DNA of 62,247 nt, filler included, from Sphacelaria rigidula (GCA_964200075.2; 7 parts of 7 records of this genome joined end to end with filler, not necessarily neighbours in it), one strand, 5' to 3'. Counted from the first letter of the whole stretch, positions 1 to 62,247 are shown. Notes: generated by a model not told the origin, from the letters alone. Translations and numbers: made by a program.

Positions 1-94
1 CCAACCTCCACCCGACAAACACCAAAGCCCTACGCCCGGAAATAAGGGGGGCCCCCCCCCCCCCCCCCCCCCTCCCGGTATCGATCGAAAGCAC

Positions 95-536
95 TTGCGG
101 ACGGTTCTTCCCTCGGGGTTTTGTCGCATACTGACTAGCCTCCTCAAACCTTATTTCATTGATCAACCTCATTTTATAGAATCCCCTGTTACATGTAACA
201 TGGGCACGTACGTTCGCTGCCCCCCCCCTCGCACACTACGGCAAGCGATCCAGACGCCGGGCGAGCTGAAGGACTCCAGCGTCGATCAAGGCCAGGATAT
301 GAGTGAAGACAGGACGGAAAGCACGACAGTGGACACTTTGTCCAGCGGTTCCTCAAGCGCGCTGTCCTCCCTGCCAAGTTCCGTTGGTGGGAGGGGCGAG
401 GCAGCACCGCAGATTCCCGTCAGTAGTGGAGGGGACGAAGTGCCTTCACCGTTCCCGCGAGAAGGGGGGAGAGGCGGGGTGATACCAGAGGTCCTCGTGC
501 CAGATCTGGTCAACGGATGGGGTGAGGCGGAGCCGG

Positions 537-574
<38 letters not shown>

Positions 575-1063
575 ACAACGCCAACATCAGTGCCGACGCC
601 GACACCAGCGCAGACGCCGATACCTACGCCGACGCAGACACCAGCGCCGATGCCGACACCTACGCCGACGCCGACACCTACGCCGACGCTCACATCGGCA
701 TCGGAGGCCCCCTCGTCGCCCGCACTGTCACCCTCTTCCACGGGTCCCTTGAAAGACGGCGGGGGGGGGCGGCGACGCTCCTCAACTCCCGTGGACCGAG
801 CAACGCCGTCTTGCGTGGGCTGACCGGTTACCAACACCAAGGGCGGGGCGTACGAGGAGCCAAACGCTCTGGCCGAGAATCCTCTCAGTTCCGAAAGGAG
901 TAATCTCATAGAAGTGAGATATCACTTCATTCGAGAGCTGGTGGGGACGAGGACGGTCAGGGTTGTGCATGTAGGCTCAGGATGGCAACATGCTGATATT
1001 TTGACGAAGCCTCTCTCGATCAACCTGTTCACAAGGCACAGACGTTTTTTGATGAACTTGTAA
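95..1063 (+). mobile_element. Ty1/copia pol remnant: Ser/Thr/Pro-rich linker joined to the RNase H C-terminus, RT absent
   Basis: 854-1063 reads EEPNALAENPLSSERSNLIEVRYHFIRELVGTRTVRVVHVGSGWQHADILTKPLSINLFTRHRRFLMNL*, matching the copia RNase H motifs (HI)DVRYHFIRE and QxADIxTKPL. It is in the same frame as the low-complexity ORF 95-823 and separated from it by one TGA. Confidence 0.85.
538..573. repeat. (ATC)12 microsatellite in the copia linker
   Basis: Perfect ATC tandem, followed by CCGACG/CCGACA-type repeats encoding (PT)n. Confidence 0.95.
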
Positions 1064-1363
1064 GGTGACAACTAGGTACGTTTTTTGTGTGTACCATTGT
1101 GCTAGCGCTGGGTATTTTCAGGTGTTTGAGTGATGCATTTATGCGCATTTTGGGTTAAGCCACGCACGCTACTTTGAGAGGCATGGGTTTTGTAGGGCGT
1201 TTCCTGACATGACGTGTATCTGCCTTGACCGGTGTCCATGAATTATCTAGATGGAGCACAAGCTGTTGAGGGGAGGGGTTTTTGCTCGTATGGCCGGGTT
1301 TCCCCCTTACCAATTTTTGTTTTTTTCAGAGAGAGAAAGCCACGACGACTGATGTACCGGTTC

Positions 1364-1560
1364 AGAGGGGGTGTTCATGTGAACGGGTATACTGAGTGAA
1401 CATGCACATGTGCGGATAGATTGATGCTGACGCACGGGTACCGGTAGTCGAGTGTGCGTGACTACAGTGCCACGCCCAGGCCGGCTACTGCGCTGCCGCC
1501 TGAGCTCTCTCCACATCTGACCCCTCTATCATAGGGTCGACTCAGTCAAGGCACTCTTCA
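1364..1560 (+). mobile_element. Polypurine tract and probable 3' LTR of the copia element
   Basis: AGAGGGGG is followed directly by TGTTCA at 1372, about 300 bp after the pol stop. The segment ends in ...CTTCA at 1560 (TG...CA). No second LTR copy is available to confirm the ends. Confidence 0.5.
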
Positions 1561-1810
1561 GAGTCATCCTACGATAGAGAGGGGGGTATTTTGGGCCACT
1601 TCTTGCACACAATTCCAAGTCAAATCGTCCTTGAAAGGAGAAACGATTGCTAGAACAAGCCTGATATAGATACATAACGCTCGTTCATAACTATTGACAT
1701 CGTTTTGAACCAAATACAAGCGCACCGCGGGTGTGGCAGGTCGTCTGACACACTTTTGAGCCTTTTTTTTCGTGCAATAAAATATCCCCCCCCCTATCGT
1801 AGGATGACTC
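1561..1810. mobile_element. MITE with GAG...CTC termini
   Basis: Left GAGTCATCCTACGATAGAGAGGGGGGTATT and right AATATCCCCCCCCCTATCGTAGGATGACTC form a TIR with a 17-bp perfect core. Flanks are TTCA and TTAA. Confidence 0.85.
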
Positions 1811-2009
1811 TTAAATAATATAAAAGATAAAACTATCTATCCTTCGCCACGGGCCACGGAATAGGCTTCAGGGCAGCAGAACATTTACAGACACACCAGG
1901 GGGCACCGCAACAAGCGTTCGTCTTCCCCGACCCATAACATTCACAAAAACAAGAGTGGACGACAGAAACAGTTAAGAACGTACACAATACGTGCTGTGC
2001 ATGCTAACA

Positions 2010-2637
2010 CTGTTTCTCCCATAGGTCATACGTTTCTTCCATACAGCCTTATCAACTATAGCTGGCAGTCTCTTTCTCTGCATGTTCTTTAAGCTGTATT
2101 GTCATCTCAATTCCCTCATGCATCTGTTTTGAGTGAGTACATTCCCAGCTCTACTCTCAGTGCTGTATTACTCGTTGTTTTCGAGCATTCAAGTATCTTT
2201 TTGACTGCTGCCATCTGTATTATTTCCACTCTCTTAGCCAATTTCACGTTCCATTCCCATACTTCTCCTGCATATTCCACATCTGATATAATCGCGTTCA
2301 TCACGACTCCTAATGTCTAGGTGCGAATTTCTGAGGATCACGTCCATCCTTTCTATTTATGTCTTATCCTTTTTTGCTACTTCATTCATATGTGCATTCC
2401 AGGAACAGTGTTTCGAGATCTCTACGCCAAGGTATGCATACCGATCTAAAATCAGCAGTTCCTCTCCTGCCCACTTGCACTTGAACTCTACTGGGTTTTT
2501 CTCATCTTCGTTACAAACGAGTACCGCGCATTCGTTGACATTCGCTGTTACTCTTCACTTCCTAGTGTATTCTAGCGCCTTGTCTATATGTTGTTGCAAT
2601 CCTTCTGCTGTTCCTGAAATCCCCACAAAATCATCGG
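2010..2637 (-). mobile_element. LINE ORF2 fragment (RT C-terminal half), decayed
   Basis: Minus strand reads DDFVGISGTAEGLQQHIDKALEYTRK*RVTANVNECAVLVCNEDEKNPVEFKCKWAGEELLILDRYAYLGVEIS..., then EYAGEVWE...IQMAAVKKILECSKTTSNTALRVELG. These are the RT catalytic DD motif, YxYLG and typical downstream LINE motifs. Confidence 0.88.
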
Positions 2638-2729
2638 ACCTGAGGGGAAAATGACTGCCGAAACGGCAGGTGAGAGACGATCTGAGTACAAAATAGAAGC
2701 GAACACTGAGTGTCGATGATGAGGAGCTG

Positions 2730-3760
2730 CCTGAACTTCCAAAAATAATTATCGCCGACCTGTTGGCACTTGTTCACATGCTTCATAGAGAATTAGCAGT
2801 AGGTGCCACCCTATCCACGATGCGTGACCGCTTCTATTTGTCAACGAGTACGAAAGATATCGGGCAAGATGTATGTGCTGTCATGCAGTTGCAAGAGGCC
2901 CAAGAGACCATGAGGTAGGGGCGTGCGCTAGACCCATGGGACGAGATGATGAACTTGACAACGATTGAGGTAACGCTGCACTCACATACATACATCTGCG
3001 GCGCAGTTGACCTCGCGTCCCAATCCCCATTTGGTTTTCCACAACCATCAAAACAAGCCAACTGTGTGGTCCGCGCTCCTGCGGATTGTACCTAACGTCC
3101 GGTATCCCTCAAAAGATTCGCTGAACAGAGGCAAAGCGTTAAGCGTGGAGGTAGTCACCCATTTGCGCAGGTGACTGAAAGAGGACATCGCTTTTCGAAG
3201 CGTCGGACCTCCCACGCGGTCAGGACGCAGTCGTAAGACCAGGAGGTAGCTACTGGATATATATGTTGTCGGAGCTTTGCAAGTCATGACGTCAGGTGGG
3301 GTGAGCAAGTGTCATCGGCTCTTTGAATTAAGCGCACGTTGCTTGACACGCTGCTGCCCTCCCCGAGTTGCCATGTCGACGCGAAACCACGCATATATCT
3401 AAGCTGACTTGCACCTGTCTCACAAGCAGAACCGAGTATAGAGCTGGACCCTTTCGTAAAACAGCGCGAATAGCACCTATGCGAGGTGAGACTGATGGAT
3501 CCGAAGAGAGAGATCTCAACGGGTCGGGATGGCGACGGCAGGGAACTGCAGCACTAGTACACGGTACATGGAAAGTTGACAAGGATCGATGACGGCACGT
3601 GGTCTGGAGGTGGTGATGCATGGACACAAAATACGTACGCCCAAGATAGTCCGCCATAGGTCGAACCGAATATCGTTACTCGCCTTACTTGAGATATTCA
3701 ATCGCTGACGGGTCCGCCTAGTGTGCCTGAACACCAGACTTCTAGGCAACGCCAACCTTT
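2730..3760 (+). mobile_element. Decayed Ty3/gypsy integrase region
   Basis: PKIIIADLLALVHMLH...VGATLSTMRDRFY...TKDIGQ..., then SCSCKRPKRP...GRALDPWDE across frameshifts, resembling the HHCC zinc-binding domain and the start of the rve core. A KIVRHR motif near 3645 is chromodomain-like. Boundaries are approximate. Confidence 0.55.
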
Positions 3761-5651
3761 AACCCAAAACCCCACCTCCTTTCCCTGAGAGACCGCCCCA
3801 AGTGTAAGTCCAGAGAAAAAAACAGGTTGGAAATAGCGAGGAAAGGCCTAGGATGGAGCAATGTCCGAGGGGCTACCAGGAAGCGGAGTCCTGGAAAGCC
3901 TCACGCTTCCACGAGTGGATGGATTCCACGCCCTTTGGCATCTGCACCACCCAGCGAAGGCATCAAGAATGGCATCCCGCCCAAGCACGCCATGTCTCTC
4001 TGTCGCACAGTGATGCTCTGAACTTGTTCCCCATAGGTTTCTCATTCTGAGAGGATATTGACGGAGCTGAGCAGAAAGGACAACTGTTCGAAGGCGGCAA
4101 ACGCCTCGGAAGAGTGATGAGATGACGAAGACTGCGCGGCATCTTCAAGTGAAGAGCTCCAGGAAGTGGCCCAGACGAGCGAGCCAATGACATTGAGCGA
4201 ACGAAGCAGAGAAACGCATTAATATTGTACGAAGGAGAGAGCAGGAGACCGTTTTGTGCGGCATTGCGGAAGCGAGCAGCGCTTTTTTTTTCAATAGTTA
4301 TGAGCAGTAGTTCAGTACTGTTTCTTTCTTTTCGTTGGAAAAGCTGTTCAGTATTTTGTTTTCCTACTCTCTTCAAGTCTGTTTTCACTCGTGTTTTCCC
4401 GTTGATCATAAGCTCGGCTTTATACGTTGTATCGTTACCGGCATTATTTACTCTATTTATAACGTTTGATCTTGATTCTTTGGGGGGGGGGGGGGACATG
4501 GTCCGCCTTCTCGATTTGTTTTCCTCGTCTTTTCGGATCAACGTTTCCGTTAGACCCTTGTCTTTCTTTCTCTGTTCGGTTTTTTGGTCTGGATATTTTT
4601 TCTTTCCTCTTCCGTTTTGGTTTCTCTTGATTTCGTAGAACCTGATCCTTTTTCTCGCGTCAGCCTTTTTTTGTTTATTTATTTTTTGTTGTTTTTCATG
4701 TTTCATGAGCTGTTGTTTTCGTATTATGGACCTGGTATGTCCTTTATATTTTTCATTCATGTTTCAGTTTTCTACTCCCCGGTCTCTTTTTTCTTGTGGG
4801 CCTGGTTTGCTCCTCCAGCACTATTATTCGGTTTCTCTTTTCCTTGCCACGTTTTCGCGGAGTCGATCTTGCTCCGCTCTTTGTTTTTTTTCTCCCGGTC
4901 TTGCATTCCATGGGGACTATTTATTTCTTGGTTTTGTTTGACCTGATCTCACCCTTTGTTTCAGATACCCAGTCTGTTCATCACGTTTCTTCGTCCTCGG
5001 AGAAAGTTGATCCGATTTTAGGGTGCCCCACCCTTTCGAGTGGAGAAATTCATATCGCGGAGTAAGCGTTGTACAAAAAGGGTGGGCACCTTGTACCTGC
5101 TTGGACACTGTACCATGACGGAACTGTTGATATAAGATGTAGGAGTCCTCCGGTGTCCAGTAGGTCAGTTGCTGCTGGTCGGTGAGAAAAAAGCCCACGC
5201 ACTCCTATCAACCAGTGAGCGCTTTCTTGCGGTGTTTTTAGTGGGTCAGCTCTTTTTGCGAGTCCTACACTACCCAGGATTGATGTAACCAATCAGGGGT
5301 GTCTAAGCGCCGTTACCATCGGAAAATAATTACCAGCTATTCTCGGTGGTTTCTGTTCCCAGTGTAGCTGGGGTCCCGGGACGACATAGCACATGCGAAA
5401 GCACTCACTATGATCCGAAAGGGCGTGAGAGAGTTTTTCCCCAAGCGACGAGGCTTTTAACTGAAAACCAGGTTTTGCCCATCCTTCCGATTTCATGACG
5501 AGGTTTTCCCACGGTCAATCTTTGCCCCGAAATGCTGCGGTTTTCTCGTCGTTAACGAGATACGAGGCTGATGGCATACAGACTTAAGGGAATTGCCCCT
5601 GGCGTGTATTGAGCTGTGGCTTTCCTTACCTTCCAATAGTAGCGTGCACAA

Positions 5652-6951
5652 AGCAGGGGGGGGGGGGATGTTACGGCAGACACCACCACCTAGCAACTTC
5701 GGTTCTAGCTAACCAGCAGCCAAGCCTAATAACAAAGCTATCAGCCACCACTTGGAGACATCCCGCGTGCAAGCAAGTCAAGAGCACCTCCCTGCACGTG
5801 AAAGTGAGTCTATTGTCTTGCCTTGAGATGCAGTTCTGGTTCGGACTCAAGGGTCTATGTGCCACGAGCTGGAGCCGTTCCACTCGATTGCAGTTATTTG
5901 TTATAACCGGCTGTTTGCTTGTTGCAACCTTTGGCCGGGTGTGTTCCTGGAGAGTGACACCCTCATCACTTCGTGGCCAGACCACAACACGTGCGTGCCA
6001 TTTAAGCGCTTTACTTTGTAAGCGAACTTGCGTGTGTATTGTCTTATTGAACATAGGTCGTGAGTGTCACGTAGGTACAATGTTTTCTTTAGGTGGATTG
6101 AACGTTTGATGTTACGGGTCGCAGCAATTCTCGCCCATAGAGGTGTGGGAGAGAGTTCTTTATTTTCTTCGCTTCATGTTTTTATACAAGTGTAGTGTAG
6201 AAGCCTCTTTTACACTGAATTTTGAAGTTTCTCGGCGCGATTACACTGTGCCGAGGTGATCTTGATTCAACTCCATAAGGACTCGTCTAGGGTGGGCTAG
6301 TGTAATGAAACTCAATGGCGCTGCAAGGTATTACGATGTGCGGGTCTCCTCGTAGACCCTAGGTTTTGTGACGCATTGTTTCGTGTTTGTTATTGTCATT
6401 CTTGTCGCGAGATATTGAGCTTGACTGAAAGTCAAGCCTCAGCTTCTCACTTGCCGGCTCTGTCTTGCTTGTTGACCTTGTTCTGCTTCTCTGGCACCAT
6501 CACTACGCTCCGCTCCTACGGCTTCGCCTCGGCTGTACTAAGTTAGAGAGCTGCTTGTAGATATATTGTGAAGCTATCAAACATGTGAGACTCCAACCAG
6601 TAGCTACATAAATGAACATTTGTGTTTTGTGCTATGATGGGTAAGCTAAAAGTCTGTATGATGTTGCCCACGTTGGGAGCTTGGTGGGCTGGCACCATGG
6701 TATCCCCTGGAACTCATACTGAGCGACCCCAGCCAATGCATTATCATTATGACATATTTATATTTCGAGGCTGTACACTGTCGGAGTATCCCTTGCAAGT
6801 GTACCATCAAACAGCATTCGTATTCCTCACCCACTCACCTTTATGGCCCGGGTACAAAGAGCATGTTCACTAGTCCGTAGACGTACATTGACTGCAGTTG
6901 CCCGGCATACAGGACATGGAGTGCGTATATTCGATGGCACTTATCATAACA
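5652..6951 (+). mobile_element. PPT followed by a probable LTR (possibly two nested LTRs)
   Basis: AGCAG(G)nA is followed directly by TGTTACGG at 5669. A second TGTTACGG occurs at 6110. A matching ...ATAACA end lies at 6951. Confidence 0.4.
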
Positions 6952-7324
6952 TGTCAGAAATTTGTGACATGCAAAAACTTAAGAGCCGGGCCAGGCTGGT
7001 AGTTTGGTGAGGGACCAGGTGGGCAGCCCTGTTCAGAGTGAGCACACACAAAATTCTGAGATGTGACGGTAAGCGCCCTGAAGTATTCCGAGTGCTTCAA
7101 CGTGCACCTTTTTTCCAAAAGCTGTGCACTTACAAGAAACTTTGGCCTGCTCGCATGCCCAGCACAGTCTAGATCTGTGGACGAAACGGGAACTGTCATG
7201 AGCTCAAGGAGCGAGGTCATCTCGCAAAACGCCCACCCTTCTGCTGATTGCAACACCCACTCCGTTCACATCCAAATAGTAACTACAGCAGCGGCCTGTG
7301 AGCATCAGGATTGACTACCGCCAG

Positions 7325-7680
7325 CAAGGGTCTGTCAAAAATATATTTCGGGACACGTTGGCCCCAAGATCGAAAATTCGAGTTGTTGAGGAGGGGGGGG
7401 GACACCCAGCCCGCTGTCCCCTAGTTTATTGCAGAGGCGTTGGCGAATACGGTCAGCTGCCGTGTACAGAGATCCTTGGCATGGAGACTGCTGAGATGAC
7501 CGACACACCGCCCCTCCAAGCTCATCACCTACCATGATTACATTTATGGGATCATGTTCCGTGTCGTGTGCCGCGACTATCTACCACTAGTAGTCCGGGA
7601 AAATGTGGCGAGGCGTAATATAATGTTGCTACTTCGGCTACAGGCTGTCGCTACCGTGCGCTCGTGTATTGTACATAGAT
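7325..7680 (+). repeat. Dispersed repeat family R1, copy 1 (probable DNA-transposon end)
   Basis: Colinear over about 355 bp with 17001-17363. Both start abruptly at CAAGGGTCTGTCAAAAATATATTTCGGGACACGT, a hAT-like terminus. Confidence 0.9.
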
Positions 7681-7886
7681 AGATTGCTCTGCTTCGCAAT
7701 CGCGTTTCCGATTTTCTTTTTTCCTTTTCCTTTGTTAAGCTACTTGTTATGTATCGAAACAAATATCACTTATTGAAAAGTGCTTTTTTCACATTTCTCT
7801 GTCGTTTTTGCCTCGGAAAGAGATCTCAGCGGATGTTGACACCTGAGACCGTTCCAGAGCACCTTTGCGTTTTCCGTAGGTCATAG

Positions 7887-8097
7887 TGTAATGCCTGAGA
7901 AGACCGCGTGCTCAGAGGATCGCACCGTAGCTCAAAACACCTCAGTATCGACGTTTTCCAAAACCAATCGGGCCAGTTCCTGTAGGTACCACGCCCCTGA
8001 CCCCAACCCCAACACTGAACCCAACCCTAACCCCAACCGTAAAAATGTTCAACTTCCGACGCGGTCCTCCAAGCACGCCGTCCTCTCACGCATTACA
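7887..8097. mobile_element. Small inverted-repeat element with an internal telomere-like (CCCTAA/CCCCAA) tract
   Basis: TGTAATGCCTGAGAAGACCGCGTGCTCAGAGGATCGC pairs imperfectly with GCGGTCCTCCAAGCACGCCGTCCTCTCACGCATTACA. A CCCCAACCCCAAC...CCCAACCCTAACCCCAACC tract lies at about 7995-8038. Confidence 0.65.
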
Positions 8098-8159
8098 ACA
8101 GTTTCGTTCTTGGCCAAAAATTAGACAGTACAGTACAGACTGCTGTACAACAGTGGCGG

Positions 8160-8482
8160 CCTGTACTGTCCAGATGGTGTGTGTTTCGCACAGCATGCGG
8201 GCGCGATGTGGAAAAGAGGCGGGCAACGCGACACATAGCAGATTTAACAGACAGTACAGGTGACTCTCTACATACAGGAGGATGCGAAGCAAATTTGAAC
8301 CTTGTACAGTTTTTCACAGCCTCTACTGTCCATGAGCGCATTGGCAATTCGATTGCCCACCCTGACACGCAACTCCGTCGGTGGACCCTGCCGCAAAATT
8401 AGATGCCCAAGTTTTCGCCAATGAAAAGGAACACATCATGCCAAAATAGTGGTGGTGTCGGTTTCCTATTACTGCTGCAGTG
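8160..8482 (+). repeat. Dispersed repeat family R2, copy 1
   Basis: Colinear with 56775-57085; shared blocks include GGCGCGATGTGGAAAA, CCTCTACTGTCCATGAGCG, CAACTCCGTCGGTGGACC and ATGCCCAAGTTTTCGCC. Confidence 0.85.
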
Positions 8483-8808
8483 TATATCCCTGTGCTGAGT
8501 TCGTGATCTATGCCGCAGGGTTGGGTAGGTAGCTGCGAATGCACCACTTGGGCTTTGCGTAGTTCTGTGAAAGGGTAGTATCTGGCAGGATCGTCTGCAA
8601 CATAGGTACTTCTTTACCTATATATAGCACAGTATAGACTGTACAGACTGTACAACAGTAGTGGCGCCCTGTACTACTCTGTTTTGTAGTTCTAAAACTA
8701 AAAAACACTGCAGAACTGCCGTGTTGTCTTGTGTTTCACAGCGTCCTGACTGATACTATATGTTACAGAGAGACGAACACAACAATACAGCACATCAAGC
8801 AATCTCAG

Positions 8809-8908
8809 NNNNNNNNNNNNNNNNNNNNNNNNNNNNNNNNNNNNNNNNNNNNTTAATTAATTAANNNNNNNNNNNNNNNNNNNNNNNNNNNNNNNNNNNN
8901 NNNNNNNN
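8809..8908. other. Artificial contig spacer
   Basis: N44-TTAATTAATTAA-N44; stop codons in all six frames. Confidence 0.99.
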
Positions 8909-10859
8909 CCCCCCCCGCGCGCGCGCGCGGCCTTTTTTCTCTCTTGGAGTTTATTGTGCTATCAAACCTTCATTCACTTGTCCCTGCATCGACATGGTGA
9001 CTATTGTTTATATAAATCAAGCATCTATGTATATATATGTATATTTATCAAGGGTAATGTACGACGTACTCCCTTCTCGTACCGCGGGTTGAAGGTCCCT
9101 TGTTTCCGTGGTTCGCGAGGTTAGAGAGGGCGATCAAGCTTAACCCTAACCCTGACCCTGACCCTAGCCCTTACTCTTTGTGTCGTTCTTACGGTGGTCC
9201 CGAGTAATATGGCGGTGTCGGCGATGAACAATGCTGAGTGGTGTATCGCGACTGAAAAGCCCACACGAACACATGTGACCACCCACAATTTCCATGCTGT
9301 ACCCCCACCGTGTTGTGAGCACACCACCGACCCTGACACCCCCTCCCCGACTCGGCGCACCCCCGCACCTACCCAGAAAACGGAACCGTTTGATTCCATC
9401 GACAACTGGGAGCTAGACCCGAGCTTCACAGGACAGACGTCTTCTGGTGCTACCGCTGCCGCTACTGCCGCTGCGCTAGCTAGTACGACTGCTCCGGCTA
9501 GTACGGCTGCTCCGGCGGGCGGCCACACCGTCGGTGCTGCTGCAGTCTCCGGTCATGATGGTTCGCGCGGGGAGAAGGGCGGAGAGGCGAAGGATCCGTC
9601 TAGACTGTGGCCGACCTCGCCGCAAGAGTGAGCCCGTAACGAGGAGGGGACGACGGGGGAACGGATTGAATTGTCCCTTGATTGATGATTGATTCTTGAA
9701 GTTTTACTTGATTGATTCGTTTTGGCAGTATTTTTGTTTTGTTTGTTTGCCCAGGGACTGATTTTATTTTTAGGAATAGCGATAATGAACGCGCGAGGTA
9801 TTGTGACTTGAGTACCTTGGCTGACTGGCTGACTGACTGGCTGATTGACTGGCTGATTGACTGGCTGACTTGGTCCGAGTGCTCGTCACTTGCGGCTGAT
9901 CGCGCGTTGGACGTTAACTGGGTTGCTGGTTGTCGTGTTGTTGTGTTTTGGCGTGCGGCGTTGGCTCGGTTCGCCCCCTGCTTCATGATGTGCTTCCGAG
10001 GTCGTTTTTTATACCGCCAAATGTAGTCCAGCGGCCGCAAGCTGAGTTGAATTGTTTTCGGCTGATGTGGCTAACTGAGTGGCGGGCAGAGTGTGCCTGA
10101 GTGACGAGGCGGCCGACAGCGTGCGTGCGTATTTTCGATGGCGTATCTTGGGTCGGTACTTGTTGCAGGTTCGGCTACTTTGTTGTTGTTGTGTGCTGCT
10201 GCTGTTGATGTTTTTGTTCGTCTCCCCGTATAATCTTTTGATATTTAGCGGTTTCGCCTTGGACGTCTCGTGATTTGCGTCGAGTTGTGTTGCCGTGGTT
10301 CTTCACATGGTGTGTTGTGTTCCGTGTGCTCTGTTTCCCTTTTGACACCATACCTCGCGATTTGTGCTCTTGTCTCTTCAACTTTTTCGTTTTCCTTGGG
10401 GGGTAGCTACCTTAGACCTTGCGGTAATGTTGCGGTCATGAAGCAGGAAACCACAGCCTAATAATGTTATCCTGCAGCACGCAGCACAGTATGAGCTCAC
10501 CCATCGGCAGCATCATAAGTGGACTGAACAGTGCCAGACTTTGAGCTTTTGTTTTTTTTCAAACCCAGCACACCAAGCGTACCGTGTACAAGGTACGCAT
10601 GTAGGAAAGTTATCTCTACTTCAGAGGCGAGAGCAGCAGTGAGATGGTTGACTCTGAAAAACGGTTGTACCCCCGGGAATGCCTCACCCTCCGCTCACCT
10701 TTTGAGAAGGACAATAGACACAAAGGAGTACAATCCGTTGAACTTTGACCAAAAAGAGAACACCACATGTTTCCCGGGGGAAAGAGCCTGTAATGTGGGC
10801 CCAGAAGGCTGCACACCAGGTTTTTCGCCCCAGGCGCCCCCGGAACCTTTCTGCGGTTC

Positions 10860-11880
10860 TCCTCCAACCACCTATTGGACCTAGCGTGCTTCGCAAAGCG
10901 GGCTACCGCATGAAATGGCAGTATACCACGGGCGGTGTAAGGGGGGCACTCGCTCCCTGTTTCCTTAACAAATTTCGGGCAATACACTGTTTTGGCCTTG
11001 CCTTTCACCCTCTCGAGTCCGTTTTCAGTTGTGAACATAGTTTTTTATTTTTTGTACGTATCCGGGCTAGCTGGGCACGCGTCATGATCGCAGTTGTTGG
11101 TCGTCATTTTCGAACATGAATATCCACCGGCGGGTCAGCAAGACGTGGACAAAAGTGACACGTTCGTGACGATCGAGACCCACGCGGACGATGAGTTGAC
11201 CGCGAGTCTGATCGGCCCTGTTGCGGCATCCAGCTCTCCCCTCGTGAGCGTATCCTGCTGTCCTTACTTGCACCGTACTCACCCACTTCTGCACGGCCTT
11301 CCCTGTTCAGTCTCGGCTCCTCTCACCTAAAGTCGCTAAAAACCAACCAAGGGTAGGTCGAGTAGAGTATACTTAATTGCGGGGTATTTTTAAAGTCGCA
11401 CTTAGTTCAATAATTGGGGGTAGGGTTATGGGGATCGCTTCCCAGTTATTTTTTTGGTACGACTCCTCAAACTCTACCCCAATTTGAGTACCTCAGGTGC
11501 GTCTTTCAGAATACCCCGCAATTGAGTATGCTCTACTCGACCTGCCCCTGAAACCAACAATTGCAATCTCGATTTGCTGCATTGACGGGCACTGTACTGA
11601 GGTGTACTCTGCATGCGCTTTTTAACTTGTACTTTTCTTGGCTATCTTCACAGCTGCAGTTGCCACTCAAACTATGTGGTGCTGCGCGTAATTCAACTTC
11701 CAGACAGGAGTCTTCGCCCCATTGGGCACGAGTACAGTTGAACACGAAAGGGGCATATGTCCTCACAGCCTCACATGTACTGGGGGACGGGAGAGGCCTG
11801 CAATGATCAACGATAGGATCCTTTTTCGCACTCCGGGTTAGGTTTGGGGCTAGTAGGACCCTACGTAGATCTGTAACCAA
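10860..11880 (-). pseudogene. Possible decayed Mutator/FAR1-like transposase C-terminal region, interrupted by a hAT MITE
   Basis: EAVRTYAPFVFNCTRAQW resembles the FAR1 YTxxxF motif. VYCPKFVKETGSECPPYTARGILPFHAVA resembles a degenerate SWIM finger (CxC...GIxCxHxxA). Recognition by eye only. Confidence 0.3.
11348..11550. mobile_element. hAT-type MITE with 8-bp TSD
   Basis: TIR of about 40 bp (CAAGGGTAGGTCGAGTAGAGTATACTTAATTGCGGGGTATT / AATACCCCGCAATTGAGTATGCTCTACTCGACCTGCCCCTG). AAACCAAC is duplicated at 11340-11347 and 11551-11558. Confidence 0.93.
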
Positions 11881-13057
11881 CTCAGCCCATATTTAATGCA
11901 CTTCTTTTTGAACAAGGATCCGAGGCCGGGGGGGAGGGGGCGAGAAAGGGGCATACTGTACCCCCATTTTGTCATCGTAAAATACCGTTCGCAGAAGTCA
12001 GTCACCCATGGATGGAAATTATTGATTCCTTCGCATACCGCAGCTGTTCGGTGAAGTGTGAACGAGATTTCATACTCGGGGTTCTAATCTCTTGATGTAT
12101 TTCATTCGTGGCACGCCCTGCGCCGACGCGTTGCCGTCCGTTGGTTCCCCTGTACAGGATAAGGGTTAGGTCCCCCTCCTACCCCGTCCCCGCTCCATCC
12201 ATCCCCTCTCCGAGGCGCGAAGTCTTGTACTGAAGGAGTAGTGCTATATTGAGCTTGCGGTAGAGGGCATGCAATGGAGGTGGGAGTGATCTAGCGTATC
12301 CGTATAGAGCGTATTGATTGGTGTCTCACATTGTCGAGCCGTCGAGGTCGTGGGGTGAGGTTATCGAAAGCTGAGGGCCAAGCATAGACTGGTATCCGGA
12401 AAAATACAGCTGTAGTTATACTTTATACGTGAAAGTTGCGGAACGTCCGAAATCTTGAAACATGTGCGATTCCTAGCGCTGTTGAAATTTTGTTGCCGGA
12501 TTTTGAGATGTGCCCGAGACGTTTTCCATCGTTTTCACTTTTTTTTTTCGTGAGAGCCTTCATCCGACTGCCGCCGGTGAATGAGCACAACCACGATAAT
12601 AATGGCCTTCTCCTCAAACTGATACCGCACCGAAGACTTACCCCGTGCACCGGAACAACTAAAATACCAACACTTGTCACTCTGTAAGACAAGAAATGCC
12701 AAAATTTGACGGTCTGTCCTTGGCACGTGAGCATCACAACCTTGAACTTGACACGCTTGTGAATGGTCGTTTGCGTAAAGTGCGGGGTGTACCGGTCACT
12801 TGTCCATTCGTCACTCCGTTTGTTTCTTCCTCATTGTTCTACTGCTGAAGTGTACGATTGGCCATTTCCATGAAATCCGGGGGTCCACCGATCAAGGTCA
12901 ACTTATCACGTCGTCTTCGAGCCAGTCACGCTTCTGAGTGATGCTACGACCGGGGGAGAGGGTATTTTACATTTTTAGGCCATTTCTTCCCTGCAGTTCC
13001 ACCTTAAGTCGTCGTCGAAAGCAACAACATTTGATCGAGCGCGCCTGTTCCCAATAA

Positions 13058-13250
13058 GGGCGCGTCTCAGCACATTAATTTTCGATCGAAAATGAGCGAT
13101 GGAAGAGGAAAACTATGATCTGATCGGTCGTGATTTCAACTAAAGTAGTTTATTTTTTCGAAGATGGTTGGAATCACGACCTATCACATCGGAATATTTG
13201 TTTTCCACCGCACTTTTTCGATCGGAAACTGATGTGCTAAGACACGGCCC
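13058..13250. mobile_element. Foldback MITE with GGG...CCC termini (Tourist/Harbinger-like)
   Basis: Imperfect inverted arms of about 85 bp (GGGCGCGTCTCAGCACATTAATTTTCGATCGAAAA... / ...TTTTCGATCGGAAACTGATGTGCTAAGACACGGCCC), with TAA on the left. A related end, GTGCTAAGGCACGCCC-TAA, occurs near 46404-46422. Confidence 0.7.
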
Positions 13251-13793
13251 GAGACACGCTCATCCATAGCGCTTGACACCTTTTTCACCCAAATACAAAC
13301 GCACCACGAGTAGTTGGGTTATCCGACACATCGTGAGCCCCACTTTTCGGTAGAACCAAATACCCTTCCCTCATTGTAGGATCGCTCTTCAATTGTCCTG
13401 CTTCTCCACGCCCAACTGCCGCTTCTAAATCTTCAGTGTTACCTGTTTCCGCCCTGTCTTTACCCACACCTCTCCCTCGAAAAATAGCATCATCATAGAT
13501 GGTGAAATATTCTCTCCACGACCATGTTTTTAAAGGAACAGGATGAAACGAATGCTCGATCAAAAAGTCATGATCGAACACCGCTCCTTTGAGGGGCGAG
13601 GGGGGGCGGGGAGACAGGTACTTTGGGCGACCCCACTCTAAATTCAAGCACCATGCTGGTCGTAAAACGCTCTTGTTTTTGTGTTTAAGTTTTTGATGTT
13701 ACCTTCTCGCTTGAAATGAATGCAAGTCATTACTTTTTATCATACACATGTTCTCGAACGTGTGTGTGTATGTATTGGCGGGGGAAAAAACAG

Positions 13794-14073
13794 ACTGGAG
13801 GTCGGAGAAATGGAAGATGACGGCTTACCAGAAGACGTGAAAGCCAATGCCCAAGCCTTCTTCGATGCGGGCGATCAACAACCTCCGGAAGCGGGAGACA
13901 AAGACGTTGCCCCCGACACCACCTCTGCAAAACCAGGAGGAGGAGGCGAACCACGAGATTCGACTGCTACCAATAGTACAAGCGGTCAAGGAGGAGTGGT
14001 CGCACAGCCGGCGAGAGAAGCAGAGGGGAGCAACGCGGCAGAAATGTGGATGTTCGGAGAGGGAAGTGAATGA
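13794..14073 (+). CDS. Possible terminal coding exon of an unknown acidic/disordered protein
   Basis: An AAAAAACAG acceptor-like site precedes an open, purine-rich frame (LEVGEMEDDGLPEDVKANAQAFFDAGD...AEMWMFGEGSE*). No family is recognisable. Confidence 0.3.
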
Positions 14074-15189
14074 TATTCCCAGCGGGACAGCGACGCAATG
14101 TAATGAGCCCTTGGGATACTTTTGGGGGGGGGGGGTGGGCGGGGTATGGAGATGGAAGTGGAGGGAGAGGGTTTTGAAGTGATTTGTAGTGATGCATGGA
14201 CTGGGGGCAACAAACAGGCTTGAGGGAATATGGCGTGTGGGGTGCAGGCTAGTCTTATTTTGAGCGTTTGCGCAAACGTATCTCTTTATTTTTTATCAAC
14301 ACAAAGTAGTGATGCCAACTTGACACTGGAACATGATCAAAAATTTGGTTTTCATAAGTTGCGAGACTTCGCGAGCGCCCAAAGCCGCGATCTTATTATT
14401 ATTTTTTGTCGTATACAGTACCAGTTAGCATTAGTGATGCATGTTGAGGCCCAGGATGGCGAAATCACCACTCTTTATACGAAAAAATAGAACTTTTGAC
14501 GACGAAACGCATGGTTGCGCAAGCCCTCTTTTTTCCATGTGCCGGTTTTCCAGCTTTGGCGGGAGCTGGCAGTGTTCCCCGGGGGGAAAATGTGGAGGGT
14601 ATTTGTGAAGTGTAATAATGGTCAAAGTGGAAGAAGGTTTATTGGTTTTCGGGGTATGCATTGAAGACGGGGATGCTTCTATCTTAGCGTGGGTGTTGAC
14701 TGATGTGAGTTTTGCTGCAACACATGCGACGGACGGGGATGTCGGATTCTCGCACAAACCACACTACTGTGACTTTCGTCATCCCCCTCTCCCTCAAGAT
14801 GCCTATTTGGCCGCTGGTTCTTTTCACCACCCCCGTACTGTACGTACTTGTATAGCCCTTATTCTGTGAGGGGGGCGGGGGAGATGTTTTCGTTCCGAGG
14901 GGTGGAGATGATTGACGCATACGTCAGTTACGTCGTGTGCGTGGTGTTTTGGAGTGTTTGATTGTTGCGATGGGGGTAAGCGGCTCCTATATGGCGTTTT
15001 TTCGCCTCTGTGAAAACGAGCGTTGTGGTTTGTCGATTGCTGTTGCTGTTGATAGGCATACATTCAGTGAGCCGTCGTTTCTCTCGATTTTGCTATTATT
15101 TTAGTTACTTTTTTTTATTCTCCACTCTATTTTGTTGTACTTGATGCGTTTTGAAGATTTGTTTCACTGCGAATGAAATAGCTTGGGAT

Positions 15190-15270
15190 TTGATTTGGTT
15201 GGTTGATTGATCAGTTGATTATCGCGCCTTAACTGACCCCCCAAGGATCCCAGCCGTGGTCGCATGATAG
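15190..15270 (-). repeat. LINE 3' terminus fragment with (AATC)n-type tail
   Basis: GATTGATCAGTTGATTATCGCGCCTTAACTGACCCCCCAAGGATCCCAGCCGTGGTCGCATGA matches 39697-39765, the end of the RTE-like LINE. Confidence 0.65.
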
Positions 15271-16344
15271 ACTACATACACGTAAGTGTGTGTTTATGTG
15301 TCTGCATGCACGTGAGTGTGTGTCTATATAGTATGCATGCGATTATGAGGCGACTTTGGTTCTTTCTCGTTTTCGCGACCTTACTCTCGCAAGGAATCGG
15401 TTGTCTGCGTAAAATTTATGACGTTAAGTAGAGCACCTACAGTATAGCCTACACGTATGTCCACGTCTGCACTGCAGGTCAAGCGTCAACTTCGCTTTTA
15501 TGCTGACACGGAATGTGGTTTTCTGGGAAAAGGGGTGTAGGGGCAACAACATCATTTTGCACGTCTTTTGAACACAGCAAGGAGGGTGGGGGGAGGGTTG
15601 CCTTTGGTTGCTTTTTTTTTTCATGATCCAGCCGTGTACCTAGTACCTATTTCCCCCCGTTTTTTGCTGGTGGTACTTCCTTTTTTCGGTCAAATGGTTG
15701 TTCGTCTCGTTTTTCCATCTTCAGGCTTCTTCCTTGTTGTCTGATGTACGCACCATATAGCGGGCTAACCGCTATCGTGTTCGCAGCACAATGATTGGTT
15801 CAATGATCGTGGTATGGGAGGGAGTCGACGGCAGCGGGTGGACTCCACCTCGGCCAAGACTGGGCGTTTGGGCAATGGCTTCTTACTTCGTGGGGTGTGG
15901 CTGAGCGTGTGATGACATGCCTCGTCGAGAGGAGCTGGATGGGTCTTGCTAGAAGACACGAATTGGTTGTGAGGTCGACCGACTGCGGTTGGGCGCGTTG
16001 AACCCCGTATATACCCGGTAAGAAATATGCCAATAAACCGCACAGGGATGGATAACGACGACAGCTCAAGGCGGAAAGTCTTCGGCTGAGGAGGGTGGTG
16101 GTGGTCATCACGTCGTATTCATATTTTTGGGGCTATCCGGGAAGATATTGGTTTTGCCGTAAGCCCCTTCCAATATCCTTTTTTCGGCTGTCAGCACCTG
16201 TTTCTGTTGGCCAAAACTACCAGCTCTCCGTATCATTCCCTTTCGCTCCTTTGTGGCCACCTCTCCACCACTCCACCACTACCCAGCTCGCTCCCTTTCT
16301 GCAAGATATTGAATCTTTGGGGCTCACCGGCGCAATGGAATAAA

Positions 16345-16641
16345 CAACAAGGTTTTCGTGAGATTGAGAGTTGGGTGCGGATTGAGAGTGGCTTTGATCA
16401 TTCGCTTTAACTTGGCCAATTTTTCATTCCGTGTGTGCTTTCCGTCGTCTCATAACTGCCATGTGCTTACAGCTACACGTTGATATCCTACTCAGGGGTA
16501 TCGAGGGCCTCAGTGGCGAGCTACTACAGAGATAATATTAGGCCTGGTGGAGGTGCATTTCGGAACTGAAACGGCTTATTAATTGACCGCTTTTCACTCT
16601 CAATCGTACCTTCAACTCTCAATTTCACGAAAACGTTGTTG
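16345..16641. mobile_element. MITE family M2, copy 1
   Basis: TIR CAACAAGGTTTTCGTGAGATTGAGAG / CTCTCAATTTCACGAAAACGTTGTTG. The whole element is the reverse complement of 59331-59632. Confidence 0.9.
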
Positions 16642-17000
16642 AACGTGCCCCGCGCATCCAATCGGAGGAGGGTGCCGATCAGGTATGCTATCCGGAGGTG
16701 ATGCATCGCTATCGTCCGTAAATATTCCACAGCCGGTCACCCTACGTTTTAGACTATATCCGCTTCTGCGTTCCCGGCGCGTTGCTGATAGATTCGACCC
16801 CCCCCCCCCCTTGTTGCTGCGCCGTCACTTGCTCCCGTTTATGTGCCACATCCACTCATCATATTGTTTTGGCGTTTCCCACACGGTTTCTGCTCTTATA
16901 TCAAAATTGATCACATTTTCCCGAGATTTAACCCTTGGACCGCGAGGGGAGGTCACCTGCTGAATTGGCATCAATTTCAGCTGAAAAAAGTATGCGTGAT

Positions 17001-17363
17001 CAAGGGTCTGTCAAAAATATATTTCGGGACACGTAGGCCCCAAGATCGAAAATTCGAGTTTTTGACGGGGGGGGGGGGGGGAACACATCCAGCCTGCTGC
17101 CCCCTAGAATATTGTCGAGACGTTGGCGGATGCGGTCAGCTGAACCGTACAGAGACTCTTGGCACGGAGACCGCTAAGACGACTGACGCGCCGCCCCTCC
17201 AAGCTCATCACTTACCATGATTATACTTCTGGGATCATGTTCCGTGTCATGTGCCTCGACTACTTACCACTAGTAGTCCGGGGAAATTCGGCGAGGCGTG
17301 AGATAATGTTGCTACTTTAGCTACAGACTGTCGCTACCGTGCGCTCGTGTATTGTACCTAGAT
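17001..17363 (+). repeat. Dispersed repeat family R1, copy 2
   Basis: Colinear with 7325-7680. Confidence 0.9.
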
Positions 17364-17716
17364 GTGTGTGAGCGTTGCCGGCATCCGAGGTCATCGGGAC
17401 AGAGCGGGCAAGGAGCAGAAACAAATATATGAACCTCGTAAAGCCCGCCAGACTTTTCGCTTTCTGTCGGTGTTTGTTCATCAATTTATTTCAACAAAAA
17501 AGTCACGAAAAAGCCACGAAAGAAATGTCAAGAATCATGACAATTTCCGAAAAAATGCCCTCCGGGAGCAGTATACCACATATTATTCTGGAACTGTCCA
17601 TTTAGGCCTATTTGATCCTAAAAGTGGTATCGCGATAGTATCGCGATATAGAGGGAAATGTACCAAATTAAGATACGCTTAAGGCACCTGGCGGGGAAAA
17701 CTCTATATCTTGGGAC

Positions 17717-17816
17717 NNNNNNNNNNNNNNNNNNNNNNNNNNNNNNNNNNNNNNNNNNNNTTAATTAATTAANNNNNNNNNNNNNNNNNNNNNNNNNNNN
17801 NNNNNNNNNNNNNNNN
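17717..17816. other. Artificial contig spacer
   Basis: N44-TTAATTAATTAA-N44. Confidence 0.99.
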
Positions 17817-20800
17817 CGAGGTCGTGCCGCGTCTTGGCCCGGCCCCCCCGGGGTGCCGGGGGGGGGGGGGGGGGGGGGGGGGGTCGCGACTTCGCCGCGT
17901 TCCCTTGAACGCTAGCGGTCGCGGGGCGGCTTCGCTGCCAGTTATTCAGTTTTAACCGATAACTATAACTGGTTGCAATTTCCTAAAACCAGTAAACTGG
18001 CGAGCCAAACCAGTTCACAACACTATTTTTTCCATTTTTGTCCTGAGATCCTCCGCCCACTACACTTGGTTTTATTTCAGACTCTAGTCTCGTGACGGAT
18101 GAGTCGCGAGTGCAGGCAACGCTCTCCCCGTCCACACCCCACATACTCTTGTCCACCATCAATACGCACCCTATGGCGGTGGCTTTGTCCTAGTGCTTTG
18201 AACGCGTACACTACAAACCTGAAACATTTATATATATACAAAATATATATTTATATATATATATATTCCGGCTTACTGATCTGACCGCGGGACGTTCCCT
18301 GACATGGCCACTGGGACATGATGCATTTGGGTTTGAACCACCCGACGCAACAACCGGCGCTCGAATAGCACTCGTAGCCGTAACGAACCGCGCGGTAAAA
18401 ATATATTCCATCATGGAGTGTTCCCACAACCCACCGTTTTCAGTGAATGCAAGCGAAAAATGATGACCGTCAGAAGCGGCTCGGGGGGAAACCTTGGAGG
18501 GGAGGTCTGAATCGGTCGCGGAGTAACTTTGGTTCGGTGCGTGCGCATGTACAAGTGTGATGCACTCCGAAATTTCATGTTGAGAAAAGCGCTGCCGGTT
18601 GTGTACACAGCCGCACAGGGAACGCAAGGTGAAGAACATGGCGTGTACTGGAGCAAACATCATGGTGACTGAATTGTGCTCTTCTTCACGTCCATTGTGT
18701 TTATTGTATTGGTACCGCCACGTTCGCCGTACCGCCTCCGCAGCCTCCGTCCTCTGCGACTTGAGCCTGTACGTCGGGAATACGCCTGGTTAACCACCCC
18801 AGGGTCGTTCATATCTTGTATAGGCATATTTTTCACTCGAAAAATGAACGCAGAACCCAGATGACCCACTCCGAGGTTGAAAGGTTCAACTCAAGAGCCA
18901 GTTGTAGGAGATGACCGTCTCAAGAGATTTCGAGTTGAAAACATGAACGCAAGACACCACCCTGGCGATCAAGCGTCACTTTTACAGCGGGCGGGAAGAG
19001 GTGACGCTCTCCAATAGAGTAATCCCATGATCGGCGATACCCACAGATGAAGGGAGGAATACGGCGGGGGGCACAGAGAAGAAAACACCGTACTATACTG
19101 CGCTGTACTGTATTTGGGTTTGTTCATCTATACGGACGTCAGTCGCCCTCAGAATGGGTCAGTTGTGTTTAATGGGCGTAATACCACGTACTTCGAAAAT
19201 GGATGTCCACCGTGGTAGTCCAAGGATTTAATTTTGCAACTGGCATGGTGGCCGAAGGAGCCTAGGAGTTGGCAAAGGCGGGAAAGGAAGTGCAAGCGGG
19301 AGGGATGGAATACAGCATCGGAAACGGCCATGGGGTCGGCATCTGTCGGCCGGCTACTGTATCTCCGTTAGAAGCTGCAGAAATATGGATTTTGTAGGCC
19401 ATTTTTTGTGTCTCTGGCGGCATAAGATGGAAGGAGAGGCACGGCGCTGTCGTTGTGCCTGTCTGTACCACGCACAGTGATTACGGCTAATGTGCGAGCA
19501 CGTGAAAATCCTTCGACAAGTTGAGGTTGCTTCCGTGGGCTTGCTGGCTTAGGGACTAGATTTATGTTGGTATATTGTGGGAGAACGGCTCGTCAGAAAC
19601 GAAGGGTCTGGAAGTCGTGTCTGGTGTGGCTATTGGAGCTCACTCATGTCTAGGTTCGGAGCTTCGAGTGACGTGATAGTGCACAAGGCACCTCACCTCG
19701 AATGAGGAGCAATGGACACACGGTTGGAAGAGCTGATGGGACTTGGACTGTGCGCACACGGACGGATGATCTGTCGTCAGACGAAGGCTGGATTTCAATA
19801 ATCGCAAGGTGTAAAAAGGGGGGGTTTCAATAGTCCCTGGAGTTCGTTGCGATATTTTCCTCACAGGTGGGAGACAGATTCAAAGTTGGGAAGTTCGCAA
19901 AATAACAGGTAATCGGCGTGAGGGCCAACGGAAAGTGTACCTGAGACGTATGTATCCAGCGATGATGCACAACGCCTCTGAATCAAGAGGTTGGAGGCTG
20001 TCACTCAAGGTTGCATCAGAGGAAAACACACTCTCGACTGAGATCGAGTGAGAACGTAGCAAAGTGTAAACCTGTTACTTGAGGATGGATCTAGCAAGAA
20101 ATGCTCGTGAAGAGCTTAGCCTACAGGGTGAGATTCAAAAAGGGTTGAAATAAGAAACAGGATAACCCACGCTTGAGCTGAAAACGTGACGAAGTACACG
20201 TATGATATGTCATTTTTGGATGGGCTGTGATCAACAGTAACGCTCCATCATTGTTTTGAGCTGGATATAAATGTCACGGGTAGGAGGGACAACTGAAAGG
20301 ATTGTCCAATCAATCCAAGCGTAGAGTTCTGTGATTTGAAGTGGAGATCTTGGAGTGGGGAGGAAGGAGAAAAACGTGCTGAGGCTGGTATGAGGTGTTT
20401 GCGAATCAATCAAGAAAATATTTACTATAACGTCACTTCGAAGATTACGGAGAGAGCGTTCTTCGGATGATTGAGATCTTAAGGGGTCCGAAATGTGCGA
20501 CGCAGAGGAATTATGGAAACTGCACGTACACATGTTCATTTGCGTGCGGGACAGAGAAATTGAAGGCGTCATCTTTGTGGGCTGTGCGCGATCCAGGGGT
20601 ATTTGCAGGGGGCGTTCGCAAGGCACAGCTTGTGTAGACCGAAAGATACAGAAAATAATACACAAAGCAGGACTTAATTGTGAATTTATGACAAGATTGA
20701 CAGTCCTAAACTCGGTGGCCATGTGTCTTTCTCGTTTTCATGTTGATCGTGGTTACATTTACTCGCAGATCGCTTCCAGGGAAGCATGTGTGTGATTGAA

Positions 20801-21969
20801 TAAATTGACCCAAAATGCTACAGTCGGACAAGGGTCTGGTCACTGTTTATTTGGTCGTTCAGTGGGCGGATCTTGGGAATGTTCTATACATAGGTGCAGA
20901 GAAACAGGTACTGCGTGGTTGACTGATTCAGTAGTTATGCATTCAACTTATTTCTTGTGCTTGCCACGCTTTTCCTACACCCCAGGTACTTGCGACTGGC
21001 CTCGTCCCCCGAGCCATGCGTCGCCGTGCGTCGAGATGACAATTATGTATCGCTTATTACCTGCGGTCTGCGCAGTACTACTAGTACACGAAATATCTCC
21101 AAGTACAAGTGAACAATACAGCACAAAAGTCGAGACAATCAGTTATTACTTTTCGTGGACTCGGCAGAAACAGAAAATCTTGAATAACAGACGACAACAA
21201 CCAATTGACCAGGCCAAATGTACGGTACCGTGCAAATCAACGAGTTGGTCAGCTTGACCTGGATATACAGACATGGTGTGTACAAGGAAACGTTACGTTG
21301 GGTCAAGCCCAAGTTGTGTTGTTTTCCATCGAGTTATACAGTACGAGTAATCAACCCGCAACCTTCCATTGAGCTCTGTATCCTGGCCAAATCTTCATGC
21401 TTAACGAAACAACCAAGGCCCAGTTTCTTGACGCTCTCGTGTATTTTGAAGCCGGTGCATGTCCGCACCAGAAGCTCTTGTAGCGCGGTTTGGTTTTACG
21501 TGCTACATTGTCGAGTACGTTGAGGATATGAGATGGAGATAGGTTTCCGAGCGTCCAAATGAGCTGTTGGTAGGTATCGACGAACGGAGATATCGGGAAG
21601 GGGGCCCTGTAGGATCACAAACACCATCAGCGCGAAATGATCGAGTTACGCACCCAGACCAAGTTCTGTCAAAAGGCGCTAGCACCGTCTTCCGTCTTCC
21701 GTGTGCTAGCGATGGAGCACGATCAGCTCTATCCACCAGAACCTGCGTGTTGGGGAAGGAAACTAGACATTATCTTCGCGACAGCACTAACCCCAAAACG
21801 CTGTCGCACAATCCGCCCCGAAAAGTCGTACTAGAGTTACGAGCTTCCATTTAAACACACAGGATACATAATCCATCTCACAAAGTTATACCGTAGGCAT
21901 GGTGACGTTTATTAGGCGGAACCCTACACGTTCCAATGCAATGTGCACTGTCTGCTATCACAGGCTCAC

Positions 21970-22212
21970 GTTGTGTATGCCAAAAGGTAGGTCCGTTGTT
22001 CCGGGGTGGACTTGTCGGCGACGTACGCCCTCGTCACGCCCAGCGTCCCGCTGCCCACGCCCAGCAGAATCTGCGCTGTGATGAGTGCGGCGTTGTTGGT
22101 GGCGACAATGTAGGCTAAGGCTCCGGCCACGATGATGAGGCTAGCAAACATGAGCACCGATCGGTATCCCTGTTTCGTCGACAGCTTCCCGAACCAAGGC
22201 GAAATCATCACC
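21970..22212 (-). CDS. Internal exon of a major facilitator superfamily transporter (MFSD8/CLN7-like)
   Basis: 243-bp exon bounded by ...GAAAAG| and |GTGAGC. It encodes VMISPWFGKLSTKQGYRSVLMFASLIIVAGALAYIVATNNAALITAQILLGVGSGTLGVTRAYVADKSTPEQRTYLLAYT, with MFS motif A (GxLSxKxGxR) and the RAYVAD...EQRT loop. I did not locate the other exons. Confidence 0.85.
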
Positions 22213-23967
22213 CTTTTCACCACCAAGAAAGAATGGTTGCGTTGCGAATATGAGGGGGCGACGGGGGTGGAGGGCGGGAGGGGGGTTGCTTGGGCATTGG
22301 GCTATTCCCTTCTCTATTCTGAATGGGGAATCAATGATTTTCACTGCACAGGGTAAGGACTGTGCACAGTACGAGGAAACAGGCGCTAATCGCAACAGAC
22401 GTAAGCTGGTTCGATTTCCAGACGCGTATCGCTACAACTCTGGGATATGGAACTTGGAGGTGGGTGTCTGACGAATCTGACTAATAACAGAGAAGCCATT
22501 TCCAGCGCGGCCTACGGGTAACATTTCAAAACATGGTTCATCTCGAAAATATTGGGCGGGTTGGCCAAGGTAAATGGCAGCGGGGCAAGGGCTCAGAGAC
22601 TGACGAGAACGAAATCACAGTAACGTGGTGTAGTAGAGGATCACCAACCTGGCAACAACATTTGATAACCAGTCACATGTATCAGTCGAGGTTGGGAAAG
22701 TGGCGGCACCGCCACCGGCGGCAGAGGAATCGGCATAACGATCCCTCCTCACCGGAGCGATCCAGCCAGGGCCGAGAAAAGTGAGTCATTGGGCTTTGAA
22801 TTTTTTTCAAAATCGTGTCAAGTTTCTAGTCTTTGAACAACGGCGATCCGGAGATGCCGAAAACGCAGATAGTGCAGAAGGCAAAACTTCCTCGTACAAT
22901 CAGGTGGAAAGTTGAAGAGCATTGTCATATCTCGCCATCGGAATCGAACAACACGGGCAGGGCAAATACACCGTAACGCCGCGCGCGTGTCTGACCTTGG
23001 TGACGTGATCCAGTAACTCATCAGCCGGCAAACAGCACAACGCGCATGTTCCGCAACACTAATCTGTTGTCTCTTGGGGGTATATTTGTATGCTGCTTCA
23101 AGTATAGCGTCGTTCAACCAGCAACACCAGCACCAGCACCGAACACGAAACAGCCACAGAAAGAAATCGGGCAAAGTCAAGGCGCCGCGAAAGGTGGTTT
23201 TCTTCCACAGGTAGCTTTGCTCGACTATCGGTGACCCGTCTCGAATCCACCCTCCAGTTATTGGAGCAATGTTGAGCATGATCTATCACCAGCACAGAGC
23301 CGACACAGACCCACTATGACAAAAGTGAAATTAAGCTCAGGCCGCATGTCGCGACAGCCAAAGCGTCTCTCGTGAACGCCATTGGCGCCATTGCAGCTCC
23401 AGCGGAGCGCGAGCTTGCCTACACAATCTGGTGTGGGGGTGCAAGCAGCGTGGACACGCTGAGGAAGATGCGCACGTCCTGCAGAAGCTCGGCTCGGCAA
23501 CCACCTGCTGTGGCATCGGCTCGAAAAATCATTTGTCAAGAGGTGACACCGCGTCCAGCCTCATACCCTGACACATCATGACACATCATTGTTGTGCCTA
23601 ACCCTAACCCTCGTCTTCCTTACTTGAGGCGGAGCGGTGGGTGGCGCGGAGCCGCCAATTCTTCGTGCCATGTTGGTTGTGAAATCGAGCGAAGCGTTGG
23701 CTGTCGCAGGACTTCCTTCACCTACTTCTGTCGGGTGTCGATATATGTGAAAGAGGAGCCTCGACCGCAGCAGGGTGTTACCCCGACATGCCGCCCTCAC
23801 AACAATTTGCTAGGTCTAATCAGTATATTGGATGCCGTCGGGTTGCGCACAGAAACGTAATCGCATTTTCCTATCGGCGGGCTGGTTCAGGTTGAAGGCC
23901 CAAAACTTCCTCTTCAGCGATTTCTCACGCGGCGGTATCGAGCTAGACTCTGAAAATGTACACACAC

Positions 23968-23970
<3 letters not shown>

Positions 23971-24002
<32 letters not shown>

Positions 24003-24342
24003 GTCATCCCATCTATTCTGGACACCGGTCTACACATTTCCGTGTATGTGGGCGCACTAGCTGGAGTCACACAGGAGGAAGGCGAACGTAGAAGTTTCGT
24101 CTTCCCCCCCACCATCTTTTTGCGGTTCTTGCCTCTATATTTTATTGCGAGAGGAGGTCAGCAGTTCCTTTCCCTCGTCGACAGTTACGTCGAATATTGT
24201 GTACCCACGACATAGTCGATCTCCGCTATTGGACATTGTGTGAGAAAAACTCATCCATCGCACGACTGCACCGAGATTCGAACCCACGACCCAGCAGTCA
24301 GAAGGTTTTGAGGTTACCAACTGAGCCACCGGCGCGACCGGC
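23971..24342 (-). mobile_element. tRNA-derived SINE with (CA)n tail
   Basis: Minus-strand head GCCGGTCGCGCCGGTGGCTCAGTTGGTAACC...GGGTTCGAATCTCGG carries Pol III A and B boxes but no proper anticodon or acceptor stem. The body ends AGAATAGATGGGATGACAA(CA)n, and the same 3' end recurs at about 48868-48920. Confidence 0.82.
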
Positions 24343-24749
24343 CAGAGGTCCACGTGTGCTATGGAATATTTTGAAACTCTTCATGGATGTTTCTTTCCAT
24401 ATGTATATATTGACTTTCGACGGTCATACGGGGTCCCGTGCCTCATACGGCCTTTTGGGACCTCGCATTTCTGACAAGAAAACAACAATTAGGAAAACCC
24501 ACTCATATATTGCGAAATCCAAAAGCACACATGGGCGAGAATTCAAGGTCGAATTCGAAAAGTTAGCCTGAGGAATCGCGCGCTCGGGCGTTGAGGTGTA
24601 CACATGTACGCGGAACCCCCAAATGACGTGATCATTGATGATAGTATAGTATAGTGGGCTACCGACCCTGTTCTAGTGACTTTAAGCTCTCATCGACCGT
24701 TAAGTTTTTTGAGTTAGGGAGCTAAACGTGATACAAGCGTTCCCTGGCC

Positions 24750-25060
24750 GAAAAAAGTTGCATTTCTTTATTTTGAAGCATCCTGCACCGGCTTCTGGGG
24801 ATTTTCACCCATGAACCCCCGGAAGCCGGTAGAGATTGGGTAAGCTTCAAAACATTCTTCGGTAATTTCTTCACCCCTTGAAGCACCTATATCTACCAAA
24901 TTGCCGAGTTCGAGGATGACTGGAGCTTTTCAACGACAGGTGTAGGGGGAACCGTCACGAGGTCATCCGGGTCTTCGATTAATGTGATGGGTGAGAATCC
25001 AACGGCGATAATACCTCACATCACCGTAATACCACGTTTGAGGTATAAATCGATCCAATA
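24750..25060. repeat. Dispersed repeat family R3, copy 1
   Basis: Diverged reverse complement of about 46480-46800; shared blocks include GGAAGCCGGTAGAGA, TGCCGAGTT, CCGTCACGAGG and GGTATAAxTCGATCC. Confidence 0.65.
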
Positions 25061-26413
25061 TAAACCGTTTTCAAATATATTTTTTGTGCTCGAGTGCCCA
25101 GCTGATGGCGGTTACTGGTTACTAAGGTTTGGTTTATGATCGGGTGGGTTGAATATTGCGTGAGAATTCGCAGCTCTTGATTTCAGAACAATTCGAAGCC
25201 CCCCCGTGATCGGCCGAGAAACATTCCCATAACTAGCGCCACAGCAAAGGACGCACGAGATATTCTGGCTGGTCATACTGGTCGGCTGGTGGTGGGGATC
25301 ATCATAATACCAATTATGCCTCTATTGGGTCAGTTTTGTGTTTTGAATCTGGTGGGGAATATATTTTGGACATTTCCCCCGAACCATCCTGTGCGTGTTT
25401 TCATCCGAATGAACCCTTAACTGTCACCAACAGAGTGATTTTTGAGCGCACCTTAGGAGACGGGAGAGCGGGGCTGGGCTGTTCTGGTCATTTATCACTG
25501 GAGTAGTTTTCGAGCGGAACCCCGGCTACTACTGGGTATCCGGAAAAGTGATCATCCTGTGCTGCTTCACATTTTTCGAGGTACCCTTTGCCTACTGCAC
25601 GAGCGACCTGATATATTCAGGCCCTGTACGGCAATTTTTTTCTCGGGCGGACCCTCCGTTACCGTGACCTTATGCCCAAACATTTTGGTCCGAAGTCTCC
25701 ATGCTCATTGTTCGGCGGAGCCTTGGCATTCGCGGCGTCACGTCCACATACGGCGGTCCTGTCTTTCGATATTTGTGGCGAGCGAAGTTTCCCCGACGAT
25801 GCCGCCGAGGCCACCTGTTTGGGTTCTGAATTCCGACGTTCCTGATCATAGGGAGGGTTGACTGTGGTCGGGTTGTCACGAAAGTTCATGGTCCTGAGAT
25901 CCGTCTTCGTCCTCTTTTAGGGTCTTTTTCAGCAGGTCGTGTCCGTACCGCCTGGCTGACCTTTGCTGTCTTGGTCCTGTGATACCATTGTTTTCCGGTG
26001 GACCTTTGAGGTGGAAGGGTTGCGCCCCCATAATTCATGCGAGTATGATGTCCGCATTTTCGGTTCTAGCAAAGCTGCCGCGGTGGCGAATCGTGACTAC
26101 CTTTATTCGGTCCTGCTCTCAACGTATTTCTTCGAGAAAATGTTCGGGACAAGAACCGCAGATCAGGTGCTCGAGTCTTGAGCTCCTAATTTCCTGCGAG
26201 TTGGTCCCATTCGGCCGCCGGTGTTTCGCATGTTCATGCAGATTTTGACGTGCTTCCCAACGAGCCTTTTCATACTCTCACACTTGTGCGGTCAGCAGGT
26301 GCGTCGTCTACGTCGCCGCTCCCGACCTATTTGCCCTTACCCTTACACTCTCTACATCATGATATCTTACTTTCGGACCGCATTATCCCATTCCTACCCC
26401 CCCACCTCCACCA

Positions 26414-26490
26414 CATGCTCCGTCTCGAAAGGGATGCGTGGTCAATGGTCAAATGACTAAGGCAAGCAACAAATGAGTACGCCCCCCCCC
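26414..26490 (+). mobile_element. Short poly-C-associated retroposon end (subfamily B) with TSD
   Basis: CATGCTCCGTCTCGAAAGGGATGCGTGGTCAATGGTCAAATGACTAAGGCAAGCAACAAATGAGTACG(C)9, flanked on both sides by CCCCCCCACCTCCACCA. Confidence 0.85.
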
Positions 26491-26623
26491 ACCTCCACCA
26501 TTGCTGGTTGGACACCCATGAGGCAGTGTGTAAGCCATGGCTGTCTCTGGAAGTGGCGATACCACAGAATAAAGCAAATCATTGGAGGCTATCATCCAAA
26601 TGCAAGATAATCAGTAGGCTTCG

Positions 26624-26723
26624 NNNNNNNNNNNNNNNNNNNNNNNNNNNNNNNNNNNNNNNNNNNNTTAATTAATTAANNNNNNNNNNNNNNNNNNNNN
26701 NNNNNNNNNNNNNNNNNNNNNNN
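26624..26723. other. Artificial contig spacer
   Basis: N44-TTAATTAATTAA-N44. Confidence 0.99.
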
Positions 26724-27199
26724 CGAGTCAACTTATTATACTAAAACCAAGTAATTTCCTGACGAATCATTATTTGTCCTAACCGTGGACTACTCATACT
26801 TTCTGTACCCTCCAAGTTTTTTCGTGAGAATCGCTACACTAGTCTGGCGAAAGTCAGAGTGGCGTTCGAAGACCAGAAGAGTGTGGTGAAATCTACACGT
26901 GGAGCCGATGACAAATCTTTTCCCGGCGTCACGTTATGATTTAGGGCAAAAATCGGCTCTGAATCAGCAAAATGAGCAATTTTTTTGATGTGTTTCGCCC
27001 AAGCGTTAGTTAACGAGACGTCTATATTGTACATGGTACAAGTTTTGACCTTGTTTCGAGTATCATTTTTTTCCCCATGCCGGCGAGGCCTTCAGCGACA
27101 AAACAAACCGTACATGTTCTCAACATGTAGGTGTTATCGCGTCTACAAATGAAGATTCTAGGGTACAGTACTCATTTGATTCCGCGACGAGAAAGAGCA

Positions 27200-28920
27200 G
27201 ATATTTTACTTGATCATGGCAGGTCAGCGGCGGTGTTTGACGAATAGTAAACACGTACGGGACCCTTGACGTAAACTTGCCACCTCCTACCGTATGTACC
27301 ATACTTGTCCACTAAAAAGTCGTACCAGTCATTTTTTAGTCTACGTTCCCTCTGCATCATGTTCCTATTTTCATAAACGAAACATCTTGACTTGACACCA
27401 TGTGCGAAGTCTACTGCACTGAAAATCCCGAAAGCGTCGCAGCTCATGGTTCAAACGGAGACCTAAAATGTGATGTCTTACGGCGGGTGATGAACCACTA
27501 ACGATCCAAAATGTCATCTTCGTGTAAATGGCAACGGATGGTGTGCAAGTACCTCCCTACTGTCGTGGGTAGTTCTACCGATATGAAACTCCTCGACCTC
27601 CAGGTCTGGGTCATCTGGGCTTTTCTCTCATTTTCTAGTGGAATATGTGGAACATGATGGTTCAAAAATAAGCAACACGGCTATTTTGCGAATACAGAGT
27701 TGGGCCGAGATGAACCCACCCTGGCGGCCGCAGGGTTGACGTCTGGACATGAAGCAAAAACAAGGTGAAAGCTGTGCTACTGTAGTGTAGTGACGTCGTG
27801 GCTTGACTGTGCACCGTGTCACGTGTGGTGACCCAACATGCAGGCCTCGTGAGCTGTATTTTTTTCATTGGACACGTGTGACGTATTGGGACACGTGTGA
27901 CGTATTGGGACACGTGTGACGTATTGGGCCACGTGTGGCATGTATTTATTTATGGCGCAACGGAAATGTACAAGAAGCATTACGTACTTGAGACTTGGAA
28001 ACAAACGTACTCGGTTCTTGCAACACGACCGACCGACCGACTGCACTGCTTCCAGACCCACACACCTGCCTTGACGTGTTTTATATAACATGCACGTACC
28101 TCCTTCAGTTGAGTGACCGTCGCCATTTTACCTTGAAAATGGCGATTGAACTGATTCCGTCGGTGTTTTGCCACTTGCAGTGCCTGTCTGTTTCTCCTGA
28201 GGGTGGTGAAATTTTTGAACTGCCTCAACCTCGCGTGTCCGCTTCATGAGCGGCATATCGCAGATGGAACCAATCGTCAAATGCTGTACTGTGGTCACGT
28301 GGAATCGCCGTTTTTTTTACACCGTCGGGGGTATAGTTTGGTTCTAACACACAAGTGTAGTACAACTTTCCACGGTTCGGACGAATCATCGCCGGTTCGA
28401 ATAACCACATCCACGATTTTTCAGGCCTCATTGCTATAAAGAGAGGAAAAAACTCCACCGATGATCAAGAAGACTCCCACGCAACTTTTGCGCCATTCCC
28501 GTGCCTGGACTGCGCGTACGTGGGTTGCAACGCTGAAAACAAAGCCTGAGGGTTGATTCGTACGGTACGAATCAAGTACGCTAAAATCAAGTAATTTCCA
28601 GACGAAGGATTCATTCGTCCGACCCGTGCAACTTTCGCTTCGGCAGTAAAGGGTACATCAGACATGTAACGGGGCAAGCTTTGGGGCAAAAGTAATCGCC
28701 CGGAGAATCATAGAATTTGCACGTGCCGTAGACCATCCGAACGACTTTGTCGTCGCTGTCGTCCGGCAAGGAGGCGGTCGGGTTTGAAAACTTGAGTTCG
28801 CGTTTTTGATGCTTGGAAAATGGCTGTAGGGTGATGTTTTCTCCGTCACGGCTAATAACTGCACCGACGTGCGCTGGCACTTGAAGGCACACGACATTGG
28901 CGTGTGTTGTTATATGGTGC
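27200..28920 (-). pseudogene. Decayed Mutator (MULE)-like transposase
   Basis: EFFPLFIAMRPEKSWMWLFE...TPDGVKKTAIP...WFHL resembles the MULE core (FPxAFA..ExxxSWxWF; D...A...CxWH). Downstream, QPCGRQGGFISAQLCIRKIAV is SWIM-like. Multiple stops and frameshifts. Confidence 0.42.
27867..27946. repeat. 19-bp minisatellite, about 4 units (ATTGGGACACGTGTGACGT)
   Basis: Directly visible tandem; each of the first three units carries CACGTG and TGACGT. Confidence 0.92.
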
Positions 28921-30102
28921 ACTTATCGCATGAGATTCCCGACGCTACCACCGGTCTATAACGCCCCTCTAACACCGCACACCGCCGATTGAAAATCGGT
29001 CCAACAAATGACCAAGAAGAATAGCAAAAATAGTGACTGTGTACTGTCTGCGGAGAGCCTAGCGCATCCAGGTTTTACATTGCAATGCTGATGGAGGCTC
29101 TTCGCCTTACGTTGGAAAGCTTCTTACGAAAGCTTGAAAAATGTTCCTTGAGATGTCGTGGGCTGTCGCTCGAGTAAGGGCAGTAAGTGCCTTACTAAAC
29201 TGTTGGGACTGTGCTTGACGTGCATGTTTCTTGTCTAAATATATACTACCTGTTGTTGTCTATCTGCCAACAACTACTAAAATAGATATCTTCAGGTTTT
29301 ATGTAGTATGACGTTTGACTACTAGAATACCCAGCAATGGTCACTGCCGTGAACGTTATCTCTTGAAGTGCGAGCTGTTTCGGGAATCCTTGCTGCAAGA
29401 ACGACCACGTGCATGTGCACGTGATGACCAGGTGTGCTCTTTTAGTCATGGTCTGTCGTTGTCGGTACGATCGTGTGTTCGGAGTGAACGCATGGGGAAC
29501 ATGGCAGCACTGAACACCGACGACGGAAACAGCGTTCCCCACAACCTCACCATACGGCGCATCAACAACCCTTGAAGTCGGCTAGCCACAACGGAGATGA
29601 TCGTTTTTGACGCATGAATAACTAGCATGCGAACAAACGGCGTAGCTTGTCTTCCCCTCAATGAAGAAACAAGACGTGGTGCTTCGTGGTTTTCGGCAGA
29701 ACGTGACGCTCACGCGTGATGCATACTAGTTCGACTCTGGGCCGCCGGCCTTGATTTCTTGGTCACGATGAAAAGTGCAGTGCAGTGAGCGAGATTAGCC
29801 CCGTGGTCGCTGAAGTAAGAGCTGAAAAGATCTACGCCCGAAAATACAAAGGCTTGGTATGTAATGTTGGTCGGCATCTTCAAACCATCCTTTTTTTCGT
29901 TCGCTGATTTTTTTCATCAGGTTATTTTCCAAGCGAATTCTTTACAGAAGAGCTACACACGTCGATAAGTTGACCAACCTCCGTCCTCCTTGTTCCATTC
30001 ATGTTGCATGTTCTGTTCTGTCGATCAGAGAAGTAAGTGCGCCGGCTGGGGTGGCAGCGGCCTTGTGGCGAGCAGTGAGCCTACTCCAGCGCACGAATAT
30101 AC

Positions 30103-31869
30103 ATGGACTGCACCAGTGAGAGCGGCGATAGTGGTGTCAGTCAGCGTGAGCTGCTCTGCGGCATGGGGGAAGAAATTCTCCTTCTAGTCTCGCAAGCATC
30201 CCCGACACAGCTCCTCACCAACTGGCTCAATCTCTGCGCCGGTGACATCCCCATCTGGTCACTTGTGCCCAATCGAAACGAGTGCTGCACCCTGCGTCGA
30301 CACGGCGAGGAACTGCTGTCCGTGGTCATGGACCGAGCCACCCCGGGACAGTGGGTCAAATGGCTCCAGATTCCCCTCGAACAAGCTCGTCTCGGCGGGA
30401 AAAAAACTCTTGTTGACACATTGATCGCGGCAGGCGCTGACGCAAATCCCGCGATAGGGGATGTCGGAAGCTCCTCCTGTGCAGACAGCACTGGCTTCTT
30501 TTGTGCCCCGATGACTGGAGGTGCAGGTGCAGGTGCAGGTGCAACAACCACCCGCGGCGCCTGCTCCAGTAGCTTTGGTAGTGCCGCATGTCCTGATGGG
30601 GGAGCGGGGAAGAGAACGGGTAGATGTGGAGGCGGTGACGGTGCAAGGTCTCGTGAAACACAGCGTAGTTCCGATTGCACACGGCCTTCTTCATCGTGCT
30701 ATGGCGGTTCAAGCTCTAGTGTCCCACAGCCGAGTCATCCCACGGCTGCGGCAGCATCGTCCGGCTTCCCTTCCACGGGCAAGGAGGTCGCATCTATCCT
30801 TCCTCATCCTTCGGTTGGCTTCGAGGAGATGGGATCTACACCGCCAGCACAGGCAGTGCCTGCGTTTCCGCCACCAAACGCAAATGCGGGCGCTGGCGAT
30901 TACGTCGCCGCGGCCCTCGGAGCCGACGATGATGCTGCCGCGGCTAACAACCTTCCGCTCCCAGAAGCCGCAACCGCAGCAGCGCTGGTCGACGAGAAGC
31001 TCAGCCTCCACCGCGCCGCGATAGCTGGAGACGTGAACAGAATGCGGGAATTGTTGGTGCACGGCAGGGTTGACAAGAACGCCACCGACCTATGGAGCTG
31101 CACCGCGCTGCACCGCGCCGCCGAACAAGACGGAGATGAATCCGCGCGTCTGCTCATTGCGGCGGGGTTGGACGTCGGGGCCCGCGACATGGAGGGGTAC
31201 TCTCCGCTTCATTTCGCGGCGGCTCGCAGCGCAAGCAAATGCATCGTGCACCTGCTGCAGGCGGGTGCGCAGGTCTCTCTCCGGGGTAACAACGGAGACA
31301 CCCCGCTCCATAGTGCCGTCAGGTTCTTGTCCCTGTCCACAGCTAGGTTGTTGCTCCAGTGGGATGCCGACGAAACGGCTCGGAATGAGGATGGACACAC
31401 GCCCGCTGATGTCACGGGAGTATTGCCCGACGGCCGTGACATCGAAGACGCGCCAGATCCGCTCGCGGCGGCCGCCATTATCGCCGAGCTCGAGGCTGCG
31501 CCGGCCTACCGGCGGTTTCGCATCTGGAAGCGGCGGGCATGGCTCGTGATGCTCCGCGCGAGGGCGCAGGCCCGTCTTGTTCAGTTGCAAAAGGCTGCGG
31601 CTGTGCGAGTTGAAGCTGGGACGTGCGCCGTTGTACCAAAGTCCGTCGGCAAAGGCGCCGGCGAGGCGGGTGCATCGGGGGCGGTCGGAAACCCTGCGGG
31701 GGCAAACGGCGGAGTGGTCGAAAAGCAGAGGACAATGCGGTGTGGGATGGCAGGGGGAGCGAGGGAGCGGCGATGGCGACCGGAACAGGATGCGTTGGTT
31801 CGGGCGGTGAAGCGGACGGTGGCGCTGCCTGAGGAGGGGGTCTTCCAGAAAATCGTGTTGTATTTGTGA
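30103..31869 (+). CDS. Ankyrin-repeat protein (588 aa, intronless ORF) of the brown-algal/phaeovirus-like ankyrin family
   Basis: Long GC-rich ATG-to-TGA ORF with four ankyrin repeats (LSLHRAA, TALHRAA, SPLHFAA, TPLHSAV, plus GHTPADV). It has an N-terminal RATPGQWVKWLQIPLEQA...LVDTLIAAGA motif and C-terminal WKRRAWLVMLRAR and EEGVFQKIVLYL motifs typical of Ectocarpus ankyrin proteins. Confidence 0.92.
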   Translation: MDCTSESGDSGVSQRELLCGMGEEILLLVSQASPTQLLTNWLNLCAGDIPIWSLVPNRNECCTLRRHGEELLSVVMDRATPGQWVKWLQIPLEQARLGGKKTLVDTLIAAGADANPAIGDVGSSSCADSTGFFCAPMTGGAGAGAGATTTRGACSSSFGSAACPDGGAGKRTGRCGGGDGARSRETQRSSDCTRPSSSCYGGSSSSVPQPSHPTAAAASSGFPSTGKEVASILPHPSVGFEEMGSTPPAQAVPAFPPPNANAGAGDYVAAALGADDDAAAANNLPLPEAATAAALVDEKLSLHRAAIAGDVNRMRELLVHGRVDKNATDLWSCTALHRAAEQDGDESARLLIAAGLDVGARDMEGYSPLHFAAARSASKCIVHLLQAGAQVSLRGNNGDTPLHSAVRFLSLSTARLLLQWDADETARNEDGHTPADVTGVLPDGRDIEDAPDPLAAAAIIAELEAAPAYRRFRIWKRRAWLVMLRARAQARLVQLQKAAAVRVEAGTCAVVPKSVGKGAGEAGASGAVGNPAGANGGVVEKQRTMRCGMAGGARERRWRPEQDALVRAVKRTVALPEEGVFQKIVLYL

Positions 31870-32570
31870 CGGGACAGGACGGCGGATGGTGAGTTGAGGG
31901 CTGCGGTGCGTTACTTACTGTTCCTGGCTGGCGTTTTTTCATCGAGTATGGGATATCAAGACTCATACCTGTGCCTAGCGGTAGTGGTGGCGTACCAGGA
32001 GACGGCAGCAGACTACTGAGGTGGAGACATACGAGACGGCTTACAGTGTCGTATCAACGGTGCTCATTCCTCTCATCCCCTTCTTGTGCCACAGCCTCGT
32101 AACAGTATCCTCTCCTCTTGGCTGGTGTTATCCTCATGCATGCAACACGCATGGAGCATGGAGTTGGGGGTGCTCATCAATCTTCTTCGAATACATTCAA
32201 CAGTCCCCTGACTCCTGACCCCCGTATTGTTGCTGCTGTCATAATTGCAGGTATTAAGGATGCCAACTCGGAGAGGGCTACCCGAGGTGGTAGCATTTCA
32301 TAGTCTCTATAGAAGACTTGAGGAAGACGGCTTGATGACAGTCGAGACGTGAATTGACGGTTTAAACGATAGTCAGATAGTCAAGGGGGTAATGTGTCAT
32401 GCTCTCGTCGCTATTTTATACTTGATGGTCATGGCGTTGGTTTATTAATTTGAACGGAGGGTGTGCATGTTTTGCTCGTCGTTCAACATTGAAATGGTGA
32501 TTTGGCAGAAATAGCGACGAGGGTATGCGTATGATAGAACGACTCTCGAGTCATCCGTGTAGGGGTGAAC

Positions 32571-32624
32571 GGGGGGGTGTACTCATGATCATGCTTGCCA
32601 TAGTCATCAGACCATTGACCTCGT
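32571..32624 (-). mobile_element. Short poly-C-associated retroposon end (subfamily A) with TSD
   Basis: (G)7TGTACTCATGATCATGCTTGCCATAGTCATCAGACCATTGACCTCG, with TGAACGGGGGGG on both sides (32566 and 32625). Confidence 0.85.
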
Positions 32625-35529
32625 TGAACGGGGGGGGGGGGACGGTATATACACTCGTTTTTGTGTTGTTTCATTTTGTACCCTCCCTCTTTGTGTGAGT
32701 TAATGTGTGTGTTTCGTGACGTCTTGTCTTTTTACGTAACATCAAAGTCGAAAGGGTCATGGTTCTAATGAAATTGAAGAATGTGTCTTTGAGAGTAATC
32801 AAATGGTGTTTCGGATGAACGGGGAGCGGGGGTGGGGGGTTGGGAGGGGGTTGGAAACGCACGAGTGCATTTACTGTTCTGTGAAGTATACTTGAGCGCG
32901 CCTCGGCCACACTTTCAAAGCCCGGTGGTGTTCCGCTATTTTCTGTTGATTGCTTCTTCTTTTTTTTTTCACCTACTGTACATGTGTTGTACACGGACCT
33001 TGTACGAATACAGTAGGTGACGATATTATGAAGATATTAACAGTAGTGATGATGGTGGGTATGTTTATGGAATGGTATGGTGTGGTTTGGTTTATTTGTT
33101 TTATTTGTTTTGTCTGTCTGAGCGATTTTTTCGAAGTTGCTGAAAAAAAATAGATCGCTCGCTGTTCACCGCTACCACGTTTTGCATGTCGTATTGTGTG
33201 TATATTGTGCGTGTGCTAGGGAAGGTGTTGACCTCGTCGGGCGGTGGGGAAAACAAGGCGGTGGGCAGAACCACGTGTACAGAAAAAGACGAGGGAGTTT
33301 TGACCGGAACTCTTGACCATGTAGAGCAGGAACAGGTTTCCAACATTTTTTTCCCTTCCTTTGAGTGGAACACTACACTATAATAATAACAGTCGCAAGC
33401 GTCGTGAGGTGCTTATTACCGTACGTACGTCTCTGCTTGCTTTTTTTTCGTTTCCAATAATCAAAAATAGTAGTAGGCCTCCACTGTACTGTACGTCGTC
33501 CCCCATCCGTGTTCGATGCGGGGCGCAATGTAGAGGGCTTCCACGTGATTCCGTGCATGCCTCGGAAGGCAACAACGTACGCGATGTGGGTTGGGCCCGT
33601 TGACTGCCGAGCTGGTGTCGTCTGGGTCTTGAATCATTTTTCAGGTAAAAATGATAGACAATTCAACAAATGACCTATCCTGGCGGTTGAAAGTTAGAAA
33701 CTTACTTGTTGTCAGCGTTGCTGTAGCTGCTGTTGCGGACGCTGCTGCAAATTAACTGAGCTATATCGTTTTTGTACAGTGTACTTGGCGATGTGACGAG
33801 TGATGAACAAGAAAAAAATAAGAAAAAAGTGACGTTTCCGAGCCTCTCCTTTCATGTCTTGCCGTTTTGTTTGTACTTTTGTTTGCTTTGTGTTGGGCGA
33901 CTGGGTGGTACGCCTGGGTGAACAGAACCGGGTGGGGGATGACTGGGGGCGGGTGGCGAGGAAGTGCCCGATCGTGGATGTGGGTGGGGTATATGGTTTA
34001 TATAGCCGAGATGATTCGGGGGGTTGGATCTGTAGAAGACAGGAACGCGATGTACCATGGGGCAGCGCGTGTTCGATGTGGCAAAAGAAGTAGGAAGCGT
34101 GAAACCGTAGTGGAGCTTGATTCCACAACAGTAGCTGAGGGTGCGTTGGGGTATGCAGAACACGGGCGTATCGATGCGTGCAAGCAGTGTGCATGGATCG
34201 TATACCCTCCACATGTATTAGTAGTCGTATCGCGTAGTGCCCCTTTACATGGGCTATTGAAGAAAAATAGTGAATCCCGTGGTGCGGGTTTGCTGTTTCC
34301 AACGTATTGGGTCGAATCATGTGTTCTGTTGTTCGAGTTTTGACAGGTGACTGACTGCGGGGAAGATGAGAGGGAGGGGATCAATCACAGCATTTTTTTT
34401 CTGTACAAATGTGGATCGTGGATGCCAACAATCAACAATCCAAACGAATGGGAGGATCAGGATCCCTGCTTTGAATCTCTCGATGTGCGGAGGGCATACG
34501 CGTTTACAGTTGCGGACTGCCTTTGCATGAGGGGTATGTTGGAACGGGGTGAGCGCCTCGAGGTCTCTCAGGTGTGCAGGTGGCTCTCATGAGTAACTCG
34601 ATCATGGTGACAATATCGCCTTTTTGGAGCATGTCCTCGGTCTGGCGCTGTCGAGTGAGGTTTCAGTGAGATCCTCGTTGACTTGTACCTCCGGCGCTTT
34701 GGATCACCGCGAAGCAATTCAGCCCACGCTGTTCACTTTGAACCCGTGTACGCCATCGCGCCACTTACTTTTGTGAAATAGACCTGTGTATGCCGTTGCT
34801 CCTACATACGGCGATGAAGATCCCGAAGTCCTTGTGGATGTTCGTCGTGAGGAGCACCCAGATGCTGAGTGTGCGTGCTGTCATCTCACACTAGGAATTC
34901 AGCAGCATGAAATACGTGTCCTGTGCCGTTTTCAGGGGTGAAACTTACTGCTGCACGTACTGTACCTACCGTACGTACTGTACTGCTCGTTCGTGAGACG
35001 AAGGCAATGCTCCCAAATCTTCGGTTCTGAACCTGCTCGCTATTATACGTGGTCATTTTGTATTCCTTGACACATATCCTCATTTGACAACATATCCATC
35101 CACCATTCCATGATCTCATTAACGTACCTACGCGCCGAGTTATGACGAGAAATTGTGTTCCCGTTTTCGTGCTGTTGTTCCTCCTGAGGCACGCACACAA
35201 TGGTACGTGCTACAGAGTACAATGCGGGTGCGCTGCGTGTCAGGTGTGGTCAAAACAACCGAGAACGGCTTGAGTCCGAACAGAAACTAATGATCGAATT
35301 ACTCTTCGCTTCAGTTTGTCTTGTATACGGTACGGCCTTTTGTACACCTGGGGTTACCCGTTCTCGACAGTTTAGTGAGTTCCGTGAGCCTTTCAAACCT
35401 GTACCCGAGAGTGCCCAAAAAACATCCTCCGAGACCCTACGTTTCCCCCCCCCCTCCCCATCCCCCCCCCTCGGGCGGTCAAACAAATGAGTACGCTCCC
35501 CCCCATCCCCCCCCCTCGGGTGCCTAGAC

Positions 35530-35629
35530 NNNNNNNNNNNNNNNNNNNNNNNNNNNNNNNNNNNNNNNNNNNNTTAATTAATTAANNNNNNNNNNNNNNN
35601 NNNNNNNNNNNNNNNNNNNNNNNNNNNNN
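35530..35629. other. Artificial contig spacer
   Basis: N44-TTAATTAATTAA-N44. Confidence 0.99.
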
Positions 35630-35714
35630 GTTGGGTGGGGGTTGGGGTTGCTCGCGTACTCATTATCATGCATGCTCTAGGTATCAGACCGTGGGCCGCG
35701 CGTCCGGTCGAGGA

Positions 35715-35770
35715 GGGGGGGGGTGTACTCATGATCATGCTTGCCATAGTCATCAGACCATTGACCTCGC
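35715..35770 (-). mobile_element. Short poly-C-associated retroposon end (subfamily A) with TSD
   Basis: Same core as 32571-32624, with GGAGGGGGGGG on both sides. A diverged copy lies at about 35652-35700. Confidence 0.8.
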
Positions 35771-36196
35771 GGAGGGGGGGGGGGGTTCAGAGCGATACAA
35801 CAACAACAAAAAGAACTGTAGTATCAATCTGTGCGTGGTCCACACTACTGCTACACATCCACGAACGCAGACCTTATAGTCAATAACGGAGCACTGACAC
35901 AGTACGCAGTACCCGCGATCGCCACCGTTCTGAGTGGCACCATATCTGTTGTTTGATGTGCACTGGGGAAATCGCTGAGCGTATTCCGTAGTAGGTAAAG
36001 TTCTCACCGGGGCGATATACCGTCAGCGATCGATTTGAGTAAATTTTGTAGTACCACTAGACTGTGCGCTTCAACGCCGCAGTGCCGCCGGCCCCGGCCC
36101 CGGTGGTCTAGTCAGCATGACAGGAGGTTGTGGATTCTGGATCATGACGAATGCCTTGTTTCTAGTAAAATATCTTATCCATCATTGAAAACGTGA

Positions 36197-36425
36197 GAAA
36201 ATTTCTACGATAGCCCCCCCCCCCCCAACCAGCCCAAAAGTGTCACGGAACAAATAATTATACAGCGCCTGATGTTTGGCTTCAGGCTGCATGAAGCGAG
36301 AGCGAACCCAAGCGTGGGAATTCTCAGCTGGTCGTTGTGCTCGGCTTTTTCCATTTCGATTTACGTGAAACTTTTGCCTGGCCAAACCAGGCACTTTTGG
36401 GGGGGGGGCTATCGTAGAAAGTGTC
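36197..36425. mobile_element. MITE family M4, copy 1, 4-bp TSD GTGA
   Basis: TIR GAAAATTTCTACGATAGCCCCCCCC / GGGGGGGGCTATCGTAGAAAGTGTC. GTGA occurs at 36193-36196 and 36426-36429. Reverse complement of 47856-48108. Confidence 0.9.
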
Positions 36426-36873
36426 GTGAGTTCGCGAGTAGCGGAGAATCTACGAGAGTCGATGCGGCGCGGGAGTGGTCATCATCCAATCAATCCTCGG
36501 TAACACAATGTCGGGCATGTGCCGGGGGAGAGACGGGTTGATCCGTCATAACCATGGACTCGTTCCGAGGAAAGAGAAGGGGTTGTGAAAACTTTGACGA
36601 CAAAAGATGAAGACATACCTGTGGCGAAAGAATAAGCGGGCGCTTTCTCCAGTCTTCTGCGAATGAATTGAGTGTTGTGTGGCATATTTTTGCTTTCTCT
36701 TCATTTTTTAATATTATTTTAAATATTTTCTCCTCTTGGTTTTTGCTCCTCATATTCATTCCCTCTCATTTTTGTTCTCCTCTCATCATCCCCTCCCCTC
36801 CCCATTTTTTTGGTTTCTTCTTGCATTTTTTATTTTCTTTCTTTTATTTTGTGCACGAAAAATATTTTCGCAG

Positions 36874-36936
36874 GGGCGTGTGCTCGGCGACGCGTTGTTG
36901 ACGCGCAGTCCTCGACACGAGGCAAAAAGTAAACCG
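36874..36936 (+). CDS. IBA57: Exon of IBA57/YgfZ/CAF17-like folate-binding Fe-S assembly factor
   Basis: TTTTCGCAG| GRVLGDALLTRSPRHEAKSKP |GTGAGT, a 63-bp phase 0-0 exon carrying the GRVxxD motif. It splices in frame to the exon at 37785. Confidence 0.75.
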
Positions 36937-37023
36937 GTGAGTGATGGATGAATATGGCCGCTATGTGTCACTTTTTCAGTTGCTTAGCCCCCGGCGCGGT
37001 CCGTGCTCGAGCGTGGAATGTGT

Positions 37024-37125
37024 GGGGGGGGGTGTACTCATGATCATGCATGCCATAGTCATGAGACCATTGACCTCGCATCCCTACAATGCCGGGGCTG
37101 AGCACGCCGGGTTCTCGCCGGACCA
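37024..37125 (-). mobile_element. Short poly-C-associated retroposon end (subfamily A, longer copy) in the IBA57 intron
   Basis: Core extended by CATCCCTACAATGCCGGGGCTGAGCACGCCGGGTTCTCGCCGGACCA, flanked by TGGAATGTG(T)GGGG on both sides (37014 and 37126). Confidence 0.85.
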
Positions 37126-37289
37126 TGGAATGTGGGGGTGTGTTAATTGTTCTTGATCTTGCTTGTTCTCGCGTGACCAGAATGTAGCACCCGCATCGGA
37201 TATTCAGCTTATTGCTCTAATTCGACTGGTTGACATTATTGTCAGGGCCTGATTGCACAGCAATAGATCTTTCGTAAGATACCCCATTT

Positions 37290-48753: not shown

Positions 48754-51131
48754 GTTTTCACTTCGTACTGACAAGCATGTACGAAACGATACACGACGCT
48801 GCTACGCGGACCACACGAGAAAGGAATTGTTTGTACTGGAATTCGTCCCCAGAATAATATACTTGGTGGTGTAGACTGGCGCCCAGAATAGATGGGATGA
48901 CAACACACAACCCACATACTTTGGGGTTTACTCTACAGGACAGACAGTACAGTAAGTTACATGGCGTTGTCGAGGTTTGACACGCACTATTGACTACTGT
49001 GCACATATACTTCATCAGGCGCCCTCGCTATTTTGAACCAGCAGTTACTCGTAGTTGAGTTAGTGATGACGCTTGACATCAGGTGCATGGAAAAATGTCG
49101 CGTGCTCGTGTGATTTTGCTGCCCGTGAAGCCTATGGTGCGTGATCCGTGAGTTCGAAATCCTTCAGTTTCGCGCACATGCACCCATCGCCTACTGTACT
49201 GTTGTGTGTGTCGTTTCACACAGTCCTGTCTTGGCACTTGGCTCGTGCCTTTCCTGTTTGAATCAGAACACGATGGAGTTGATGGGACGCAGAGAGTAGT
49301 AGCCTGCGAGGAAACAGTGGAGTGTAGTGCTGTAAACCCAAGGTCTCTAGATTTGGGTGTATCACCTGGTCGCAACGAGTACCAAACCTCACCTCCAGCT
49401 CGAGTTCGACATCACCTGCATCAAATACATCAAATAAACTACCCTGTATTTTCGTTTGGTCAAAAGCCCTCTCTGACCCGAGGGAGAGACTATTGCACCG
49501 TTTATTCGTTGCTGCACTGCGTATCTCTGTTGTCTGTCTCATCCTGTTGATGCAATCGGTGATGGGCATCGCGAGCAACTACTGTAACGATGGTGAAAAA
49601 TGTTGGCGATGCGTTTCGTGTTCAGAGTACCCCATCATCCTGATGCGAAATTTGCGACTGGGGGCAACCATCCACAGAAATATCGAATGGCCTATCATGT
49701 ATTTCGGCAAAATTACTCCGACTGAGGACTTGACTTTGCTGGCGACGGGTATCAGCCGTTTCAAAATACTCGACATGTGTGAAGCGCGTTGATGACGCAC
49801 GCATACAGTTTTGTTGACAACACGCTGCCTGGGGTCCACCTCTTCGACGAGCGCGACTGATTCTCTCGATTGACGTATGAAGGAGTATGGCGTTAACCCT
49901 TCGACTACCAAAAATGTCCGCGTGTAAAATCGGCATTTTATTGAGGTCGAAGAAGGCTGGAAATGATGCCAACTCAATAAATGGACTGACTCCTCCGGTC
50001 GTCAAAAGTTCGAATATATAATTTTTGTCCGATGTCACACGCTGGGCGATGTTTGATGCTTGACTTTTGACGGCAGTAGATTTTTGTCACTACTTAACCC
50101 TTAGACCGCTTGGGTAGTCTACCTGGATCATGCATACTATTTTCCATTGGAATTGATGCCGATTCAACAGTTGACCTACTCTCGCTGTCTAGGGGTTCAA
50201 GAGTGTACACATATCACAATCTCAAGTATATTCGGCTCGACTTTGGGCTCGATTTTGTCAAGAGCAGCGTCGTCGGATAGTTGTCAAGACGGATACTGGC
50301 TGATGCGGGCAATACTGAAGGTGCATTCATGTGACTTGTACGCACGGTAGGAACGAGCGCGAAGGATGCAGAATGTCGCTTGTGTTTCACATCAACCAGA
50401 GGACTGTCTGCACCCACATACTTACAGTACCGGGCACGTGTACTGCACTGACTGTGCACGGTGCTGTGGGGCGGCCTGTGCTGAATGCTACGATGAAGCA
50501 CTTGTACCATCATGGGTCCTGCCTTTTTGCTGTGCGATACAACCGATCGAGAAAGTACCCGGGTGTAACATACCTCTATTGAAGTAGAGTTTGGTGACAC
50601 CCGATGGGATTGCGGCTCCTTCATCTACCAAAAAACTGTGCCACTGTGTTCAGGTCTCCCGCTCCCCATACAAGGGGCGAAGCGCTAGTCCTAGTCTGGG
50701 CGGGAAGTATACTTGTTGATTTCTTTTCCCTCTGCCGTACACAGACGGACGGTATGTGACACTGTAACTCAGTTTGGCTATAGTACTGTTATCCTGTCGT
50801 GGTGAGGTGGTGTATGTCGTCTGCAAGAGCAAACTGGTGTCCTCCTACATTGACCCGATGCTGGCAACGGTAGCTCCTTGCATGACAAATTAACTGCTTG
50901 CGGTTGGGAGTGCAGCTTACCTCGAGTTCTACATGTTGACATATAGCTGCTATTGTGGACAGTGTCAACGGTCTGTCTCTTTCGTGACCGGAATGCACCC
51001 AGAAGGAGAAGCAAGAACTGTTTGAGAAATAGCGTCTCGATCAATTCTTCACGACTCGTTGTGCCCACATGCGTGTCGAAGTAAAATTTCGGAGATTTCT
51101 TTAAGTCATTTGTACCGATAGTCGGATATGA

Positions 51132-51204
51132 GCCGGCTTAGCTCAGTGGTAGTAGCGGCACCTTCGTAAGGTGTAGGTCGAGAGTTCAATCCTCTCAGTC
51201 GGCT
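51132..51204 (+). tRNA. tRNA-Thr: tRNA-Thr(CGT)
   Basis: Acceptor GCCGGCT/AGTCGGC, anticodon arm GCACC-TTCGTAA-GGTGT, T arm GAGAG-TTCAATC-CTCTC, with TTTT just downstream. Confidence 0.93.
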
Positions 51205-51738
51205 TGCTATTTTGCCACCGCGGGGGGGGTGGTTTTAATTGATCAACCAAGTACTGTTTTTTTTCAACTTGAGTTGAGGCCGACCCAACGACCCAACCGA
51301 TGACGTGTGCTGGCTGGTAAAGGGTTGACCCTTTGCTTTGATTGTGAACATGAGGTCATCTGTTGCATCCGCATCTCATTAATTTCACTTGAAGGACGAG
51401 TTGGTGGTCAGATTACCTACCCTCCTGCTCAAAGGGTCAAGAGATACAAACCCTTGAGACCTGGTGTGAGAGATCTTATCTTCGATGCACCTTCCCCTTT
51501 TTTTCATAACTTTTCCCCGAAAAATGGATTCCCTTTTCCTGACTTGTCCCTAGCGTCTTACACAAATGAATAACGAGGAGATATTCGAGCGCCACTATGA
51601 TTGTCGGAGATATGGGTTATCAGTCTGGAATTGACCTTTTGCATGACTTGGTGAAAAAATCTGCTCTCACACTTTTTTTAGTAGATCCCCCCCCCCCCCG
51701 TAAAATTCGGACACTGGAAAAATTAACCCACTACTCGT

Positions 51739-52116
51739 CATAGCTCGGAAATGGTTTGTCTAACCACTAACCAGTTGAAAGGTTACGCTTAGCGCACTCA
51801 TTAACCAGTAAAATGATACATGATGGTTTGGTCATCGAGCAGCGCAGCCGCGAGCCAAAAAGCCCCCCACCCGGCAAAGGGGGCCTCGCTGGAGGCGCCG
51901 TGCCGGGGAACACGTTTTTACGCGATTTGACTTCGTTAGAGCTGAAGTATACGTTGAATTTGGGCCAATTTTCAATGGCCGTATGTAGCATACGTAGCCG
52001 GTAATGATGAATATTGGTTTGAAACCATTATCCAAAGTCTTCATATTATAACCATCACCATTATTACCATAATAATAATAATAGCCTGTTATAACTGGTA
52101 CCATTTCCGAGCTCTA
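51739..52116. mobile_element. hAT-type MITE family M8 with 8-bp TSD
   Basis: CATAGCTCGGAAATGGT / ACCATTTCCGAGCTCTA. CTACTCGT is duplicated at 51731-51738 and 52117-52124. Confidence 0.92.
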
Positions 52117-52153
52117 CTACTCGTAGTTATTCCCCGAAGTCAGGGTGCCATTT

Positions 52154-52238
52154 CCCCCCCCCATGCTCCGTCTTGAAAGGGATGCGTGGTCAATGGTCAA
52201 ACGACTAAGGCAAGCAACAAATGAGTACGTCCCCCCCC
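52154..52238 (+). mobile_element. Short poly-C-associated retroposon end (subfamily B)
   Basis: (C)9ATGCTCCGTCTTGAAAGGGATGCGTGGTCAATGGTCAAACGACTAAGGCAAGCAACAAATGAGTACGT(C)7, with C-runs on both sides. Confidence 0.85.
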
Positions 52239-52739
52239 TCCAAATATTCAGAAATTCTCCCTTTTTCATCAGGTTGAAAACGAGTTTAAACTGTCACAGC
52301 TGAATCTCATCGACGCACACGAACTTGGCCGTGATCCGTACATTCCTTGTGAAGACTCGAGGATGGAGATATTATCGCGCGCTGGATGCTTTGCGTACGT
52401 GGCGAGTAAACCCCAAGGACTTGGAGATATCCCGATCTTCATACTTGAACGGAATCACCATAGTCGGCGGATGCCGTTGTTATTTGGTGTAAATATTACA
52501 CGGAGAAAATATCAAAATATCGATACCCTCACTTTCACCTGACTTGTTCTCTATCGAGATATGGCGCGCATGGGGTACTGAACTAAATGCAATTTATTGC
52601 ACGGCATGCAAGGGCGCACAAAAAATATATATTTTGGACCCACACCCCTTTTTTTACATTTGGGACCGATTAGGGGGTGGGTGGGGGGTGGTATCTGCCG
52701 TTTACATACTAAATCCTATACAACTCAAGGACAAATTAC

Positions 52740-53270
52740 TTGGTTTTAGGCTGGAACCTTGGTCAGTGACTGCTGACCGGGCATATTCCCATCACGGCAA
52801 CCATTTGTATAGAGCACAGAGCCAAGCAGAAGCAGCAAGAACACACAAACAGCCAGCGGTCTACGCCGCGCTGTGTGGGTGAATATCTACCGCCTGGTGC
52901 GTTGCCTCATGATGCCCCATGTGCAATCTATTCATGAAACCTTGGAGACAATAGACAACGTCGCCGGGGCCGAAGTGACTCAAGTGTGGCTTGGCCTGAC
53001 TAGAGTTCAGCACCCGAACCAGCTTGGATTGAAAAATGCGTCGAGATTGGGCGAGAACGAAAAATTGAAACCGTCGAAAACGTAGTAGATTTCTTCTAGC
53101 GGCTTCACATCTATAAGTAGCAGCGGTCGGTGGCGTAGTAAAAAGTGGATGTGGGTCGAGACTGGTTAAGTTAGGGAAGTCGAAACGAGGTAGGGCAAGG
53201 TAGGGGGACGGTTGCGACGAACCCCAAACAAACTCATGTTCCGTCCCTGACCGCAGCGACCACTGCAACG
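52740..53270 (-). mobile_element. Decayed Ty3/gypsy RT-RNase H region
   Basis: EFVWGSSQ...LTSLDP...RVLNSSQAK...VVYCLQGF resembles the gypsy pattern FxW..Q..F..LK..LTS / SRxLxxxExxY / AVVxALxxF. Confidence 0.45.
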
Positions 53271-53341
53271 GCCGCCCAACCTAGTTGGTAGCTGAGGTGG
53301 GGTATGTAGCCGGAGGATCTGCGTGATCATTGTCATGGGCT

Positions 53342-53441
53342 NNNNNNNNNNNNNNNNNNNNNNNNNNNNNNNNNNNNNNNNNNNNTTAATTAATTAANNN
53401 NNNNNNNNNNNNNNNNNNNNNNNNNNNNNNNNNNNNNNNNN
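53342..53441. other. Artificial contig spacer
   Basis: N44-TTAATTAATTAA-N44. Confidence 0.99.
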
Positions 53442-53596
53442 AAAAACAAATCGGTAACCTGGTTGCCTAGCTTACGCAGTGAGTGGCGTGTTTTACAGCG
53501 TCATCGCCAACCGACGCCAACCTCATAGGGAGTCCGTCCCTACAAAGACGGGACAAAGCACGCCGGGTTCTCGCCGGATCAGGTTTATGAAACGGA

Positions 53597-53637
53597 GGGG
53601 GTGTACTCATGATCTTGCATGCATGAGACCATTGACC
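53597..53637 (-). mobile_element. Short poly-C-associated retroposon end (subfamily A) with TSD
   Basis: GGGGGTGTACTCATGATCTTGCATGCATGAGACCATTGACC, with TATGAAACGG on both sides (53586 and 53638). A separate piece from further 5' in the family lies at 53539-53580. Confidence 0.8.
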
Positions 53638-55657
53638 TATGAAACGGGGGACGGGGGGGAGGGGACACGGGGATGGTAACCTTCAAATTTCTCATGTGCA
53701 TCACTCCCAAGATTCTTCCCCATTTTTTTTTAATCGTAACTATCGGACGGCGACGAGTGAGAAGATGACACAGGTATCGTTGTTTTCGCCTTGATGTCAG
53801 CTACATGCCCTCCAATTTTTAGCGCAATCGAACGAGAGGTCGGGTACCTTGTTTATTGTACCACACCGCCACCGACGGTTACCGCCATCAGGTCGCTTTT
53901 GGTGTCCCAGGATAGTGTGACTTGGTGAAAGTGCCTGGACGAACGATCAGAGTGCGCAGTGCACCCCAGGCTGGCTGAAAGAATGCGGTGAACCTGAATT
54001 TTTTGCTGCGGTTTGTTTTTTTTGCGCCGGGGACAGTTGGGATCGAGTAGTAGTGGGACTAGCCTGTATCTTGGCGCAGCGTACGTTTCATCTGGCGGCG
54101 TTGGCTACGTGCAGTGCTCCGATATATCTCCCTCTGACCTGTACCTGTATGGGGGCTACTTTCCCTCAAGTATGCATGATCCGTGTCGTTTGCCCGTAGA
54201 AGGAACGATCAACACAAATCTTACAGGACACCTTGCCGTTGTGGAGAAACAAATCTCTGGGGCAGCCTACAGTCATCACACAGCAAATCACTGCGTGCCT
54301 TCTAGTCTGGGTAAGACAAGATAGACTCACGTTGCTGGCAGCAATTCAACTCTCTAACTCGATACTTTCCCTAGCGTATAGCAAGCTGGTACTAGCCCAG
54401 TGTGGGAGGAGGTTCATCAGTGAGCAAGTTGAGGGGGAAAGATGATGCACCTCGGGAAAGGACCACATCATAAACGACAACGTGGCATTATTTCCTCGGA
54501 GCTTTGGGGTGAAGGTCTGAGATTTACTTTTGAAGGTCTCATAAATATATCTGTCCGCAGGTGAAAAACCCAAACACCGCCTCAAAGCCTTCATAGCACA
54601 GTTCGAATATGCACCATCAGGTGAGGGTGCTTTGCGCAACTTATTTTCGTCAAATCAACAATCAAGTGCTAGGAAACCGAACTGTCACATTTCAAGTCAC
54701 AAGGCGTACTATTACAGCACAAGGTATCTTCAACAGAAACATAGGGGTTGCTCTGGACGATGACAGAATATTTCGATGAAATCGACGACCTGCGCGAGTG
54801 CTGGGTATAATGCTCCGTTGGTGAAGCGCAGGGTAAATGGCGGATTGAGAAGATTTGATGCCTTGAGACGACGGAGTGCGGGGCGGGGTGGTCTACGGTA
54901 GGGTGAGAATGAGGGTTAAAAACACCAGAACATTACGCTGTTTTTTTACAATGACGTACATGGGCGCTACTCCCCTTCGCCTCCGCCCTCCTTCTGTCTA
55001 CCCAAAAGGGGCAGTCCCACATGCGGGGACACCTGCCGCCTCGACACACGCAATCGCTCTCGTCGCTCCCACCTATTGCCCACGCGTCCTTGTAAGTTGC
55101 CTCCAGCTCTTGCTGCTCCAGTTTCCTCGCGGCATCTGCCGTTACATGAATTACACCCGTTGCAGTGGGTGGCATTGTTTCAGGTGATTCACCCAGACAG
55201 CGAACGAGGCAGCCTGCCCATGCACCCTGACAAAAGCTCGCCATTCCAAAGGTTCGCAGGATTCGGACTTGACTCCTTGAACGCCCGGGTCCGTAATTGG
55301 ATGCTTAATTGGATGCTGAAAGGACAATCTTCAGGGGGATCCGGAAAAGTCGTTTTGGTGAAGAAAAAAAACGCCACCGACATAAAAAAAGGCTGTTGCC
55401 ACGCATATGCCGCGCGTCACAGTTTCATTACACAAGTCACGATCAGCAGTGCTTCGCCGTTTTCGAGCGTCAGAAAATTCATCGCGCCAACACTAGTGCA
55501 TGAATGTGGTCAACACAAGTAACAGCTGTTGCTGCACAGCTGAACGACGCAGCGCATTAAGCGCAGGGTGTACGAGCTGTAGGCGGTGCGCGAGGGTGTG
55601 GTTGGGTGATGTTTCGATTTTGTCCCTGAGCTATGTGAAAGACCCTCCCTCATCAAC

Positions 55658-55758
55658 CCCTGGTCCGGGGAGGACACGGCGTGCTCCGTCCCGGCTATGT
55701 AGGGATGCGAGCTCAAGCTCACATTACTCCAGCATGCAAGATCATGAGTACACCCCCC
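55658..55758 (+). mobile_element. Diverged longer copy of the poly-C-associated retroposon end (subfamily A)
   Basis: TGGTCCGGGGAGGACACGGCGTGCTCCGTCCCGGCTATGTAGGGATGCGAG...GCATGCAAGATCATGAGTACACCCCCC aligns with the reverse complement of 37024-37125. Confidence 0.75.
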
Positions 55759-56774
55759 ACCCCCACCCCGCTCCCCCCAGCTACCCCCCCAGCTACCGTA
55801 GCTGGATAAGCACAAGTTGACACACGAACCAGCAACGCGCATGGAACTTTCAGCGGCGAGCTTGTCCACCTCACAAACCCCAGCCGCCCGCAACTTCGCC
55901 GCCAGCAGTTGGATTTTTGTCAATGAACGCTTCGCCGACAACCATGGTGGGTAGTAATGGTGAGGCGGGGGTAGTCATCACCTCATGACGTTTGAGTCAA
56001 AGATTATCCACGGCTGAATGATACACGGAGGGCAAACAAGATCCACTCGCCTCGCTCAACCATGGCATAATGCTGCTGAATCCCCCCATTTGCCTGTTTT
56101 CTTACTTCGAATAACTTCTGCAAAGCGCCCATGTCCTCCTGGTGTCCACATATGCCTACGAAAACCATGCTTGAAAATTAGTGGGACTATCAGCGGAAAC
56201 AATATCGAATCAGGATCCCAGGACGGTCAAGCGGTCAAGTTGTAAGCACTTGTTTCAATAAGATTATTGAACATGACCAGTCCACATAGAGTACTTACCA
56301 GAAGATTCAAGTTCCAAAGAACAAACCCTGACGTCCCCGAAAAGCAAGCTGGAAACGCTCTCAGCCTGGTCATGCCGTTGCCATTCAAGCGTCGTCCCAC
56401 CTACAGAGTTTGCAGCACATGTGAGCATTTCCATCTCGAATCATACCAGGCGTCGAGTGGTTCTGTGAGCGTTGAAAACAACGACGTACGACTAGGCACT
56501 GCTACCGCAGAACCTCTACCTGGAGTGTGAGCCCTCCGCTATACTGTACAAGCTGGCTTCGCGTGAAAACGGATTGAAGCTCTCAGGCCGTGTCTTCTCC
56601 ATTTGTTTTTGACTCGAATGAGGTCGTGCGGCAGAATTGATTCAGTTTGTATCGCTGCGTTTGGGTCCGAGCGAATTTGCACAATTTGGATCGAAAAAGC
56701 TAAGCGAAATTCGCGAAGCGGTACTTGTTTACTTGTATTCAATCCAGACAACAGTACGGACAGTACAGACAGTA

Positions 56775-57085
56775 CCGTTAGTGTGTGTTTTGTACAGTAT
56801 GCAGGCGCGATGTGGAAAAAAAGCGGGGAACATGACATACAGACAGCAGACAGCAGACCTGTCTGTACTCTCTGCATAGAGGAGGATGTGAAGAAGATTT
56901 TGAAACCGCGTGCGGATTTGCACTGCCTCTACTGTCCATGAGCGTGTTAGCAACTCCGTCGTCCACCTCAACACACAACTCCGTCGGTGGACCTCACCAC
57001 TGAACTATATGCCCAAGTTTTCGCCGACGAAAAAGTAACACATCATGCCGAAAGGGTGGTGGTGTCGGTTACCCATCACTGCAGT
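56775..57085 (+). repeat. Dispersed repeat family R2, copy 2
   Basis: Colinear with 8160-8482. Confidence 0.85.
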
Positions 57086-57644
57086 CTACGTATAAAAGTT
57101 AAGCTTTTCTACTTTTCATCTTGCCCGTCGCGCGCAAATAATTATAAAATGGACTTGAGGCCATCTGAATACATAAACGCCGTGGACGTATGAGATACGA
57201 GCTGATTACGACCATTTCGATTCAACCGCATGTTTGCGAGTTGATTTTATTTTATTTTATTAAGATACGGCCTCACAGCCGTATCTCATCGACACGGACG
57301 AATAGGGTCGTGATCCTCATGTTGGATCAAACGTCTAATCAAGGGGAATATGCTCATCTGCCCAAAGCCTGAGCCAATTTCTTCTCGTTGGTTAAACGCC
57401 ATGTCGAAAACTTCCTGTACCGTAGGGAGATAGGGTCTGTACCGAAGTCTACAGGAAAACCCCAAAAGTATGTACAGCGGGTGACCTTTGGCGTGAACAT
57501 TCCCTGGAGTACGGGGATACGATGAATACCCTTACCTTCACACCATTCGCCAACTATCTGGAGATATGGCGCACACAATATCCCAAGCTAAACTCGATAG
57601 CTTCCGCGTAGAAACACCAAACGCATCAAAAGTAGATTTCGCGT

Positions 57645-58123
57645 CTCAGACCGACTCTAATGGGAGCCGTTCAAAAATCCTGTTGAAAACTGCCTTTTGG
57701 GTCCTTTTCCGTCGTTTTACGCCCGTGAAGAGAGCTAGGCGGATGTTGGCACCTTGGAATGACTTGCTCTACTCGTTGAGACTGTTCCAGGACAACTTTG
57801 CACTTCCCGCTGGGCGCAGATTTATTCTTGGCCAAACTTGCACGTTCAATAAAAAACAAACGGCCAAGTGATCGAAAAACAGGGGGAACACTCCCAGTAT
57901 TTTGATCACTTGACTATTCTTCATTGAAAGTGTTTGGCAAAAACAAAACTGCGGGTAGCGGGAAATGCAAAGTTGCCCTGGAACGGTCTCAAAGAGTACA
58001 GTAAGTCATTCCAAGGCGTCAACATTCGCCTAGCTCTCTTTTCGGGCGTAAAACAACGGAGAGGGGCCCAAAAGGCAGTTTTCAACAGGAGTCTTGAACG
58101 GCTCCCAATAGAGTCGGCCTCAG
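57645..58123. repeat. Long imperfect palindrome (about 480 bp foldback)
   Basis: The arms are reverse complements; the ORF track shows the same peptide, LLKTAFW...RARRMLxPWNDLLYSLR, on both strands. Pairing continues to a few-base loop near 57888. Confidence 0.9.
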
Positions 58124-59330
58124 TTTTGAGAGTCGTGCTTTGAAATTTGTTATGAAGCATCGCAAGTGCAACATAAAAACAAAACGTTCAGGACCTTGGG
58201 ATTTCTTTCATGAGTTAACGACGTTGTTGTGAAAAAAAGTGCGTTGTCTTTGGCCTTAGATTGGTTTGACCGCTCATCTTTTAGAGTTATAACTTGAAAT
58301 TGAGTATGGAGAGTCGCAAGGGCATGCTGGAAACAAAACAAAAGTGGGCCTTCATTTGTTTTTCGTGCATTAAGGAAGTTCTCGTGGAAAGTTAATAATT
58401 TTACCCACTACAGATCTCCAACTCATGAAAAAAATAAGAAATCAACACGTCCATTTTTTTCCTTGTATGCCCCAGCGATTTTCCACCCAAAATGCCAAAG
58501 CACAAGTACCAAAACCGGACATGTAAAGGGCCTGCCAAGTGCTGTTCAAAATCTCGACCGGTCCATGCTCTAGGTTACCCATTCTCACCTCAATTTTGAG
58601 AGTTGGACTTTCAAATTTGGTATGGAGAATCAACAGGACATGATGAAAAAAAAGGCTTTGGGACGTTGATTTTGTTTTCATGACTTGGGGACGTTGAAGT
58701 GAAAACTGGATCTTGTTGTTGCCTTTGACCCCTAGACGGCGACCCCCAGCAGGTAGACTGAAATAGACTATGCCACAATTGGGGTTGAGAGCAGTTTTTC
58801 TCTCGCTACACAAAACGCCTTTTCCCCATATTCATGTGGATGTTGGGAATCGCCATAGAAAGTAGTATCGGAGAACCCCTGACCGGTTTCGACCGTGCAG
58901 TCTTTGTCGTGAAGTCAGTATGCGTGTTGCATGTCTTCGCTGGGTACAAAAACAAGAAACGAGACGGTCAGCGTGCCGTCGCTCTTCACTGAACACAATC
59001 TACTGCATGCTGCTGATGTCTCTGGTTATTGTTCCACAACGACACTAAAGACAGTGTGAAGCGATGCTGGTAACACATGAGGGGTCAGGCAGACGGCACA
59101 TATCACGAGCAGAGTGCAAAGCACGTTATTTGTACCCATGTAATCTACGGTTGAATTATCGTGACCGAAATGAAAGATACGTCTAAACAGCGAAGTAGTC
59201 CCCCTGTAGTCCACGTGAAGGGGAACAAAGTGACAATTTTGACAGTCGCGATTGGTCAGAATGGTTACTCAGCTCCTTGAGGGGCTCGTTCCTGCCTTAC
59301 ATTTTTTCTTGGGAAGCTTCCAAACACACA

Positions 59331-59632
59331 TAACAATGTTTTGGTGAGATTGAGAGTAGAGGATACGATTGAGAGTGAAAAGCGCTCGACTAGTGAATTA
59401 ATCGTTTCAGTTCAGAAATGCCCCTCCACGACGCCCGATGTGCTTTCTGTAGCAGCTCGCCACTGAGGCCCTCGATATCCCTGATTAGGATATCGCCGTG
59501 TGGCTGTGAGCACACGCCAGTGATGGAGGCGAACAAAAGCATAAACGGAATGAAAAATTGGCCAAGTTAAAGCAAATGATCAAAGCCACTCTCAATCAGC
59601 GCTCTACTCTCAATCTCACGAAAATGTTGTTA
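59331..59632. mobile_element. MITE family M2, copy 2
   Basis: TAACAATGTTTTGGTGAGATTGAGAG / CTCTCAATCTCACGAAAATGTTGTTA; reverse complement of 16345-16641. Confidence 0.9.
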
Positions 59633-59899
59633 CATGGCTGACTTCGTGAGCTTTTCGGCTGTTCTGCGAACAGTCCTCATCCCACTATCAAAATACCACC
59701 CCCCCCCCCGCCTCCTGGAAACCCGCTGATGTCACTGGACTGTCAGCCTGTGAAACTATTCCGAGGCGACGCTTGCTGTCTACGGGTTAACTCACGAAAA
59801 GACAAAAATCTTGACGTTCCAAATTTGTCTCAACACTCGTGTTTCATTATGCCCTGTTGATACTCCATACCAAATTTGAAATTTCAACTCTCAAAACTG

Positions 59900-61250
59900 A
59901 GGTGACAATGGGCCTGCAAATTGCAGACCCTTTTCCAGATGGCCCAGCTCGTCAGCATTCGAGTATCTACGAGTATACAGAACGAACGGTCTCTCCGGAG
60001 AGCCGTGCGTTCCACCAAACGACGATTGAAGGGATTGTGCTTGCCGCTTGAGTTATCGATGACGAGACCTTGTCCGTGAATATAATTGCACCATACACTG
60101 GTGATAACTGGGCGTGCTGCTTCAGTGCAGCAAACTGCCTTGTTCAAAGCGGTCACAGGCACGGCACTACGGTCAAGCACAAAATACTGTTCACTAGGCA
60201 AGGAGCACCGCGACCATACACACCCCAGTGCCACATCGTTCTGCTACTTGAAAGTCAACCTAAACTGACAAGCAGCAGATTTCAAATGTTGTTGAACATA
60301 AACTGGGCGGGTATAGGTCTGGTGTGCCGCTCTGTCCCTCTGGCATTGTCGGGATGGAAGTGGGTAAACTGTTCGCTTCCTGAACAGGAAGATCAATGGT
60401 AGTCTGACATTGGAATTCCCAATCATGAGTATACTCACGTGGTATCGACAAAACGCTGACAGCGAATCGACCAGTCTCCGCGATCACAGATCGCATTGGC
60501 ACCCAGCTGTTTTTCCAAGCGTCAGCCTGATTAAATATGGATTCATCAACTGTCGCTAAAGTGTTCTCCACGTCTTTCAACCCATCTCCGGCCAAGATTC
60601 CGTCAAAGACGCGCTGGAGAGCGGCATGGCTTACTGCCGCACTGTCGCTATTGGTCGATCCAACCGTTGTCTGCGGAGCAGCTACCCGACGGTTTGGCAT
60701 TATTCCGCCGCGTTTTGTGCAGCAAGCAGACCGTTCACGCCAAGCAGACGTGGCACACCCAGAAAAAGCTGCGTGATGTAACGGCTGGGCTGGGGCTTGC
60801 CTTCCCACCGCTTGTGTTCTCCATGCGTGAACTTGCATCCGCCTGACGACACTTCGGAGCGGCACCGCAAAGGCAGCAACGACGGTCGTATTCCTCGGCG
60901 GCATGTGATTGCCATGATTGCAGCCAACTCCTGCCTGTTGAAGTGCTGACACGATTTGGTTACTATCCGCAAACCACAATGATAGGGTAGCACGGAACCA
61001 CCGACGTCTCCAACTGGCCATGAAGTTATGTCTCAACCTGTCCACAACCATCCGCCTCCGCCGTCCCTGAACCGCCTGCCCAACTGTGGAGGCCAAATAT
61101 GGGTAATTGCAGGGTACCTGGGGCCGTCAATCGACGATCACACCCGCGGTCAAGATTTCCGATATGTTTTCTGTGCTGACTCTCCTCACATGGTGCGAAT
61201 GGCTGTCGTCAAAGAAGGTCATACGTGGCTTTAGTTTAGAATGCCTAATC
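59900..61250 (-). pseudogene. Possible decayed DNA-transposon (MULE-like) coding region
   Basis: Protein-like stretch AALQRVFDGILAGDGLKDVENTLATVDESIFNQADAWKNSWVPMRSVIAETGR, with upstream LKPRMTFFDD and a downstream Cys-containing segment. No firm family match. Confidence 0.28.
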
Positions 61251-61369
61251 AGCTGGGTGTATTCCTATCGGGGTCTTCGATTGCATCAGTCACGACCTGT
61301 TGAGTCATTGTGATCGCAAATAACACTATTTCATATGTTGTAATACCTACTGCGTTCATATCGCAAAGG

Positions 61370-61449
61370 GGTCGAGTGGCCGAGTGGTCTAAGGCGCTAG
61401 TTTAAGGCACTAGTTCGAAAGAGCGTGGGTTCGAATCCCACCTCGATCA
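61370..61449 (+). tRNA. tRNA-Leu: tRNA-Leu(AAG)
   Basis: Acceptor GGTCGAG/CTCGATC plus discriminator A, D arm GCC-GAGTGGTCTAA-GGC, anticodon arm CTAGT-TTAAGGC-ACTAG, long variable arm, T arm GTGGG-TTCGAAT-CCCAC, and a T6 terminator. Confidence 0.96.
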
Positions 61450-61528
61450 ATTATTTTTTCTCCTCGTTCAATTTTGCGGACGATGACTGACTGGCGGACA
61501 CTCGTGCAGCTAGTGAGAACACTCGTGC

Positions 61529-61969
61529 AACACGGGATCTTCCAAGTTGGGGATGGATCATTTATTGGAATGGAAACCCGGAGGATAGAAATCTTCGTAT
61601 CCGCACCAAACATTCGAAATATGGTTCCATTTTTTCACCTACTGATAGCTATTGACAACTGCTACACGCTATAAAAATTTGGATTTCGAACACCGAAATG
61701 TTGGGGTCCTAGGTGAAAAAACAGTTTTGTGGAATTCCGGGTGTCCGAGCGGACGCCAAAATGGTTCCGATATTGTTTTTTACCTAAGACCCCAACATCT
61801 CGGTGTTCGAAATCCAAATTCCTATGGCGTGTAGCAGTTGTCAATAGCTATCAGTAGGTGAAGAAATGGAACCATATTTCGAATATTTGCTGCGGATACG
61901 AAGATTTTGATCCTCCGGGTTTCTCATCCCCAATGAATGATCCATCCCCAATTTGTAAGATCTCGTGTT
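61529..61969. mobile_element. Foldback element / long-TIR MITE (about 440 bp)
   Basis: AACACGGGATCTTCCAAGTTGGGGATGGATCATT... / ...AATGATCCATCCCCAATTTGTAAGATCTCGTGTT. The arms pair over about 200 bp, including a perfect TTCACCTACTGATAGCTATTGACAACTGCTACACGC block. Confidence 0.92.
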
Positions 61970-62008
61970 AACACAGTTTTGGTAAAGTCGAAAGTACTGT
62001 ACAATAAG

Positions 62009-62195
62009 TAGAGCTCGGAAATGGTACCAGTTATAACTGACCATTATCATCATAATGGTAATTATGGTAATGGTTTTATGGGAATTTGGTATAATAATAG
62101 TTTCAAACCATCACTTACCGTCACCGGCTTCATAAGCCGTTATCGACTACGTATGCCACATGCAGCCCTTGAAAGTTGGCCCAAATTTAACGGGT
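62009..62195. mobile_element. hAT-type MITE family M8, truncated copy
   Basis: Starts TAGAGCTCGGAAATGGTACCAGTTATAAC, the reverse complement of the right end of 51739-52116, and shares TTTCAAACCA and TTGGCCCAAATT. Confidence 0.85.
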
Positions 62196-62201
62196 TTTTT
62201 T

Positions 62202-62202
<1 letters not shown>

Positions 62203-62247
<45 letters not shown>
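62203..62247. repeat. (TAT)n microsatellite at contig end
   Basis: Directly visible. Confidence 0.95.

What the first reader, a model, noticed from the sequence alone, without database searches (positions are those of the whole stretch)
26397..55758. Tail-less retroposon family that inserts specifically into poly-C/poly-G tracts
Seen: about 12 copies across five unrelated contigs (26414, 32571, 35475, 35652, 35715, 37024, 39040, 39220, 44536, 52154, 53597, 55658). They share a fixed 3' end, ATGAGTAC(A/G), running straight into a C-run, with variable 5' extent (about 35-110 bp) and no poly(A). Five copies have TSDs of about 10-17 bp that include the C/G-run: CCCCCCCACCTCCACCA, TGAACGGGGGGG, GGAGGGGGGGG, TGGAATGTG(T)GGGG and TATGAAACGG. 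There are two subfamilies; their cores translate GCVVNGQTTKASNK* (B) and GCEVNGLMTMA (A). Established: 5' truncation plus variable-length TSDs is the signature of target-primed reverse transcription, which normally pairs an A-rich or microsatellite tail with a matching target. Inference: these are extreme 3' ends (ORF2 C-terminus with almost no UTR) of a LINE whose endonuclease or priming is specific for G/C homopolymers. The FADDFVG-type LINE at 2010, 37290 and 44672 is a candidate driver. Each insertion duplicates the run, which could explain the abundance of poly-C/G tracts and why contigs break at them.
Basis: partly seen in the sequence, partly recalled or inferred. Interest (0 to 1): 0.75.

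Follow-up and report, generated by a model that had tools for sequence, protein, structure and literature searches.

The report
LINE tail copies in poly-C tracts
The short repeats are the chopped-off tail ends of a jumping gene (a LINE retrotransposon) in what is probably a brown alga; it lands in runs of C and copies the run each time, a target choice I could not find described.

Summary
There are twelve copies of 20-93 bp in five of the window's seven pieces. They share the 3' end ATGAGTAC(A/G), and 11 of 12 run straight into C5-C24. Five have target-site duplications (TSDs) that begin with the C-run.

I found the parent. Three contigs from public collections (L001-L003) carry a ~5 kb element with one long ORF (1382-1426 aa where complete) holding an APE endonuclease, a reverse transcriptase and a CCHC motif. 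The ORF ends ...CVVNGQ(T/M)TKASNK, its TGA stop lies 5 nt before the element's last base, and C8-C13 follows. It contains FADDFVG, and the window's LINE fragments match it.

Contigs of four sequencing runs show hundreds of other copies with the same 3' end followed by a C-run.

A distant sister lineage (36-40% aa identity) keeps the same 3' nucleotide box. It carries its own (TAT)n tail, and its TSDs lie after the tail. Insertion into C-runs is therefore a lineage-specific change.

Not settled:
- whether specificity comes from the endonuclease or from pairing of the G-run primer with read-through C's;
- whether subfamily A is a separate non-autonomous element;
- the RT clade.

No empty site was seen. 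I found no published description, but Repbase, Dfam and paper supplements were out of reach.

The parts
26414..26481 (+). Subfamily B copy, 68 nt. TSD CCCCCCCACCTCCACCA at 26397-26413 and 26484-26500.
   Evidence: 97% identical to the L002 3' end
32578..32624 (-). Subfamily A copy, 47 nt. TSD CCCCCCCGTTCA at 32566-32577 and 32625-32636.
35476..35495 (+). Subfamily B copy of only 20 nt (apparently with an internal skip). TSD CCCCATCCCCCCCCCTCGGG at 35456-35475 and 35501-35520.
35655..35711 (-). Older, diverged copy, ~57 nt. The 3' flank is C-rich but holds no run. It lies just downstream of the 35724 copy.
35724..35770 (-). Subfamily A copy, 47 nt, essentially identical to the 32578 copy over the aligned ~47 nt. 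Flanking repeat CCCCCCCCCTCC at 35712-35723 and 35771-35782 (almost all C).
   Evidence: not separable from a shared run
37033..37125 (-). Subfamily A copy, 93 nt. TSD is a C-run plus ACA(CA)TTCCA at 37014-37032 and 37126-37138.
   Evidence: pile-up and loose ends
39041..39107 (+). Subfamily B copy, ~67 nt, ending ATGAGTAAG and followed by C24. No TSD recognisable beyond C-rich sequence.
39221..39283 (+). Diverged B copy, 63 nt, lying between C9 (next to a 10-N gap) and C17.
44536..44589 (+). Subfamily B copy, at least 54 nt, cut by the start of the piece and followed by C10-T-C11.
52163..52229 (+). Subfamily B copy, 67 nt. Flanking repeat TCCCCCCCC at 52153-52161 and 52230-52238 (run only).
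53602..53637 (-). Subfamily A copy, 36 nt, with an internal 7-nt gap. TSD CCGTTTCATA at 53586-53595 and 53638-53647, preceded by C5 on both sides.
55661..55752 (+). Subfamily A copy, 92 nt, followed by C6-A-C5-A-C4. No clear TSD.
53537..53583 (-). Fragment matching only the 5' part of subfamily A (TGATCCGGCGAGAACCCGGCGTGCT...). It diverges after TGTAGGGA.
2033..2638 (-). Internal fragment of the parent LINE (RT FADD motif to thumb; P0001 aa 983-1189), without a 3' end.
   Evidence: 80% nt identity to L002
37294..37500 (-). Internal fragment of the parent LINE (P0001 aa 974-1042).
44655..44757 (-). Internal fragment of the parent LINE (P0001 aa 976-1009).

Best explanation
The repeats are very short 3'-terminal copies (20-93 nt) of an APE-type non-LTR retrotransposon (LINE) of about 5 kb, in what is probably a brown alga.

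The element:
- It has one long ORF holding an APE endonuclease, a reverse transcriptase and a C-terminal CCHC domain.
- The ORF runs to within 5 nt of the element's end. The last ~50 nt therefore serve both as C-terminal codons and, as I infer, as the cis-acting 3' box that the RT recognises.

How it inserts (target-primed reverse transcription):
- The bottom strand is nicked at the edge of a G-run, which is W|C(n) on the element strand.
- The G-run 3'-OH primes cDNA synthesis, and the first templated base is the R of ...GUAC(R).
- The top strand is cut inside the run or up to about 14 nt past it, so the whole C-run is duplicated in a TSD of 9 to ~23 bp.
- Reverse transcription or 5' joining usually stops within about 100 nt.
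- Each insertion turns one C/G run into two.

Shown: the LINE parentage, the APE and RT domains, the fixed 3' end, C-run-containing TSDs, no LTR or TIR, and a high copy number.

Inferred: the position of the nick, and the source of the specificity. My split is about 55% pairing of the G-run primer with C's carried by read-through RNA from the donor's own downstream run (as L1 pairs poly(A) with a T-tract), and about 35% intrinsic specificity of the endonuclease or of DNA binding.
For: Family and ends:
- 10 exact 3' ends against 0.77 expected; 12 copies in all.
- 11 of 12 are followed by C5-C24.
- 5 of 8 testable copies have TSDs of 9-20 nt exact that begin with the run; the maximum in 56 mismatched flank pairs is 8 nt.
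- The base before the upstream run is A or T in 8 of 8 copies (chance 0.04).

Parent element:
- L001, L002 and L003 hold ORFs of at least 1253, 1426 and 1382 aa. They end ...CVVNGQ(T/M)TKASNK, then TGA, 5 nt and C8/C10/C13.
- Pfam finds RVT_1 at 1e-30 and Exo_endo_phos at 7e-13.
- The CCHC residues C1309, C1311, H1320 and C1325 are invariant in 14 relatives.
- There are no terminal or inverted repeats.
- The window's FADDFVG fragments match the element.

Genome-wide, from contigs of four runs:
- Summed word depth in the bin holding the 37033 copy is 1.7M, 3.7M, 0.85M and 0.11M, against about 35, 70 and 12 in single-copy bins of X1, X2 and X4. The tool warns that this is not a copy number.
- 792, 930, 353 and 75 contigs leave the reference just beyond the 3' end. 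Their consensus is a G-run (a C-run on the element strand) followed by no consensus.
- 173, 197, 165 and 46 contigs leave at the 5' end, with a C-rich run upstream.

Comparison with a sister lineage (G002):
- It is 36-40% aa identical.
- It keeps ...TGCGTGGTCAATGG...CATGAGTA at the nucleotide level.
- It has a (TAT)n tail, its TSDs lie after the tail, and those TSDs hold no tail-like part.
- The C-run-in-TSD habit is therefore specific to the algal lineage.
Against: - No empty (pre-insertion) site was seen. The short-read contigs stop inside the repeat, so none bridges a copy.
- No TSD could be read for the long copies, because their 5' ends lie off or at the contig ends.
- Only 12 copies were read base by base. 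3 of the 8 tested show nothing beyond C-rich flanks.
- The 5' ends recur (47 twice, 67/68 three times, 92/93 twice), and all 12 copies are shorter than 110 nt, against 11 of 30 in the sister lineage (Fisher p = 1.2e-4). Simple random truncation does not predict this.
- In subfamily A the conserved TGA is out of frame, and no A-type parent was found.
- Upstream and downstream run lengths show no consistent difference (8 pairs: 4 longer downstream, 3 shorter, 1 equal). This neither supports nor excludes C's contributed by the element.
- No conserved RNA fold was found: -4.6 kcal/mol and 0 compensatory pairs.
Confidence: 0.8

Rival explanations
1. This is the reader's exact version: a truly tail-less RNA with endonuclease-determined specificity. 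The RNA ends at ...GUAC(R). The APE endonuclease, or another DNA-binding part of the protein, recognises G/C homopolymers and nicks at their edge. Priming needs no base pairing, as in R2.
For: - The base before the upstream run is A or T in 8 of 8 copies.
- The sister lineage primes without tail-target complementarity, so this clade's RT does not need pairing.
- Downstream runs are not systematically longer than upstream runs.
- For the known microsatellite-targeting APE LINEs, specific cleavage by the endonuclease is the usual explanation (review PMC3812793, passages read).
Against: - Nothing here measures cleavage.
- Every donor copy is necessarily followed by a C-run, so read-through RNA would carry C's.
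- Homopolymer lengths drift, so the run-length comparison is weak.
- The 3' flank of L001 (C8-G-CACCTCCAAC) resembles the TSD of the 26414 copy (C-run plus ACCTCCACCA). This hints at pairing beyond the run, but it is a single case.
Confidence: 0.35
2. The short copies, subfamily A above all, are not truncated LINEs. They are non-autonomous retroposons of about 50-105 nt with their own 5' ends, mobilised in trans because they keep the LINE's 3' box.
For: - 5' ends recur in the window.
- 173-197 contigs per run share the 5' boundary at 37125. They go on for ~10 similar bases and then a C-rich run.
- Subfamily A has a 1-nt insertion that puts the conserved TGA out of frame, and the 37033 copy has an in-frame TAG.
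- No A-type ORF was found.
- All 12 copies are shorter than 110 nt, against 11 of 30 in the sister lineage.
- The main text of the Ectocarpus TE paper mentions very short, abundant non-autonomous LINE-dependent families (PMC12477816, passages read).
Against: - B copies are 96-97% identical to the LINE's own end.
- Lengths still range from 20 to 93 nt.
- No promoter or head was looked for or seen.
- Recurrent ends could come from preferred stops or from microhomology joining.
- The collections searched hold little algal DNA, so the missing A-type parent means little.
Confidence: 0.35
3. The C/G runs are artefacts of sequencing or assembly (for example poly-G read ends), and the pattern is not biological.
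For: - Pieces of the window tend to start at runs: 4 of 7 lie within 55 nt of one (p = 1e-4).
- Independent short-read contigs end at the runs (table 8).
Against: - The runs sit inside TSDs, with unique sequence on both sides.
- The same 3' end plus C-run is found in three other assemblies and in contigs of four runs from two studies.
Confidence: 0.02
4. The conserved end belongs to a DNA transposon, an LTR element or a Penelope-like element read on the other strand.
For: Two A copies contain CTGATGA, which resembles a hammerhead ribozyme core.
Against: - The end is continuous with an APE-RT ORF.
- No LTR or TIR is present.
- Rfam finds only two tRNA genes in the window.
- CTGATGA is not conserved among the copies.
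Confidence: 0.01

Closest known systems
L1 (LINE-1): poly(A) tail and T-tract priming at TTTT/AA sites
   Same: Both are APE-type LINEs that insert by TPRT. Both show 5' truncation and variable TSDs that begin with the homopolymer. The homopolymer at the 3' junction matches the primer strand, and each insertion seeds a mononucleotide tract (review PMC3812793, passages read). L1 ORF2p is the best solved-structure match to the RT (E = 3e-22).
   Different: The homopolymer here is C/G, which polyadenylation cannot add, so any C's must be templated from the donor's flank. There is essentially no 3' UTR. The conserved 3' box suggests stringent rather than relaxed template choice. Clade membership was not tested.
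Microsatellite-targeting APE LINEs: Waldo (ACAY), Mino (AC), Kibi (TC), Koshi (TTC), Dong (TAA)
   Same: They are APE-type elements that insert into a simple repeat and end without poly(A). The target repeat flanks both sides of the insertion (list in PMC3812793).
   Different: The listed targets are di- to tetranucleotide repeats. A C/G mononucleotide run is not on that 2013 list. As I recall, most are assigned to the R1 clade and Dong to R4. No relationship to them was tested here.
Sister lineage found here in G002 (loci L005, L009, L010, L030-L059); RTE-like habit
   Same: The ORF is 36-40% identical and has the same APE-RT-CCHC order. It has the same 3' nucleotide box with the TGA stop inside ...CATGAGTA. 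It shows 5' truncation and TSDs. A near-zero 3' UTR with a short AT-rich trinucleotide tail is what I recall as typical of RTE-class elements (Malik and Eickbush 1998; recalled, not read).
   Different: There the tail (TAT)n belongs to the element, the TSD lies after it, and the TSD has no tail-like part. Copy lengths run from 23 to at least 1515 nt. In the alga the run is part of the TSD, and all 12 copies are shorter than 110 nt.
Brown-algal LINEs and their short non-autonomous partners (RTE-X, RTE, CRE, LINE/Unknown; RTEX-N1_Ec32) in Ectocarpus
   Same: The best named relatives of the ORF are Ectocarpus proteins at 66% and 53% identity. That paper reports abundant 5'-truncated LINEs, and non-autonomous families that share the LINE 3' end (PMC12477816, passages read).
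   Different: Its main text says nothing about C/G-run targets or tails. Its family notes are in supplements that I could not open. I could not tell which of its families, if any, this one is.
Stringent-type LINE/SINE pairs (for example UnaL2, with a conserved 3' end and a TGTAA repeat tail)
   Same: A conserved 3'-terminal sequence is shared between the autonomous element and short copies, with a repeat at the very end (PMC3747384, passages read).
   Different: Here the box overlaps coding sequence. No conserved stem-loop was detected. The terminal repeat is part of the target.

Membership tests
APE-type non-LTR retrotransposon (LINE) | Reverse transcriptase domain | tested here: met
   PF00078 at E = 1.1e-30, aa 807-1056 of P0001. 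L1 ORF2p and R2 are the top solved-structure matches.
APE-type non-LTR retrotransposon (LINE) | APE (Exo_endo_phos) endonuclease N-terminal to the RT | tested here: met
   PF03372 at E = 6.7e-13, aa 235-461.
APE-type non-LTR retrotransposon (LINE) | No LTRs or TIRs | tested here: met
   No terminal direct or inverted repeats in L002 or L003. The only repeat is a 62-nt tandem repeat beyond the 5' side of L003.
APE-type non-LTR retrotransposon (LINE) | Fixed 3' end, variable 5' end, TSDs of variable length | tested here: met
   genome-wide loose ends.
RTE / RTE-X clade | RT-domain phylogeny with clade references | not testable with these tools
   No Repbase or Dfam reference sequences were available. 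The atlas look-up gave only generic names.
RTE / RTE-X clade | Very short 3' UTR with an AT-rich trinucleotide tail (feature recalled from memory) | tested here: inconclusive
   The 3' UTR is 5 nt. The tail is (TAT)n in the sister lineage but a C-run in the alga. The ORF of ~1400 aa with a CCHC domain is larger than I recall for RTE.
Sequence-specific (microsatellite-targeting) LINE | Copies lie in one kind of target sequence, and that sequence flanks both sides | tested here: met
   11 of 12 copies abut C5 or longer. The run lies in both TSD copies in the 5 copies with a proven TSD. In 353-930 contigs per run (75 in the small run X5), the consensus beyond the 3' end is a run.
Sequence-specific (microsatellite-targeting) LINE | Empty target sites show an uninterrupted single run | not testable with these tools
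   No contig bridges a copy, and no whole genome is held for this window.
L1-like relaxed, poly(A)-dependent LINE | Poly(A) tail | tested here: not met
   No copy has an A-tail.
SINE | Head derived from a pol III gene, with an internal promoter | not tested
   Rfam at gathering thresholds finds nothing at the copies. No dedicated A-box or B-box search was made.

The most novel reading that the evidence does not exclude
A brown-algal LINE lineage gave up the element-borne (TAT)n tail of its relatives. It now uses genomic C/G homopolymers as both landing site and tail: the G-run primer pairs with C's read through from the donor's own duplicated run. Because every one of its roughly 10^4-10^5 ultra-short insertions turns one run into two, the element makes its own targets. 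That would make it a main reason why the genome is strewn with poly(C/G) tracts that can form G-quadruplexes or i-motifs and that break assemblies.
Probability: 0.35. Interest if true: 0.75.

Novelty: new variant of a known kind. Interest (0 to 1): 0.6.

Why it matters
- **A natural test of priming.** It would extend the known repertoire of LINE targets to a C/G mononucleotide tract. It also offers a natural experiment on how TPRT priming is chosen: two lineages share the same 3' recognition box, one with its own AT-rich tail and no target match, the other with the homopolymer inside the TSD.
- **A source of homopolymer tracts.** In this window 18 of the 48 C/G runs of 7 nt or more flank copies. 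The family therefore contributes to tracts that are mutable and structure-forming, and at which both this assembly's pieces and independent short-read contigs end.
- **Annotation.** Copies of 20-93 bp occur at roughly one per 5 kb and would escape most repeat annotation.

Tried and rejected
- **Whole genome:** none is held for this window, so no genome-wide census or target logo was possible.
- **Earlier findings of the scan:** four look-ups returned nothing.
- **Rfam:** only two tRNA genes were found, and nothing at the copies.
- **RNA structure:** the consensus fold of ten 3' ends is weak (-4.6 kcal/mol) with 0 compensatory pairs, so no structured element is claimed.
- **Collection scans with the 3' end:** viral contigs gave 0 hits. 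Prokaryote genome contigs gave one contig, found twice, and its record holds no further copy. A protein-based scan of viral contigs gave 0 confirmed relatives.
- **Empty sites and polymorphism:** Read laying could not show them because contigs stop inside the repeat. The B copies at 39098-39328 were skipped by the tool as repeats.
- **TSD of the long copies:** an apparent CCTTATCA match in L002 was dropped once the L003/L002 homology was seen to extend about 190 nt further 5'.
- **Clade assignment:** the protein atlas gave only generic names.
- **TSD statistics:** my first two scores were badly designed for C-rich TSDs and were replaced.
- **Hammerhead idea:** dropped, because CTGATGA is not conserved among the copies.
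- **Literature:** searches for a C/G-homopolymer-specific or C-tailed LINE found nothing relevant. The RTEX search and the Saccharina paper gave only family names.

Full report
**What the window is**

The window is seven equal pieces of 8806-8808 bp joined by N44-TTAATTAATTAA-N44 spacers, with one extra 10-N gap at 39202-39211. No whole genome is held for it. The organism is probably a brown alga:
- The best named relatives of the LINE protein described below are Ectocarpus proteins (66% and 53% identity) and an Undaria fragment.
- The public runs that hold the window are labelled as an alga-associated metagenome and a coded organism.

**Checking the observation**

- ATGAGTACR occurs 10 times against 0.77 expected (0 of 100 shuffles reach 10).
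- With two degenerate ends there are 12 copies, all in pieces 3-7.
- They fall into subfamily B (26414, 35476, ~39041, 39221, 44536, 52163), subfamily A (32578, 35724, 37033, 53602, 55661) and one older copy (35655).
- Eleven of 12 are followed within 2 nt by C5-C24. None has an A-tail.
- The 5' extents are 20, 36, 47, 47, >=54, ~57, 63, 67, 67, 68, 92 and 93 nt.

For TSDs I could test 8 copies. I left out four: one is cut by a piece start, one lies next to an N gap, one has an ambiguous 5' flank and one has no run. Five of the 8 share an exact 9-20 nt string with at least 3 non-C letters between the two flanks. In 56 mismatched flank pairs the longest such string is 8 nt.

In all five, the duplicated string starts with the C-run that abuts the element's 3' end, and the same run precedes the unique part upstream. 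The sixth candidate (35724, CCCCCCCCCTCC) cannot be told from a shared run.

**The parent element**

A gapped pattern made from the two conserved blocks found two metagenome contigs (L001, L002) and one contig filed under a bacterial MAG (L003). In all three the subfamily B sequence is the end of a long ORF:
- The ORFs are 1426 aa in L002 (P0001), 1382 aa in L003 and at least 1253 aa in L001, where the ORF runs off the contig.
- P0001 ends ...GAPSRKRCVVNGQTTKASNK. TGA lies 5 nt before the last base, and C8, C10 or C13 follows, then unrelated sequence.
- Pfam finds an APE-type endonuclease (aa 235-461) and an RT (aa 807-1056).
- A CCHC motif is invariant in an alignment of 14 relatives.
- There are no LTRs or TIRs.
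- P0001 contains FADDFVG. The window's three internal LINE fragments match L002 at 79-84% nt identity, and the B copies match its end at 90-97%.

**A conserved 3' box and a sister lineage**

Relatives down to about 35% identity still end with [GR][CR]V[VA]NG followed by 7-9 residues.

A protein-pattern scan of the prokaryote genome collection hit a 16-Mb record with megabase contigs (G002). It carries many copies of a LINE that is 36-40% identical to P0001. Its 3' end is ...TGCGTGGTCAATGGCGTAAGCGCTACGGCAGCAACATGAGTA, found 41 times.

- The blocks TGCG(T/A)GGTCAATGG and CATGAGTA, the second of which holds the TGA stop, are kept at the nucleotide level.
- In the four lineages aligned (algal subfamilies B and A, G002 and L006), the third codon positions of C-V-V-N do not differ at all.
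- I read this as a constraint on the nucleic acid, that is, a cis-acting 3' box that overlaps the coding end. This is an inference. No conserved fold was detected.

In G002 the box is followed by a short (TAT)n-like tail. The TSDs (8-29 nt; loci L055, L034, L057, L046, L031) lie after the tail and contain nothing tail-like. Copy lengths run from 23 to at least 1515 nt.

The algal lineage differs in two ways. Its homopolymer is part of the target duplication. All 12 of its copies are shorter than 110 nt, against 11 of 30 in G002 (Fisher p = 1.2e-4).

**Evidence beyond the window**

I then laid contigs of four runs on piece 5.

| Measure | X1 | X2 | X4 | X5 |
|---|---|---|---|---|
| Summed word depth, bin with the 37033 copy | 1.7M | 3.7M | 0.85M | 0.11M |
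| Summed word depth, neighbouring single-copy bins | ~35 | ~70 | ~12 | not comparable |
| Contigs leaving the reference just beyond the 3' end (place 37024) | 792 | 930 | 353 | 75 |
| Contigs leaving at the copy's 5' end (37125) | 173 | 197 | 165 | 46 |

- The tool warns that depth is not a copy number. I take it only as very many copies, roughly 10^4-10^5. That agrees with 12 copies in 61.7 kb.
- Beyond the 3' end the consensus is a G-run (a C-run on the element strand) and then no consensus. Further groups of contigs leave at 37025-37028.
- At the 5' end, the contigs go on for about 10 similar bases and then a C-rich run.
- The fixed 3' end followed by a C-run of variable length, and a C-rich upstream flank, therefore hold genome-wide for subfamily A.
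- No contig bridges a copy, so no empty site or presence/absence polymorphism could be seen. The B copies were skipped by the tool as repeats.

**Mechanism**

*Shown:*
- an APE-RT LINE;
- a fixed 3' end;
- TSDs of variable length that begin with the C-run.

*Inferred:*
- The bottom strand is nicked at the end of the G-run. The base before the upstream run is A or T in 8 of 8 copies, with a chance of 0.04.
- The G-run primes cDNA synthesis starting at the terminal R.
- The top strand is cut inside the run or up to about 14 nt past it.

*Not settled:* why it lands in C-runs. Two models give the same product.
- Every donor copy is followed by a C-run, so read-through RNA would carry C's that can pair with a G-run primer. 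This is the L1 poly(A)/T-tract logic with another base.
- Alternatively, the endonuclease itself recognises the homopolymer. The sister lineage shows that this clade's RT can prime without pairing.

Run lengths upstream and downstream show no consistent difference: of 8 pairs, 4 are longer downstream, 3 are shorter and 1 is equal. Homopolymers drift, so this decides nothing. One hint for pairing is that L001's 3' flank (C8-G-CACCTCCAAC) resembles the TSD of the 26414 copy, but that is a single case.

The recurrent 5' ends, the out-of-frame stop in subfamily A and the missing A-type parent leave open that A is a separate non-autonomous element of about 100 nt.

**Poly-C/G tracts and assembly breaks**

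- The window has 48 C/G runs of at least 7 nt, against about 5 expected from base composition.
- 18 of them are the flanking runs of family copies. The family thus accounts for part of the excess, not all of it. Other repeats carry their own internal runs (see the things noticed in passing).
- Four of the seven pieces start within 55 nt of a run (p = 1e-4).
- The independent short-read contigs also end at runs or inside the copies (table 8).

**Literature**

- I read passages of the Ectocarpus TE paper (PMC12477816). It reports RTE-X, RTE, CRE and unclassified LINEs, frequent 5' truncation and very short non-autonomous families.
- The Saccharina genome paper (PMC4421812; passages) only names LINE families.
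- A 2013 review (PMC3812793; passages) lists the microsatellite-targeting APE LINEs: ACAY, AC, TC, TTC and TAA. It lists no mononucleotide C/G target.
- PMC3747384 (passages) gives the stringent versus relaxed framework and examples of non-A tails.
- Four full-text searches for a C/G-homopolymer-specific or C-tailed LINE found nothing relevant.
- Repbase and Dfam could not be searched, so the family may already be recorded there.

**Verdict**

It is an ordinary kind of element (an APE-type LINE with its truncated or non-autonomous tails) with an unusual target that I could not find described, and with an extreme bias towards tiny copies. I rate it a new variant of a known kind.

Noticed in passing
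window 36214-36226 (+), 36399-36408 (-), 48084-48092 (-): Another repeat family has the form GACACTTTCTACGATAG-C(9-13)-...AAAAGTGTC, a small foldback with an internal C-run. In one search, 59 contigs in X1 and 65 in X2 join position 36425 to 37024-37030. At other loci, therefore, an A copy plus a C-run sits directly 5' of GACACTTTC. This is either a composite repeat or repeated insertion next to this family.
   Followed up: partly
window 7393-7401 (-) and 17067-17081 (-): Two copies of a further repeat have a C-run inside conserved sequence on both sides (...GGCTGG(G/A)TGT(GTT)-Cn-...AACTCGAATTTTCGATCTTGGG). Not all runs come from the LINE family.
   Followed up: no
window 2033-2638, 37294-37500, 44655-44757 (all on the - strand): The three internal LINE fragments all begin at nearly the same point of the ORF (P0001 aa 974-983, just before FADD) and end at different points. 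This is the reverse of 5' truncation. The 37500 fragment starts right after a C-rich run (37508-37514).
   Followed up: no
L001 3' flank versus window 26482-26506: The flank after the C-run of the long copy in L001 (G-CACCTCCAAC-TCTGCTG) resembles the TSD and flank of the 26414 copy (ACCTCCACCA-TTGCTG). The BLAST match runs 25 nt past the element's end. This is either chance in C-rich sequence or pairing of read-through RNA with a similar target.
   Followed up: partly
G002 (loci L005, L007, L009-L016, L018-L059): A 16-Mb record filed as a bacterial MAG, with contigs up to 2.8 Mb, holds 41 LINE 3' ends and many APE-RT ORFs. At least part of it is eukaryotic DNA. L006, L008 and L017 are similar cases in other records filed as archaeal or bacterial MAGs.
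   Followed up: partly
L003 5109-5259 (+ strand of the locus; upstream of the element's 5' region): There are two and a half copies of a 62-nt tandem repeat at or beyond the 5' end of the long element. They could be 5' UTR monomers or a flanking minisatellite.
   Followed up: no
window 35476-35495: The 20-nt copy reads CGGTCAA-ACAAATGAGTACG. It looks as if the RT or the template skipped from GGTCAA to the last 13 nt, and it still has a 20-nt TSD.
   Followed up: no
window 30079-31869 (+): A 596-aa open frame with ankyrin repeats (Pfam E = 1e-17) lies in a stretch of 62% G+C, much above the window's ~48%. It is probably a host exon or gene.
   Followed up: partly
window 51132-51204 and 61370-61449 (+): Two tRNA genes were found by Rfam (57-58 bits).
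   Followed up: no
whole window: T-runs of at least 7 nt (43) and A-runs (17) are also far above the 2-4 expected from composition. Homopolymer excess is therefore not limited to C/G.
   Followed up: no
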